NCBI GenBank assembly: GCA_963796455.1
Contig: CAWCLO010000010.1
Location: forward strand, 640,001-704,000
Reading direction: 5' to 3'
DNA: 64,000 nt
DNA from: Candidatus Sulfomarinibacteraceae bacterium
Lineage (GTDB): Bacteria > Acidobacteriota > Thermoanaerobaculia > Thermoanaerobaculales > Sulfomarinibacteraceae
In this document: in pieces, positions 1-64,000 of the stretch
Numbering within the stretch: the stretch's first letter is position 1
Layout: the number at the start of each line of letters is the position of its first letter
Position numbers and translations under genes: made by a program
The notes under the pieces: generated by a model
Told to the model about the DNA's origin: nothing
The model's database searches: none
Seen by the model: only the letters and a program-made list of their open reading frames with translations

Positions 1-201
1 GAGATGGCTGCAGAGATCAACCAATCGGCGGAGAACATCGGTGCGCGGAGGCTGCACACGGTGTTGGAGCGGCTCCTGGAAGAACTCAGTTTTGATGCTC
101 CAGAGCGCGCCGGAGAGATGGTCGAAGTGGGTGCGGAGATGGTTCGCGACCGCCTTGGAGATCTGATCACCGACGGCGACCTCGCCCGCTACATCCTGTA
201 A
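1..201 (+). CDS. hslU: ATP-dependent protease ATPase subunit HslU, C-terminal fragment (5' partial)
   Basis: [21 protein letters not shown]...DLARYIL is the conserved HslU C-terminus. Confidence 0.93.
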
Positions 202-210
202 GCTACCAAC

Positions 211-1308
211 GTGCCCGCGCCCGTGCCCGTTTCCGTGCCCGAAAAGTGGCGAGTCGGCCTCGTCATCGCGCTGCTGACGCTGAGCGCCTGCGGTCGCCAA
301 GCGCCGCCACTGCCGCCCATCATCCGGGTCGCCGAGCGGACCTCCGATCTCTCCGCCTTTCAGAAGGGAGAGGAGGCGGTGTTGCGTTGGAGCTATCCGT
401 CGATGACGACCGCGGGAGAGTCTTTGACGGAAATCGAGGCCATCGAGGTCTGGCGGGCAGCCCTTCCCCTCGCCCAGGAACCGCCGCCGCCGGTATCGGT
501 TGAAGATCGGAGAATGCGGCGTCAGCTCCTCGAAGCGCAGGGTGAGGTGGTGGTGGTTCTGGTTCCCGATCAGTTGTCATCGGCGACCCGCGGACCGGAT
601 CTCTATTTCAGAGACGACCTCCGCCTGTTCAAGGAATCCATCGGGGAAACGACCTCCGGGATGGTGCTCTGGTATGGCGTGCGCACTATTTGCTGCAGGG
701 GCCGGGAGTCTGACCTCTCGAATGTGGTTCGTCTCGAACCGCAGGAACCGCCGCGTCCGCCGACGGATCTCCTGCTGACCGCCCTTTCGACGGGAATCGA
801 AATCTCGTGGCATCAGGACGCGGGGTTGAAGACCCTGGTTGAGCGCTCTTCGGAGGGCGCCACGTGGTCGCTTGTCAGCGGCGAGGCGATGGAGGGGCTT
901 GATTGGCGCGATACAACCGCGAGCCAGGGCCGGAGCTGGAGCTACCGGCTGCGCTCGGTTCGCGAGCTGCCGGGTGGCGGCAGGGTTGTGGGCCAGCCGT
1001 CGGAACCCTCCCGGGTCAGCCATCCCGACACCTACCCACCAAGGTCACCGGCCGAGATCGTATGTCTGCCGGAAGGCGCCACGGTTCGGGTTCGTTGGCG
1101 GGCTGCGCCGGGTTCGATCACCTATCGGGTCATCCGTCGCGGAGCTGATGACGTGGAGCTGCTGCTCTCAGACCAGGTTGAAGCCGTCGAATTCACCGAT
1201 CCCAGCCCGCCACTCGGGCCGATCACCTATCTGGTGGTGGCGGTCGACGACTCCGGTAATGCGAGTGGCTCGTCCAGTTGTTCGGTGGTGATGGGGGCGG
1301 TCCCGTGA
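211..1308 (+). CDS. Putative lipoprotein with fibronectin type III-like domains
   Basis: Hydrophobic stretch plus lipobox LSAC; FN3-like motifs (ISW...YRLRSV; VRW...YLVVAVD); exact GTG start uncertain because of GTGCCC repeats. Confidence 0.6.
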   Translation: MPAPVPVSVPEKWRVGLVIALLTLSACGRQAPPLPPIIRVAERTSDLSAFQKGEEAVLRWSYPSMTTAGESLTEIEAIEVWRAALPLAQEPPPPVSVEDRRMRRQLLEAQGEVVVVLVPDQLSSATRGPDLYFRDDLRLFKESIGETTSGMVLWYGVRTICCRGRESDLSNVVRLEPQEPPRPPTDLLLTALSTGIEISWHQDAGLKTLVERSSEGATWSLVSGEAMEGLDWRDTTASQGRSWSYRLRSVRELPGGGRVVGQPSEPSRVSHPDTYPPRSPAEIVCLPEGATVRVRWRAAPGSITYRVIRRGADDVELLLSDQVEAVEFTDPSPPLGPITYLVVAVDDSGNASGSSSCSVVMGAVP

Positions 1309-2117
1309 TGTCGGTTCTCTACAAGGTCGAGGGCGCGGGCAATGATTTTCTGCTCGGCATCGGCGACTGGTCGGATCGCCTGGCGGAAGAACCCGATCTG
1401 GTGCGGAGGCTGTGTCACCGCCGACTGGGGATCGGCGCCGACGGTGTGGTCGCGCTCGAACCGGAAGGGCGAGAGTCGGTGCGAATCGTCTATCGCAACG
1501 CGGACGGCGGAGTCGGTGCTTTTTGCGCGAACGCAACTCGATGCGCGGCAAGGGTCGCTGTCGAGATACTCGGTGGCGCGTCCCGTTTGACGGTTGTGAC
1601 CGGGTGGGCGGAAATTGCGGCTGAAGTCAACGGGTCCGAGGTCGCTCTCGAGCTGCCGGAGCCCGGTTCCCTCCCCATCCAGCCGGCCATCGCACCCGTC
1701 CCCGGCATCGGATCACCCAGCCTTTTGCGGCTTGGGGTGCCCCACCTCGTTGCCCCGGTGACCGGGCTCGATGATCTCGATATTCGAACGATCGGGCCGC
1801 ACTGGCGGTTTCATGAATCGCTGGGTCCCGATGGCGCCAACGTCAATTTCTATGAAGCCGAGGACGATGGTGCGATCGCTCTTCGCACCTGGGAGCGCGG
1901 TGTCGAGAACGAAACCTTGAGTTGTGGCTCGGGGATGGTCTCCGTTGCGTTGATCGTGATGGCCGAGCAGGGTCTCGACGAGTTGGTCCTCAAACCGGCT
2001 TCGGGTGATCGCCTGCGGGTGGATGCTCTCGGGGACCCGCCGAATTGTCGGACCCGGCTCACCGGGCCGACGAGGATTGTCGCGAAGGTCGATCCGGTGG
2101 CGGACCTGTTCGGATAA
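1308..2117 (+). CDS. dapF: Diaminopimelate epimerase
   Basis: GAGNDF, GIGADG, NADG..FCANATRC, GVPH, ERGVENETLSCGSG; TGATG coupling to the upstream gene. Confidence 0.92.
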   Translation: MSVLYKVEGAGNDFLLGIGDWSDRLAEEPDLVRRLCHRRLGIGADGVVALEPEGRESVRIVYRNADGGVGAFCANATRCAARVAVEILGGASRLTVVTGWAEIAAEVNGSEVALELPEPGSLPIQPAIAPVPGIGSPSLLRLGVPHLVAPVTGLDDLDIRTIGPHWRFHESLGPDGANVNFYEAEDDGAIALRTWERGVENETLSCGSGMVSVALIVMAEQGLDELVLKPASGDRLRVDALGDPPNCRTRLTGPTRIVAKVDPVADLFG

Positions 2118-2397
2118 AGATCACTGCTGTCCAAAACAGAACGTCACCTGAAACTTCCCACCTGACAACAAGTGTTTTACGGGTTGGTTTTTGGCATATC
2201 CGGTTCGCGGTTGCCCCGTGTCCGCGTCCGTGTCCGTGCCCGAATTGCAGCGGCAGCGACAGTGTCCAGGGTGCAGGGACAGCGACAGGAGGCAGCGTCA
2301 GCGGCAGGGATCAGCGAACAGGGAGCAGCGACAGGGAACAGCGGTCAGGAGTCCAGTCGGCGAAATGGCCACCTCCGGGTCGTTCAAAAGAAGGGGT

Positions 2398-2468
2398 AGC
2401 CGGTGGGCGGCCGATGTCAAGGACAGGCCGGGTGCAGGGCATCCTTGACATCGGCCGCCACACCGGCT
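2398..2468. other. Long hairpin upstream of the four-helix-bundle gene
   Basis: GGCGGCCGATGTCAAGGA (2406-2423) pairs perfectly with 2442-2459; extended 8 bp by 2398-2405/2461-2468 after a 1-nt bulge. Confidence 0.85.
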
Positions 2469-2502
2469 TGCGGGTAAGGGCATGAACGACCCGGAGGTGA
2501 CC

Positions 2503-2856
2503 ATGTCCAACACCGCCACGAACACCAACCTCGTTGCCCACTCGAAAGCCCTCGAAGCAGCAGGAATCGCGATCAAACTCGTGATGAGAGTTCCAGCTCC
2601 GCTGAAGTCGATAGCCGATCAGGTGATCCGGTCGGCAAGTTCGGTCCCTGCGAAGCTGGCAGAAGGGCACGGCCGAGTTGGTAGAGACCGGTCGAATCAC
2701 TGGAGAATCGCCTACGCCTCGGCGAAAGAGGTCGACAGCCACTTGCAGCTCCTCGCCCACGCCGGGGCGATCAGCCCGAACGGAGCCAGTGAAGCGATGA
2801 ACGCCTTCGATCAGGTCCGTGCCATGACATGGCGGCTGTTGAATCCGAAAATTTGA
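2503..2856 (+). CDS. Four helix bundle protein (TIGR02436 / 23S rRNA IVP / Avd-like family)
   Basis: DQVIRSASSVPAKLAEGHGR...IAYASAKE matches the family pattern DQxxRAxxSIxxNIAEGxGR...IAxGSxxE; GGAGG RBS at 2493-2497. Confidence 0.85.
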   Translation: MSNTATNTNLVAHSKALEAAGIAIKLVMRVPAPLKSIADQVIRSASSVPAKLAEGHGRVGRDRSNHWRIAYASAKEVDSHLQLLAHAGAISPNGASEAMNAFDQVRAMTWRLLNPKI

Positions 2857-3055
2857 GCGCTGTTACCCGTCGCTGCTGTTGAGAGCTGATCGCTGACCCT
2901 GACAATCGTTCGCTGACGCTGTCCGCCGTTCCCCGGCCCCGGTCGCTGTCAGAGACTCTGTCTTGGACAAGAGTGGATAAAGAAACAGAGTGAAAAGTTC
3001 AGGGTTCAGACAGGAATTGAGGCTCTACCCTAGAGCCTGAGTCCTCCACCGGCGA

Positions 3056-3562
3056 CTACGCCAGGAGTCGCCATCCAATGGCCAGGACCGCAGCGGCGAA
3101 GTAACCGGCGGCGAGGTCGTCGGCGACGATCCCGATGCCGCCGGGAAACTTCTCGAAGAGCCGGATCGGCCAGGGTTTGACCACATCGAAGAAGCGGAAA
3201 AGAAAAAACCCGGCGGTGGCAAAAACCGCCAGTTCGAGGTGGGTTGTCAGCGCGACAAAGGGCAGGGCCACCAGATAGGTCAACCACTGGCCCGCGGCTT
3301 CGTCGACAACGATCGGCCGCGGATCCTCGACCCCACGGCGCTGGGCCTCGATTTCCGCCGCCCATGTGCCGACGGCAGCGGTCAAAAAAAGCCCGATCGC
3401 TGTGATCACGATCCTGATCGAGGTGAGGGGCAGCGCCGCGCAGATCGCCCACCACAAAAGGGCCGGAGGCAGCGAGCCGACGGTTGTTCCGGGGGCCGGC
3501 AGCCGGTCTCCGAGACCGGCGAATGTCGCGATGGCGTGTGCGAGCTTCGAGTTGTTGGTCAT
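3056..3562 (-). CDS. pgpA: Phosphatidylglycerophosphatase A
   Basis: PAPGTTVGSL, DPRPIVVDEAAG, FRFFDVVKPWPI, GGIGIVADDLAAG. Confidence 0.92.
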   Translation of the reverse strand: MTNNSKLAHAIATFAGLGDRLPAPGTTVGSLPPALLWWAICAALPLTSIRIVITAIGLFLTAAVGTWAAEIEAQRRGVEDPRPIVVDEAAGQWLTYLVALPFVALTTHLELAVFATAGFFLFRFFDVVKPWPIRLFEKFPGGIGIVADDLAAGYFAAAVLAIGWRLLA

Positions 3563-4971
3563 GATTCGCCTCCGGTCAGGAGTTCGAGGAGTTTCTTGTG
3601 GAATTCTCCAAAATTGCCCGACGAGCAGCCTATCACCACATCGTTGGCCTCGAGCAATGGGTACAGAATATCTGCGGCAGCGTCGTCGGCGCCGGGCGCC
3701 AGGCACTGGACGCCTGCCGCGGCCAGGGACGTGACGATCTCCTTTCGATCGAGCGCCTCGCCCTCACCGAGCCGGGCCTGGTGGAAGGCCGGTGCGATCA
3801 GAGCCACATCGGCGTGCGAAAGGACTTCGGTATAGCTTGTTTGAGAGGATTTTCGGGCTGCGGTCAGCGAGCGCGGCTCGAAGGCGATGATCAAGCGCCG
3901 GTCGGGCCATCGTTGCCGCGCGGCATCGATCGTCACCATCAGGGCGGTCGGGTGGTGAGCAAAATCATCGACCACGATCACCCCGGCCCCTTCGCCGACA
4001 ACCTCCATGCGTCGTGCGACTCCCGGAAAGAGCCGCATGGCGGCAGCCGCGTCCACCGGGTTGACCCCCGACAGGATGGCTGCGGTGATGGCCATCGCGG
4101 CGTTTTGCAGATTGTGGAGCCCGGGCAACTCGAGTTCGAGTTCGAGTGTCTGATTACGCCACTGGAGCTCCGCGATGCTCTTGTCCGTCAGGCCCTGCCA
4201 CGATCGCAGGTGAAGATCACAGTCTCCAGTCGGGCCGACCATGATCACCGGAGCCATGGCGTCCCGGCTGGCGGCGACGGCACCTTCACTCCACGCGTTG
4301 ACCACGACAGCGCCGACCCCCGGAACCAGCGAGGCGCCGGCACGAAAGGCGGTCAGCACGGCGTCGAGGTTGGGGTAGAGATCGGCGTGGTCGAATTCCA
4401 CCGGTCCGATGAGAAAGAGGTGCGGGCGATAGTGGAGAAATTTGGCGCCCCGATCGAAGAAGGCGGAGTTGTACTCGTCTCCTTCGATCACCAGATGTGG
4501 GCCGCGGCCGAGGCGAAAGCCCCGCGGATTCCAGCGCGGCAAACCACCGACAAGATAGCTGGGGTCGGCGCCGGTGTGTTCGAGAATCCAAGCCAGCATC
4601 GCCGAGGTCGTGGTCTTGCCATGGGTACCGGCGACCACCAGGCCGTCGCGACCGTGTGCCAGGACATAGTGCGCCACGGCTTCGGCCTGTGAGAGATGGG
4701 GCATGCCCCGGGAGATCACCGCCTCGACCTCGGGATTTGACCGCGGGACGGCGTTGCCGATGATGACCCGGTCGATCTCCGCCGGCATCCGGGCTGGGTC
4801 GAAACCGAGACGGACCTGGATGCCGGCTTCTTGCAAAATAGTGCTCATCGGCGGGTAGAGATGAGCGTCAACCCCCTCGACCCGGTGGCCCATTTCGGAC
4901 AGGAGGCCGGCGAGAGGGGCCATTGCGGTGCCGCCGATAGGAAGAAAATAAAGGGACTCTTTTCTCGTCAT
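3559..4971 (-). CDS. mpl: Murein peptide ligase Mpl (MurC family)
   Basis: IGGTAM, GTHGKTTT, EGDEYNSAFFDRGAKFLHY, DDFAHHPTA and EPRS are Mpl-type rather than MurC-type motifs. Confidence 0.8.
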   Translation of the reverse strand: MTRKESLYFLPIGGTAMAPLAGLLSEMGHRVEGVDAHLYPPMSTILQEAGIQVRLGFDPARMPAEIDRVIIGNAVPRSNPEVEAVISRGMPHLSQAEAVAHYVLAHGRDGLVVAGTHGKTTTSAMLAWILEHTGADPSYLVGGLPRWNPRGFRLGRGPHLVIEGDEYNSAFFDRGAKFLHYRPHLFLIGPVEFDHADLYPNLDAVLTAFRAGASLVPGVGAVVVNAWSEGAVAASRDAMAPVIMVGPTGDCDLHLRSWQGLTDKSIAELQWRNQTLELELELPGLHNLQNAAMAITAAILSGVNPVDAAAAMRLFPGVARRMEVVGEGAGVIVVDDFAHHPTALMVTIDAARQRWPDRRLIIAFEPRSLTAARKSSQTSYTEVLSHADVALIAPAFHQARLGEGEALDRKEIVTSLAAAGVQCLAPGADDAAADILYPLLEANDVVIGCSSGNFGEFHKKLLELLTGGES

Positions 4972-5105
4972 GGCTGATCGAAACCGCACTCAGGGTGTCC
5001 TGGTTGGTATAAGTCCTGCAAAAATGCGCCCCCTGTTGTTGCGGGTCGTGCAACCCGCTCTTAAGATTGTCCCTGTTTGCTAGGAAGATGACAAGGAGGC
5101 TCTCA

Positions 5106-6134
5106 ATGAAGAAAACGCGATCCCTTTTTCTGATTGCCACGGCGATCGTGCTGGTGATTGGATTCAGCGCCGCCGTATCTGAAGCGGCTGATGGACCTAA
5201 ACTGACCGTTCCCGAGTTGCTCAAGGACATGGGTAAGGTGCCCCAGGGAGAGACCCTGGACGTCAATTTCGAAATGGTCAATGAGGGCGACGAGACCCTC
5301 GAAGTCAAGGCCGTTCGCCCGACCTGCGGGTGTACCGTTGCCGACTTCGATCGCGAGATCGCACCCGGCAAGACCGGTTTGATCAAGGCCAAGCTGGACA
5401 CCCGCGATTTCTCCGGGCCGATTTCCAAATCAATTCTGGTGATGACCAACGATCCGGTGAATCCGACCGTGACATTGGTGATCAAGACCGTCGTCCATCC
5501 CTATGTCGAGGTGCTGCCGAGAGCGATGGTCCGTTTCAATGCCGTGCAGCACGAGCCGATGGAGCAGAAACTGACGGTGGTCCCCGGCGATGACGTCGAG
5601 GATTTCAAGGTCACCGATGTCACGAGTAGCGTGCCCTTCCTGGTCGCGAGTATTCGGCCCCTGCCCAAGGACGAATTGCTCGCTGGCAAGCCATCGCCAC
5701 AGTATGAGATTTCACTTTCGATGACGGATGATGCACCGGTGGGCCCGGTCAACGCCGTTCTCGAAGTCCAGAGCAATCACCCCAAAGCGAAGAGGGTTCC
5801 GGTCAAGGTCTTTGGTGTTGTGCGTTCGCTGCTGCACGTCACGCCCTCGCAGGTTCAGTTTGGTTCGGTGGCGGCGAAGAAGCAGCCGGGCCGCAACCTG
5901 ATTCTCGTGAACAACCGCACCGGCGGGGTACCGATCAAGCTCACCGGAGCAAGCGTCAACGACCCGGCATTTCAAGCCGAGATCGTGACGATCGAAGACG
6001 GACGGCGTTATCAGATCACCGTGACCATCAATGCAGATGCCAATCCGGGACCGCGAGACGCTGTTTTGACGCTGAAGACGAGCGATTCCGAGTACCCGCA
6101 GCTCGAGGTGCCGGTGCGGGCGAATATCAGCTGA
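5106..6134 (+). CDS. Secreted DUF1573-like Ig-fold repeat protein
   Basis: Signal peptide; NEGDETLEV..VRPTCGCT...IAPGKTG motif; three beta-sandwich repeats. Confidence 0.7.
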   Translation: MKKTRSLFLIATAIVLVIGFSAAVSEAADGPKLTVPELLKDMGKVPQGETLDVNFEMVNEGDETLEVKAVRPTCGCTVADFDREIAPGKTGLIKAKLDTRDFSGPISKSILVMTNDPVNPTVTLVIKTVVHPYVEVLPRAMVRFNAVQHEPMEQKLTVVPGDDVEDFKVTDVTSSVPFLVASIRPLPKDELLAGKPSPQYEISLSMTDDAPVGPVNAVLEVQSNHPKAKRVPVKVFGVVRSLLHVTPSQVQFGSVAAKKQPGRNLILVNNRTGGVPIKLTGASVNDPAFQAEIVTIEDGRRYQITVTINADANPGPRDAVLTLKTSDSEYPQLEVPVRANIS

Positions 6135-6160
6135 AAGTTCTGAATCGAGGACACGAGACC

Positions 6161-6194
6161 CGGGGGGCGTTGCATTCGGCAGCGCCCTCCGTTT
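6161..6194 (+). terminator. Probable intrinsic terminator
   Basis: 13-bp stem CGGGGGGCGTTGC/GCAGCGCCCTCCG followed by a short TTT tract. Confidence 0.45.
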
Positions 6195-6323
6195 ACTGGT
6201 TGAGAGTCCAGGGTCAATCGACAAGCCGCCACCCGGTCTCAACCCTGACTCTTGAACCCTGACCAGAAAGTGCTGACTCGAAGGTCTGATGTTCGGGCCC
6301 GAGAGAACGATAGGAAATACCCC

Positions 6324-7385
6324 GTGCTGCGAACCCTCGGCATCGAAACATCGTGTGATGAATCCGCCGTTGCCGTCCTCGACGGCGATGGCCGGGTCCT
6401 GGTGCACCTTCTTTCGAGCCAGATCGAGGCCCATGCGCCTTTCGGTGGCGTGGTGCCGGAGTTGGCCTCCCGAGAGCATCTCAAGGCCCTCCCCCTACTG
6501 GTGGAAGAGGCCCTCGATGCAGCGGGAGCCTCACCCGAAATGGTGGCCGTGACCGCTGGGCCGGGTTTGATCGGAGCCTTGTTGGTCGGTGTTCGGTTTG
6601 CCGCAGCATTCGCTTGGGGTCGCGGTCTCCCTCTGGTGGCTGTCGATCACCTCGACGGTCACCTGGTGTCGCCGCTTTTGAGTCTGGATGGTGAGCCGGC
6701 GCGAACCGAGCCGAAACGAATGCTTGCTCTGGTCGCCTCCGGCGGCCATTCGAGCTGGTATCTCATCAACGACGGCGAGCGCCGGCTTCTCGGCCGCACC
6801 CGCGATGACGCTGCGGGTGAGAGTTTCGACAAGGTGGCGCAGGTGCTCGGGCTCGGCTATCCGGGCGGCCCGATCATGGACCGGCTGGCGCGATCCGGGG
6901 ATCCGGCTGCGGTGGCTCTGCCGAGCCCGAGCATCAAGGATGCTCCCTATGATTTTTCCTTCTCCGGGCTCAAATCAGCAGCGATCCGTTGGATACGCAG
7001 CAATGATCTCCCGGGAGCCGGAGAAACGTGTCCGGAGGTCATCGATCTGGCGGCATCCTTTGAGACTGCCGTGGTCGATCAGCTGTTGCGCCCCCTGCCC
7101 GAGTTGGCCGAACAACACCGGCCACTGGCGGTGGCGGCATCCGGTGGGGTTGCCGCCAACAGCCTGCTGAGGCGACGCCTGGTCGCGTGGGGTGAGGCAA
7201 ATGGGGTCGAGGTCATGCTCCCGGCACGGCCGTTGACCACCGACAATGGTGTCATGATCGCCCATGCCGGACAGCTGGCACGGCGACGGGGTCGTGAAGA
7301 CGATCCGCGACGATTGGATGCACGAGCTCGAGAGGTCTGGCAACCACCGGGAATGCGAAAAAAGATGTTGCCGATCGATGCTTGA
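6324..7385 (+). CDS. tsaD: tRNA N6-adenosine threonylcarbamoyltransferase TsaD
   Basis: LGIETSCDE, GGVVPELASREH, GPGLIGAL, HLDGH, TRDDAAGESFDK, FSFSGLKSA, TDNGVMIA. Confidence 0.95.
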   Translation: MLRTLGIETSCDESAVAVLDGDGRVLVHLLSSQIEAHAPFGGVVPELASREHLKALPLLVEEALDAAGASPEMVAVTAGPGLIGALLVGVRFAAAFAWGRGLPLVAVDHLDGHLVSPLLSLDGEPARTEPKRMLALVASGGHSSWYLINDGERRLLGRTRDDAAGESFDKVAQVLGLGYPGGPIMDRLARSGDPAAVALPSPSIKDAPYDFSFSGLKSAAIRWIRSNDLPGAGETCPEVIDLAASFETAVVDQLLRPLPELAEQHRPLAVAASGGVAANSLLRRRLVAWGEANGVEVMLPARPLTTDNGVMIAHAGQLARRRGREDDPRRLDARAREVWQPPGMRKKMLPIDA

Positions 7386-7440
7386 TGAACGGACCGGGTA
7401 GAATTCGCAGGGCCCGGTTTTTGAAAACGGAGGATGTTGA

Positions 7441-8133
7441 ATGAAGAAATCCGTAGCGCGTGAATATTACGAGGCCATTCTGGTGGCCTTTATCCTCGCG
7501 CTCTTCGTGCGGACCTTTGTGTTCGAGAATTTCAAGATCCCATCGGGTTCGATGGAGGACAATCTGCTGATCGGCGATCACCTGGTTGTCAACAAGTATG
7601 TTTTTGCCGACAATGCGGACTCGCTGTTGCACCGACTCTTTCCCTATCGCAGCCCGGAACGCGGAGATGTGGTGGTCTTCAAGTATCCCGAAGACACCCG
7701 GAGGGATTTCATCAAGCGTTGCGTGGCGGTGGCCGGCGACACGGTCGAAATCAAACGCAAACAACTTTTTATCAACGGCGAACCTCAGACCGAACCGCTG
7801 GTGGTTCACAAGGACCCACGAATCTTCGATGACAATCCCTCTGCGGGCGTTTCGTCAAGAGTGCGCGACAATTTCGGGCCGTTTACCGTCCCGGATCAAA
7901 CGATATTCTGTATGGGCGACAATCGGGACAATTCACTTGATTCCCGTTTCTGGGGGCCGGTGCCGCTGAACTATGTCAAAGGCCGGGCGGTTTTGATCTA
8001 CTGGTCCTATGAGGCCGGCCGCAACGACTGGCAATGGCGTGGCTTCGGTCATCGACTCAAGCAATTGGCCGGTGTTTTCTTCAATTTCTTCACCAAGACC
8101 CGCTGGGAGCGTGGCCTTCGGTTGATTCATTGA
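7441..8133 (+). CDS. lepB: Signal peptidase I
   Basis: IPSGSM, FIKRC, MGDNRDNSLDSRFWG. Confidence 0.95.
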   Translation: MKKSVAREYYEAILVAFILALFVRTFVFENFKIPSGSMEDNLLIGDHLVVNKYVFADNADSLLHRLFPYRSPERGDVVVFKYPEDTRRDFIKRCVAVAGDTVEIKRKQLFINGEPQTEPLVVHKDPRIFDDNPSAGVSSRVRDNFGPFTVPDQTIFCMGDNRDNSLDSRFWGPVPLNYVKGRAVLIYWSYEAGRNDWQWRGFGHRLKQLAGVFFNFFTKTRWERGLRLIH

Positions 8134-8199
8134 GCCGCTGAGTCTGAGTGGGATTCTGATACGATCGCAGTACAGGTCGGAGATCATGGAGGTTGCTGC

Positions 8200-8574
8200 A
8201 TGAAATCGTGGCGATATCAGCGCGGTGATGTTCCCGTCGGTTGTTTGGTCGGCGGAATTGTTGGGTTGATCGTGGTGATGATCGCGATCAAGGCGGCACC
8301 GGTGATGCTCAATGTCGGAGAGCTCGACAAAGAAATTTCGAACCTTGCGGATCGAGCCAATCGACGCGAGTATAACGACAAGCGGATAACCAACGACATC
8401 ATCAAAAAGGCCGAAGCGCTCGATCTTCCGGTGACCAAAAATGACATCAAGATCAAACGAACGTCGAATCGAATCAAGATCACCGTGACCTATACGAAAC
8501 CGATCAAATTTCCCGGCCACACCTATATGTGGAACAAGGTCCACGAAAAAGAGCGACCATTGTTTGACGCCTGA
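8200..8574 (+). CDS. Single-pass membrane protein, DUF4845-like
   Basis: QRG followed by an N-terminal TM helix; position after lepB is typical of DUF4845. Confidence 0.5.
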   Translation: MKSWRYQRGDVPVGCLVGGIVGLIVVMIAIKAAPVMLNVGELDKEISNLADRANRREYNDKRITNDIIKKAEALDLPVTKNDIKIKRTSNRIKITVTYTKPIKFPGHTYMWNKVHEKERPLFDA

Positions 8575-8593
8575 TCGGGGCGCCGGCCGTCGA

Positions 8594-9304
8594 TCAGGCC
8601 GGGGACCCCATCTCCTCGAGGATCGACTCAACCGCCTCGATCGGATGCGGTGAACGTGTGATCGGGCGCCCGATGACCAGGATGTTCGACCCGGCTTGAA
8701 TCGCCTCCGCCGGGGTGACCACCCGCCGCTGATCGTCGGCATCACTTTGGGCGGGTCGGATTCCCGGGGTCACGATCACGAATCGATCGCCGCAGAGGCG
8801 TCGGATCACCGCCGCTTCGTGGGCAGAAGAAACCACTCCGTCGACACCGCCATCGCGGGCCAACAGGGCCAGCCGTCCGGCCAGTTGTTCCGGTCGTTGT
8901 TTCCATCCGATTTCGTTGAGCGTTGTCTGGTCCAGGCTGGTGAGGACGGTCACCGCAACGACCTGAGTCGAAACCCCGGCTGACCCGGCTCGAACACCCT
9001 CCGTCGCAGCTTCAATCATGGCGGGCCCGCCGGATGCATGAATCGTGATCATCGCGGCGCCGGCAGCAGCACAATTCGTGGACGCGCGTCGCACCGTGGC
9101 CGGGATATCGTGAAGCTTGAGGTCGAGAAAGACCCGGGCGCCGGTCTCCGCCACCTCACCGACCAGATTGGGGCCGTGGGCCACAAAGGCCTCGAGCCCG
9201 ATCTTGAGCCAACCGACGTGACCCGCGAGGTCGCGGGCCGTCGAGAGAATCCAGTCGCGGTCGCTTCCATCCAGCGCGACACAGAGTGATTGCCGGTCTG
9301 CCAT
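8594..9304 (-). CDS. pyrF: Orotidine-5'-phosphate decarboxylase
   Basis: VALD, KIGLE, FLDLKLHDIPATV, VTVLTS, TPGIRP, VIGRPI. Confidence 0.95.
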   Translation of the reverse strand: MADRQSLCVALDGSDRDWILSTARDLAGHVGWLKIGLEAFVAHGPNLVGEVAETGARVFLDLKLHDIPATVRRASTNCAAAGAAMITIHASGGPAMIEAATEGVRAGSAGVSTQVVAVTVLTSLDQTTLNEIGWKQRPEQLAGRLALLARDGGVDGVVSSAHEAAVIRRLCGDRFVIVTPGIRPAQSDADDQRRVVTPAEAIQAGSNILVIGRPITRSPHPIEAVESILEEMGSPA

Positions 9305-9480
9305 TCTTATCGCCCCCCAAAACAGTCGTTGTCCGCTCGGCATCATACCGGGACCGGCGACATCGTGAGGAGATCAAAGCACCAAGAACCCTCTTTATGG
9401 TCGCTCAGAAGGAGCCGCGGTGGTTTCGCCGTCACTGGGCGCAGCGCACCAAGAGCCTATAACGCGGTACCATTCTGTTC

Positions 9481-11070
9481 ATGACAAAGGAACGGATGTG
9501 GCTCGATGCCTTCGGCGCCGGTGCGGCGGCGGGTCTGGTTGCCGAGGCTCTGGTCCTGCGGATGAATCCGGAGGTCGCGCAGACTCTGCGTGGGGTTCTC
9601 ATCGGTATGCCGCTGTGGGCCTCATGGGGAATGCTCATGATTGGCGTGCCGCTGCTGCTGATCCTGGCCCTCATCGACCGCGTGCGACCCCGGGCCGATC
9701 GCTGGACCGCGCCCGAGCTCTTCACGATCGTGTTCTTGCTGGCCGCATCCTTGAGTGCGGCCAATGCAAAGCTCCACGCCTACCTCATGCCCGGTTCGGC
9801 CCATCGGGTTCTGGTACAGGACGCCGTTGCCTGGTCGGTTGCGGCGCTGCTCGCCCTGGGTACGGGAATGGTGGTCCGCCGTCTCGGGAGCCGGCGGGGT
9901 CTGCAGATCCTCTTTACCGTTCTGATGCTGGTTTTGCCTGTTGTCCGTCTGGTGTGGGCACCCACCCCCGAAAGACAGTTTCTCGAGGTGGCGGTTCGCC
10001 CCCTGGGCCCCGCCTCACGCCCTCTGTTGGTGATCGGGCTCGAGGGCCTCGATCCAAAGGTCCTGTTGGCCGACACCGTGGGGTCGAATCTTCCAAATTT
10101 CGCCCGGCTGCGGGAGGAGGGTGCGCGTACGGTTCTGCATCCCCACCGGCCCCATCTCCGGCTCGCCCTTTGGACCTCGGCGGCCACCGGTACCTACCCG
10201 GGCCGGCATGGAGTCAAGGCTCACCGCGCCTGGGACATCCCGCTGATCTTCGATCAAACTCTGCGCTTGTTGCCGTGGACTCCGGAAGGCTCACGGATGA
10301 TCCTCCCCTGGGCGCTGGCCGAGCAGGTGCCGCCTCCCCCGGCCACGGTGGCGCCGTTGTGGGCCCGGCTCGGTGCGTCGGGAGCCGAAACGGCGGTCTT
10401 CGGGTGGCCCGGATCATGGGGAGACGACAGCTCGCTGCGTTTTCAATCGGATCTCGATGCATCGACCGTGCTCGAGGCATCGATGAGCGCCTCGCTTGCG
10501 GCAGCCCTGGAGCCGCTGCCTGAGAGGCGATCCGAAATCTGGCAGTCCGTCGTCCATGACCAGGCCCGGGTTGACGCAGCACGAGCCGCGCTGGAAGCGG
10601 GTGCCGACAATGTCTGGGTCCACTTGCAGACCATGTCCCTGGCCCGCAGACACCACGAACCGACGCGATCTCGCCATACCCGCCAGCGGAGGCTGCTCGA
10701 GCTCGTGATGGAGTTGGTGGACGATCAGCTCGGGACCCTTCTCGATGCGGCGGACCCGGCGGCACTGGTGGCGGTAGTGTCGCCCTACGGGCTCGCCCCT
10801 CCGGGGCCGGTCGAACGGGTCAGAAGGCTGCTCGGTGGTGGCGGGACCTGGAACACGTCGGCCAGATCGAGCCCGGACGGCCTCTTCATTCTGCTTGGCG
10901 ACAGTGTCGATGACGGCCGCCGGGTGGCGGCCTCTGATGTGCCGGATGTCGCTCCGACCCTGTGTTATCTCCTGGGTCTGCCGGTCGCTCAATATATGGA
11001 GGGTGTGGTGGCGGTGGGAGTAGTGGAACCGGGATTTCTCGAAGATCACCCCCTCCGAGTTGTTGATTGA
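9481..11070 (+). CDS. Membrane protein with an alkaline-phosphatase-superfamily domain (degenerate active site)
   Basis: About 5 N-terminal TM helices, then VIGLEGLD...LPNFARL...WTSAATG...HG...DVAPTLCYLLG. Confidence 0.65.
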   Translation: MTKERMWLDAFGAGAAAGLVAEALVLRMNPEVAQTLRGVLIGMPLWASWGMLMIGVPLLLILALIDRVRPRADRWTAPELFTIVFLLAASLSAANAKLHAYLMPGSAHRVLVQDAVAWSVAALLALGTGMVVRRLGSRRGLQILFTVLMLVLPVVRLVWAPTPERQFLEVAVRPLGPASRPLLVIGLEGLDPKVLLADTVGSNLPNFARLREEGARTVLHPHRPHLRLALWTSAATGTYPGRHGVKAHRAWDIPLIFDQTLRLLPWTPEGSRMILPWALAEQVPPPPATVAPLWARLGASGAETAVFGWPGSWGDDSSLRFQSDLDASTVLEASMSASLAAALEPLPERRSEIWQSVVHDQARVDAARAALEAGADNVWVHLQTMSLARRHHEPTRSRHTRQRRLLELVMELVDDQLGTLLDAADPAALVAVVSPYGLAPPGPVERVRRLLGGGGTWNTSARSSPDGLFILLGDSVDDGRRVAASDVPDVAPTLCYLLGLPVAQYMEGVVAVGVVEPGFLEDHPLRVVD

Positions 11071-11108
11071 CCAATTGTCCGTGCCCGGAGATTCACGCTA
11101 AGCTGATC

Positions 11109-11840
11109 ATGATGAAGAAACTTTCGGTAGTCATTCCGGTTTTTAACGAGGAGGCGACGGTCACCGTCCTCCTGGCGAAGGTCGTCGAGGCACCGCTCAT
11201 CGCGGCGATTCGTGAGCTCGAGTTGGTCATCGTCGATGATTGTTCGTCCGACGGGACCTGGGCGGTTGTCGAGCAATGGCAAGCGACGCCGCGCGAAGAC
11301 GGACGCACGGTCGAGGTCAGCCGCCACCGACACGAAGAGAACCGCGGCAAAGGGGCAGCGCTCCGGACCGGTTTCGGTGCTGCAACCGGCGATGTTTTCC
11401 TGATCCAGGATGCGGATCTCGAATACGACCCGGGCGACTATCCGACGCTGTTGCAACCGATCGGCGACGGCCAGGCGGAGGTCGTCTACGGTTCTCGTTT
11501 TCTCGGTGGGCCGCACCGGGTGCTCTTTTTCTGGCATGCTGTCGGCAACAATTTTCTGACCCTGCTCTCGAACATGTTTTCCGACCTCAACCTGACGGAC
11601 ATGGAAACCTGTTACAAGGTTTTCACCCGCGATGTTTTCGATCAGATCACGCTCGAGTCTGACCGTTTTGGTTTCGAGCCCGAATTTACGGCCAAGGTGG
11701 CGCGGCTCGGAGTCAGGATCTACGAGGTGCCGATTTCTTATCACGGGCGAACCTATGCCGAAGGCAAGAAGATCGGCTGGAAAGATGGGGTGGCGGCGAT
11801 CTGGTCGATCTTCCGTTTCAACCTCTGGTCTCGAAGCTGA
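11109..11840 (+). CDS. Glycosyltransferase family 2 (DPM/DPG-synthase-like)
   Basis: SVVIPVFNEE, VDDCSSDGT, NRGKGAA, QDADLEYDP, TDMETCYK. Confidence 0.9.
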   Translation: MMKKLSVVIPVFNEEATVTVLLAKVVEAPLIAAIRELELVIVDDCSSDGTWAVVEQWQATPREDGRTVEVSRHRHEENRGKGAALRTGFGAATGDVFLIQDADLEYDPGDYPTLLQPIGDGQAEVVYGSRFLGGPHRVLFFWHAVGNNFLTLLSNMFSDLNLTDMETCYKVFTRDVFDQITLESDRFGFEPEFTAKVARLGVRIYEVPISYHGRTYAEGKKIGWKDGVAAIWSIFRFNLWSRS

Positions 11841-11966
11841 GAAACGACCTTCGAAAAAACCACGATTCGGCCTTTCGTTTCCGGCGACTTTTGACTATTG
11901 TGTGCGGTGTTTCGAGTCTGTTGTCGGAGACACGGGCCCGAGAACTTGAAATCGAGGAGAAGATCA

Positions 11967-13151
11967 ATGGCAAAACGGTCGGTAGTGGTGATGCCTGGAG
12001 ACGGAATCGGAAAAACGGTGCTGCCGGAAGCGCTGCGGGTTCTCGAAGCCGCGGGATTCGAGGCTGATTGGATCGAGGCGGGTATCGGTTGGGAGCACTG
12101 GGTAGAAGAGGGAAACCCCCTGCCCGAAAAGACCATCGATCTGATCGCCGAACACAAAGTGGCCCTCTTCGGGGCCATCACATCCAAACCCAAGGACAAA
12201 GCAGCAGCCGAAATCAAACCGGAACTGCGTGACAAGGGATTCGTCTATTACTCGCCGATTGTCGGTCTGAGACAGCGTTTCGATCTGGATGTGTCCATCA
12301 GGCCCTGCATCACCTTTCCGGGTAACCCCCTCAACTTTATCCGCCGGGCAGCTGACGGCGGTGCCGATGAACCCAAGGTCAATGCGGTGATCTTCCGACA
12401 GAACACCGAAGGTCTTTATGGCGGCGTCGAGTGGACCAACCCGCCGGAGCAGGTCTGGAACGCCCTCAACACCCATCCGAGGTTCGCCGCCTTCCGCGAT
12501 GTGCCGCGTGAGGATCTGGCCGTTTCCACCCGCATCTTCACCCGTGCCAAGTGCCGCCGGATCTGCGAGCAGGCCTTTGCCTACGCCGCAAACCACGGAT
12601 ACTCCAGCGTCACCGTCTGTGAAAAACCGAATGTCATCCGCGAGACCTCGGGGATGATGCTCGACGAGGCACGGCGAGTGCATCAGAACTATCCCCAGAT
12701 TCAGCTCTGGGACACCAATATCGACGCTCAGATGATGTGGTTGACGAAGAATCCTGAAGATTATGGAGTGATCGTCGCGGGCAACATGTTCGGCGACATC
12801 ATTTCGGATGGATTTGCCGGTCTGGTCGGGGGGCTCGGGTTTGCGGCTTCGGCCAACATCGGTCGTGAAGTCGGTGTCTTCGAACCGACCCACGGTTCGG
12901 CGCCGAAATACGCCGAGCTCGACCCATCCATCGTCAATCCGATCGCCATGATCCTGTCTGCGGTGATGATGCTCGACTGGCTCGGCGAAACCGAGATCGC
13001 GGCCAAGGTTCGCGCTGCGGTGGCCGATGTGGTGGTTGCGGGCAATGTGCGTTCCTATGACATGCTCAAGTTGCGCGGAAGCGCGCAGGCGATCAACGAC
13101 GGCGCCGCGACAACCGCTCAGATGACCGACGCGATCATTGCCGCGTTATAA
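11967..13151 (+). CDS. Isocitrate/isopropylmalate (beta-decarboxylating) dehydrogenase family protein
   Basis: PGDGIG, RQNTEGLY, KPNV, NMFGDIISD, FEPTHGSAPKYA, NPIAMILS. Confidence 0.88.
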   Translation: MAKRSVVVMPGDGIGKTVLPEALRVLEAAGFEADWIEAGIGWEHWVEEGNPLPEKTIDLIAEHKVALFGAITSKPKDKAAAEIKPELRDKGFVYYSPIVGLRQRFDLDVSIRPCITFPGNPLNFIRRAADGGADEPKVNAVIFRQNTEGLYGGVEWTNPPEQVWNALNTHPRFAAFRDVPREDLAVSTRIFTRAKCRRICEQAFAYAANHGYSSVTVCEKPNVIRETSGMMLDEARRVHQNYPQIQLWDTNIDAQMMWLTKNPEDYGVIVAGNMFGDIISDGFAGLVGGLGFAASANIGREVGVFEPTHGSAPKYAELDPSIVNPIAMILSAVMMLDWLGETEIAAKVRAAVADVVVAGNVRSYDMLKLRGSAQAINDGAATTAQMTDAIIAAL

Positions 13152-13193
13152 GATTGGGTTTTCGCTCACAGCGCGGAAAACGAGGAGGTGACG

Positions 13194-14399
13194 ATGCCAG
13201 AGCGTGAGATCACGGCGGCATCTGCCGGTCCCACCGGCGATGGCGTTCGGTCCGACCTCAGCGTGGCCTTCGAAACGGGGGCCGACGGGCTCACCCTCGA
13301 GTTGAGCTCGAAGGTGGACTATCTCTATGGCGACGCCATCGAGGCGGCTGTGCGACGGGTGCTCGAAGCCTTTGGAGTCTCATCTGGAAAACTGACGGTC
13401 ATTGATGCGGGCGCTCTCGAGTGGGTGGTTCTCGCCCGGACCGAGACCTGTCTGCGCCGGGCTGGTTTCGACGGTCCCCCGGTGCTTCCCGAATCAGCTC
13501 CGGGTGCCGACACCCCGTGTCGGCGACAACGTCCCCGCCGGAGCCGCCTCTACATCCCCGGCAACCAGCCAAAGTTGATGATCTCCGGCGGGCTCTACGG
13601 TGCTGACGGCATCATTCTCGATCTCGAGGACTCGGTGCCGCCGGCTGAAAAAGACGCCGCCAGGATCCTCGTTCGAAACGCCCTGGTGGCACTCGACTGG
13701 GGTGTGTCGGAGCGGATGGTGCGGGTCAACCAGGGAGTTCCCGGTGAGGAGGATCTGACGGCGATCGCCGTTCACAACCCCCACGTCGTGCTGCAGCCAA
13801 AGGTGGAGGATCCTGCTGCCGTCAGTGGTGCCGCGGAAATTCTCGGCAATCTCGCGGGGCGGGAAGCAGCCATGTTGATGCCGATCCTCGAATCTCCGGC
13901 CGGGATCCACCGGGCCTGGGAAATTGCTCGCGCGGACGCGTCGGTTGTCGCACTCACACTCGGTCTCGAGGATCTCTCGGCGGAGCTCGGTGCTCCCCGA
14001 ACGGATGCGGGGTGGGAGAGCTTTCTGGCCCGACAGACGGTCGTCCTGGCGGCTCGCGGTGCCGGGATCCAGCCGATCGCGTCGGTCTATTCCGATATCG
14101 AAGACGAAGAGGGTCTCGCAGCCTACGTTCGCAGGGAACGAGGACTCGGCTTCGATGGCATCGGTTGTATTCACCCCCGTCAGATCCCGGTGGTGCATCG
14201 TGAAATGACGCCATCCGAGGCGGAGGTGGAGCGCGCGGTGCGGGTTGTACGGGCTGCCCGTGAGGCCGAGGAACGGGGCCTTGGTGCGGTGGCCCTCGGG
14301 TCGAAGATGGTCGATCCGCCGGTGGTTCTGCAGGCCCACAAGACAGTGCAGTTGGCCATCGCCGGAGGGGTGCTGGGTGAGGATTGGGACGCTTCTTGA
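13194..14399 (+). CDS. citE: Fused citrate-lyase acyl-carrier-like domain (CitD) and citryl-CoA lyase (CitE)
   Basis: First ~90 aa resemble CitD (YGDAI...DAGALEWVVLARTE); the rest has RRSRLYIPGN, ILDLEDSV, ILES, GLEDL, CIHPRQ, MVDPPV. Confidence 0.85.
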   Translation: MPEREITAASAGPTGDGVRSDLSVAFETGADGLTLELSSKVDYLYGDAIEAAVRRVLEAFGVSSGKLTVIDAGALEWVVLARTETCLRRAGFDGPPVLPESAPGADTPCRRQRPRRSRLYIPGNQPKLMISGGLYGADGIILDLEDSVPPAEKDAARILVRNALVALDWGVSERMVRVNQGVPGEEDLTAIAVHNPHVVLQPKVEDPAAVSGAAEILGNLAGREAAMLMPILESPAGIHRAWEIARADASVVALTLGLEDLSAELGAPRTDAGWESFLARQTVVLAARGAGIQPIASVYSDIEDEEGLAAYVRRERGLGFDGIGCIHPRQIPVVHREMTPSEAEVERAVRVVRAAREAEERGLGAVALGSKMVDPPVVLQAHKTVQLAIAGGVLGEDWDAS

Positions 14400-14427
14400 G
14401 AATTAGGAATTAAGAATTTGGAATTCC
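14400..14427. repeat. Heptamer tandem repeat GAATTNN x4
   Basis: GAATTAG GAATTAA GAATTTG GAATTCC directly after the stop codon. Confidence 0.75.
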
Positions 14428-14476
14428 CACCCTCCCGCCCAATGACCGGCGGGAAGTTGGTCAGTGGAGCTGAAAA

Positions 14477-16030
14477 ATGGACGAAAGCTTCGAAAAGAAT
14501 GCAGCGGGGCGCATGGTTCCGACCAACGTCAATGGCCGAGAGAGCGTGCCGTTCCAGGGTGTCGGGAAACATCGGCCGGACGGCCGCAAGCAGGCGCCGA
14601 GGATTGCCAGTTGCGTTGATTTTCCAGCTGACGGCGACAAACGGGTCGCCTCTCTGCGCGAGGCCTTCGAAACGGTCGGCCTCAAAGACGGAATGGTGGT
14701 CTCGACGCACCACCACCTGCGCAACGGAGATGCGGTGGGCAACCTCATCTTCGACACGGCAGCCGCCATGGGCATCAAGGATCTCATGTGGTTTCCCTCG
14801 GCTTCCTTTCCGGTCCACGCGAATCAGATTCCACACCTCGAAAACGGCGTCATCCACCACATCGAAGGCTCGATGAATGGCGCCCTCGGCGCCTATTGTT
14901 CCGAGGGCAAGATGCGCGGTCTCGGTGTCCTCCGTTCGCATGGGGGGCGTTGGCAGGCAATTCAGGATGGCGAAGTCCACATTGACGTGGCGGTGATCGC
15001 CGCCCCGACGGCCGACATGTTCGGCAACGCCAATGGAGTCGATGGTCCGGCAGCCTGCGGTTTGCTTGGTTTTGCGCTCGCTGACTCCGCCTACGCCGAG
15101 AAGGTCATCGTGGTCACCGACAATCTTGTCCCTTTCCCGTGCCTCCCGTGGCAGATTCAGGGCAACAACGTCGATGTGGTGGTGGAGGTGGATTCCATCG
15201 GTGATCCTTCCAAGATCGTCTCCGGCACCACCCGGGTGACCCAAAGCCCGGATCGGCGCCGCATCGCCGAACTCGCGGCCCGGTTTTGCGCCGAGGCCGG
15301 CATCATGCGCGACGGCTTTTCCTTCCAGGCCGGAGCGGGAGGCATCACGCTCGCCTTTGCGCTCTACCTGGCCGAACTCATGCGCGAAGCAGGCGTGACG
15401 GCTCGTTTTGCCCGGGGTGGTTCCAATCAGTACATGGTCGAGATGCTCGATGAGGGCCTCATCGGTTGTATCCTCGATGGCCAGACCTTCGATCTTGATG
15501 GCGTGCGGTCGATGCGGACAAATCCGCTCCACCAGAACACCTCGCCATTTACCTCCTACAACTTCCACGGCAAGGGCAACTTCGCATCCATGGTGGACGT
15601 GGCGGTTCTGGGTGCGACCGAGGTCGATCTCGCATTCAACGGAAATGTGGCGACCCACTCAGACGGTCGTCTCCTGCACGGCCTCGGCGGCTGGCAGAAT
15701 TGCCTCGCCGCCCGATGTGCCATGCTGCTGGTGCCCTCGTTCAGGGATCGCATCCCGGTCATCGTGGACGAGGTGACAACCGTCTGTGGCCCCGGAGAGT
15801 TGATCGACGTGGTGGTCACCGAACGGGGAATCGCGGTGAATCCGCAGCGCAGAGACCTGCTCGATGCGGTGGCGGGCTCCGATCTGCCGATCCGTCCGAT
15901 CGAGGACCTCAAGGCCGAACTCGACCGGATCTGCGGGGTGCCCCAAAAACCCGAACGATCGGACGAAGCGGTGGCGGTGATCAAGTGGGTTGACGGCACC
16001 GTGATCGACACCGTCTGGCGAGTCGGCTGA
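14477..16030 (+). CDS. citF: Citrate lyase alpha subunit / citrate CoA-transferase
   Basis: GLKDGMVVSTHHHLRNGD, LRSHGGR, GFSFQAGAGG, LGATEVD, VVVTERGIAVNP, DGTVID. Confidence 0.9.
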   Translation: MDESFEKNAAGRMVPTNVNGRESVPFQGVGKHRPDGRKQAPRIASCVDFPADGDKRVASLREAFETVGLKDGMVVSTHHHLRNGDAVGNLIFDTAAAMGIKDLMWFPSASFPVHANQIPHLENGVIHHIEGSMNGALGAYCSEGKMRGLGVLRSHGGRWQAIQDGEVHIDVAVIAAPTADMFGNANGVDGPAACGLLGFALADSAYAEKVIVVTDNLVPFPCLPWQIQGNNVDVVVEVDSIGDPSKIVSGTTRVTQSPDRRRIAELAARFCAEAGIMRDGFSFQAGAGGITLAFALYLAELMREAGVTARFARGGSNQYMVEMLDEGLIGCILDGQTFDLDGVRSMRTNPLHQNTSPFTSYNFHGKGNFASMVDVAVLGATEVDLAFNGNVATHSDGRLLHGLGGWQNCLAARCAMLLVPSFRDRIPVIVDEVTTVCGPGELIDVVVTERGIAVNPQRRDLLDAVAGSDLPIRPIEDLKAELDRICGVPQKPERSDEAVAVIKWVDGTVIDTVWRVG

Positions 16031-16037
16031 TCAAAAA

Positions 16038-16147
16038 ATTTGGGATTTGGGATTTGGGATTTCGAATGTTCGTCCACCGGGCAGGAACCGGAAGCCATCA
16101 AAAGTGAACAAATTCGAAATTCGAAATTCGAATTCCGAAATCTGAAA
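16038..16147. repeat. Inverted heptamer arrays ATTTGGG/ATTTCGA ... TCGAAAT
   Basis: ATTTGGG x3 plus ATTTCGA (16038-16065); CAAATTCGAAATTCGAAATTCGAATTCCGAAATCTGAAA (16109-16147). Confidence 0.85.
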
Positions 16148-16150
16148 CCC

Positions 16151-16179
16151 TTGTCAATCAGGCAACTTGGGTGTAACAT
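16151..16179 (+). promoter_or_regulatory. Putative sigma-70 promoter of rpmE
   Basis: TTGTCA-N17-TAACAT. Confidence 0.5.
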
Positions 16180-16219
16180 CTTGCGTCCTTGGTCCAAAAG
16201 GATCAACTGGAGGTGTGAA

Positions 16220-16432
16220 ATGAAAAACGAAGTGCATCCCGAGTACCACGAGATCGAGGTTCGTTGCGCCTGCGGCAACACCTTCAAGACCCGGTCCACA
16301 AAGACGGAAATGCGGCTCGAGATCTGCAATGCATGTCATCCGTTTTATACCGGCAAACAGAAGCTGGTCGATACGGCCGGAATGGTCGAAAAATTCGAAC
16401 GTCGCTACGGCAAGTCTGCCACCGCCAAGTAG
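16220..16432 (+). CDS. rpmE: 50S ribosomal protein L31 (zinc-binding type)
   Basis: [26 protein letters not shown]. Confidence 0.97.
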
Positions 16433-16465
16433 CGATCGCCGGCCGCCTCCAGGCGGTCATGTATG

Positions 16466-16503
16466 CCCGCGTGAGCTGATGAGGTCACGCGGGTTTTCTT
16501 TTT
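16466..16503 (+). terminator. Intrinsic terminator after rpmE
   Basis: CCCGCGTGA...TCACGCGGG stem followed by TTTTCTTTTT. Confidence 0.7.
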
Positions 16504-16554
16504 CCTGAATCGGCCGGTTGGCGGTAGGATCTCAAGAGGACGGAGATACAACCG

Positions 16555-17625
16555 ATGCTTGAACGTCTGGAAGAAATCGCCAAACGGCACGCGGATTTGC
16601 TCGAAGAGCAGGCAGATCCCGAGGTTGCCGTGGATCGGCACCGCTCCCGGGTGGTGGCGCAGAAGGCGGCCGAGCTCGAACCGATCGTGATGGCCTACCG
16701 TGAATACAGCGCCGCCGCCGCCGAGCTCGAAGGAGCCCAGGAGATCCTGCAGGAGTCCGGGGACGCCGAGATGAAGGAGATGGCGGAGGCGGAGGCTGCC
16801 GAGCTGTCGTCGCGACTGGCAGGTATTGAAGATCGTCTCAAGGTGCTGTTGTTGCCGGCCGATCCGAACGACCGCCGCAATGTGATTCTGGAGATCCGGG
16901 CTGGGACCGGCGGTGAGGAGGCCGCGCTCTTTGCGGGCGAGCTTCTTCGGATGTACGGTCGCTATGCCGAGTCCCGGCGCTGGAAGCTCTCGCTCACCGA
17001 TTCTTCCGACACCGGCCTTGGCGGCATCAAGGAGGCGGTTGCGGTGATCGAGGGCGACGGCGCCTATTCCCGCCTCAAATTCGAAAGCGGTGTCCACCGA
17101 GTCCAGCGGGTGCCCGCGACCGAGGCCTCGGGCCGTATCCATACCTCGGCCGCGACAGTGGCGGTCATGGCGGAGGCCGACGAGGTCGAGGTGAGTCTTG
17201 AAGAAAAGGACCTCCGCATCGATCGATTCTGTTCCTCGGGCCCCGGCGGCCAGAGCGTCAACACCACTTACTCGGCCGTCCGCATCACCCATCTCCCGAC
17301 CGGGCTCGTCGTCTCGTGTCAGGATGAAAAGTCGCAGATTCAGAACAAGGCCAAAGCACTGAGGGTGCTCAAAGCGCGCCTCAAGGAGATCGAGGAGCGC
17401 GAACGTGACGCCGAGCGCGCCGCGGATCGTCGTTCCAAGATCGGCTCCGGAGATCGTTCGGAAAAGATCCGCACCTACAATTTCCCGCAGGGCCGCGTGA
17501 CCGATCACCGGATCGGACTCACCGTGCACCGCCTGAACGAAATTCTGGAGGGAGACGTGGACCTGCTCCTCGAACCGCTGATCGATGAGTTTCAGGCGCA
17601 GCGGTTGAAGGAAGAGTTGGGGTGA
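16555..17625 (+). CDS. prfA: Peptide chain release factor 1
   Basis: [20 protein letters not shown] (PxT), [24 protein letters not shown]. Confidence 0.97.
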
Positions 17626-17632
17626 TCGCACA

Positions 17633-17746
<114 letters not shown>

Positions 17747-17758
17747 GGGAGATCCATC

Positions 17759-18592
17759 GTGACTACGGACGAGGCTCTGCATCTCGCAACGGCAGAGCTA
17801 CCGCGCCGGCCTGGGCTTCCTGATCCGCGGCGGGAGGGCTTGTGGCTCCTGGCGGCCGCGTGGGGGGTGGATGAAGTCACTCTCCGTTTGCATCCCGAAC
17901 GCGAGGTGCCCGAAACTGTCGAAGAGCGTTACCAGGATTGGCTCATTCGGAGGGCGGCCGGTGAGCCCGCCCATCATCTGACCGGTGTGTGTTCCTTCTG
18001 GGGACGGGACTTCGAGGTCTGCGCCGACGTTCTGGTGCCGCGGCCCGAGACCGAGCTCGTCATCGAGGTGTTGCTCGGCCTCCCGCTGACCGCTGAGGCG
18101 CGGGTGCTCGATGTCGGCACCGGATCGGGTTGCATCGCGGCGACTCTTGCCGCCGAGCGTCCGCGGTGGCGCGTCGCGGCGGTTGATCGTTCCCCGGCGG
18201 CAGTTGCTGTCGCGCGCCGCAACATCCGCCGCCACGATGTTGATGTGCATCTGTGGCTCGGCGATCTCAGTTCGGCGGTGGCCCCCGGAATCGACGCAGT
18301 GGTCGCCAATCTCCCCTACATTCCCAGCGAGGGAATCGATCGGCTGAGCCCGGAAGTCCGGCACGATCCACGATCCGCCCTCGATGGCGGGCCGGACGGG
18401 CTCGATCTCGTTCGCCGTCTCCTGGCCGAGTTGCCGCGTCTGTTACGGCCATGTGGGGGCGCGGTGTTCGAGATCGGAGAGGATCAGGCCGGCTCGGTTG
18501 CCGAGCTCGCCGGAGAGCGTGGCCTCGCGGTCGCCCGCAGGGTGCGCGATATCGGCGGCTGCGAACGGGTCATCGTGTTGCAGACCCGTTGA
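17759..18592 (+). CDS. prmC: Release factor glutamine methyltransferase
   Basis: RRAAGEP, VLVPRPETE, LDVGTGSGCIA, ANLPYI, ALDGGPDGL; follows prfA. Confidence 0.93.
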   Translation: MTTDEALHLATAELPRRPGLPDPRREGLWLLAAAWGVDEVTLRLHPEREVPETVEERYQDWLIRRAAGEPAHHLTGVCSFWGRDFEVCADVLVPRPETELVIEVLLGLPLTAEARVLDVGTGSGCIAATLAAERPRWRVAAVDRSPAAVAVARRNIRRHDVDVHLWLGDLSSAVAPGIDAVVANLPYIPSEGIDRLSPEVRHDPRSALDGGPDGLDLVRRLLAELPRLLRPCGGAVFEIGEDQAGSVAELAGERGLAVARRVRDIGGCERVIVLQTR

Positions 18593-18725
18593 CCTGAGAC
18601 AGCGGATCGATTGATGTCGGCCGGTCCTCGACGGCGGCTGTTGGCGGCGGGTGGTCCGTGTTGACAGTCGACGGCTCGCGCCGCACAATGCCCCTCTCCC
18701 TGCTGAGTGCGGGTTGGAGGCAAGC

Positions 18726-19733
18726 ATGGTGGAGAAGAACCGGATCGAACTCGACGGCGAACACCGGCGAATCGCAGTAATCGCCTTTGGTGGAAACGCC
18801 CTCTTGCGCCCCCAGGACCATGGGACCCAGGAAGAACAGTTCACGCTGAGCTGGAAGGCGACCCGTTGGCTGGTGGAGATCATCCACCGCGGTTATGAAC
18901 TCGCCATCGTTCACGGCAACGGTCCCCAGGTCGGCAACATCATGATCCAGGTCGAGGAGGCGATCACCAAGATCCCGCCGCAATCACTCGATGTCGCGGT
19001 GGCTCAGACCCAGGGTTCGATGGGTTATATGTTGGCCAACCAGCTCCGCAACCGCTTCAACGAAGAGCAGCTCGACAAAGAGATCGCTGCGGTTCTCACC
19101 GAGGTCGTCGTCGACCGTGAGGATCCGGCCTTCGACAACCCGACCAAACCGGTGGGGCCTTTTTTCACCGCCTACCGAGCCAATCTTTTGATGCAGGAGC
19201 ACGGGTGGCAGATGGTTGAGGACACGGGTCGCGGCTGGCGCAAGGTGGTGCCGTCCCCCATGCCACAGACGATCGTTGGTTGCCACCTGCTCAAGCGTCT
19301 GCTCGAGGGGGGCGCCGTGGTGGTTGCGGGCGGTGGTGGCGGTGTCCCCGTCTACCGTGATGTGGGCGGCTATTACCGCGGCGTCGAGGCGGTGATCGAC
19401 AAGGACTACGTCGCGTCGATCTTTGCCCGTGAGGTGGAGGCCGATCTCTTCATCGTGTTGACCCAGGTGCCGATGGTGGCTGAAAATTTCGGCCGGCCCA
19501 ACCAGCGCTGGATCCGCAAGCTGCCGGTGGCCCGGGCGCGGCAGATGATGACGGCGAACCAGTTTCCACCGGGATCGATGGGGCCAAAGATCCAATCGGC
19601 GATCGACTTTGTTGAAGCTACCGGGAAGCAGGTTCTGATCACCGACGAAGACAGTCTCAAGCGGGCTCTCGAGGGTGACGCGGGGACCTTTCTCGTTGCC
19701 GACGGGGAGATCGAGTACGCGACGATCGAGTGA
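18726..19733 (+). CDS. arcC: Carbamate kinase
   Basis: AFGGNAL, HGNGPQVG, NPTKPVGPF, GVEAVIDKD, GSMGPKI. Confidence 0.93.
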   Translation: MVEKNRIELDGEHRRIAVIAFGGNALLRPQDHGTQEEQFTLSWKATRWLVEIIHRGYELAIVHGNGPQVGNIMIQVEEAITKIPPQSLDVAVAQTQGSMGYMLANQLRNRFNEEQLDKEIAAVLTEVVVDREDPAFDNPTKPVGPFFTAYRANLLMQEHGWQMVEDTGRGWRKVVPSPMPQTIVGCHLLKRLLEGGAVVVAGGGGGVPVYRDVGGYYRGVEAVIDKDYVASIFAREVEADLFIVLTQVPMVAENFGRPNQRWIRKLPVARARQMMTANQFPPGSMGPKIQSAIDFVEATGKQVLITDEDSLKRALEGDAGTFLVADGEIEYATIE

Positions 19734-19773
19734 TCGAACGCCTCACCGATTGCGGCGGGTTACACTTGGCCTC

Positions 19774-21051
19774 ATGGCGAGCTTGAGTCTGTGGGTTTAT
19801 CGGATTCTGGTGGCGGTTGCGTTGCCGTTGGCGGTGCCGGTGCTCAAGATCGGGCAGTGGTTTCAGGGCAAGAGGCGGCCGCGTTTTCGCGATCGGATGG
19901 GCCGTTCGTTGCCGGATCTCCCAGGTGGTGGCATCTGGATTCAGGCGGTATCGGTGGGCGAGGTGGAAATCGCCCGTCGACTGGTGGCAGAGTTTGCTGT
20001 ACGGGCCCCGGATATTCCACTCTTTCTGACCGCCACCACCGCCACCGGTCTCGATCTCGCGCGGCGCACCCTCGGCGACCGGATACCGGTCTTTCCGTGC
20101 CCGGTCGATCTTCCGGCACCCGTCGCGCGGGTTCTGGATGCCGCAAAACCGCGGTTGCTCATCCTGGTCGAGACCGAACTGTGGCCGGAAATGCTCCACC
20201 AGGCGGGTCGGCGGAAGGTGCCGGTCGCGGTGGTCAACGCGCGATTGTCGGACAGTTCTTTTACCCGCTATCGGCGACTGGCCGGACCATTCAAATCCCT
20301 GCTGGCGCCGATGGCTCTGGTGCTCGGACGGACCGAGATCGACGCCCGCCGCTTTGTGGGTCTTGGTGTCGCGCCGGACCGGGTCCGGGACGTCGGGAAC
20401 GTGAAATACGATCTCGAGGCGGATCAACGGCCGCTCGAGTGGGCCGACAGGATCCGCGCAGCCGCATCCGATCGGCCGATCGTGGTGGCGGGCTCGACCA
20501 TGGATGGCGAGGAGGAACAGGTGCTCGACGCCGTTGACCGGGTCGGCCGGCAGGGTTTTTCGGCCTTCCTCATCCTTGCCCCACGCCATCCGGAGCGTTT
20601 CGATGCGGTAGCTCGGATGCTCTCCGAGAGGGGGGTGGTTTTCGCTCGACGAAGTTCGGGTGGCGAGCTCCCTGAGGGGTCCGGTGCTTTCCTCATCGAT
20701 ACCATCGGTGAGCTTGCCCGCGCGTATGGTTTGGCTTCAGTGGCGTTCATCGGGGGATCCCTGGTGGAGACCGGGGGCCACAACCCTCTGGAACCGGCGG
20801 TGTGGGGCGTGCCGGTGCTCAGCGGCGCCCATGTCCATAATTTTCGCGAGGTCTACGACGAGATGACTACCGCCGGCGGAGCCCGAATCGTAGCGGATGG
20901 GGCCGAGCTGGCCGAGTCCCTCGCAGAATGGCTCGGTGATCCTGAACAGGCTGCGGCTGCCGGCGACGCGGGACGAGCGGTGGTCGAGGCAAACCGTGGC
21001 GCCACCGAAAAAACGGTGAGCGCTCTGCTCCAGCTCCTGGGGCAAGGCTGA
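19774..21051 (+). CDS. waaA: 3-deoxy-D-manno-octulosonic acid (Kdo) transferase
   Basis: WIQAVSVGE, ETELWP, NARLS, GNVKYD, LAPRHPERF, DTIGEL, GGHNPLEPA. Confidence 0.93.
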   Translation: MASLSLWVYRILVAVALPLAVPVLKIGQWFQGKRRPRFRDRMGRSLPDLPGGGIWIQAVSVGEVEIARRLVAEFAVRAPDIPLFLTATTATGLDLARRTLGDRIPVFPCPVDLPAPVARVLDAAKPRLLILVETELWPEMLHQAGRRKVPVAVVNARLSDSSFTRYRRLAGPFKSLLAPMALVLGRTEIDARRFVGLGVAPDRVRDVGNVKYDLEADQRPLEWADRIRAAASDRPIVVAGSTMDGEEEQVLDAVDRVGRQGFSAFLILAPRHPERFDAVARMLSERGVVFARRSSGGELPEGSGAFLIDTIGELARAYGLASVAFIGGSLVETGGHNPLEPAVWGVPVLSGAHVHNFREVYDEMTTAGGARIVADGAELAESLAEWLGDPEQAAAAGDAGRAVVEANRGATEKTVSALLQLLGQG

Positions 21052-21059
21052 GGACACGC

Positions 21060-22079
21060 ATGAACTGGCGTCTGCTGTTGTTGCCACTGAACCCGCTCTA
21101 TCGCGGCGCTGTTGCAGTGCGCAACTCCGCCTACCGCCGCAGGTGGTTGCACACCGAGCGGCTCGATGTGCCGGTGGTCTCGGTCGGCAATTTGACTTTT
21201 GGCGGCACCGGTAAGACACCGACGGTCATCGCCCTCGTTCGCGATCTGATCCGCCGCGGCCGACAACCGGCGGTTCTGACCCGCGGCTACAAACGTCGGG
21301 ATGATCACCAGATCGTCGTGGTCGGGCCCGAACCTCGCCATCGAGTTGCCGAGATCGGCGACGAAGCGCTGGAGATGGCGCGCCGCCTCCCCGGAGTCCC
21401 GGTGATCGTCGATGCCGATCGCGTTCGGGGCGGTCGCGAAGCGCTCAGACGGGGCGCCGATGTGGTCGTGCTCGATGATGGATTTCAGCACCGAAGGCTC
21501 GAGCGGGATCTGGATCTTGTGGTGGTCGACTGTGGTGATCCCTGGGGTGGGGATCGGCTGCCGCCCATAGGCCGTTTGCGCGAGCCGGTGGGCGCCCTCG
21601 AGCGCGCCGACGCCGTGCTGATCAGCAAGGTTCCCGTCGCGTTTCGTGAACCGGTTGCGGCGATCGAAAAACGAATCGAGGACATTCGTCCCGATCTGCC
21701 GGTCTTTGTGGCTCGGATGGAACCGAGCCGTGTCCGCGTGCCCGATGAAGGTTGGTGCGGGGTCGAGCGGTTGTCGGGAACCAGGGTCTTTGCGGTTGCC
21801 GGGGTCGGTCGGCCGCAGGGCTTTGCCGAGACTCTGGTGAGCTGCGAAGCCGAGATCGTCGGCCACCGCTGGTTTCCCGATCACCACGATTATTCGCTCG
21901 AAGATCTGCGCCAGGTGAGCCTTGCAGCCAAAGAGCAGGACGCGGTGTTGGTGACCACCGGCAAGGACGCGGTCAAGCTTCCGCCGGACGCGGATGTGTG
22001 GGTGGTGGAGGCCGGATTGCGGCCGCTCGAGGGCAGCTGGAAGAATCTGTGGCAGCTGCTGCCGGAGGTCGTCTCATGA
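21060..22079 (+). CDS. lpxK: Tetraacyldisaccharide 4'-kinase
   Basis: SVGNLTFGGTGKTP, LTRGY, GDE, LDDGFQH, GRLREP, FPDHHDY, TTGKDAVKL. Confidence 0.94.
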   Translation: MNWRLLLLPLNPLYRGAVAVRNSAYRRRWLHTERLDVPVVSVGNLTFGGTGKTPTVIALVRDLIRRGRQPAVLTRGYKRRDDHQIVVVGPEPRHRVAEIGDEALEMARRLPGVPVIVDADRVRGGREALRRGADVVVLDDGFQHRRLERDLDLVVVDCGDPWGGDRLPPIGRLREPVGALERADAVLISKVPVAFREPVAAIEKRIEDIRPDLPVFVARMEPSRVRVPDEGWCGVERLSGTRVFAVAGVGRPQGFAETLVSCEAEIVGHRWFPDHHDYSLEDLRQVSLAAKEQDAVLVTTGKDAVKLPPDADVWVVEAGLRPLEGSWKNLWQLLPEVVS

Positions 22080-22993
22080 GTAAAAACCGATCTGCTTTGC
22101 GAAATCACCTCGAGTACGGTGTTTTCCGTTTTGCGCGCGGTCTGGCCGGTGTCCTCTCCCCATCGGCCCTGGCGCGGGTCGGTGATGTGCTCGGCTCGTT
22201 TTATTCAATGCTCGGCGGCCGGCGGCGACAGATCATCGATTTCAACCTCGAAATGGCCTTCCCCGACAAGAGTTACTCCCAAAGGCGGGCAATTGCAAAA
22301 GGCGTGGCGCAACACTTCGCCCGTTCCTTCCTGGATGCGATCAGGATCCAGAGCCTACAGCCGGACGAGTTGCTGGCTTCGGTCGAGGTGCGCGGCTGGG
22401 ACAACGTGGAGGCGGCAAGTGGGCTCGGGCGCGGGGTCTTTTTTCTCACCGCCCACATCGGTTCCTGGGAAGTGGCGGCGCTGGTCACCGGGTTGCGTCT
22501 CGAGGCCGGTCTGTCGGTGGTCAACCGCCCCCTCGACAATCCGCTTCTGGAACAAGAGCTCGATGGTCTGCGCAAACTCTATGGCAACCACGTCTTCGGC
22601 AAACACAGCATCCTGCGAGAAATGCTGGGCCAGCTCAAGAAGGGCGGAGGGGTCGGGATCCTCATCGACCAGAGGGTGCGTGAGGATCAGGGCGTCGAGG
22701 TGCCGTTCTTCGGCCATCCCGCCTGGACCCACCCGATTCTCGCCCGGATTGCTCGCAAGACCGGGGCACCGGTCATCCCGACCTTTGCCTTGCGCGATGC
22801 GCCCGGGACCTACATCCTGAGCTATGACACCCCGGTCGTGATTGATGATCTCCCCGGTGACGAGCGGGCGGATGTGCCGCTGACAACCCGCTATATGCGG
22901 ATCCTCGAAGACGCGATCCGGGAGCACCCGGACCAGTGGTTGTGGTTTCACGATCGTTGGAAGCAGGTGCGTCTGGCGCAGGGGCCGAAGTAA
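22076..22993 (+). CDS. lpxL: Lipid A late acyltransferase (LpxL/HtrB family)
   Basis: AHIGSWE, ILIDQ, VPFFG, IREHPDQWLWFHDRWK. Confidence 0.85.
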   Translation: MSKNRSALRNHLEYGVFRFARGLAGVLSPSALARVGDVLGSFYSMLGGRRRQIIDFNLEMAFPDKSYSQRRAIAKGVAQHFARSFLDAIRIQSLQPDELLASVEVRGWDNVEAASGLGRGVFFLTAHIGSWEVAALVTGLRLEAGLSVVNRPLDNPLLEQELDGLRKLYGNHVFGKHSILREMLGQLKKGGGVGILIDQRVREDQGVEVPFFGHPAWTHPILARIARKTGAPVIPTFALRDAPGTYILSYDTPVVIDDLPGDERADVPLTTRYMRILEDAIREHPDQWLWFHDRWKQVRLAQGPK

Positions 22994-23014
22994 AGCGCGA
23001 CCGCACCCAGAAAA

Positions 23015-24292
23015 TCACTTCTCTGTTGGATCGTCCCTTTGCAGCGGATGGGTGAGACAGTGGGGGCCGCCGCGTGCGCGGGAGATTTCGTGGCTCTCGA
23101 TCAGCAGACAGATCCGTTGTTCGCCATCGAGTGACACTTCCTCTGAGCCGAGGAGCACATCCTTGGCGGCGACGATGCGAAATCCTTTGCGTGCAAGCTC
23201 TTCCGCGGTGGCCACATTGCGGTCGTAGAGCACGATCACCCCCGGGGCCAGGGCAAAAGCGTTGGCTCCATCGGTCCACTGCTCCCGCTGTTGAGCGATC
23301 GGATCACTGCCACCGCAGGAGATCGGCTCCAGATCGACACCACGTTTCGACAGAGCGTCGAGCAGATTGCCGCGGTGGCGGGGGCTTCGATTTGTCGCCT
23401 CGAGGTCCACCTCATAAGTTTCGGCCAACTGAGGGCCCGAGCCGCAAACAACCGGCTGAAACACCAGCGCGGCGTTGTGGTCGAGCGGGGTGAAGACGGT
23501 GTCCAGATGCATATAGGCCCTTCGTGGCGGAACGTGGACCACCTCGAGCCAGCGCGGGCCGTTTTCGAGCTGTGCAAGCGCCGAGGACAGCATCTCCGCT
23601 GCGGCTGCGTTGGTGCGTTCCGAAACTCCTATCGCCACGACCTCATCCGATAGGACCAAAACGTCTCCACCCTCGAGGCACGGCCGGTGCGGGCCCAGGA
23701 GGTGGTTGGTGTCCTGGGCTTCGCGCAGCGGATCGAGAATGACCCTGGTGCCGGCCAGATCGGGGTGAAAGTGGAAGGCGCACCGGGTCAGGACGGCTTC
23801 GCGCCAGCGGGCCGCGGTCGCCATGGCGGAGAAGACCACCCCGTCGCCGATGACGATCTGCGGATCTCGTTGAAAGCACCAGTTGGGCAGTGGCGCGAGC
23901 CGGAACAGATCTCCGACCCCGATCCCCTGCGGCGCCTCGGTGGTGATGATCCCGCCGACGGCGATGGCCGCCAATTCGTCGGCGCTGGACGGCACCTCCG
24001 CTGAACGCAGGTCGTGCGGCAATTCTGGTCCGAGCATGGCCCACAACCAGGCCCGCGCCTCCTCGTTCTGGAGGGCCTCGGCCAGCAGGGTGTTGGCCTC
24101 CACGACTTCGATCCCGAGCAATTGCAGCAAACGGCGGAATCGCCGGTGTTCGTCGCGTGCCCGGTCGCCGAAGAGGATGTCGTCAAAGAGCAACTCCTCC
24201 ATCATCGGCGGCACCATCCGGTCCACCTCGGGCCCCGGTTCGTGGACCAGCACCTTGCGCAGTCGGCCGATCTCGGATGTCACTCGCACCAT
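23015..24292 (-). CDS. arcA: Arginine deiminase
   Basis: SEIGRLRKVLVHEPG, LLFDDI, PNWCFQRD, LEGGD, MHLDTVF, REQWTDGAN, SRARGGPHCLT (catalytic Cys). Confidence 0.92.
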   Translation of the reverse strand: MVRVTSEIGRLRKVLVHEPGPEVDRMVPPMMEELLFDDILFGDRARDEHRRFRRLLQLLGIEVVEANTLLAEALQNEEARAWLWAMLGPELPHDLRSAEVPSSADELAAIAVGGIITTEAPQGIGVGDLFRLAPLPNWCFQRDPQIVIGDGVVFSAMATAARWREAVLTRCAFHFHPDLAGTRVILDPLREAQDTNHLLGPHRPCLEGGDVLVLSDEVVAIGVSERTNAAAAEMLSSALAQLENGPRWLEVVHVPPRRAYMHLDTVFTPLDHNAALVFQPVVCGSGPQLAETYEVDLEATNRSPRHRGNLLDALSKRGVDLEPISCGGSDPIAQQREQWTDGANAFALAPGVIVLYDRNVATAEELARKGFRIVAAKDVLLGSEEVSLDGEQRICLLIESHEISRARGGPHCLTHPLQRDDPTEK

Positions 24293-24366
24293 CTCGCCAC
24301 CTCCAGGCGGAAGACATCATAGCGAGAACTTCCGAAGTTGTCGGTTTCGTTTCCCTTGGCTACTCT

Positions 24367-26402
24367 ATGGGCGTGCGGCAATCAGATAAGGACGCGAAGA
24401 CCGAGGGCTCTCCGCAGGGCGAGGAAATCGCGTTGGGTTCGGATCGCCTCCCATTGCCCGGAGAAGTTCTCGGGGATCGCTTCCTCATCAAAGACTTCCT
24501 CGGCCGCGGTGGCACGGGAAGGGTCTACTCGGCCCTCGACACCGGGGTGGGGCAGAAGGTCGCGGTCAAGATCCTCCACCCCGAGCTCGCCGGCGAGCTC
24601 AACCACGAACGTCTGCGGCGCGAGGTCAGGGCGGCGCGGCCCGGGCATGACAACGTGGTCAACGTATTTGATCTGCATACCCATGACGGATTTTGTTTTC
24701 TCAGCATGGAGCTGGTCCCGGGAAAGAGCCTGCGGCAGGTCCTGGCTGAGCGCCAAACCCTTCCGGTAGGAGAAACGGTTGATCTCGGCATTCAGGCGGC
24801 GCGAGCCCTGGTCCACCTCCACGGCAACGGACTGGTACACCGCGACGTTAAACCGGGAAACCTGCTCATGACCCCGGACGGCAAGATCAAACTCTGCGAC
24901 CTCGGGCTCGCAAGACCCATCGCCAGTGGGACCACCGTTACAGAAAGCGCCATGGTGGTGGGCACGCCCACCTATATGGCCCCCGAACAGGCCACAGCCG
25001 CGGAGCTCACCGCGGCGTCGGATATCTACGCCCTTGGTCTGACCCTCTACAAGTGTCTCACCGGAACCGTCCCGCTGGAGGGCGATACCGCGGTCGAGAC
25101 TCTGATGCGCCGGCAGCGCTCGTTGCCGTCCCGGATCACCGCGCAGGTTCCGGGTTGCCCGCGCTGGCTCGACCGGCTTCTGCGGTGGATGCTCGAGCCG
25201 GATCCAGCTGAGCGGCCGACCGCGGAGCGGGTCGGCAGGGCGTTGACCGATGGCCGCGTGCGCCGGGTGGTGAATCGGCGGTTTGTGAAACGGGCGGCGA
25301 TCGCGCTCCTGGTGATCGGTGCGGCGGCCGCGTCGGCGCTGGTTATCAGGGACCGAATGACGGGATCAGCCCTCGATCCTACCGCGGGTCTGGTCTTTCG
25401 GTCGCAGACTTTGAGGACGGTACCGAGGTGGAGATCCTCGATGACCGGGGGAACATTCTCCGTCGATTTCTGTTCGATGTGTCCTGGGATCCGAAAAGGT
25501 GGAAGAGGGGCGGGCATCGGGTTATCGCATTCGGGGACGTGGACGGGGACGGCCTGCAAGACGCGGTTCTGGCTCGCCCGGGGACCTCGGATGGGAGACC
25601 GCTCGAGATCCACATTCGGCAAAATGACGGTTCGTTGGTCCTGGAGGCAAGCCACGCCACGACCGATCGCTTCGAGTACGAAGGCACCTCGTACCAGAGC
25701 TTCCATTTTGTCGACGTGCACTGTGCGGATTTCGACGGTGACGGCAAGGCCGAAATCGTGGTTGCTGAGAACAGTGCCGCCTTCTTCCCGTCGACCGTTC
25801 GGATCGTGAGTTTTGAAAACGAACTCCTGTTTCAGTTGTGGCATCCCGGCGCGCTGGACAACGCGCGGACCGGCGATCGTGACGGTGATGGTGTGCCGGA
25901 ACTCTATGTCGGCGCCACCTGTAACTTCCTGACGCCGCCGGAGAGCAACACCTCCGATCCCGTCTTCATGATGATCGAAGCCGACTGGCGGCTGCCGGAT
26001 CTCCGACTCGACCTCTTCGGTCCTCGGCGCCGGCTTGAAGCGGCCCTGCCGGCCGGCATGCGGCTGCTCTACACGACATGGTCGAGCGTTCGTTTGGGGA
26101 GCTTGCTGAGTCCGTGGCAGTTCGCGTCGGTCTTCATCTCCGAAAGCCGCGATCCCGCAACGTATCTCGACGTGTCCGTCAGTACTGTCCGTGAGGTTCT
26201 CCTGGGCGTGGAATCAGACAGAAAGATCTCCCTCCGCACCGCGTATTTCAATCCAGATCTCGAGCTGATCCAGACGCAGTGGAACCCGTTTGTCACCGAA
26301 ACCCTCGGCATCGACCCCACCACCCCGGAATCCAAGGCCCTGCTCGAGCCGAGGTACTGGACCGGCTCGGGCTGGCAGCCCGAGCCGTGTTTCGTTCAAT
26401 GA
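24367..26402 (+). pseudogene. Hanks-type Ser/Thr kinase with TM helix and FG-GAP/VCBS-like extracellular domain, split by one frameshift near 25410
   Basis: LGRGGTG, VAVK, HRDVKPGN, DLGLA, GTPTYMAPE; adding one T to ACTTTGAG (TTT at 25410-25412) joins ORF 25428-26402 (GDVDGDG, DFDGDGK, GDRDGDG); could be a sequencing error. Confidence 0.75.
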
Positions 26403-26414
26403 TCTGGTGGCGGC

Positions 26415-27384
26415 TCAGGGAATGTCGGCCTGTGCCGCGCAGCTCTGGATCTTGCCCTTCTCCTTGCCGGTGATGATGCCTTCCTTCTTGTAGGCGTTGG
26501 TGAGAGCCGCCACCGCGCTGACAAAGCCTCCGTGATTTGTTGCCGCCGCGGCGATTTGGTCGATGAGATCCACCATGGTGCAACCGTCCTCACCGAGGTG
26601 ATTGGGCACACCGCTGTCGCAACCATCAATCACCACGCTGCCTACTGGTGAAGAATCGGGGCAGGAATCCACCTCATCCGGGATGCCGTCCCCGTCGCGG
26701 TCCGGGATCTCGACGCAGGCAGTGAAGGCCGGGTTGTCGAGCCAGAGGCCGCGGTTGGTGGTTGAGTAGACCGCAAACTCGACCTTCTCGATATCATCGA
26801 GAAATAGGCCGACCATGGGCTCGGCGTGATCGAATGCCAGGCTGCCGTCGGAGATCCGATGACCCACAAAATGGGCCCATTCATCCTCGAGCACCAGGTT
26901 GTAGGTGAACTCACCGTTCTCCAGGGGGTAGTAATACTGTAAAGACCCCTCCCAGCCGACGTCAGTGGGCTCCTTGAACCGAACGATGTTGTGGGAGCCG
27001 TAGACGGTCCAACTGACGTTGTACATCGTGTACCTGTCGCCGTTCTTCGAGGATGATGGTGATTCCGGTAAACAAACCCCAATACGATGTCGCCAAACTC
27101 CCATCCCAACCGAACTCGAGCTCCGTGAGGTGGTTGTCGAACTCGAGGGTCTTGCTGAGCCAACATCCTCCGTCCACGGGTTGCCCCCAGAGCTTTCCGG
27201 CGCTGAAATTTCCACCGCGTCGAATCTCAAGCACCCAACCTTCAGGTACGAGGCCATCATTCAGGTCATAGGCCTCTGTGTGGCATTCGATGATTCCTTG
27301 TGCACTGGCTGGGGTCGAAACGGCCAGCACCGACAGGGTCAGCACCAACGACACGAACACACCATTCTTCAACTTTTGACTCAT
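26415..27384 (-). pseudogene. Secreted protein with a conserved 96-aa C-terminal module, one frameshift near 27046
   Basis: RBS AGGAGG and signal peptide MSQKLKNG...ASA; frame switches from ITIILE to KNGDRY; ends DGDGIPD...QSCAAQADIP. Confidence 0.65.
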
Positions 27385-27496
27385 CTCGCTCCTCCTTCCA
27401 ATCTGCATTGATCGATATCTCTTTCTTTCGATGGATCGTGGTCGGTCCCCATCGAAGTGAGTTGACGGAACATGCCGGTTTTGCTGTCAATGGCGG

Positions 27497-30400
27497 CTAC
27501 GGAATATCCGCGCGAGCCGCGCAGCTCTGGATCTTGCCCTTCTCTCTGCCGGTGATCAGACCTTCCTTTTTGTAGAAGTTGGCCAGTGCGGCAACGCCAC
27601 TGACGAAATCTCCATGATTCGTGGCGGAGGCCGCGATCTCGAATACCTGGTCGACGATGGTGCACCCGTCCTCTCCGAGGTGGTTTGGAGCCCCGCTGTC
27701 GCAGCCATCGATCACCACAGTGGAGAAGGGCTCTGAATCGGGGCATGAATCGACCGCATCCGGGATGCCGTCCCCGTCGCCGTCGGGAGGTGGCTCCGTG
27801 GTGCCGCCGACTTCAGCGCTCCACCGGCTCTCCACGGTGTTCTCGTTACGGTGATGGATGTTCTCGGGATCCGTCACCGGATCGGTGACGGTGCGGATCT
27901 TGAACCAATAGGTGGTCTCGGGCTCGAGTCCGTCGATGATGATGGATGAGGCCGTCTTGTCCACCGTGGCCCCGGCGAACTCGAACGAGGTGCCGGTGGA
28001 AGCGAAGACCTCATAGCGTCCCGCATAAGCCTGGTAGGGGATCGGCGTCCATGCAAGCTCGACCGTATCGAAGGTGGCGGAGACGACAGTGAAATCGCTG
28101 GGCGCGACGGTCTGAGTCCCTTCGAAGGGCACCGGATCGGGGTTCAGCACATTGAGAAACGCGTTCGTCTCCGAGTCGTCAATGGGAAGAGCGTTGGATC
28201 CAAACCACAGCCGATGCGAGACATCGATCTCGAGAAGGTCTTGTGGGAGCCCCGTCAGCTTGTTGCCCGCAAGAGTAAGGGCTTTCAACCGTGTGTTGTC
28301 GGAGAAACCTTCAGGAATGTTGCCCTCGAGATGATTCCGGTCAAGCTGAAAGGCCACCAGGTTCTGAAGATCGGCAAGGCACGGAGGGATCTCGCCACGG
28401 AAATGCCGGTATCGGACGATCTGAAAGTAGCCGAATGTCGGGGAGATTGCAAGAGGTCGTCGGGGATCGAGCCGGTGAGATTGTTCATGCCGATATTCAT
28501 CGGCATAGAGATTGGCCAGGTCGCCGATTTCCGGTGGGATCGCACCCATCGCGGTTCGTGTCGTAGAGGTAGAGGGATTAGGTTGGTGAGCTCGCCCACC
28601 CAGTACGGGATGGGGCCGGATCGAGTGGGTTAGTCGGAGGATCCGAGATAGGAGAGGGAGTTTGATGTTCCTCAGCTCATCTGGTATTGGCCCGGTGAGC
28701 TGGTTATTGGCGAGGCTGGCAGAAACTCGAGCACCGGTGGCGTTCCCGAGATCGGGCGGGAATGTTCCCGGAGAGTTGGTTCGTCGAGAAAGAGGTCGAT
28801 CAATTCGAGTTTTGGAAGTGACCCAAGCCCGGTGGGGACGGGTCCGGAGAGCTGATTTCGTCCAAGCAGAAGCAAATAGAGTTCCTTCGAGATTGGAGAA
28901 ATCTCCGAGGGAATCGGCCCGTCGAACATGGTTGTTCGAGAGATCGATTGACCCTCAGCGCTGTTCGATCGGTGAGACCAGCCGGGATCGGCCCGGTGAG
29001 TTGGTTGTTTGCCACGAAAAGAACCCCAGATTTGGAATCTCGCCATAGCATCGGAGGGATCGTGCCTGTCAGGTAATTCAGATCGCAGAAGCAGAAAATC
29101 AAAATCCGGTAGATCGCAGAGGCCTGTTGGGAGCTCGCCGGTGAGGCCTGCCGAGTAGAGTTTGAGATATCGGAGGTTGGTCAGCTCGTCGATCCACTGA
29201 GGGAGACGGACCCTGAGGTTCCGGAAAGTAGGGAAGACCAAGGCTGAAATATTCGAGCTTCGTCTAGATTGCGGTATTCGTCAGGTATGGCTCCGGTGAT
29301 GGGATTGAAGTAGAGATCTAGAGCGACCAACTCCGAGAGATTGCCGATCGACGGAGGTAGAGGCCCGGAAAGTTCGTTGAGAGTGAGCAAGAGGTAGTTG
29401 AGATCGACGAGATTGCCGAGTTCCTCAGGGAGGCTGCCTTGCAAGTTCGAGTACTGCGGCGGAGAAGATCCGCAGCTTCGAGAGATTGGCAATTGCCGGG
29501 GAGATCTCGACCGCCAAAGTTGTGGTTGTAGCCGACCCGCAGATCGACCAATTGCGTCGAGGTACCAGATGTCGTCGGGGAACCCCCCGACGAGATCGTT
29601 TTCCTGGCAGCCAGAGGTTCGTCAGAATTCTGTCAGATCTCCGATCTCGTTGGGAAGCGTGCCAGTGAGGTTGTTTGCCTCGAGATACAACTCTTGACGT
29701 GGCCACCCTCAACCCTGACACCAAACCACGTGTTTTCCGTTCCTTCCGGTCCGAGCCAGCCCGAGTTGTCATGCCAGTTGTCACCGTTGGTGCTGTTATA
29801 TAGCTCGACGAGAGCCTCCCGCTCGTTTTGGGGGAGGATGCCGCCTTCGCAGATATGGCCTATCTGCTGCGGGTTGAAAATGAACTCACCGAGACCTCTT
29901 CCGGCCAGGTTCCCGATATCTGCGCAGTCGGATTCATCGAGCAGATTGCCGTCGATGTATAGGGAGTCGCCGGTGTCAATGTCGGAGTTGCCGACCAGGG
30001 GAGAGATGTCGTCAATGAGACAACCACCCGCAACCAGAGAATCCAGGTTGGTCATCCATTCGACGACCGAAATGTCGTTGATCGGGTTTCCACCGAACTC
30101 CAACTCGTTCAACTGGGGCAGATCGGTGAGGCATGAGATGTCGCTCACGAGATTGCCGTTGAACTCGAGCGCTTCCAGTTGCCCGAGTCCGTTCGTGGGA
30201 CAGATGTCGGAGATTTCGTGGCCGTCGAGAGTCGGCCCGCGCAGGTTGGCCAGGTTTGCCAGCGGCGTGATGTCGGTCACCAGGCCGTCGGTCGGAATGT
30301 AGCGGCCGATGTTGAAGTACTCCACTTTGACGAGGTTCCCGAGAGAGGACACTTCGCCCACCGGGACGTTCACGAGATCGAGGTTGAAGAGCTCGGTCAG

Positions 30401-30706
30401 ACCCGCGATGGGGGTGAGGTCCGTGACACCCCAGCCGGTGAGATCGGCGTCCCAGGCGTTGATGATGGAGATGTTGCTGAGATTGACGAAATCCTGCAAT
30501 CCCCCCAGATCGATGACAGACCCTCCGTCGACCCAGATCGAATCGACTGTGAGGGCTTCGGATGAACTGATCCATCCGTTGCCGTCTGCATCGTAGTTTT
30601 CGAGGACATAACTTCTGATGTCGGGATCCGCGATGAATGTGCCCTGTGCGTGAGCACAGACAGCTCCGGCAATCAATAAAAGCGCAATGACCGTTGCTCT
30701 CCTCAT
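27497..30706 (-). pseudogene. Large secreted leucine-rich-repeat protein (LRR, FN3, shared C-terminal module) with many frameshifts at about 28400-29700
   Basis: Signal peptide MRRATVIALLL; internalin-like LRRs; ALVELYNSTNGDNW cap; LxxLxLxxNxLxGxIP-type repeats spread over about 8 ORF pieces in all three frames. Confidence 0.75.
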
Positions 30707-30804
30707 GTCTCCTCCTCCTGGATGACCCACAAAAAATCCACCCATCGTTTTCGACTTCGATGGCTGCGGTTGACGTGCTGCTCTCCTGTGTCGCCCAGAA
30801 ATTG

Positions 30805-30820
30805 AGCAAAACCCGTGCCA
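30805..30820 (-). promoter_or_regulatory. Sigma-54 (-24/-12) promoter of the LRR operon
   Basis: Minus strand TGGCACGGGTTTTGCT fits the consensus TGGCACG-N4-TTGCW, about 100 bp upstream of ATG 30706. Confidence 0.75.
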
Positions 30821-31048
30821 CAGGGTTCTCGAGATGAGATCAGGAGATCAAAGCGCCGCAAATCGAGGCCGGCGAAGGTTTTGAAAGAAATGAGGGCTGA
30901 GGCAGGGTCGTCAGGGAGGCGCCAAGTAACTTGGCAGAATTTCTGGCAGTTGTTCACCTCCTTGGCAGCGGGAGGGAAAACGCTTTGCTTCGTTGCACGG
31001 GCGGCCGACCCGAAAACAACCGACCGCTATACTGCTTGCGGAGGCCCC

Positions 31049-32488
31049 ATGTCTTCTCTCGACCATTTTGATCATCCTCTGACCGGGCGCTACGCGTCTC
31101 CTGAAATGCAACGGCTCTTTTCCACCGGCCACCGCTATACGACCTGGCGGCGGATGTGGCTGGCTCTTGCAGAGGCCGAGCGCGAGCTCGGACTCGATAT
31201 TCCCGGTGAGGCCATCGAGCAGATGCGTGCCAATCTGGAATTGACCGAAGACGATCTGGTGCGGGTCAAGGAATACGAGAAACGCACCCGGCACGATGTG
31301 ATGGCCCACCTCGAGGCCTTTGCCGACCGTGCCCCGGCTGCGAAACCGATCCTCCACCTCGGGGCGACCTCGGCCTTTGTCGGTGACAATGCCGAGCTTT
31401 TGATCACCCGCGACGCCCTCGATCTCGTCATGACGCGGGTGCTGTCGGTCATCGATGCCCTGGCGCGTTTTGCTGAAAAATGGGCCGACGAACCAACCCT
31501 CGGGATGACCCATTTCCAGCCGGCTCAGCCCACCACCGTGGGCAAACGGGCCACCTTGTGGTTGCACGAGTATCTGCTCGATCTCGAACGTTTGGGTTTC
31601 GAGCGCGACCGGCTCAAATTGCGCGGCGCCAAGGGCACCACCGGCACCCAGGCCACTTTCCTCGATCTTTTCGATGGCGACCACGCCAAGGTTCGGGAGC
31701 TCGACCGCCTGGTGGCCGAAAAAGTCGGCTTTGGCAGCTGCTACCCGGTGACCGGCCAGACCTACTCGCGCAAGGTCGATGCCTTTGTTGTCGATGGCCT
31801 CTCCGGGGTCGCGCAGTCATCGGCGAAGCTGGCCACCGATATCCGCCTCCTGGCGAGGCTCAAAGAGGTCCGCGAGCCGATGGCCTCTGGACAGGTTGGG
31901 TCTTCGGCCATGCCATACAAGGCCAACCCGATGAGGTCGGAACGCGTCACGGCCCTGGCTCGGTGGTTGATGAACATGGCCGCCAACCCTGCCCAGACGG
32001 CCGCGGGCCAATGGCTCGAACGTACCTTGGACGATTCGGCCAACCGCCGGATGGCCTTGCCCGAGGCCTTTCTGTCGGCCGACGCTATATTGAGGGTCGT
32101 GCACAACGTGGTCGACGGTCTGCAGGTCTTTCCCGCCATGGTGGCGCGCAACCTGGCGGAAGAGCTGCCGCTGATGGCCTCGGAAGCCATCCTGATGGAG
32201 GGCGTGCAACGGGGCGGTGACCGGCAAGCCTTGCACGAGCGACTGCGGGTTCACTCACGAACAGCCGCCCACGTCGTCCTGGCCGAAGGCGGCGAGAACC
32301 CCTTCATCTCACTGATTGCCGACGATCCTGCAGTTCCGCTGGATCGCGCCGAACTCGAGGCGCTTCTCGAACCGGTGCGCTTTATCGGCCGCGCTCCCGA
32401 GCAGGTGCGGGAGTTTCTCGAAGAACACGTTCGTCCGATCCTCGCAGAAGCCGGTGATCTTCCCGAAGCGCGCGATCTGGACGTCTAA
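31049..32488 (+). CDS. purB: Adenylosuccinate lyase
   Basis: RYASPEM, RHDVMAH, HLGATS, THFQPAQPTTVGKR, GSSAMPYKANPMRSE. Confidence 0.93.
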   Translation: MSSLDHFDHPLTGRYASPEMQRLFSTGHRYTTWRRMWLALAEAERELGLDIPGEAIEQMRANLELTEDDLVRVKEYEKRTRHDVMAHLEAFADRAPAAKPILHLGATSAFVGDNAELLITRDALDLVMTRVLSVIDALARFAEKWADEPTLGMTHFQPAQPTTVGKRATLWLHEYLLDLERLGFERDRLKLRGAKGTTGTQATFLDLFDGDHAKVRELDRLVAEKVGFGSCYPVTGQTYSRKVDAFVVDGLSGVAQSSAKLATDIRLLARLKEVREPMASGQVGSSAMPYKANPMRSERVTALARWLMNMAANPAQTAAGQWLERTLDDSANRRMALPEAFLSADAILRVVHNVVDGLQVFPAMVARNLAEELPLMASEAILMEGVQRGGDRQALHERLRVHSRTAAHVVLAEGGENPFISLIADDPAVPLDRAELEALLEPVRFIGRAPEQVREFLEEHVRPILAEAGDLPEARDLDV

Positions 32489-32494
32489 CTTGAC

Positions 32495-32599
32495 TTCGGA
32501 TTTCGGATTTCGGATTTCGGATTTGAGTCCCCCTGGCGCCGGCGGACAGGGGGGGGGTGGTCGGGAAATTCGAAATTCGAAATTCGAAATTCGAATTTG
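32495..32599. repeat. Inverted heptamer arrays TTCGGAT x4 ... GAAATTC x4
   Basis: Perfect arrays at 32495-32522 and 32565-32592, plus GAATTTG. Confidence 0.9.
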
Positions 32600-33306
32600 C
32601 CGCGATCAGCATTCTTCTCGTCATGGCAGTCGGTTGCGCCCACCGCGGCAGCAGTGGTGGCGGCCGCGACCCCATGGCCGGTCCGTCCCTTTCCAGCCCT
32701 CATCAACCGGCTCGTGAGGCGGAGTCGGTGGAAGAGGGTTGGACCGAAAAGGGCATCGCGTCGTGGTATGGCGATCCCTATCACGGACGGCAGACCGCCT
32801 CGGGCGAAATCTACGACATGCATGAGATGACAGCAGCCCACAAGACGCTCGTTTTTGGTTCGTTGGTCAAGGTCAACCGCCGCGACACCGGCGCTGATGT
32901 CACCGTTCGAATCAACGATCGTGGACCCTTCATCGAGGGGCGGATTATCGATTTGTCCTTTGCCGCGGCAAAGAAGATCGGTCTCGATGTGGACGGCATC
33001 GCGCCGGTCAAAATCAAAGTCATCGGGCAAAGGGATCCGCCGCGCCGATCCTCTGCGCCACCACCCGTTCCGATCGAGGAGGCGTGCTTCTGGGTCCAGG
33101 TGGGAGCCTTTTCTGAACGTGGTCGGGCCGCCCGCGCGGAGGACGAGCTGGACCGTTCGGGTGAGGACGCCATCGTGCTCGAGGGGCTGGATGATCTGTG
33201 GAGGGTTCGCTTGGGGCCCTTTGATGATGAGCGGGAGGCCGAACGCACCCGCAACCGGGTGACCAATGACTGGCCCGGCGCTCAGGTTGTGCCGTGTGGG
33301 GGCTGA
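32557..33306 (+). CDS. rlpA: Septal ring lytic transglycosylase RlpA (DPBB and SPOR domains) lipoprotein
   Basis: GIASWYG..HGRQTASGE, TAAHKTL, VRINDRGPF..GRIIDLS; SPOR VQVGAF...RVRLGPF; lipobox AVGC; start uncertain. Confidence 0.88.
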   Translation: MVGKFEIRNSKFEFAAISILLVMAVGCAHRGSSGGGRDPMAGPSLSSPHQPAREAESVEEGWTEKGIASWYGDPYHGRQTASGEIYDMHEMTAAHKTLVFGSLVKVNRRDTGADVTVRINDRGPFIEGRIIDLSFAAAKKIGLDVDGIAPVKIKVIGQRDPPRRSSAPPPVPIEEACFWVQVGAFSERGRAARAEDELDRSGEDAIVLEGLDDLWRVRLGPFDDEREAERTRNRVTNDWPGAQVVPCGG

Positions 33307-33341
33307 TTCGTCGAAATCGGTTCCCAATGCTCGATTCGGTC

Positions 33342-33456
33342 TTTCGAGTTAGTTTTGATGTTTGAGTTATGAGTTTTGAGTTGAGGACTCAGCGCTCCTT
33401 TCTCGCCGAAGGGACAGGTGATAACTCAAACCTCAAACCTCAAAACTCAAAACTGA
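33342..33456. repeat. Inverted heptamer arrays (TTTTGAG-type ... CTCAAAM-type)
   Basis: TTTGAGTTATGAGTTTTGAGTTGAG versus ATAACTCAAACCTCAAACCTCAAAACTCAAAACT. Confidence 0.85.
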
Positions 33457-33482
33457 GCCAGGGTGTTGCTACCATCACCCCG

Positions 33483-35348
33483 ATGTTGAAGACGCCACTT
33501 TGCCGCTTCGCCCTACCGTGCCTCGCCGGAACCCTCTCCCTCGCCTTCGCCTGTCAACAAACAGCGCCGCCGGAAGATGTCCGGGCAGAGCGGGTCGTGA
33601 TGGTGTCCTATGATTCGGTGGGCGCCGAGGTGGCCTGGCAGTGGATTGAAGACGGGACTGCAGCTTCGGTGGACGGCCTCCGGGGGCTGGCCGAAAACGG
33701 GCTTTCCGCCGAGCGGATGCGACCGGTGGATCCGACCTTGACGGCTGTGCAGCATCTGACCCTGGCCACCGGCCGTGATGCTTCGGGGACGGGTGTGGTC
33801 AGCAATACATACCGCACCCCGGGCACCCCGATGGGTGCGTGGGTCTCAGGTTTTTCGGCCTCCAGTACAGCCCCACCCTTGTGGGTTGTGGGTCGCGACA
33901 ATGGTCTCAAAGTAGCCACCCTGATGTGGCCGGGGGCCGACGGCGGAGCGCCCGACAGAATGGGCGATTTCGGTGCGGTGTGGCCCGGTCCGGCGGTTTC
34001 GCCGTCGGAGATTTTTGCCTTCGCGCCCGAAGACGCCGAGACCACCGGGGAAGTGCCGTCGAACGACGGTCTGCCGGCTCTGCTGTGGCGGTTGGAGATC
34101 GATCTCGGCGCCTCGACACCGAATCAAGTCGAAACCCTGGTCGCGCTGGTGGATGCCGATCCCGACGGTCAGCCTCGCTATAACTCGGTGGCGACATCGG
34201 TCGTCGGTACCGATGAATGGACCTATGCGGGAGAGATGGAATGGCTCGAAATCTCCTTTGACGCCCAGGGGCCGAACGACACACGGCCGCGCCGCTATGG
34301 CGCCTGGTCGAAGATTCTCTTCATCGATCGTTTGTCGGGCAACCTGCGTTTCTTTCGAGGTGGCGCCAACCGGCTGACGGCCTACCCGGAAGAATTCGAA
34401 GATCGTCTCGCCGAGGCAATCGGTCCGTGGCCGGGAGAGGCCGATTCCTGGATGGTTGCTGATTGGTGGCTCGATCTCGACAAGGGCGTCGATCTGGACA
34501 CCTTTATCGAACAGGGAGAACGGCTCGACCGCTATCTCGATCGGATGGCGGAGTACGTGCTCGAAAACGAGGACGCCGATCTTTTGTTCGTCTATCACTC
34601 GGCGGTGGACGTCTACCAACATGCGAGCCTCATCGTGGATCCCCTGCAGTGGGCCCACAGTCCGGGGAGGGCACTGGCGGCCCGCGAAGGACTCAAGCGT
34701 CTGGGGCGCTCGGTCGATGCGTCGATCAGCTCGATGTGGAAGGCTCTCGACCCGGAGACGGACGCTCTGGTGGTGGTGTCGGACCACGGCCAGCTGCCGA
34801 TTCACGATCTGGTGCGGCCCAATCGAGCCCTTGCCGACGCTGGGCTGGTCAAGACCGGTGCAGAGGGCGGTCGTCTGCGTTTTGCCGTCGACACGCCGAT
34901 GGTTGCCGTATCGAGTGCTGCCACGATCCATCTCTATCTCAACCTCGAGGGGCGCGAGCCGACCGGTGTCGTGTCCCCCCGTGCAGCCGCCGCCTATCTC
35001 AATCGGGCGGCCCGGGTCTTCGCCGATCTCGAATCCGATGGACAACCAGTTGTCGAGCGCGTCCTCAGCCGCGAGGAAGCGGCGGAGATCGGTCTCGATC
35101 ACCCCAATAGCGGCGACCTGGTGGTCTTCCTGGCTCCGGGGTTCACCTCCTCGAACAGTCTTGCCGAACCCGTCATCGAGCCGAGCCGCTATTACGGCCA
35201 GCACGGTTTCCTGGCGGCGCACGACGAGATGTGCGGCATGCTTTTCGCCCGTGGAGTGGGCATTCAGCGGACCCGGATCGACGAGGTTCCGGTCACCGAC
35301 GTGGCGCCGATGATCGCCCGTTGGTTGGGCTTCGAGCTTCCCGACTGA
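33483..35348 (+). CDS. Alkaline-phosphatase-superfamily nucleotide pyrophosphatase/phosphodiesterase lipoprotein
   Basis: Lipobox AFAC; VSYD, PTLT..H, DVYQH, VSDHG and GQHG metal/nucleophile motifs. Confidence 0.8.
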   Translation: MLKTPLCRFALPCLAGTLSLAFACQQTAPPEDVRAERVVMVSYDSVGAEVAWQWIEDGTAASVDGLRGLAENGLSAERMRPVDPTLTAVQHLTLATGRDASGTGVVSNTYRTPGTPMGAWVSGFSASSTAPPLWVVGRDNGLKVATLMWPGADGGAPDRMGDFGAVWPGPAVSPSEIFAFAPEDAETTGEVPSNDGLPALLWRLEIDLGASTPNQVETLVALVDADPDGQPRYNSVATSVVGTDEWTYAGEMEWLEISFDAQGPNDTRPRRYGAWSKILFIDRLSGNLRFFRGGANRLTAYPEEFEDRLAEAIGPWPGEADSWMVADWWLDLDKGVDLDTFIEQGERLDRYLDRMAEYVLENEDADLLFVYHSAVDVYQHASLIVDPLQWAHSPGRALAAREGLKRLGRSVDASISSMWKALDPETDALVVVSDHGQLPIHDLVRPNRALADAGLVKTGAEGGRLRFAVDTPMVAVSSAATIHLYLNLEGREPTGVVSPRAAAAYLNRAARVFADLESDGQPVVERVLSREEAAEIGLDHPNSGDLVVFLAPGFTSSNSLAEPVIEPSRYYGQHGFLAAHDEMCGMLFARGVGIQRTRIDEVPVTDVAPMIARWLGFELPD

Positions 35349-35399
35349 TTGACAGGCGTTGATTTAGGCTCGCCGAATCGATTCACTCTCGGCTAGAAC

Positions 35400-35427
35400 T
35401 TAACAGCAGCTTTACACCGCGTTCACT
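35400..35427 (+). promoter_or_regulatory. Pho-box-like direct repeats
   Basis: TTAACA (35400), TTTACA (35411), TTCACT (35422) at exact 11-bp period before the porin-pst operon. Confidence 0.65.
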
Positions 35428-35508
35428 GCACCATCATTCGTGCCCTCCAGTATTCAGGTGCGGCCACCAGCTTCTGAGCACCGGTTGGCCGAAATGAAGG
35501 AGGACTTC

Positions 35509-36819
35509 ATGAGTCGACGAGCGGTGTTGTTCATTCTGGTGTTGATCTTCGCCACCTCGATTGCGAGTGTCGGAGCCCAGGAAGCGGATCTCGATCCTCT
35601 GCTTCAGCTTCTGGTCGAACAGGGTGTGATCACCATGGAACAAGCCCTTGCGGTGCAGGCCGAATACGACCGCCGCAGTGTGGCCGAGCAGGCACCGGCG
35701 GTGGCGCCTCCGCAATCGGTGGAGATGACCCCACCCGAACCCCCGGTCCAAGCGGCTGCTGAACCGGATACCGAGGCCAAGTCCGAGAAGTGGTACGACC
35801 GCATCGACTTCAAGGGCGACCTCCGTTTGCGGGGTGAGTTCTTCTTTGTCGACGGCATTTCAAACAACGACCGTCGCGAACGCTACCGCGCGCGAATCCG
35901 ACCGGGAATCTCTACCGACATCACCGACTGGATGTCCGTCGGGCTCCAGTTGCGCAGTGGTGATCCGCTCGATCCCGTCTCAGACAATTCGAGCCTCGAC
36001 GGTGGCTTCAGCCTGATTCCGATCAATATTTCGGAAGGATATGCGGCCTTCGATATTGCCAAATTCTTCGATCTCACGATCGGTAAATTCGATCCGAAAA
36101 AGAAGTGGACCGCCACTGATTTCCAATGGGATGACGATGTCACCGTCGAGGGCAGCATGCAGGAATGGTCGGTCAGTGCTCTCAAGGCATCGACTTATCA
36201 GTTCGTGCTCGAAGAATCCGGGAGCTCCGCTGACTCGTACATTTTCGGCGCACAGGCCGAGGCTACGATCAAGACGGACTCAACCGGGACCTTCACCTTC
36301 GGCGCTGGCTACGACGACTGGCAGAATCCGCAGAAGGTGGCGGATCTCACGTTGAACGGCAAGCTGCATGGCAACCGGGTGACCAATCTGCTCGATGAGA
36401 ACGACCAGCTGATCTCGGATTTCAACATCGCCAACGCCTTCGTCACCTGGAGCGGCGCCATCAACGAGAACTGGCCGGTCAAGTTCCACCTCTTCGGTTA
36501 TTACAACACCGGAGCCCAGGGACTCGGCAAGGACTACAACAAGGGCTATTTTGTCCGGCTCCAATTCGGTGACTACAAAAAGCCCTACCAGATCGCATTC
36601 CGCGCCTCCCGCTATTACTCCGAGCCCGATGCGCTCTTTTATGTCTTTGCACAGTCGGACACCACCATGGCCTCGGATGTCGATGGCTATCGCCTCGATT
36701 TTCGGATGGGCTTCGTCAAAAAATCTTTTTTCAACGTCACCTGGTACCACACCAAACCGGTGTATTCGATCTTCCCGACCATGGACCGTCTCCAGGTCGA
36801 CTACATCATCGTTTTTTAG
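35509..36819 (+). CDS. Putative outer-membrane porin, probably phosphate-related
   Basis: Signal peptide, LLVEQGVIT N-terminal motif, FKGDLRLR, amphipathic beta strands, C-terminal F. Confidence 0.75.
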   Translation: MSRRAVLFILVLIFATSIASVGAQEADLDPLLQLLVEQGVITMEQALAVQAEYDRRSVAEQAPAVAPPQSVEMTPPEPPVQAAAEPDTEAKSEKWYDRIDFKGDLRLRGEFFFVDGISNNDRRERYRARIRPGISTDITDWMSVGLQLRSGDPLDPVSDNSSLDGGFSLIPINISEGYAAFDIAKFFDLTIGKFDPKKKWTATDFQWDDDVTVEGSMQEWSVSALKASTYQFVLEESGSSADSYIFGAQAEATIKTDSTGTFTFGAGYDDWQNPQKVADLTLNGKLHGNRVTNLLDENDQLISDFNIANAFVTWSGAINENWPVKFHLFGYYNTGAQGLGKDYNKGYFVRLQFGDYKKPYQIAFRASRYYSEPDALFYVFAQSDTTMASDVDGYRLDFRMGFVKKSFFNVTWYHTKPVYSIFPTMDRLQVDYIIVF

Positions 36820-36902
36820 TCTATGAAGATTTCGACCCTGATTCACCGTGGCGTCCACTCGGAATCCGAGCGGTGCGTCGCATGGCCGTGCAAGGAGAAA
36901 TA

Positions 36903-37877
36903 ATGAGAAATTCAAAGGGTGTTTTCGTTTGCATCGTAATTCTGGTGGCGGCGACCACCGCCCTGGCCTCGGGGCCGACTCTCGACCCCGCATTGCCGAA
37001 GTACGGAAAGGTCGACGGCCTGCGCGGCACCCTCAACGCCGCCGGCTCGGACACCATGCTCGAGCTCCAGACCCTGATGGCCGAGGAGTTCCGCAAGCTC
37101 TATCCGCAGGTCAAGATCCAGGTCGAGGGCAAAGGCTCGTCGACCGCTCCTCCGGCTCTGATCGAGGGGACCGTGCAACTCGGTGACATGTCGCGCAAAA
37201 TGAAAAACAAAGAGGTTGATGCATTCGAGGAGGCCTTTGGCTACGAGCCGACCCGCTTCGACGTGGCGCTCGACACCCTCGCGGTCTTTGTCAACAAGGA
37301 CAACCCCGTCGAAGCGCTGAGCATCGAAGAGGTGGACGCGATTTTCTCCAAGACCAGAAAATGCGGTGCCGCATCCGATGTCAGTACCTGGGGCCAGCTC
37401 GGTCTCGGCGGGCGCTTTGCCACCGCTCCAACATCGCTCTACGGTCGCAACGCGGCTTCGGGAACCTACGGATATTTCAAGCAGCATGCCCTCTGCAAGG
37501 GTGACTACAAGGATTCGGTCAAGGAGCAGCCGGGGTCGGCTTCGGTGGTTCAGGGGATCGAAAAGGATGCTTATGGAATCGGCTATTCGGGGATCGGATA
37601 TGCCACATCCGGCGTGCGCGCCGTGCCACTTTCGGCAAAAAAAGGACAGCCGGCCGTCGCCGCTTCGTCCGAAAACGCTGCCAACGGGTCGTATCCGCTG
37701 GCGCGGTTTCTCCACATCTACGTCAACAAGCCGCCGTCAAAGACCCTTGATCGGCTCACTGCCGAATACCTGCGGTTCATCCTCTCCGCGGAAGGGCAGC
37801 GGGTCATCATCAAGGCGGGCTTCGATCCATTGGACGCCAAGACTGCAGCTCAACAGTTCGCCAAGATCGGCGGCTGA
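36903..37877 (+). CDS. pstS: Phosphate ABC transporter substrate-binding protein
   Basis: AGSDT, GKGSSTA, MSR, GRNAASGTY, YPLARFL. Confidence 0.93.
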   Translation: MRNSKGVFVCIVILVAATTALASGPTLDPALPKYGKVDGLRGTLNAAGSDTMLELQTLMAEEFRKLYPQVKIQVEGKGSSTAPPALIEGTVQLGDMSRKMKNKEVDAFEEAFGYEPTRFDVALDTLAVFVNKDNPVEALSIEEVDAIFSKTRKCGAASDVSTWGQLGLGGRFATAPTSLYGRNAASGTYGYFKQHALCKGDYKDSVKEQPGSASVVQGIEKDAYGIGYSGIGYATSGVRAVPLSAKKGQPAVAASSENAANGSYPLARFLHIYVNKPPSKTLDRLTAEYLRFILSAEGQRVIIKAGFDPLDAKTAAQQFAKIGG

Positions 37878-40148
37878 ATGCGCCGATTCTTGACCGAGCG
37901 CCGCAAGGACCAGCTCGCCACCGTGCTCATTCGCACCGGTGGCCTGCTGGTGATCCTGGTGGTGGTCGGGATCGTGATCAACATCGGGTCGGAGGCGCTG
38001 CCGCTCTTCCGAAGCGCTTCGGCCGGCCCGATCGAACGACTCGAAAGCGGTGTCCGGCCGCTTCTGGCAGGGAGCGATCCCCGGCGCGAGCTCGTGTGGG
38101 TCCTCGGACACGACGGTCTGATTCGGTTTCCCGACTCTGATGGGCTGTCGCCGCTCGAGATCTTTGACGACATGGAGCCCACCCTGACCGCCGGAGACCA
38201 CGAAATCCACGGGCTTGTGTCGGTCATTACCAAAGACGGCAGGGTGGCGGTCGGGCAGATCCGTTTTCGCGACGACTGGCAGGGGGAGACGCGGGTCACC
38301 ACGGCCCGGTGGCGGCCATCGGCCGACGCGCTGGAGCTCGGCGACGGAGTCTGGACCGGAATCACCGCCAACGGCGATGAAGACGGCAACCTCCTGGTGG
38401 CGGCCTGGGGCGAGTCCGGCGATTTCGATCTCGTCTATTGGGATTCCGAGGACGAGGCCTGGAATCGGTGGGCAGCTCCCGGCCAGCCGGGTGGGGTGCT
38501 CGGTGCCGCCGTCGCAGAAGGTCTCGATAACTTGGCGGTGGTCGATGCCGCGGGCACGATGCGCCTCTATCGCCTGCCTTCCCTGAACCCGGCGACAGTC
38601 CTCAGTGGCGAGCGGGTCATCTCGACTCTGCGGTTCCTGATTGGTGGCGGGACCCTGGTCGCCGCCGGAGGAGATGGTTCGATCGACGTCTTTCTCGAGG
38701 TCCCGCGTGTCACGGTGGAGAACACCGGAGACGGGAGCTTCAAGGTGGCAGGCACGCGCCTCGCGCCGGGAGAGTCGGTGGTGGTGCCCGACGATGAGAT
38801 CGGTCGCAAGCTGGCGTCCCGGAACGATGTGAACGTATCGGCAGCACCTACCCAGTGGACACCGGTACGAAGCCTCGACGGGCCGCAGTCTCGGCCGACG
38901 GTCATTGCCGCTGCCAGCCGGCGGAGGGGATTCGCGGTCGCGGCGGCCGACGGCTCGGTTGGGCTCTACTACTCCACCTCGGGCCGCAGGTTGATGGTGG
39001 ATCCGTGGACCGATGGGCCGATCAGCAACCTGGCCATCGACCCGAAGAGCGACGGGGCCGTAGCCGTGGCCGGCCATACGGTGATGCGCCGCGCCATCGA
39101 CAACCCCCATCCTGAGATCAGCTTCCGCACGCTCTTTCTGCCTGTCTGGTACGAAGGGTATGCGGGTAAAAAATGGGTGTGGCAGTCGACCGGGGGATCG
39201 GACGCCTTCGAGCCCAAGCTCAGCGTCTGGCCGTTGATCTTCGGCACCCTCAAGGCGACCCTGTACGCCATGCTCTTTTCGCTGCCCTTGGCCCTGATGG
39301 CGGCGGTCTATGTTTCGCAGCTCGCGCCGAGCTGGCTACAATCGATCGTCAAACCAACTCTCGAGTTGATGGCGGCGGTGCCCTCGGTGGTGGTCGGTTT
39401 TCTCGCCGCTCTGTGGTTGGCTCCGCGGCTTGAAACGGCTCTTTTCGCGGTCCTTCTGGGGATCTTCGCCCTGCCCCTCGCCATTATCCTGGCCCTCGGT
39501 TTCTGGCGCATGTTGCCGACCGATTTTCGCCGGAGACTGCCCGACGGCGCCGAACTTCTCGTTCTTTTTGCTGCGGGCTCGGCAGTGGTCGCCGCGCTCG
39601 CCCTGGTCGCCGGCCCGATCGAGAGCCGTTTCTTCAACGGAGACTTCCAGCGTTTTCTCTTCACCGAGTGGGGCATGCGGTATGACCAGCGCAACAGCAT
39701 CGTGGTGGGTCTCGCCCTCGGCTTTGCGGTCATTCCGGTGATCTTTACCATTGCCGAGGACGCCTGCTCGGCGGTGCCGCGAGCGCTGGTCAACGCCAGC
39801 CGGGCCCTTGGAGCTACCCGATGGCAGACCGCCATCCGTTTGGTGGTCCCGGCAGCGAGCCCGGGTCTCTTTGCGGCGGTGATGCTCGGGCTCGGACGCG
39901 CAGTCGGAGAGACCATGATCGTTCTCATGGCCGCCGGCAACACTCCGTTGCTCGATCTTTCGATCTTCAACGGCATGCGGACGATGTCGGCGGCCATTGC
40001 GGTCGAGATCCCGGAAGCGCCGGTCGGCGGCACCCTGTTCCGAGTTCTCTTCCTCACCGGTACGCTTCTCTTTGCCTTCACTTTCGTGCTCACGACGGCG
40101 GCTGATTTTGTCGGCAGCTACCTGCGGAAACGATATGCACGATTCTGA
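37878..40148 (+). CDS. pstC: Phosphate ABC transporter permease PstC (long form with a large soluble insertion)
   Basis: [40 protein letters not shown]. Confidence 0.9.
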   Translation: MRRFLTERRKDQLATVLIRTGGLLVILVVVGIVINIGSEALPLFRSASAGPIERLESGVRPLLAGSDPRRELVWVLGHDGLIRFPDSDGLSPLEIFDDMEPTLTAGDHEIHGLVSVITKDGRVAVGQIRFRDDWQGETRVTTARWRPSADALELGDGVWTGITANGDEDGNLLVAAWGESGDFDLVYWDSEDEAWNRWAAPGQPGGVLGAAVAEGLDNLAVVDAAGTMRLYRLPSLNPATVLSGERVISTLRFLIGGGTLVAAGGDGSIDVFLEVPRVTVENTGDGSFKVAGTRLAPGESVVVPDDEIGRKLASRNDVNVSAAPTQWTPVRSLDGPQSRPTVIAAASRRRGFAVAAADGSVGLYYSTSGRRLMVDPWTDGPISNLAIDPKSDGAVAVAGHTVMRRAIDNPHPEISFRTLFLPVWYEGYAGKKWVWQSTGGSDAFEPKLSVWPLIFGTLKATLYAMLFSLPLALMAAVYVSQLAPSWLQSIVKPTLELMAAVPSVVVGFLAALWLAPRLETALFAVLLGIFALPLAIILALGFWRMLPTDFRRRLPDGAELLVLFAAGSAVVAALALVAGPIESRFFNGDFQRFLFTEWGMRYDQRNSIVVGLALGFAVIPVIFTIAEDACSAVPRALVNASRALGATRWQTAIRLVVPAASPGLFAAVMLGLGRAVGETMIVLMAAGNTPLLDLSIFNGMRTMSAAIAVEIPEAPVGGTLFRVLFLTGTLLFAFTFVLTTAADFVGSYLRKRYARF

Positions 40149-41799
40149 CCACACGGCCTCCTTTGTGGTGGAACAGCGCGGGCTGGCTTCGGGTCTGCCG
40201 GGTATCTGGACCACCGCCCTGGCGACCCTCGCGGTGCTGGTCATGCTGGCCGCGCTCTTGTGGATCGTCTCGGTCAACGCCTTTGGGTGGTTCTGGCCGT
40301 CGCGGATCACCGAGATCACCCTCGAGGACGGGACCCTTCGAATCGGCGAGATCGTCGGTCGGGAAATCATCCCGGCCAGCTCGGAGGGCGCTGAAGATCG
40401 ATTCAGGCTGCAGCTGAAGACCGGAAACCGCGAGCTCACGCGGGCCGACTTCATGTGGGTCGACGAAGCGGAGATCATCGGGCGGTCGACTCCCGGGGAT
40501 CTGGTGAGGGTGGTGCGCACGGAGTATGGAGACGCGTTCGGAAGGATCACCGAAGCGATCCGGGACGACGAGACCAGCGTCGATGTCAACTCCACCGGGG
40601 CCCTCGACGGTTTTCTCGAAACCGGCGAATCCTGGCGACGCGAGCGCCGCAGGCTGGAGGCCGAGCGCGATCGCATCCGGACCCCGTTGACCCGTGCGGA
40701 GGAGAAACTGGACCTGCTCGAGAGATCGGCGTTCGGCGGAACGGCGGGCGCCGCTGAGGAGATTGCCGCTCTCGAACAGGTGGTCGCGGTGGAATCCCAG
40801 CGGCTCGCCCCGAGACTCGAAGCCCTCCGGCACGATCTCGATGATTACGCCAGGCGCCTCGCGTCAAGCCGCATCGTGCTCGCGGCGGGGTCCGACCGGG
40901 TCGAGGTGCCGTTGGGCAGCGTCATCGAGGTCGTGTGGTCCAACCAGAAGACTCTTGCGGGCCGAGGCCTGCACGCTGTTCGCGAGGGTTTTCTGTTCCT
41001 CTTTACCGAACCCCGCGAGGCCAACACCGAGGGCGGAATCTTCCCGGCGCTCTTCGGTACGGTTCTGCTGGTCCTTCTGATGAGCGTTGCGGTTGTGCCC
41101 TTTGGGGTTGTGACGGCGGTCTACATGACCGAGTACGCGCGGCCGGGGATCCCGTTGCGGCTGGCCAATCAGGCGGTCAACAACCTTGCCGGCGTGCCCT
41201 CGATCGTATTTGGAATGTTCGGGCTGGCTTTCTTTGTCTACGAGGTCGGCGGAACGATCGACGGCCTCTTCTTTGCCGACCGTTTACCGACGCCGACCTT
41301 TGGCACCGGCGGTGTCTTGTGGGCCTCGTTGACGCTCGCCCTGTTGACGGTCCCGGTGGTGGTGGTGGCGACCCGCGAGGGTCTCCTGGCGGTGCCTCAG
41401 AGTTGGAGGGATGGGTCTCTGGCACTTGGCGCCACCCGCTGGCAGACCCTCAAGAAGATCATTCTTCCCGCCGCCATGCCGGGCATTTTGACCGGTCTGA
41501 TCCTGGCTGTCAGCCGAGCCGCGGGCGAAGTGGCCCCGCTCATGCTCACCGGTGCGGTCAAGCTCGCGCCGAGCCTCCCGGTGGATGGCACCGCGCCGTT
41601 TCTCCACCTCCAACGCAAGTTCATGCACCTCGGCTTCCATATCTATGACGTTTCGATGCAGTCTCCAAACGTGGAGGCCGCAAAACCCATGGCCTTTGCC
41701 ACCACCCTGGTTTTGCTCGGGTTGGTGGTATTGCTGAACCTGACGGCGATCATTGTCAGACGGCGATTGCGCAGGGCTTATAGAGGACAGGTTGTGTGA
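40135..41799 (+). CDS. pstA: Phosphate ABC transporter permease PstA (long form)
   Basis: [42 protein letters not shown]. Confidence 0.92.
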
Positions 41800-42659
41800 T
41801 GAATACTCCTTCGACCATCAAAAATAGAGATGCCGACGGATCGAGGCCGAGAGCGAGCGTGCATGTCGCGCCGGCCACCGGGAACGGGACCGATTCGGTC
41901 GACCGTGGAATAGCACTCGAAACCAAAGGCCTTCGCCTTTTTTACGGCGAGGTCCAGGCCTTGAAGGGCATCGATCTCGAGATGTCGGCACGAAAGATCA
42001 CCGCCCTGATCGGTCCCTCCGGTTGTGGCAAGTCCACCTACCTGCGGTGTTTCAACCGGATGAACGACATGATCGAGGGGGTGCGGGTCGAGGGCCAGAT
42101 CCTGGTGGAAGGCGTCGACATCTTCCGGCCTGACATCGATCTCGAGAGGCTCCGAAAAAGGGTGGGGATGGTCTTTCAGAAGTCGAACCCTTTTCCAATG
42201 ACCATTCGCGAGAACATCAGTTTCGGTCCGCGTATGACCGGAGTCCGCGGTCGCGCGAGACTCGACGAATTGGTCGAACGATCGCTCAAACAGGCCGACC
42301 TTTGGGACGAGGTGTGTGATCGCCTCGACCAATCCGCGCTCGACCTCTCGGGCGGTCAGCAGCAGCGTCTGTGCATAGCCCGCGCCCTGGCCAACGAGCC
42401 CGATATCCTGCTCCTCGACGAGCCGGCGTCCGCCCTCGACCCGATCTCGACGGCAAAGATCGAGGAGACCCTGCTCCAACTCAAGGAGCTTTACTCCATT
42501 GTCATCGTCACCCACAACCTTCAGCAGGCGGCGCGGATCGCGGATCGCACTGCATTTTTCATGCTTGGCGAGCTGGTGGAGTACAACGACACCACCACCA
42601 TGTTCACCAACCCGAATGAGAGAATTACCGAGGAATACATCACCGGTCGATTTGGCTAG
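41796..42659 (+). CDS. pstB: Phosphate ABC transporter ATP-binding protein
   Basis: [39 protein letters not shown]. Confidence 0.95.
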
Positions 42660-42700
42660 AACGATCGACGCGAGTAGAGTCTGGAGATCGGGAGAAACCC

Positions 42701-43371
42701 ATGCAACGGCAGTTCGAAGAAGAGTTGGATGAACTGAAACGCACCATTCTTTCGATGGCGGGGCAGGTGGAGAAATGTCTCGATGACATGGCCACCGCCC
42801 TGGCAGGACAGGACAATGAGCTCGCCGAGTCGGTCATCGAGATGGATGAGGAGATCGACCAGTACGAGGTCGAGATCGACCGTTTGGCAACCGAGTTCAT
42901 TGCCCGTTACCAACCGACGGCAACCGATCTCCGCTTTGTGATCGTTGCCATCAAGCTGGGGCCGGAACTCGAGCGGATCGCCGACAACGCGGTCAATATT
43001 GCCGAGCGCGTTCTTCATCTGAGCAAATACCCCCAGATCGAGCCTCTGGTGGATCTCCCACGCATGCTCGGTCTCGCACACGCCATGGTCACCGACGCAA
43101 TCGGCGCCTATGTGGCCCGGGATGCGAAGGCGGCGCGGCAGGTGATCCTCCGTGACGATGAGGTCGACGCGCTCTATCTTCAGATCTTCAGGGTGCTCCT
43201 CACTTTCATGATCGAGGACCCGAAGACGATCTCCCGGGCGATCGATTTGATCCTCGTCGCGCGTTATGTTGAACGCATCGCCGACCAGGCAACCAATATT
43301 GCCGAAGAGGTGGTGTATCTGGTCGAGGCGACCCCGATCCGTCACGTCTATCCGATTTCCGAGGAACCTTG

Positions 43372-43372
<1 letters not shown>
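42701..43372 (+). CDS. phoU: Phosphate signalling complex protein PhoU
   Basis: QPTATDLR, LERIADNAVNIA, DDEVD, ERIADQATNIAEEVVYLV. Confidence 0.95.
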
Positions 43373-44054
<682 letters not shown>

Positions 44055-44058
<4 letters not shown>

Positions 44059-45329
44059 AACGAAGGCGCCACGTCCTGACCGCCATCCTCGGGGGCCTCC
44101 CATTGCTCGTGCTCGGCCTTGTTTGGGCTTCGGGACGCAGCGCTGGGGCGCTGTGGTTCACCGGACTATTCTGGGCCCTGGCGGTGGTTGTGCTCGAGTG
44201 GGTGACCTGGCGAACGGTTGCCGCCCCGGTGCGCGAGATGATGCGGGACCTCGATGTAGGTGATGCTCGCCAGGCTCGGCGGGCGGTGAAATCGCTTCGT
44301 GAAACATCGGCGGCCTGCGAGTCGGAACGAATGCGGACCTCAGAACTCCTCGAGGACCTGACCAGGAGCCTCGGCGACGGCCTGTTGGTGGTTGCCTCCG
44401 ATCTTTCGATCCGGCTCATCAATCCGGCGGCAATTCGGTTTTGCGGTGTGGATCAGGTGGCACCCGGGACCCATTTCCTCGAGATCATGCGACACCCTGA
44501 TGTTGTGGAAGCGGTCGAAAAAGCAGCCGGCGGAAGCCCACACGACCCTGTGATCCTGGAAAATTCACGCGGCCTTTGGGAGGTGCACGCTTTCCCGGTT
44601 CGCGGTGGTGGCTCGGTGGTTCTTTTCAGCGACATCGGATTGGTGCGCCGGGCGGCAGAGTTCAGACGGCGCTTCGTCCAGGATCTTTCACACGAGCTTC
44701 GCTCGCCTCTGACGGTGCTGCGAACCACAGTGGAGACCCTCGAGGAGCAGGTCGAACCGCAGATCGCTGCGATGTTGGTCCGTCAGGTGGAGCGCATCGA
44801 CCGGCTGACCGCCGAGCTCTACGAACTCGCCTCGATCGAAGCCGGCGCGGTGGAACTCCAGCTGGAGTCGGTGCCGGTTTCGGTTGTGGTTCGGGAGATC
44901 CTGGCAGACTTTCAGCCCGAGGCGGAACGGGCGGAAGTCGTGCTCGAGTTCGAGGCTTGCGATGATTTGAAATGCTGGTGTGACCGTCGCGGCCTGTACC
45001 GGGTCCTGAGCAATCTCGTCGACAACGCCATCAAATACAACCGCCCCGAAGGGTGGGTCCGGGTGCGAGCGCGCCCGGCGGAGGAACTGGTCGAACTCGA
45101 GGTGTCCGACAGCGGCGAGGGAATTCCCCCAAGCGAGCTGCAGGCGGTTCTGCAGCGCTTTTACCGCGTCGATCGAGCCCGGACGCCGGGTGACGGGGGG
45201 CTCGGTCTCGGTCTGGCCATCGTCAAGCACATGGTCCACCACATGGGCGGGAAGTTGGCCCTCGATTCCCGTCAGCAGGTGGGAACCACTGTGACCCTCA
45301 GCTTCCCGATCGTCTCGACGACCTCCTGA
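44055..45329 (+). CDS. phoR: PhoR-like sensor histidine kinase
   Basis: Two TM helices, PAS-like region, SHELRSPLT, NLVDNAIKY, RFYRVD, GLGLAIVKH. Confidence 0.8.
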
Positions 45330-45339
45330 CGGTTGCGGG

Positions 45340-46032
45340 CTATTCGTCGTCGACCAGGTTCTCCAGGTCGTCTTCCCGAAAGCCGATCCGGTCGAAGGGG
45401 TTGACGACGCTCGACGCGATATTCATGAGGTGAGCCGAGATCCTCTTCAGGAAGCGCACGTAAAGCGCCGCGCTGACAGCCTCCCGGCACACCAGATCGG
45501 GGTCCTCGCGCACGATCAAACTGTTCAGGATCTCGTCGGCACGGCGGGCGATCCACCAGTGCTCGGACATCACTTCTTTTGCCTTGGCCTCGTCGCCTTT
45601 CGGCAGCGCCTCGATCAGAAGAGTGAACATGGTCTTGACGGTTGTTTCGATTTTCCGGATGTCTTCCTCGAGGGAGCCGCAGTGGAGCTTGCCGGGATGT
45701 CGCAGGGCGAGGTCGACGATGTTCTTGGTCAGGTCTCCGATGCGTTCGATGTCGATGACGATGCTGACGAGGGCGAGACCGGCGGCGATGCTCTGACTCG
45801 AAGTCAGCGCGAGGTGGGTCAGGACCTTGCGACGGACTTCCCTCTCATAGGCGTTGATCATCTGATCCCTGGCGTAGATATCGAGTTCGATCTTTGCGTC
45901 GTCATGCTCACGAAGTGAGCTGGAGGCGGCGAGAAACATCTCGCGATCGGCTTCGAGCATCTCCAGGGACCTGTCGTAGGCCTGTTGGAGCAGATTATCT
46001 TTGCGAAATAGTTCAAAGAACTGTTTGATCAT
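45340..46032 (-). CDS. Second PhoU-domain protein
   Basis: DQMINAYEREVRR, IDIERIGDLTKNI, RFLKRISAHLMNI. Confidence 0.8.
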   Translation of the reverse strand: MIKQFFELFRKDNLLQQAYDRSLEMLEADREMFLAASSSLREHDDAKIELDIYARDQMINAYEREVRRKVLTHLALTSSQSIAAGLALVSIVIDIERIGDLTKNIVDLALRHPGKLHCGSLEEDIRKIETTVKTMFTLLIEALPKGDEAKAKEVMSEHWWIARRADEILNSLIVREDPDLVCREAVSAALYVRFLKRISAHLMNIASSVVNPFDRIGFREDDLENLVDDE

Positions 46033-46035
46033 CTT

Positions 46036-47169
46036 TCACCTCAGTACGAGAATCGCCGCAAATGGCACGGCATAGAAACAAACCAGAACATAGGCGATCG
46101 CGATCCATCGATGGTTGGCCGCAATCTCCGCAAACCCTCTGGCCAACCGAATAGGAATATTGCGAATGAATCGAATCGGCCAGATCAAAACGATGCCGCA
46201 GATATTGAACAAGAAGTGTGCGAATGCCACGGTCACAGCGCTGATCTCTCCCACCGCCAGTGCTGCGAGCATGGCGGTGATTGTGGTGCCGATATTCGCC
46301 CCCAGAGTGTAGGGAAAGATCTGTTGCAGCGTCAGGATGCCGGCGCCTGCGAGGGGCACGGCCAGCGAGGTCGTGATGCTCGAAGATTGCACGAGGACGG
46401 TGATCAGCAGACCGAAAACCATGGCCCGGCCCGTGTTGGCAAACAGGGTGCTGTCGAAAAAGGCTTCGACTCGACCGATGACAAGCGCTTTGAGCATCAC
46501 CACCAGATAGCGGAGGGTGGCAAACATGATGGCGAGGGCCAGAATGAGCATCAGCCAGGGATGGCCCTCGAGCATCGTGGCCGCGGCTTTGACAGTCGGT
46601 CCGGTGATCATCTTGAGGGGGCTTGCAAAGGTGAGACCGCCGACCTCTGCGAAGATATCTGCGAGTCTCGCAGCCATAATGCCGAGAAAATTGGTCGCCA
46701 CTTGCAGTGGAAACAGGATAACCACCGCCAGTATGTTGAAAAAGTCATGGATGGTCGAGGCGGCAAAAGCGCGCTGGAACTCGCGACCGTGACCGATGTG
46801 TCCGATGCTGACCAGGGTGTTGGTCACCGAGGTCCCGATGTTGGCTCCCATGACGATCGGTATGGCGGTCTCGATGGGCATCGTGCCGCCGCCGACCATG
46901 GCCACCACCAGCGATGTGGTGGTTGACGATGATTGCACCAGGGTGGTCGCGAGGACGCCGACGAACAATCCCACCAGAGGATCGGACGCGCTTTCAATGA
47001 GGTTGCCGACGACCCCGCCCGAGAACATTTTGAATGCTTTGCCGAGCATCCCGATGCTGACCAGGAAACCGTACAAAAGCAGGAGGAGTGAGACCAGGCG
47101 TGTGCCGACGCGGCTCCATTCCTTCGCCGCGCCGGTCTGCGTCTGGTGGCTGCTACTGCCATCTCTCAT
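46036..47169 (-). CDS. Na+/Pi symporter (NptA/SLC34 family)
   Basis: Two QSSS motifs (LVQSSSTTTS, LVQSSSITTS) and two GANIGT motifs. Confidence 0.9.
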   Translation of the reverse strand: MRDGSSSHQTQTGAAKEWSRVGTRLVSLLLLLYGFLVSIGMLGKAFKMFSGGVVGNLIESASDPLVGLFVGVLATTLVQSSSTTTSLVVAMVGGGTMPIETAIPIVMGANIGTSVTNTLVSIGHIGHGREFQRAFAASTIHDFFNILAVVILFPLQVATNFLGIMAARLADIFAEVGGLTFASPLKMITGPTVKAAATMLEGHPWLMLILALAIMFATLRYLVVMLKALVIGRVEAFFDSTLFANTGRAMVFGLLITVLVQSSSITTSLAVPLAGAGILTLQQIFPYTLGANIGTTITAMLAALAVGEISAVTVAFAHFLFNICGIVLIWPIRFIRNIPIRLARGFAEIAANHRWIAIAYVLVCFYAVPFAAILVLR

Positions 47170-47279
47170 CGGGTGAATCGCCTCCCTGGCGCGAGGGTTT
47201 CAAGCCGCAAGGCGGCTCGATGCTGCGGCGTCATCCTAGCAGCAACAACTGCCGATTATTTGGACCCGATCCGGAATGT

Positions 47280-49565
47280 TCAGGCAGTTGCGCCGACTTC
47301 CTCGTCCGAATCCCCGTCCTTTGTGCCGTTGGGTTGAAAGGGCTCTTCGAAGACGGTCAGGAGATTGGCTGTCTGCTCCGCGATCTTGAGGCAGTCCCAG
47401 GCCAGGCTGTAAGACAGGATGCTGAGTCTGGTCTTGGACGTGTTGTCCTGGATGCGGCGCACCTGATTGTCATCGAATGACTGCAGGAGACTGCGGAGTT
47501 CGGCGGCGGCCCCGGAGATCGCCTCGAGATCCGGCTTTGTCCGGTGCGACATGGCGTCAGATGTTCGGTCGAGGACGGCGTAGGTCACCTGAGCCATTCG
47601 GTCGAGTTCTTCGATCTGGGCTTCCAGCAAACCCGAGTGCTGGTTGGCGACGTGGACATAGGCGCGCATGACCACGTCGCGGACGCTTTCTGAGATCTCC
47701 TGGAGCGAAGAGATGGTCTGGGCAAAACGAGTGGTGTCGACCGGGATGTTCTCTCGCCCAAGCAGTCGAAGAACCTTGAAGATGTTGGCCGCGATGATAT
47801 TGGACCACCGCTGCAGTTCCCGCTGGTGTTCGCGTGCGGTTTTCAGCTGAGTGCGATCGAGCGCGAAGAGGCCGTCGAAGGTGATCTTCAGCGTGTTTCG
47901 AACTTCACGTAGAAAGATGGCGGCGTGGTCAAAAGTCGTGCTGGCGGCGGCCGGCGCATCGGTGATTTTGCTGAGGTTGAAGACATCGAGCGCCTTCTCT
48001 TCTTTTTCGCGGACATGGTGGAGGCGTCGGGTCCGGATGAGCAGCAGGATCGCGATGCAGCCGATGCCGAAAATCGCGAGGATCTTGCCGAAATACAGGG
48101 CGACCGCAAAAACGGCGGCCACGGTGAAGGCCATCATTGCGGTGAAGAACCACCCCCCGATCACCGTCAAAACCCCGCTGACCCGATACACGGCGCTTTC
48201 ACGGCCCCAGGCCTGGTCTGAGAAGGAAGTCCCCATCGCCACCATGAAGGTCACGTAAGTGGTCGAAAGCGGCAGCTTGAACGATGTTGCGAGGGAGATC
48301 AACGCGGCCGCCACCATCAGATTGACCCCGGCCCGGACGAGGTCGAAGGATGGCACGGTGCCATCAATTGCGAGCGCCGGGCGGAATTGGGAGCGGTCGA
48401 GACGACGGTTCACCCAACGTCTGAACGACCCTGGGGCCAGGCGGGCGGCGATCGCCATATACGACGAGACCGACCGGACGATGGCTCGGGAGAGCGCCGT
48501 CGATTCGAAACGTTCATAACCCTCTTCCTGACGGCCGAGACGAAGCTCGGTCTTGGTCACGGTCCGTGCTTTGCGCGAGACCCACAGGGTGATCACCATG
48601 ATGATTCCCGCAAGGAGGAGAAACAGCGTATTTGATCGAACCGGTTCGGTCAGGGCCTCCATCGTCGCGGTCATCGGATCGGCAGCGGTGCCCGCCTCCG
48701 TGTAGGCGGCGAGTCCGGCCAGCGGAACGCCGATGAAGTTGACCAGATCGTTGGCGGCAAAGGCCATTGCGAGGGCAAAGGTCCCGACGAGAACGACGAC
48801 CTTGAGGGGTTTGACCTTGGCTGCAACCATCAGAAGTTGCAGGAAGAGTGCCGAGACCACAAACGAACCGAGCAGCATGGTGGCGGTGTGGCTCTTGATC
48901 CACTGCAGGGTCTCGGGGGTGATGAACGAGGCTCCCTTGGCTCCTTTGATGAGGATGAAATAGGTGATGCTCGCCAGGGCCGCTCCACCCCATAGGGCGC
49001 CGTATCGTTTCATTCGAGACTCATAGTCAAAGGTGAACAGGAGCCTGGTGGCGATTTGGACGATGGCACCGACCACAAAAGCGACCACCACCGATAACAG
49101 GATTCCGGAGATGATGGCCAGTGCCTTGCTGGAGTTGATGTAATTCATGACCTCGCCGATGCCCTGGCCGGCGGTGAAGATCTTGAGCAGAGAGACTGCA
49201 ACAGCGGCGCCGAGCAGTTCGAAGACGATCGAGACCGTGGTCGAGGTCGGCAGCCCGAATGTGTTGTAGAGATCGAGGAGGATGATATCGGTGAGCATGA
49301 CGGCGAGAAAGATCGTCATCAATTCGGGCATGGTAAAGAACTGCGGATTGAAGATCCCCTTGCGGGCGACTTCCATCATGCCGCTCGAAAACAGCACTCC
49401 CGCCAACATGCCGAGGCTGGCGATGACCATGATGACGGTTCGCGGGGCCACCTTCGAACCGATGGACGAATTGAGGAAGTTGACGGCGTCGTTGCTGACG
49501 CCGACGACGAGATCGGAGACAGCGAGCGCGAAGAGAACGATCAGTGCAAGCTCGAACATTTTCAC
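47280..49565 (-). CDS. Inorganic phosphate transporter (PiT/PHO4-like) with a C-terminal PhoU-like helical domain
   Basis: GVSNDAVNF, GLPTSTT, AFAANDLVNFIG, LPLSTTY; helical soluble C-terminus. Confidence 0.8.
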   Translation of the reverse strand: MKMFELALIVLFALAVSDLVVGVSNDAVNFLNSSIGSKVAPRTVIMVIASLGMLAGVLFSSGMMEVARKGIFNPQFFTMPELMTIFLAVMLTDIILLDLYNTFGLPTSTTVSIVFELLGAAVAVSLLKIFTAGQGIGEVMNYINSSKALAIISGILLSVVVAFVVGAIVQIATRLLFTFDYESRMKRYGALWGGAALASITYFILIKGAKGASFITPETLQWIKSHTATMLLGSFVVSALFLQLLMVAAKVKPLKVVVLVGTFALAMAFAANDLVNFIGVPLAGLAAYTEAGTAADPMTATMEALTEPVRSNTLFLLLAGIIMVITLWVSRKARTVTKTELRLGRQEEGYERFESTALSRAIVRSVSSYMAIAARLAPGSFRRWVNRRLDRSQFRPALAIDGTVPSFDLVRAGVNLMVAAALISLATSFKLPLSTTYVTFMVAMGTSFSDQAWGRESAVYRVSGVLTVIGGWFFTAMMAFTVAAVFAVALYFGKILAIFGIGCIAILLLIRTRRLHHVREKEEKALDVFNLSKITDAPAAASTTFDHAAIFLREVRNTLKITFDGLFALDRTQLKTAREHQRELQRWSNIIAANIFKVLRLLGRENIPVDTTRFAQTISSLQEISESVRDVVMRAYVHVANQHSGLLEAQIEELDRMAQVTYAVLDRTSDAMSHRTKPDLEAISGAAAELRSLLQSFDDNQVRRIQDNTSKTRLSILSYSLAWDCLKIAEQTANLLTVFEEPFQPNGTKDGDSDEEVGATA

Positions 49566-49668
49566 CTCGTTCGGAAAGCTTCGACGATCCCGGTCGTGGG
49601 GATTCTGCGCGACGATTCTACAGCAACGGGCTCCGGTCGACGGGCTGAAACTTTGTTAGGCTGTCCCG

Positions 49669-50547
49669 GTGCGCATCATCGTCAATCCGGCGGCTGCGGG
49701 CGGCCGAGTCGGTCGTGAATGGCCGCGTCTCGAGCAACGGCTCGGGGACTACGGCCTGAATGCAACCGCTGTCATGACCGAGGCCCCGGGGCACGCAGCT
49801 GAGTTGGCTGCTGCGGCCGTTCACGACGGCGAGCGTCGCGTGGTTGTTGCTGGGGGCGACGGCACTCTGTGCGAGGCGGTCGATGGGTTGTACCGGGCAG
49901 GCAGTTGCGAGCTTGCACTGCTGCCGCTTGGAACCGGCAACGACGCCGCTCGGACCCTGGGGATCCCCCTCGATCTCGAAGAAGCGGCCCGCGCCGCGGT
50001 CGATGGGGTGGTGAGGAAGGTCGATCTGATCCGCTTCGGCAATCGGGTCATCGTCAATGCCGCCGGAATCGGGTTGATCGGAGACATCAATGACCGGGCC
50101 GAGCGGATCAAGTGGATCCGGGGCATTGCCGTTTATCTCGTCGCCGCACTTTCAGCGCTTTTTCGGTACCGGATGCAGCGAGTCCGGATGGTCACCGAAG
50201 AGGGCTCCTACGAAGGCTCGATGGTGATCCTCGCGGTCCACGGCGGGCCCACGACCGGCGGCGGCTTCGAGCTCACACCCGCGGCCCTACCAGACGACGG
50301 TCTGCTCGATGCCTGTCTGGTCGAAGAGGTTGGTCCGATCGGGCGATTAGTCAGGCTAGCGGCCGCGATGCGGGGCGGGCTCGGAGATTTGAAGGGTACT
50401 CATATGGTGCAGTCGCCGTGGCTCGAGCTCCACTTTGAACGGCCTCTGCCGGCTCACTTCGATGGCAACTCCGTGACTCTCGAGCCCCCTCTGGCACGAT
50501 TTGAGGTCCTCCCGGCGGCCCTCAGCGTGGTCGTGCCAAACCGGTAG
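49669..50547 (+). CDS. Diacylglycerol-kinase-family lipid kinase (YegS/DgkB-like)
   Basis: IVNPAAAGG, AGGDGT, LPLGTGND, DDGLLD, DG. Confidence 0.88.
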   Translation: MRIIVNPAAAGGRVGREWPRLEQRLGDYGLNATAVMTEAPGHAAELAAAAVHDGERRVVVAGGDGTLCEAVDGLYRAGSCELALLPLGTGNDAARTLGIPLDLEEAARAAVDGVVRKVDLIRFGNRVIVNAAGIGLIGDINDRAERIKWIRGIAVYLVAALSALFRYRMQRVRMVTEEGSYEGSMVILAVHGGPTTGGGFELTPAALPDDGLLDACLVEEVGPIGRLVRLAAAMRGGLGDLKGTHMVQSPWLELHFERPLPAHFDGNSVTLEPPLARFEVLPAALSVVVPNR

Positions 50548-50571
50548 GTCGAAGGAACCATCCCATCTCAC

Positions 50572-50630
50572 AACCGCAGATAGCGCAGATGGACGCAGAT
50601 AAAAGTAAATCACCCGCGTGATCCGCGGTT
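50572..50630. repeat. CGCAGAT x3 (9-10-bp period) with a degenerate inverted arm
   Basis: CGCAGAT at 50575, 50584 and 50594; ACCCGCGTGATCCGCGGTT at 50612-50630. Confidence 0.6.
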
Positions 50631-50685
50631 TCTCCGGACGATTGTCGTTTCGAAGCCCGTGAGTCGGAGTGGGCCTTGCCGTGTC

Positions 50686-50709
50686 AACCGCGGCCCCCCG
50701 GCCTTCGTC
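50686..50709 (+). promoter_or_regulatory. Possible autoregulatory ECF-sigma promoter
   Basis: AAC (50686-50688)-N17-CGTC (50706-50709) just before the ECF gene. Confidence 0.35.
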
Positions 50710-50717
50710 GTACTAAT

Positions 50718-51320
50718 ATGTTACGGGCTCAAACCATGGATCCATCCCGAAACGATTTTTCCCAGGGAGACGATGCGCTCGTCATGCGGGCCAGGAACGG
50801 TGACCGCGAGGCCTTCGGCGAGTTGGTCAACCGGCATCAGCGCCGCGTGTGGATGGTGTGCCGGCAGTATGTGGGTGTCGACGAGGCGGATGCGGCGGCT
50901 CAGGACAGCCTGGTCAAGGCCTATACAAGGATCGGCGATTTCGATCAGCGGGCGGCCTTCTCGACCTGGCTCACCCGGATCGCCATCAACACCTGTCTCG
51001 ACATGCTGCGCAAGCACCGGCGGCGGGGAGAAGTAACGGATGCGGCGGACGACGAGGAGGGTGGGAGTGTGCTCGAACTGGTGCCGGATGACCAGGTCGG
51101 ACCCGAAACCCGGACCATCCAGCGGCAGACAGTCGCCACCCTCAAAGAACTCGAAGAAGGACTGCCGTCAAGGCAACGAGAGATCTTCAGGCTGCGCTTC
51201 TTTGCCGAGATGGAGCTTGAAGAGATCGCAGAGACTCTGGGTGTCCACGTGGGCACAGTCAAGACGCAGTTGCACCGCGCAGTGCACAGGCTGCGGGAAG
51301 AATTGGGAGCGTACCGATGA
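50718..51320 (+). CDS. ECF RNA polymerase sigma factor
   Basis: GDREAFGELV, FSTWLTRIAIN, EIAETLGVHVGTVKTQLHRA; start may be 50736. Confidence 0.9.
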   Translation: MLRAQTMDPSRNDFSQGDDALVMRARNGDREAFGELVNRHQRRVWMVCRQYVGVDEADAAAQDSLVKAYTRIGDFDQRAAFSTWLTRIAINTCLDMLRKHRRRGEVTDAADDEEGGSVLELVPDDQVGPETRTIQRQTVATLKELEEGLPSRQREIFRLRFFAEMELEEIAETLGVHVGTVKTQLHRAVHRLREELGAYR

Positions 51321-51787
51321 AACACCTTGAAGACCACGAGATCGCGGCCGCCCTTGCCGGCGAACCCCTCGAGTCGAGCAGCGACGAGCATCTTGCGGGA
51401 TGTCTGGCATGCCGGCAACAGGTGACCGAACTCGAGGCGTTGATTTCCGAGCGCCGAGAATCGCTCGAGACCGAGGTGCCCGATTGGGAAGAACAACGGC
51501 GGGCGGTCCTCGACCGGCTCGGCGACCCACCGGCAGCGGCCCGAAGCCAATCGCATTGGCGGCGCGCACTTCTCGCGGCCGCGGCGGTTGTCCTGCTGGC
51601 AATCGGTGTGCGGGAGCTGACGGTTCCCCAGATCACCACAGTCCCTGGAGTCGACAACGAAATCCAGATCGAAAAAATCCTCGCCGAGGTCGAGGCGGTC
51701 CTGTCCGACGACAGTCTGCCCGGTTTCGAATCGATCGATCCGGGTTTCGATGATCCCGAGAGCATGATTGCCAATGGAACGTCGTGA
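51317..51787 (+). CDS. Zinc-binding anti-sigma factor (ZAS type)
   Basis: HLAGCLAC (HxxxCxxC) plus a TM helix; overlaps the sigma stop codon. Confidence 0.75.
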   Translation: MKHLEDHEIAAALAGEPLESSSDEHLAGCLACRQQVTELEALISERRESLETEVPDWEEQRRAVLDRLGDPPAAARSQSHWRRALLAAAAVVLLAIGVRELTVPQITTVPGVDNEIQIEKILAEVEAVLSDDSLPGFESIDPGFDDPESMIANGTS

Positions 51788-51809
51788 GCGGGCCAGAGCG
51801 GAGGTCAAG

Positions 51810-52301
51810 ATGAAGAAAGCATTGATGATATTGATAGTTCTCATGGTCGCAGGCCCCTTGATTGCTGCGGAGTTCGATCTGCCGCCCGGCAAGTGGTGGG
51901 AGAACCCGCGGGTGGCGGAGCGGATTGGTTTGACCGAGGAGCAACAGAAGCAGATCCGTGACGTCGTGTATGACCATGCGCGGCGGATGATCGATCTCAA
52001 GGCCGACGTCGATCGATCGGGGCTCGATTTGAAGCAGGCGGTCGACCGGGATGATTTTGCACCCGACGCGGTGCGTTCGGCGTACGTCGCGTTTCAGAAT
52101 GCCCGTCACAAGCTCGAGAACGAGCGTTTCGAGATGCTTCTGGCGGTACGGCAGCTCATCACCACGGAACAGTGGAAGTCGCTTCAGGAGATTCGGCGAC
52201 GTTTCCAGGAACAACGTGGAGAACAGCGCCGACCGGGCCAGCGCGGCCAGGGAGGGCAGATGCCTCCCGAGGGGCAACGTCCACCGGAGCAGCGCTACTG
52301 A
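51810..52301 (+). CDS. Periplasmic Spy/CpxP/ZraP-like protein
   Basis: Signal peptide, GKWW...IGLTEEQ and LITTEQW (LTxxQ-like motifs). Confidence 0.75.
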   Translation: MKKALMILIVLMVAGPLIAAEFDLPPGKWWENPRVAERIGLTEEQQKQIRDVVYDHARRMIDLKADVDRSGLDLKQAVDRDDFAPDAVRSAYVAFQNARHKLENERFEMLLAVRQLITTEQWKSLQEIRRRFQEQRGEQRRPGQRGQGGQMPPEGQRPPEQRY

Positions 52302-52324
52302 GGTCGCGAGCCGATGATCGAACC

Positions 52325-52349
52325 ACGGGCCCTTCGGGGCCCGTTTTTT
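52325..52349 (+). terminator. Intrinsic terminator
   Basis: ACGGGCCC-TTCG-GGGCCCGT followed by TTTTT. Confidence 0.85.
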
Positions 52350-52378
52350 CAACCAGGGCTCGATGTTCGACGGTGGAT

Positions 52379-52645
52379 CACCGCTGTCCAAAACACAGCT
52401 TACAGCGGCAGTGTTCAGCGACGGCGACAGTGACCAGCGACCGGGAACAGCGACAGAGGACAGCGGCGGCGGCAGGGGACAGCGATCAGGAGTCCGGTCG
52501 GCGAGTTCGGTCCCCGCGAACCAGGCGAAAGGCGACGGCCGAGTCTGTTCCCCGCCCCTGACCCTGATAACCGTCGCTGATATCTGTCGCTGTTGACTGG
52601 CCCTGCCGCTGACTGCTTTTCGCTGACCCTGTCTGCCGTTCTCCA
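52379..52645 (+). repeat. Gene-less copy B of the 2122-2975 element family
   Basis: Left end CACCGCTGTCCAAAACAC (16/18 to 2122-2139); CAGCGR arm; core CAGCGATCAGGAGTCCGGTCGGCGA at 52480-52504; complementary YCGCTG arm. Confidence 0.75.
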
Positions 52646-52687
52646 CCCCTGATATCGTGGCGAAGCGTATCGACTGATCGCGCCACC

Positions 52688-52715
52688 GAGCATCCAGCAT
52701 CCAGCATCGAGGATC
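52688..52715. repeat. Heptamer array SAGSATC x4
   Basis: GAGCATC CAGCATC CAGCATC GAGGATC. Confidence 0.7.
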
Positions 52716-52773
52716 GGGTGGTCGGTCGGCCTTTCCACGGCACCGTCCAAAGGGCGAAACGGGGTGGAACTCC

Positions 52774-52802
52774 TTGACAGCAAACGCCCTGTCTGTTACA
52801 AA
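52774..52802 (+). promoter_or_regulatory. Putative sigma-70 promoter of the rplU operon
   Basis: TTGACA-N17-TACAAA with TG extension. Confidence 0.55.
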
Positions 52803-52834
52803 TACGACCCCTTTGTGCAGGGGAGAGGTGTGGA

Positions 52835-53158
52835 ATGACTGATTATGCAGTAGTTGAACATGGCGGCAAACAGTACCGGGTCAGCCCCGGCGATGAGCTG
52901 CTGGTCGAACGAACCGTGCCTGACCTCAAAAAGGGCGATGCCCTGGTCTTTGATCGGGTCATGTTGATCAGCAAGGGCAAAGGTGTCCAGGTCGGACAGC
53001 CTTTGGTCGATGGCGCATCCGTCAAGAGTCAGATCCTGGCTGCGGAGCGGGGCGACAAGATCATTGTTTTCAAGAAAAAACGCCGCAAGGGTTATAAGCG
53101 GAAGAACGGTCATCGGCAGGACTATTATCGGGTCCGGGTCGAGGCCATTGAGGCGTAG
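52835..53158 (+). CDS. rplU: 50S ribosomal protein L21
   Basis: [30 protein letters not shown]. Confidence 0.97.
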
Positions 53159-53166
53159 GGGGATCT

Positions 53167-53421
53167 ATGGCGCACAAAAAAGGACAGGGCTCGAGCCGCA
53201 ACGGTCGTGATTCCAATTCCCAGCGTCTCGGTACCAAGGTTGGTGACGGCCAGACGGTGACATCAGGCACCATCCTGGTGCGGCAGCGTGGCACGCATTT
53301 CAAGCCCGGCGACAACGTCAAAAGAGGTCGCGACGACACTCTTTTTGCGACCTCGCACGGTCAGGTCAAATTTTTGAACCGCGGTCGGCTCGGTCGGTTC
53401 ATCAGCATCGTTGCCAACTGA
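53167..53421 (+). CDS. rpmA: 50S ribosomal protein L27
   Basis: [24 protein letters not shown]. Confidence 0.97.
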
Positions 53422-53499
53422 CACCCCAATCAGATGAAGACGGCACGAGTAGAGCTCGCACGCCAGGCTGCGTGGTGGGCGGAGTGCCGTTGACGAACC

Positions 53500-54513
53500 A
53501 TGCTTGTTGACTCAGTTCGGATCACGGTGCGCGCCGGCAACGGCGGCAATGGCTGCGTGTCATTTCGGCGCGAGAAATTCGTCCCCCGGGGTGGTCCGAA
53601 TGGTGGTGACGGCGGTCGCGGCGGCGACGTCATCCTGGTGGTCGACGAAGGCATCAATACCCTGCTCCATCTCCACCATCGGCGCCACGTCCGTGCCGAG
53701 GCCGGCAAGCACGGTCAGGGTTCCAACAAGACCGGCGCCGGCGGCGATGATGTCTGCGTTCAGGTTCCGCCCGGGACGATCGTGCGCGATGCATCCACCG
53801 GTGAATCCATGGGTGATCTGGTGAATCAAGGCCAAGAACTGGTGGTGGCGAAGGGCGGCAAGGGAGGGCGCGGCAATACCCGTTTTTCTTCGTCGACCAA
53901 TCGGGTCCCCCGCAAAGCGGAGGATGGTGCGCCGGGCGAGAATCTCGATCTCGATCTCGAACTCAAGCTTCTGGCCGATGTCGGCCTGGTCGGGCTGCCC
54001 AATGCCGGAAAATCGACCCTGTTGTCGCGGTTGTCGGCCGCTCGCCCCAAGATTGCCGATTATCCCTTCACGACTCTCGAGCCCCATCTCGGCGTGGTTT
54101 CCGCGCCGGATGACGAGTTGCGAACCCTCGTGATGGCGGATATTCCGGGCATCATCGAGGGCGCTTCCGACGGGGCCGGGCTGGGCGCACAGTTCTTGCG
54201 CCATATCGAGAGGTGTCCGGTGCTCGCCCACCTGGTGGATCTCTCATCTGAGGAGCCCCTCACCGAACGGGTTGATACTATTCGAGCCGAACTCGAGGCG
54301 CACCCGGCTCCGCTCGAGCAGCGGCCGTGGTTGCTGATTGGCACCAAGCTCGACACTGTTGGCGATCGTGAGGCAGCTCTTGCGGAGCTTGAAAAAGTGG
54401 CGGCTGCCAATGGGGCATCATCGATGGCGATTTCGGCGGTGACCGGCGAATCCGTCGACCGGCTCCTGGGTCGACTCTTCGTGTTGGTTGAGGAGGTTCG
54501 GAACCGTTCATGA
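53500..54513 (+). CDS. obgE: GTPase Obg/CgtA
   Basis: SFRREKFVPRGGPNGGDGG, GLPNAGKST, YPFTTL, DIPG, TKLD. Confidence 0.96.
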   Translation: MLVDSVRITVRAGNGGNGCVSFRREKFVPRGGPNGGDGGRGGDVILVVDEGINTLLHLHHRRHVRAEAGKHGQGSNKTGAGGDDVCVQVPPGTIVRDASTGESMGDLVNQGQELVVAKGGKGGRGNTRFSSSTNRVPRKAEDGAPGENLDLDLELKLLADVGLVGLPNAGKSTLLSRLSAARPKIADYPFTTLEPHLGVVSAPDDELRTLVMADIPGIIEGASDGAGLGAQFLRHIERCPVLAHLVDLSSEEPLTERVDTIRAELEAHPAPLEQRPWLLIGTKLDTVGDREAALAELEKVAAANGASSMAISAVTGESVDRLLGRLFVLVEEVRNRS

Positions 54514-55178
54514 CAGAACGAATTGCAATCTACGGCGGAAGTTTTGATCCATTCCACCTCGGGCATCTGGTCCCGACGGTCCGTGCCCAGGAGACCTTTC
54601 AATTCCAGGCGGTGTATTTCGTGCCCGCGGGTTCGCCGCCGCACAAGCACTCGGCCCCGTTGACCCCGGTCACCCACCGGTTGGCGATGGTGGCAATGGC
54701 TACCCTGCCGTACGAGAATTTCTATACCTCCGACGACGAGGTCTTTGCACCGCAACCCACCTATTCGGTGGAGACCGTTCGCCGCTTTCAGACCAGATTT
54801 CCGGACAGCACGCTCTATTTCATTCTCGGTTCCGACTCCTTTTCTCAGATCCAGACCTGGGAGTTGTGGGAAGAACTTGTTGAATCGGTTCACCTGGTTG
54901 TCCTCCACCGCGCCCATATGTGGGGAGACGAACTGGCCGCTCGAGTGCCCAAACGGCTGCTGCCTCGCCTGCGGGTGGTGGAGCCCTTCGAAGAGGTTCC
55001 GGACCCCGAAGACCTTACGGTCTACCTGCTCAATCACGAGCCCTTCCCGATCTCCGGAACCTCGATCCGGGCCCGCGAGAGTCGCGGCCTTCCGATCCGT
55101 GAGTTGGTACCGCATGAGGTCCACACCTATATTGAGAAGTACGGCCTCTATGGACCCAATCCAAAGGTGGTGGACTGA
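54510..55178 (+). CDS. nadD: Nicotinate-nucleotide adenylyltransferase
   Basis: GGSFDPFHLGH, PPHK, ILGSD, ISGTSIR, YIEKYGLY. Confidence 0.92.
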   Translation: MTERIAIYGGSFDPFHLGHLVPTVRAQETFQFQAVYFVPAGSPPHKHSAPLTPVTHRLAMVAMATLPYENFYTSDDEVFAPQPTYSVETVRRFQTRFPDSTLYFILGSDSFSQIQTWELWEELVESVHLVVLHRAHMWGDELAARVPKRLLPRLRVVEPFEEVPDPEDLTVYLLNHEPFPISGTSIRARESRGLPIRELVPHEVHTYIEKYGLYGPNPKVVD

Positions 55179-55558
55179 TGTCGGAAACCGATTTTTTGGC
55201 TCGTCTCCAGACGGCGGCCCGCGCCGCAGCTGACAAGAAAGCATTTCAAGTCATCGGTCTGGAGGTCGCCGGTTTGACCTCCTACACCGACCACCTGCTC
55301 ATCTGTTCGGGCGCCAGTGACCGCCAGGTGGCGGCCATCGCCGATGCGATCCAACGACAGCTCAGGGACGAGGGCCTTCGGCCGAACCACGTTGAAGGGG
55401 TGTCCCGTGCCGAGTGGGTCCTGATCGACTATGGTGATTTCGTTGTGCACGTCTTTACCGAAGAATGTCGTGCCTACTACGGCCTCGACGCTTTGTGGGG
55501 GGATGCGCAAAAACTCGACGCAGAGGCGCTCGGAATCGGGGAAGACGAGTCGTCGTGA
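55178..55558 (+). CDS. rsfS: Ribosome silencing factor
   Basis: DKKA, SDRQVAAIAD, WVLIDYGDFVVHVF, YYGLDALW. Confidence 0.94.
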   Translation: MSETDFLARLQTAARAAADKKAFQVIGLEVAGLTSYTDHLLICSGASDRQVAAIADAIQRQLRDEGLRPNHVEGVSRAEWVLIDYGDFVVHVFTEECRAYYGLDALWGDAQKLDAEALGIGEDESS

Positions 55559-56037
55559 AGATCAGGACGCTGTGGGTCGGACGCCGGTCGGCGAGCCCCT
55601 ACGAAAAGCAGATCGAAACCTATCGTCAGCGGGTCCAGCGTCGATGGCCCGCGGAAGATATCGCCATCAAAAGCGTCGCGGGCGGTCGCGACAAGGATCC
55701 CCGGCGGGCACTCGGCCTCGAGGCCGAGGCCATGCTGCAAAACCATAAGGCCGGTTGGCGACTGGTGGCGCTCGATGAGCGAGGCACCCAACGTGACAGC
55801 ACGGCTTTTGCGCGGTGGATCCATGAATTCGCCGAAACCGGTGGCGCGGGTCTGGTCTTTGCCATTGGCAGCGACCTCGGTCTCGACCCCCGCGTGCTTG
55901 AAGCATCTGATGAGAGTATCTCGTTGAGTCAAATGACTTTACCTCATCTGCTGGCGCGTCTTGTTTTGTGGGAACAGCTTTTTCGTGCCACCAGCATCCT
56001 CTCAGGTGGTGCGTATCATCGGGGTTTCGTACAATAG
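55555..56037 (+). CDS. rlmH: 23S rRNA m3Psi1915 methyltransferase
   Basis: ALDERG, FAIGSDLG, SLSQMTLPHLLARLVLWEQLFRA, YH. Confidence 0.9.
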   Translation: MKIRTLWVGRRSASPYEKQIETYRQRVQRRWPAEDIAIKSVAGGRDKDPRRALGLEAEAMLQNHKAGWRLVALDERGTQRDSTAFARWIHEFAETGGAGLVFAIGSDLGLDPRVLEASDESISLSQMTLPHLLARLVLWEQLFRATSILSGGAYHRGFVQ

Positions 56038-56112
56038 GGGGCGGTCACTTACGATTGAAAACAGCCGCGAGATATTGGTGGCCGCTGGCCCCCGATTCGG
56101 AGGATCGTCATC

Positions 56113-56466
56113 ATGAACAAAAGACAACGCGAAAAATATCGCAAACAGCTCTTGGCAAAAAGAGAAGAACTTCTGGAACGCGTCAAGGCCGCACGGACGA
56201 GCGAGAAAGAGGGATCGGGCAAAGAAGCGCCGGACCTCGGGGATCGTGCCTTGTCGACCGTTATTCGGGATCTGAGCTACCAGCTGACGGCCGGCGAACG
56301 GGATATCGTGCGCCGGGTCGATCTTGCCCTCGATCGCATTGAGGAGGGGAACTACGGGACCTGCGTCGAGTGCGGAAAGAAAGTCCTGCTCGGTCGCCTG
56401 GACGCGGTTCCGTGGGCCCGCCACTGCATCGATTGTCAGGAATTGCAGGACCGCGGAGAAATCTGA
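56113..56466 (+). CDS. DksA/TraR-family C4 zinc-finger regulator
   Basis: DLGDRA (DxxDxA) coiled-coil tip; YGTCVECG...RLDAVPWARHCIDCQ. Confidence 0.88.
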   Translation: MNKRQREKYRKQLLAKREELLERVKAARTSEKEGSGKEAPDLGDRALSTVIRDLSYQLTAGERDIVRRVDLALDRIEEGNYGTCVECGKKVLLGRLDAVPWARHCIDCQELQDRGEI

Positions 56467-56493
56467 GGGATTGCGGTACTCCGCGGCCTGAAC

Positions 56494-57669
56494 ATGGCCC
56501 ACGTCCACCTTATTGCGTCGCCTGACGACTATCTCCTCAACGAAGAGATCAAACAGATCCTGCCAAGGGTTTGCAGCGAACTCGGTGGAGTGGAGCCAGA
56601 ATACATGCCCGACGACACCAGCCCCGAGTTGCTGGCGGTCGAGTTGTGTTCGCCCTCCCTTTTTGCGCCCCAGAGAGTCCTCGTGATCAGCGAGGCGCGG
56701 CAGTGGGTCGACGTGCCGTCGCCGAACAAGCAATATCGGCCACCGCCCGGGACCGGCCCGGCGGAAATCGATGCTTCGGCTGTGACCCATGTGCTCGATG
56801 AGGGACTGTCGGACGACATCGCGTTGATCCTTCGGGTGCAGTGCCAGGCCAAACCCAAAGGTGATCTGGTGGCCGCGATCGAAAAATCGGGGCATCTTCA
56901 CTGGCAACCGGTGCCGCCACCGCCAAAGCCCTGGGAAGATGCGGTGGTTTCCAAGGAACAGGTGGCGGTTCTGCGCGCTGTGATCGCCCGGGAAGCGCCC
57001 TCGGTAGGTTTTGCCCCTGCGGCGGAACGATTGCTCTTCGAACGCCTCGGTTTTGCGCCCCGTCTGCTCGCCTCCGAGGTCGGCAAACTTGCGGCGGCGG
57101 CAAGCGGCGACGAGGTCGACGTGGATCTTGTGCGCCGATTGAGCTTTCCACGGGAGGGTTCCCTCGAAGAGGCATTTGACGCCCTGCTCGATCGAAGGGT
57201 GGCACCGGTCCTTGAAATTCTTTCTGCCGCAGAGGGTGGTCTTCCGGTGCGCGATCTCCAGGGTCGATTGATGACCGAAAAGGCGGTCTATTTTGCCCTC
57301 GCCGGACAGGCCACGAAGGTCTTCCAACAACTGCTGTATCTCCGTCTGCTCGGCGAGCGAGAGGGCTTTCTCGCTGAGATGGCTCCGGACCGGACAGCGG
57401 CAGGTGCGTGGTATCCGAAGCGATTCAAAGACGGGATCGGACCCAGACTCCAGGAAGCCCTCAAGACCGATGCTCCCTCCCCTCTCGTGCCGCCGGGAGG
57501 CAGATCGCCGACGGTTTTTGCGCTCGGAAAGCTCTTTCGGGCCGGTGGTCGCTACACCACCGATGAGCTCCGCGCTTCGCTTGTCGATCTCGGGGCGCTG
57601 GAGGCGGACCTGCGTGGCGACGCCAAGTTGGAAGCGCTGTCGGTCTGGTTTTCGGGCGTTCTGAGCTGA
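56494..57669 (+). CDS. holA: DNA polymerase III delta subunit-like protein (divergent)
   Basis: HLIASPDDYL, SLFAPQRVLVI, LASEVGKL and DADL-like EADLRG elements. Confidence 0.6.
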   Translation: MAHVHLIASPDDYLLNEEIKQILPRVCSELGGVEPEYMPDDTSPELLAVELCSPSLFAPQRVLVISEARQWVDVPSPNKQYRPPPGTGPAEIDASAVTHVLDEGLSDDIALILRVQCQAKPKGDLVAAIEKSGHLHWQPVPPPPKPWEDAVVSKEQVAVLRAVIAREAPSVGFAPAAERLLFERLGFAPRLLASEVGKLAAAASGDEVDVDLVRRLSFPREGSLEEAFDALLDRRVAPVLEILSAAEGGLPVRDLQGRLMTEKAVYFALAGQATKVFQQLLYLRLLGEREGFLAEMAPDRTAAGAWYPKRFKDGIGPRLQEALKTDAPSPLVPPGGRSPTVFALGKLFRAGGRYTTDELRASLVDLGALEADLRGDAKLEALSVWFSGVLS

Positions 57670-57751
57670 TTGGAGCTCGGTGGGCCGTGACGAGGTCCCA
57701 TCACCATCCCGAAATGCGATACGATGAATACCTTCATTCATTGGAGGTCAT

Positions 57752-59038
57752 GTGACGGACAGCGCGCGGGAATCGACCGAGGAGCGCTTGGCGAAGAGCC
57801 AACAACGGGTTCGCCGGCTCGAAGCCGTGGTGGAGGCGAGCCTGATGGTGAACTCCACCCTCGATCTCACGGAACTCGCCGAGCACATCATCGATATCGC
57901 GACCCGTCTGGTCAACGCCGAGCGCGGCTCGCTTTTTCTGGTTGACGGGGAAAGCGGCAGTCTCCAGGCCCTCGTCGCCCAGGGCGTCGCACAGGGTTCC
58001 CTGCGACTGGCGATCGGTGAAGGCATCGTCGGAGCCGTCGCGGCATCCGGTGAGGCGGAGATCCTGGACGACCCTTACGATGATTCCCGTTTCGATCCCA
58101 GCGTCGATCGGGCCACCGGCTTTCAGACCCGCTCGTTGCTGACGGTTCCGGTGCGTGATCGCGACGGGTCTTTGACGGCGGTCCTGCAGTTGCTCAATCA
58201 CGGGGGGGGCGGTTTTTCCCGCGAGGACATCGAGTTTCTGGCTGAACTCGGCGTTCCCTTCGCCATCGCACTGACGACCGTCCGGATGCATGGAGAGATT
58301 GTCGCCAGTGAGCGGCTCGAGCGGGAAATGCGTCTCGCGGCTGAAATTCAGCGCGCCCTGCAACCGGTAGGTCGAGCGACCATTCCCGGTCTCGAAATCG
58401 ATGTCCTGTTCCGACCCAGCCGCCAGGTCGGGGGAGATTACTGGGATGTCATTCCTCTCGGCGAGAACCGGTGGTGGATCGTGGTCGGCGATGTCTCGGG
58501 CAAGGGGGTGGCGGCGGGTCTGGTGGCCTCCAACATCCAGGCATGTCTGTGGAGTCGCCGCAGCGCGCTCGCCCCGCTCAACGAGATCATGGCTGATGTC
58601 AACGATCTGCTCGGGCGCCTGACCCGCGGCCGCAAGTACGCGACCCTCGTCGTGGCGGAGTGGAATGCGGATCGCGAAACCCTCTCCTGGGTCAATGCGG
58701 GCCACCCCCCCCTGCTGCACGAACGAGAGGGAGAGGTGCGCGATTTCGGGGCCACCGGTCGTCCCATCGGTTTGCTCGAGAATCAGCACTACACCCGTGA
58801 TGGTTTTGTTCTCGAGGAGGGCGACACCGTGTTGCTCTATTCCGACGGTGTCCTCGAGGCGGAGGGCGCTACCGATGGTGCCGAGTTCGGTCTCGAGAAT
58901 ATTCGTCGGCACCTGCCCGGAGAGGGCGGGCCCCATGGGGCGGTGGTTCGGATCTCGGAGGCCGTCAACGCCCACCTCGGCGGCAACGATCCCGGGGACG
59001 ACATCACCATGGTGTGTTTTCGCCGATCGCGGGGGTGA
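57752..59038 (+). CDS. GAF plus SpoIIE/PP2C (RsbU-like) phosphatase
   Basis: GAF (GEGIVG..DSRFD..TGFQTRS); VGGDYWD, GDVSGKG, NAGH, YSDG, DDIT. Confidence 0.9.
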   Translation: MTDSARESTEERLAKSQQRVRRLEAVVEASLMVNSTLDLTELAEHIIDIATRLVNAERGSLFLVDGESGSLQALVAQGVAQGSLRLAIGEGIVGAVAASGEAEILDDPYDDSRFDPSVDRATGFQTRSLLTVPVRDRDGSLTAVLQLLNHGGGGFSREDIEFLAELGVPFAIALTTVRMHGEIVASERLEREMRLAAEIQRALQPVGRATIPGLEIDVLFRPSRQVGGDYWDVIPLGENRWWIVVGDVSGKGVAAGLVASNIQACLWSRRSALAPLNEIMADVNDLLGRLTRGRKYATLVVAEWNADRETLSWVNAGHPPLLHEREGEVRDFGATGRPIGLLENQHYTRDGFVLEEGDTVLLYSDGVLEAEGATDGAEFGLENIRRHLPGEGGPHGAVVRISEAVNAHLGGNDPGDDITMVCFRRSRG

Positions 59039-59159
59039 GTTCGAAGACGTCCCCGCATCGGCACGACAACCTGTTTTTTTCGTTGAAAGAGACGCAAAGA
59101 CGCGAAGCACTGCCAAGGTTTTTTCCGGACACGCATCTCCGAGACGATGTTTCTGGCCA

Positions 59160-59374
59160 ATGTTCAGGGACAGCGACAGCGAAAGCAGACAGCGTCGCGA
59201 CAGGAAGTAGTCAGCGTCAGTCCTCAGCGACAGCTTCAGCAATCAGCGAACAGCCTTCACTTCGCCGACTGGACTCCTGATCGCTGAACCCCGCCGCTGC
59301 CGCTGAACCCTGTCGCTGCCGCTGAAATTCGGGATCGGGACAACCGCGAATCGGAAATGGCAAAAACCAACCCG
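59160..59374 (-). repeat. Gene-less copy C of the 2122-2975 element family (reverse orientation)
   Basis: Reverse complement of 59336-59374 matches 2180-2218 at 35/39; reverse complement of 59262-59286 matches 2339-2363 at 24/25; inverted CAGCGR/YCGCTG arms. Confidence 0.8.
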
Positions 59375-59411
59375 ACTCCAATGTGCTTGGGTAAAGTAAA
59401 CTCGTTCCACC

Positions 59412-60791
59412 ATGGCAAAGCAAGAAACAGTGTGGATCGTGGACGATGACTCGGCGATTCGCGAATTGCTCTCGTTCATCATCGCCGAGGCGGGGTATGA
59501 GGTCGATGTCTTTTCTTCGGGTGCGGAGGTCCTGGCAAACTCCGGGCCACCACCGAGCGCCGTTCTGCTCGATCTCATGATGCCGGGGGTCGATGGTGTG
59601 GAGGTGCTCAAAGAGCTCAAACGGCAGCATCCCAAGCTGCCGGTGCTCATGATCACCGCCGACAACGATATCCAGCGCGCGGTGGAACTGACCAAGCTCG
59701 GGGCCTACGACTACCTGGTCAAACCGGTCGATCAGGAGCGTCTGATCACGACCCTTGGGCGTGCGCTCTCGCACGGTTCCCTCGAGAAGGAGGTGGCTCG
59801 GCTCAAGGAGCAACTCTCCGACCGCTATCACCTGCGGAATATCGTCGGCTCCTCGGCCGCGATGCGCAAGGTCTACGATCAGATCGAGAAAGTCCTCGAG
59901 TCCGAAATCACGGTCTTTATCAACGGTGAGAGCGGCACCGGCAAGGAGTTGGTGGCCAAGGCAGTCCACTACGCCTCGTTGCGCTCCGACGGCCCCTTCA
60001 TCGATGTGAACTGTGCGGCGATTCCCGATGGCCTCCAGGAGAGTGAGCTCTTCGGCCACGAAAAGGGGGCGTTCACCGGTGCCGTTGCCACCCACCCGGG
60101 CAAGTTCGAACAGGCCACGAAAGGGACCATTTTTCTCGATGAGATCGGCGAGATGTCGCCATCGGCGCAGGCCCGCCTTCTCCGCGTGCTCCAAGAGCGT
60201 GTGCTGCAGCGGGTCGGCGGAACCGACACGATCGAGCTGGACGTGCGGGTCATCTCGGCCTCCAACAGGAATCTGGCGGAGATGGTCGAGGAGGGGTCAT
60301 TCCGCCAGGATCTCTTCTACCGGTTGGTGGTCTTTCCGATTTCCCTTCCGCCGTTGCGCGACCGGCGCGAAGACATCCCGCTTCTGGTTGACCATTTTCT
60401 CGAGAAACACGCCCGCGACGCGGGCAAACGAATCACCCGGGTCGAAGCGCAGGCGATGGATGCGCTGGCCGGCCACGGGTGGCCGGGCAATGTGCGCGAG
60501 CTCGAAAACGTGATTCACCGCACGCTGTTGGTATCGGCCGGTCTCGAACTTACGGTTGACGACCTTCCGGTGGGTTTCGCCGGCGCCAGTGCGCCCGTCG
60601 TGTCCTCAACCGCCCGCTCGGCGCCAGAGGACGGTGCCGCCATGAGCCTCGAGGAGATGGAGCGGGCAGCCATCGTTGGCGCCATGGAGTCGAACCAGGG
60701 CAATCTCTCGGATGTGGCGCGGCAACTCGGTATCGGGCGCTCGACGCTGTACCGCAAGCTCGAACAATACGGGTTGCGGGAGAAAAAGTAG
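59412..60791 (+). CDS. NtrC/AtoC-family sigma-54-dependent response regulator
   Basis: Receiver (VDDD, LDLMMP, KP), GESGTGKE, GAFTGA, WPGNVREL, Fis-type HTH. Confidence 0.93.
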   Translation: MAKQETVWIVDDDSAIRELLSFIIAEAGYEVDVFSSGAEVLANSGPPPSAVLLDLMMPGVDGVEVLKELKRQHPKLPVLMITADNDIQRAVELTKLGAYDYLVKPVDQERLITTLGRALSHGSLEKEVARLKEQLSDRYHLRNIVGSSAAMRKVYDQIEKVLESEITVFINGESGTGKELVAKAVHYASLRSDGPFIDVNCAAIPDGLQESELFGHEKGAFTGAVATHPGKFEQATKGTIFLDEIGEMSPSAQARLLRVLQERVLQRVGGTDTIELDVRVISASNRNLAEMVEEGSFRQDLFYRLVVFPISLPPLRDRREDIPLLVDHFLEKHARDAGKRITRVEAQAMDALAGHGWPGNVRELENVIHRTLLVSAGLELTVDDLPVGFAGASAPVVSSTARSAPEDGAAMSLEEMERAAIVGAMESNQGNLSDVARQLGIGRSTLYRKLEQYGLREKK

Positions 60792-60799
60792 CCGATTAC

Positions 60800-60905
60800 G
60801 AGTTCGGAATTCGGAATTCGGAGATTTCACACTCCGTCCCTCAGCGCTCAGAGAATCTCGGCTAGCGGAGCTGCATTCCAAACTCCGAACTCCGCCCTCC
60901 GAACT
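60800..60905. repeat. Inverted heptamer arrays GARTTCG ... CCRAACT between convergent genes
   Basis: GAGTTCG GAATTCG GAATTCG (60800-60820); CCAAACT CCGAACT CCGCCCT CCGAACT (60878-60905). Confidence 0.8.
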
Positions 60906-60907
60906 GG

Positions 60908-61981
60908 CTAGAGGACGTCATCCCAGCCTTTTTGGTGGAGGGCCTCGACCACCGCTTTGACGCGTTGGCATTGATCCTTGGGCACGACCAATACGGCGTC
61001 CGGGGTTGCAACCACCACCAGATCGTCGACGCCGACCACCGAGACCACCGGTCCGGTGCTGACCACGACGTTGCCGAATGCTTCCACCGCGAGGCCGCGA
61101 CCGCGAATGGCGTTGGCCTGCTGGTCCGCGGGAATGGTGTCGGCGGCGGCGGCCCACGAACCGATATCGGACCATGGGAAGTCCACCGGCATGGTCCAGC
61201 ATTGGCGGGCACCCTCCATGATTCCGAAATCCACGGAAGTCGAGGGCAGGGTCGGATAGGTTGAATCGAGGACCGACGCCTCGTCGGGTTGTCCCAGGGA
61301 TTCGGCAATCCGTTGCAGCCCGTGGCCGAGATCGGGAAGTTGCCTGGAGATCTCTTCGAGCAGATCAGCCGCTCGCCAGGCGAAGATCCCGGCGTTCCAC
61401 AAGTACTTGCCGGAGGCCACATAGGCGCGGGCGTCTTCGAGATCAGGTTTTTCGACAAATCGTTCGAGCAAATGAATCGTCCACTGATCCGCACGGGAGT
61501 GCTCGGCACCGACTTCGAGATAACCGTAGCCGGTCTCCGGGTGGGCCGGTTGGATGCCGAAGGTGAGGAGGCCGCCTTCCTGGCTGACCAACTCGGCGCC
61601 GGCGGCCATGGCCGACCGAAAGCGTGCTTCGTCGCCGATGATGTGGTCCGCGGGCAGCACGATGCAGGTGGCTTCAGGATCCCGGAGCAAGACCGCGTGG
61701 GCGGCGAATCCTGCACACGCCGCAGTGTTCCGGCCCACCGGTTCGGCCAAAACATTGCCCGCCGGGAGCTCCGGCAGCAGATCGTGAGTCGCCCGGGCCG
61801 TCGCGGCCGTGGTGACAACCCACACGCGCTCTGCCGGGACCAACCCTGCCAATCGATCAAAGGTCATTCGGAGCAGCGGTTGCTCGGTGGCCAGGGCAAG
61901 GAACTGTTTTGGGCGGTCGCGGCGTGAGGCCGGCCAGAAGCGGGTCCCCGAACCACCGGCCATGATGATTGCATGCAGCAT
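60908..61981 (-). CDS. manC: Mannose-1-phosphate guanylyltransferase (no cupin domain)
   Basis: IMAGGSGTRFWPASR..PKQFL, EPVGRNTA, LPADH, FVEKP, WNAGIF, WSDIGSW. Confidence 0.9.
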   Translation of the reverse strand: MLHAIIMAGGSGTRFWPASRRDRPKQFLALATEQPLLRMTFDRLAGLVPAERVWVVTTAATARATHDLLPELPAGNVLAEPVGRNTAACAGFAAHAVLLRDPEATCIVLPADHIIGDEARFRSAMAAGAELVSQEGGLLTFGIQPAHPETGYGYLEVGAEHSRADQWTIHLLERFVEKPDLEDARAYVASGKYLWNAGIFAWRAADLLEEISRQLPDLGHGLQRIAESLGQPDEASVLDSTYPTLPSTSVDFGIMEGARQCWTMPVDFPWSDIGSWAAAADTIPADQQANAIRGRGLAVEAFGNVVVSTGPVVSVVGVDDLVVVATPDAVLVVPKDQCQRVKAVVEALHQKGWDDVL

Positions 61982-62033
61982 GGGAGTATCTTATCCCGTT
62001 CCTGCCCGACCGTGTCCGCGTCCGCGCCCACTC

Positions 62034-62103
62034 CCGAGAAAGGGGGAAAGGGAGAAAGGGAGAAAGGGAGGAAAGGGGGAAAGGGGGAAAGGGGGAAAGG
62101 GGG
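62034..62103. repeat. Purine-rich octamer array GAAAGGGR x~8
   Basis: CCGAGAAAGGGGGAAAGGGAGAAAGGGAGAAAGGGAGGAAAGGGGG...; the first 17 bp are perfectly inverted at 62934-62950. Confidence 0.85.
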
Positions 62104-62173
62104 ACCGCACAATCGAGAACTCGGTGAGGTGTGGATCTTCCCTTCTCTTTGCAGCGAATGTTATCCTCCCGCG

Positions 62174-62881
62174 ATGGTTAACGGATTGAGGGCAATCACC
62201 TTTGACGCGGGAAATACCCTCCTGTTCTGCGATCCGAGTCCGGCGGAGATCTATGCCACCCACCTCAGTCGATTGGGGCGGCAGGTCCTGGCGGAGGATG
62301 TGGGTCCGGTCTTTGCCGAGGTGTGGTCTCTGATGCAACAGCAGAAGCGTCCGGAGTTGGACCGTTATGGATCGGTGCCGGGAGGGGAGAAGGCATGGTG
62401 GGGGCAATTCGTTCGCCGGGTTCTGATCCGTCTCGACCATGACGCTCCCTGGGAGCCGCTGCTCGAAAACCTCTATGCGGCCTTTGCCGACGACGACGTG
62501 TGGAAGGTCTACCCGGATACGCGGCGCACCCTCGACCTGCTTGCCGAGCGAGGTCTGCGATTGGCGGTGATCTCCAACTGGGACCGGCGGCTCCCGGATA
62601 TCCTGCGATCCCTGAAGCTGACCGATTACTTCGAAGTCATCACCGTGTCGGCAATCGAGGGTGTGGAAAAACCGGCGCCCGACATTTTTTTGCGCTCGCT
62701 GAATAGGATGGATTTACCACCGGAGGAGGCCCTCCATATCGGCGACTCGCCCCTCGAGGACTACGAGGGAGCAACCGGAGCCGGTCTGCAAGCTCTCCTT
62801 ATTGACCGGAACGGACTTTTTGCGGGCTCCGAATACCATCGGGTCTCTGCTCTGTCGGAGATCCTCGATCTGATGGAGTGA
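62174..62881 (+). CDS. HAD-superfamily hydrolase (subfamily IA, REG-2-like)
   Basis: FDAGNTL, ISNWD, EKPAPDIF, HIGDS..DYEGA. Confidence 0.88.
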   Translation: MVNGLRAITFDAGNTLLFCDPSPAEIYATHLSRLGRQVLAEDVGPVFAEVWSLMQQQKRPELDRYGSVPGGEKAWWGQFVRRVLIRLDHDAPWEPLLENLYAAFADDDVWKVYPDTRRTLDLLAERGLRLAVISNWDRRLPDILRSLKLTDYFEVITVSAIEGVEKPAPDIFLRSLNRMDLPPEEALHIGDSPLEDYEGATGAGLQALLIDRNGLFAGSEYHRVSALSEILDLME

Positions 62882-63027
62882 CTCGATACTTCGGCATGAA
62901 GGATTACTCCGTCTACCGTTCTCCCGCACTCCTCTTTCCCCCTTTCTCGGAACCGGATCTGCCATACTTCTCTGATGGATATGACGAATTGAGATACCAA
63001 TCCTCGCCCGGCGGCAAAACAACTTTG

Positions 63028-64000
63028 ATGAAGCGGACCTCATGGTTTCTGTGCCTGATGCTGATTGGCCTGGCAGGCTCTGCCGGCGCCGGCTCGATCA
63101 ACGACCGCGTGCAAGGCCACGTTGAATCTGCGGTCAAGAATGGCGTGCAGCCGACCGATTTCCACCATCTTTTCTTCGCGCTGAACTGGCGCGCGACCTT
63201 TGACGATTGGCAAGTGGCCGAACGTGCTCTCGATCGACTGAGCGGTGCTTCGAAAACACATCCGTTGATGAAGGACGAACTGCGATTGATGCGCTCGCGG
63301 CTGGAGATGGACGGGGGTCGTGATGCGGCCGCCCGGGAGCTCTTCCGGACCATGGGTGGATTGACGAGGTGGTGGTTTCTCGGTCCGGAGCCCCTCGAGG
63401 AGTTGCAGGATTTTGATGGTGTGGGTCTGCCTGCCGCCGGGGATGCCGGTTGGCGCGAGGCGGCCGGCACCGATCCTCTCGGGTGGCTGCACATTTCCGG
63501 GCTCGCCTGGCCGCCACAACGGCAGATGGCCTATCTGGGCACGACCATTGTCAGTGATCGAGAACAGCCCGTAGCGATCAGGGTGGGCGTGGCACAGGTC
63601 GCCCGCATCTGGCTCAACGGATCGGAAATTGCGACGACTCCGAAACCCCTGGCCCGCGCCGAAGATCAGATGTCCAGCGGTGCGTGGTTGCGAGCGGGCC
63701 GCAACTCGGTGGTGATTGCGGTCGCGTCAGAAGATGATCGGTGGTGGCTGCGCGCACGCTTGACGCAGCCGGATGGTTCGCCGCTCACGGGTGTCCGCGA
63801 AGCCGGCGACGCCCCAATCGACAGGACGGCGGTCGATCGCGAAGCACCCCCGGTACAGGACCTCCGTTCCTTGATCCAGAGCGGAGTCGATGAGGGTGTC
63901 CCAGGAGCAACCGTTGCGCTGGCGGCCTACCTGGTTGCCCACCGTCCGGAACCGGTAGGCGGTGGTGGGACACGGTCCGCCTGCCGGGCCGCGCGTTCTG
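63028..64000 (+). CDS. Large secreted protein, N-terminal part (3' partial)
   Basis: MKRTSWFLCLMLIGLAGSAGA signal peptide; frame appears open to the window end, so it is absent from the ORF track; beta-sandwich-like segment (ARIWLNG...LRAGRNSVV). Confidence 0.65.
   Translation, partial: MKRTSWFLCLMLIGLAGSAGAGSINDRVQGHVESAVKNGVQPTDFHHLFFALNWRATFDDWQVAERALDRLSGASKTHPLMKDELRLMRSRLEMDGGRDAAARELFRTMGGLTRWWFLGPEPLEELQDFDGVGLPAAGDAGWREAAGTDPLGWLHISGLAWPPQRQMAYLGTTIVSDREQPVAIRVGVAQVARIWLNGSEIATTPKPLARAEDQMSSGAWLRAGRNSVVIAVASEDDRWWLRARLTQPDGSPLTGVREAGDAPIDRTAVDREAPPVQDLRSLIQSGVDEGVPGATVALAAYLVAHRPEPVGGGGTRSACRAARS

What the first reader, a model, noticed from the sequence alone, without database searches (positions are those of the whole stretch)
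2180..59374. Three related copies of one repeat-armed element: one with a gene (A) and two empty (B at 52.4 kb, C at 59.2 kb)
Seen: the core CAGCGRTCAGGAGTCCRGTCGGCGA occurs at 2339-2363 (+), 52480-52504 (+) and 59262-59286 (-), with 1-2 mismatches pairwise. A and C also share a 39-bp leader (2180-2218 versus reverse complement of 59336-59374, 35/39) and the junction CCCGAATTKCAGCGGCAGCGACAG. A and B share the left end GATCACYGCTGTCCAAAACA (2119 and 52376). In all three, a CAGCGR arm of variable length precedes the core and a complementary arm follows it. Only A has a gene between core and right arm. Inference: this is a dispersed hairpin element whose loop can gain or lose cargo just after a fixed core, which may be a binding, priming or recombination site. 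The arms vary much more than the core.
Basis: partly seen in the sequence, partly recalled or inferred. Interest (0 to 1): 0.8.

Follow-up and report, generated by a model that had tools for sequence, protein, structure and literature searches.

The report
Hitchhiking gene inside borrowed transposon ends
The three sites are one intact and two deletion-damaged copies of a small element found at about 250 places in this genome, in which a conserved four-helix-bundle gene sits between the ends of an IS4 transposon and is likely moved by a transposase made elsewhere; relatives carry the same gene between the ends of an unrelated transposon family, so the gene appears to hitchhike on whichever jumping element is at hand.

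Summary
The motifs are real, but the family is far larger: 258 loci, 65 with a full gene, 1.8% of the genome. Copy A (2122-2975) has IS4 ends and a 9-bp target duplication (38 of 72 two-ended copies match at 8/9 or better; shuffled mean 8). No matching transposase is in this assembly. Inside lie CAG arrays, a covarying hairpin over the ribosome-binding site, and a TIGR02436 (Avd/S23p-fold) gene with dN/dS 0.145 among 58 mosaic copies. B and C are microhomology deletions, not cargo-free versions: B keeps 40 bp of the gene. The 'core' is not a fixed site: 19 of 58 full copies lack it, and 91 of 100 cores run on into the hairpin. New here: relatives carry the same gene clade between ISL3 ends with 8-bp duplications, others with neither, and IS4 ends carry other cargo in another species. 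Verdict: a non-autonomous IS cassette whose passenger changes vehicles and stays under selection; why is unknown. The scan noted this family (IS4 ends) earlier on other DNA of this genome, and the gene-plus-array design in many genomes.

The parts
2113..2121 (+). left copy of the 9-bp target-site duplication of copy A
   Evidence: 8 of 9 identical to 2976-2984; 9-bp spacing is the only one with direct matches across 72 two-ended copies
   Evidence: first 17 bp identical to the 3' end of autonomous IS4 elements; 42 of 70 bases match the IS4 end of a same-genus genome, L146
2216..2242 (+). short hexamer array
   Evidence: Tandem Repeats Finder, period 6
   Evidence: unit census over full copies: 602 of 670 units are 6 or 7 bp
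2365..2504 (+). long hairpin; its outer stem pairs with the Shine-Dalgarno sequence and start codon of the gene (translation block is predicted)
   Evidence: 12 of 51 pairs with changes on both sides in 17 sequences, 0 of 500 shuffles as high
2482..2856 (+). four-helix-bundle gene, TIGR02436 / PF05635; likely start at 2503 (GGAGGT 4 nt upstream), 117 aa
   Evidence: model pLDDT 91.5; TM about 0.8 to 2GSC, 2RLD and Avd
2857..2945 (+). right array, the same CAG units on the opposite strand
   Evidence: sequence
2959..2975 (+). right terminal repeat = 5' end of the IS4-family IS
2976..2984 (+). right copy of the target-site duplication
52379..52669 (+). copy B: left terminal repeat (52379-52395) with the rest of the IS remnant deleted, left array, core 52480-52504, right array, decayed right end near 52656-52669
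   Evidence: the right end is my reading by eye (9 of 14)
52505..52544 (+). 40-bp remnant of the gene in copy B, joined to the core through an 11-bp near-identity (10 of 11) with gene 2628-2638
59130..59374 (-). copy C: IS remnant 59336-59374 (terminal repeat lost), left array, core 59262-59286, then what reads as the gene's stop codon (59257-59261), right array, decayed right end 59130-59146
   Evidence: the junction through a 7-bp microhomology with the gene end is inferred from gene ends of other copies

Best explanation
The element is a transposase-less cassette with the two ends of an IS4-family insertion sequence around a passenger module (CAG arrays, hairpin, four-helix-bundle gene); it is likely moved in trans by a visiting IS4 transposase, and B and C are likely microhomology-guided deletion relics of it. 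Shown: ends, 9-bp duplications, copy number, deletion junctions, purifying selection, mosaic copies, the same module inside ISL3 ends in relatives. Inferred: (1) an IS4 once lost its transposase gene and took up the module; (2) a DUF4372-DDE transposase, absent from this assembly, cut and pasted it, mostly into heptamer arrays after stop codons; (3) the hairpin silences the gene on read-through RNA and, with the arrays, promotes slippage and deletion, which gives variable arms and 'empty' copies; (4) the protein, predicted to be an Avd-like ring that binds nucleic acid, likely acts on its own CAG arrays and favours the survival or spread of intact copies, which would explain the selection (about 0.35 for this step alone).
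For: Ends: the 17-bp left end closes IS4 elements of 1.34-1.42 kb in several phyla; 7 of 7 ORFs tested are DUF4372 + DDE_Tnp_1, 3 of 3 pass NF033592; 5 of 10 such elements have perfect 9-bp duplications. In this genome 21 of 72 two-ended copies have a perfect and 38 a >=8/9 direct 9-bp flank; shuffled pairing gives 2.0 and 8.0 (max 8 and 19), no other length from 4 to 13 gives any perfect match. A contig of a public run joins a right end to a left end across exactly 9 bases. The element is missing from the orthologous gap in 19 of 19 relatives (site A) and 6 of 6 (site C) where both neighbours were recovered. A gene-less subfamily (77 loci) has duplications too (13 of 22), so the gene is not needed in cis. 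The cognate transposase is in a same-genus genome (G017, 66% identity). ISL3 elements L397 and L401 have the ends that bracket the module in G014, G008, G005, G017, G058, with 8-bp direct flanks (16 of 28 at >=7/8; shuffled mean 6, max 13). Selection: dN/dS 0.145 over 1653 pairs; pN/pS 0.10-0.27 in seven relatives, 2-10 copies each.
Against: No IS4 transposase in this assembly (90.5% complete) nor in G006, which has 71 exact end matches. 34 of 72 two-ended copies have flanks under 8/9, and 40 of 72 sit in period-7 arrays, where a 2-bp duplication would look like a 9-bp one; the non-array cases, A among them, carry the argument. A passive passenger should decay, yet 57 of 58 ungapped full copies are open. 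In G036, G070, G071, G072, 0 of 66 sampled copies have IS4 or ISL3 ends though the gene is amplified there. No exact empty site was seen: the relatives are only 55-62% identical in DapF.
Confidence: 0.72

Rival explanations
1. The inner module moves by itself: the four-helix-bundle protein, with host enzymes, copies the array-hairpin-gene unit to new sites; IS ends are passengers or later additions.
For: Amplification with open frames in genomes with neither known shell: 66 of 66 sampled copies (chosen by best E-value) in four genomes lack IS4 and ISL3 ends, arrays often start at the upstream stop codon, and 23 of 66 have a perfect tandem array against the hairpin, like a tail. Four other PF05635 genes of this genome each sit between their own inverted 6-8-mer arrays with no IS ends seen. 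Private changes are nearer neutral (pN/pS 0.66) than shared ones (0.09-0.20).
Against: Recent copies come with a vehicle: 2 of the 3 near-identical G036 copies share a further pair of ends and 30 of 38 copies in G070-G072 have a shared palindromic repeat within 300 bp downstream. Gene-less copies spread well. The fold has no known catalytic role and no RT is in this assembly. The singleton ratio is inflated by saturation of synonymous classes; close pairs still give 0.13-0.21. Long perfect arrays could be long-read artefacts.
Confidence: 0.15
2. DGR-like or other retro-mobility: an Avd-like ring and a reverse transcriptase copy the element's RNA.
For: Fold like Avd (TM 0.76-0.81); RTs (sizes as for group II introns) in 11 of 25 genomes of the genus; heavy mosaicism among copies.
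Against: No PF00078 match in this genome, the one with most copies; no adenine bias: A 7.3%, C 7.1%, G 7.6%, T 3.1%; terminal inverted repeats with 9-bp duplications point to DDE transposition.
Confidence: 0.05
3. The host keeps the copies: the protein and arrays form a dispersed regulatory system (for example a ring that binds CAG repeats in 3' regions of mRNAs), and IS ends only spread the sites.
For: Open frames persist while target duplications decay (17 of 38 carry a mismatch); sites lie in intergenic gaps; arrays are kept in gene-less copies (66 of 72 keep both).
Against: Positions are not conserved between species; copy number ranges from 0 to over 200 motif hits within one family; one gene copy would do; gene conversion can keep frames open without a benefit per locus.
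Confidence: 0.08
4. One reading: a hairpin element that gains or loses cargo at a fixed core used as binding, priming or recombination site.
For: B and C both break at the end of the core; a gene-less subfamily carries a different hairpin in place of the gene.
Against: 91 of 100 cores continue into the leader hairpin; 19 of 58 full copies lack the core; junctions are scattered and sit on microhomologies; arms do not covary.
Confidence: 0.03

Closest known systems
Mobile insertion cassettes (MIC231; IS4 family, IS231 subgroup), as described in PMC6199540 (passages read)
   Same: Two IS4-family inverted repeats without transposase around a coding passenger, about 850 bp, a conserved IS remnant next to one end, movement in trans expected.
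   Different: Ends of another IS4 group (DUF4372 type, 9-bp duplication); 65 full copies in one chromosome; one passenger clade that also rides in ISL3 ends; passenger flanked by its own arrays and hairpin and under purifying selection among copies.
23S rRNA intervening sequences with an S23p ORF (Coxiella, Leptospira; PMC4990558, passages read)
   Same: Same protein family (PF05635; closest structures 2GSC, 2RLD) within inverted repeats; the paper cites the old idea that the ORF served mobility.
   Different: Not in rRNA; bounded by IS ends with target duplications; degenerate CAG arrays instead of a 28-bp stem; RNase III cleavage untested.
Avd of diversity-generating retroelements (bioRxiv 10.1101/2023.10.23.563531, passages read)
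   Same: Fold (TM 0.76-0.81); Avd is a pentameric, positively charged barrel that binds an RNA element; this protein has 14 K/R against 8 D/E.
   Different: 8-12% identity, no RT beside it or in the assembly, no adenine-biased change.
MITEs / non-autonomous IS derivatives (general knowledge)
   Same: Gene-less subfamily (77 loci) and deletion relics such as B and C behave like this.
   Different: The master form carries an intact, selected gene that is not a transposase.
Heptamer repeat arrays of Xanthomonas and Nostoc (PMC4692102, abstract and outline only)
   Same: Short arrays of 6-7-bp units of variable number in intergenic DNA, often near stop codons.
   Different: Here degenerate CAG units, tied to one gene clade and carried inside IS ends; no G-quadruplex motif.

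Membership tests
Mobile insertion cassette / non-autonomous IS4 derivative | Two inverted repeats, no transposase gene, one or more passenger CDS | tested here: met
   2122-2138 / 2959-2975 around TIGR02436 only
Mobile insertion cassette / non-autonomous IS4 derivative | Ends shared with an autonomous IS4-family element | tested here: met
   same ends around NF033592 transposases, also in same-genus G017
Mobile insertion cassette / non-autonomous IS4 derivative | Target duplication of IS4 length (7-13 bp by subgroup in Table 1 of PMC2266710) | tested here: met
   9 bp; 21 perfect and 38 at >=8/9 of 72, above all 5000 shuffles
Mobile insertion cassette / non-autonomous IS4 derivative | Cognate transposase in the same genome | tested here: not met
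   none in G000, 90.5% complete; close match in 1 of 24 same-genus genomes
Mobile insertion cassette / non-autonomous IS4 derivative | Transposition in trans shown | not testable with these tools
   needs a transposition assay
23S rRNA intervening sequence | S23p / PF05635 ORF | tested here: met
   PF05635 52.7 bits, cut-off 33.8; 2GSC TM 0.82
23S rRNA intervening sequence | Located in an rRNA gene | tested here: not met
   between dapF and pgpA; no Rfam match in the window
23S rRNA intervening sequence | Terminal stem excised by RNase III | not testable with these tools
   arms can pair but do not covary within copies; no RNA data
Diversity-generating retroelement | Reverse transcriptase gene | tested here: not met
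   0 PF00078 matches in G000
Diversity-generating retroelement | Adenine-specific mutagenesis | tested here: not met
   A 7.3%, C 7.1%, G 7.6%, T 3.1% over 58 copies
Diversity-generating retroelement | Avd-like accessory protein | tested here: met
   fold only, E 0.06, 8-12% identity
Diversity-generating retroelement | Template repeat / variable repeat pair | not tested
   not searched for
Cassette-capturing site (integron-like) | Fixed recombination point at which cargo is exchanged | tested here: not met
   scattered microhomology junctions; 91 of 100 cores run into the hairpin
Known structured RNA family (Rfam 15) | Match at gathering score | tested here: not met
   0 matches in the window

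The most novel reading that the evidence does not exclude
The module is a vehicle-independent selfish gene: its Avd-like ring binds the CAG arrays at both ends of the module and thereby raises the transposition or survival of any IS or REP shell that happens to enclose it, so it has been captured and amplified by IS4, ISL3 and at least one more set of ends, while gene-less copies keep the arrays and cheat on the protein in trans. This would give the first function for the S23p/TIGR02436 family and a cause for its inverted short-repeat arrays.
Probability: 0.25. Interest if true: 0.85.

Novelty: new variant of a known kind. Interest (0 to 1): 0.62.

Why it matters
PF05635/TIGR02436 is a large family of unknown function, long suspected of a part in mobility. 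Here about 60 open, selected, recombining copies in one genome, with known ends and a known candidate transposase, make the question directly testable: does the protein or its arrays change the transposition rate of the shell? The same passenger in IS4 ends in some species and ISL3 ends in others shows a gene that changes carriers, which ordinary passenger cassettes are not known to me to do at this scale (own knowledge; six searches found no paper).

Tried and rejected
DGR-type adenine bias: looked likely from the variable last codons, not found over the gene. RT in the genome: none. Rfam: nothing. The one DDE_Tnp_1 gene of this genome has other ends; six Y1_Tnp genes exist, not followed up. 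Covariation between left and right arms: none. A leftward peptide from the mirrored ribosome-binding site: this genome's copies have no ATG there and arm lengths shift frame (by eye). Promoter: TTGACA lies in both arms of the hairpin but I saw no -10 box (by eye; no scan run). Outer heptamer arrays as footprints of the shell: AACGTT arrays are abundant in genomes with 0-1 ISL3 end matches (G013, G015, G087), so they do not depend on it. Metagenome scan for a transposase between the second ends found none in 120 stretches; the ISL3 link came. Sequencing runs: no RNA holder listed; no joint that skips the whole element among those shown (one contig leaves the window at 2118, its further letters were not shown). 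A split of changes into inner and outer tree branches was not obtained; frequency classes and pairwise ratios stand in for it and do not settle selection in cis. Paper searches with no hit; one DOI was not held. Supplements of PMC2266710 (alignments of IS4 ends) were not read, so the IS4 subgroup is not assigned. No complex prediction was sent.
Full report
OBSERVATION. The window is part of a 5.02-Mb, 10-contig assembly, 90.5% complete. Records that share the element's end and inner sequence are titled Candidatus Sulfomarinibacteraceae, so the host is probably of that family. The core occurs 100 times at up to 4 mismatches and never in a base-shuffled genome. A census with five diagnostic segments gives 258 clusters, 92 kb, 1.8% of the genome: 65 with a full gene, 52 with part of it, 141 with none; 77 loci carry a gene-less hairpin cargo. 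Only A, B and C fall in this window.

ANATOMY OF A. 2122-2975, between dapF and pgpA. The outer stem of the hairpin pairs with the Shine-Dalgarno sequence and both possible start codons. In 17 sequences from eight genomes 12 of 51 pairs change on both sides, 0 of 500 shuffles reach this and slid partners give 0-2; the tool warns that related sequences and a structure derived from them favour such a result. The protein folds as four helices (pLDDT 91.5) and matches 2GSC and 2RLD (E 2e-5 to 3e-3, TM about 0.8) and, weakly by E-value, Avd.

THE ENDS ARE IS4 ENDS. In those with enough DNA, ten show a matching inverted end 1.34-1.42 kb away; 7 of 7 enclosed ORFs tested are DUF4372 + DDE_Tnp_1 and 3 of 3 pass NF033592; 5 of the 10 have perfect 9-bp duplications. 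In this genome 72 copies have both ends; direct flanks match only at 9 bp: 21 perfect, 38 at 8/9 or better, against 2.0 and 8.0 for shuffled pairing (max 8 and 19 in 5000). The other 34 match less, from decay or from crossovers between copies. Because 40 of 72 lie in period-7 arrays, non-array cases such as A matter most. A contig of run X3 joins a right end to a left end over 9 bases. No IS4 transposase is in this assembly; among 76 relatives 8 had a match, the closest in G017 (66%); G006, rich in the same ends, had none. So movement in trans is inferred, not shown.

B AND C. B keeps 40 bp of the gene, joined where the core's last 11 bases nearly repeat gene positions 2628-2638. C runs from the core into what reads as the gene's stop codon through a 7-bp microhomology (inferred from gene ends of other copies). 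Of 100 core sites 44 are followed by a full gene, 14 by part, 42 by none (the middle of that output was cut, the totals were shown); 91 continue into the hairpin, and 19 of 58 full copies have no core within 4 mismatches. Left and right arms of one copy share no more k-mers than arms of different copies (38 copies). So the core is an ordinary, less variable part of the array, and empties are deletions. The orthologous gaps lack this element in 19 of 19 relatives at site A and 6 of 6 at site C where both neighbours were found; at site B one of 18 has the same IS4 ends with other cargo. These species are too distant to show an exact empty site.

THE GENE IS UNDER SELECTION. 59 copies gave a full ungapped alignment; one was dropped for an offset, and 57 of the other 58 are open. 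About six more are split by frameshifts and were not counted, so this choice favours intact copies. Pairwise identity is 83-99%, dN/dS 0.145. Linkage falls with distance (r2 0.17 at 1-10 bp, 0.025 beyond 80 bp; 0 of 2000 permutations as strong), so copies are mosaics. No adenine bias. My arithmetic: the decay of the target duplications (about 0.8 mismatch per pair) would, under neutrality, have put a stop into about 21 of 58 genes; one has it. Arrays may mutate faster and gene conversion may repair copies, so this is a hint. Private alleles have pN/pS 0.66 and shared ones 0.09-0.20, the pattern expected if function matters during spread, but synonymous saturation inflates the first figure and close pairs still give 0.13-0.21. 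The gene-less subfamily has duplications as often (13 of 22) as full copies (15 of 28), so the gene is not needed in cis for IS4-type movement.

THE PASSENGER CHANGES VEHICLES. The hairpin motif is found in 69 of 77 genomes of the family, from single hits to 227. Gene matches number 48 in G006, 67 in G058, 31 in G036, 17 in G008, 12 in G014 and 17-36 in five more. In G014, G008, G005, G017 and G058 the module lies between GG...CC ends (23 of the 47 loci sampled from 11 genomes were labelled so) with 8-bp direct flanks (28 two-ended copies: 7 perfect, 16 at 7/8 or better; shuffles 1.4 and 6.0, max 7 and 13). ISL3 transposase loci L397 and L401 have these ends. G000 has no exact match to them, and G000, G006 and G086 hold most IS4-end matches. 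In a tree of 56 proteins (11 of 59 G000 copies; rows with stops left out) the 16 IS4-shelled genes form one branch (98/98). In G036, G070, G071 and G072, 0 of 66 sampled copies have either kind of end; but young copies there tend to have another partner: a third pair of ends in 2 of 3 near-identical G036 copies, a shared palindrome downstream in 30 of 38 copies of the other three. Four further PF05635 genes of G000 sit between their own inverted arrays without IS ends seen. The array-gene module is therefore older than the IS4 shell.

MECHANISM. Most likely a mobile insertion cassette: IS4 ends, moved in trans, carrying a module that other shells have also captured; the hairpin would keep the gene silent on read-through RNA and, with the arrays, invite slippage and deletion (inferred; slippage at hairpins is from my own knowledge). 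The open point is the selection. Avd is a positively charged pentamer that binds an RNA element (bioRxiv 10.1101/2023.10.23.563531, passages), and the Xanthomonas S23p is a pentameric ring (PMC4990558, passages). I take binding to the module's own arrays, to the advantage of intact copies, as the best guess (about 0.35). Self-mobility (0.15), host benefit (0.08) and retro-mobility (0.05) remain.

KNOWN AND NEW. It works like MIC231 (PMC6199540, passages) and meets three of its four testable features; the cognate transposase was not found in the assembly. The 9-bp duplication and CA end fit the range in Table 1 of PMC2266710 (passages); the subgroup is not assigned, the supplements were not read. 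It is not an IVS and not a DGR. Six searches found no paper on this gene-plus-array design or on such a cassette; the library lacks most subscription journals. The scan itself has noted this family on other DNA of this genome and the general design in over 200 genomes; a look-up for the exchange of IS4 and ISL3 shells returned nothing. Verdict: real, a new variant of a known kind; interest 0.62.

Noticed in passing
G000 C4:1278094-1278408, C1:983149-983445, C9:2726-3031, C10:733004-733315: Four other, distant PF05635 genes, each between inverted arrays of its own 8-, 8-, 7- or 6-bp unit; the same units are scattered over the genome.
   Followed up: partly
window 14399, 16038-16141, 17633, 32495-32595, 33351-33454, 52689, 60803, 62038: Many orphan 7- and 8-bp arrays in intergenic gaps, several as inverted pairs.
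   Followed up: no
72 two-ended copies in G000: 40 of 72 insertions sit in period-7 arrays, against 0.3% of random sites and 57 of 508 random AT-N5-AT sites; ISL3-ended copies in relatives sit in AACGTT-type arrays. Both shells are concentrated in pre-existing arrays.
   Followed up: partly
G000, 77 loci, e.g. C1:93045 and C7:103501: A gene-less subfamily in which a small nested hairpin replaces the gene while the last codons, both arrays and the IS4 ends are kept.
   Followed up: partly
L192 (G086), L016-L018: The same IS4 ends enclose a different, palindromic REP-like cargo; 45 exact end matches in G086 with only 7 module motif hits.
   Followed up: partly
L379-L385, L433, L442, L446, L463, L464, L472-L475: Perfect tandem arrays of 6-, 12- or 13-bp units, up to about 25 units of 12-13 bp, abut the left base of the hairpin in genomes without IS4/ISL3 ends; slippage at the hairpin, a tail made on insertion, or a long-read artefact.
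   Followed up: partly
L476, L487 (G036): Two young copies share a third pair of short inverted ends of unknown IS family.
   Followed up: partly
L146 (G017 IS4) and L397 (G083 ISL3): Autonomous IS copies whose flanks are mirror images (inverted heptamer arrays) instead of direct duplications.
   Followed up: no
L429 (G067 C128): Two copies of the gene head to head around one hairpin, a fully palindromic form.
   Followed up: no
dapF-pgpA and upstream of rplU in 24 relatives (L167-L214): The same two gaps hold different small mobile or palindromic elements in nearly every species.
   Followed up: no
G000 C7:291075-292150 region (L001): The genome's only DDE_Tnp_1 gene, 358-aa open frame, with its own inverted ends, next to a fragment that by eye looks like another transposase.
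   Followed up: no
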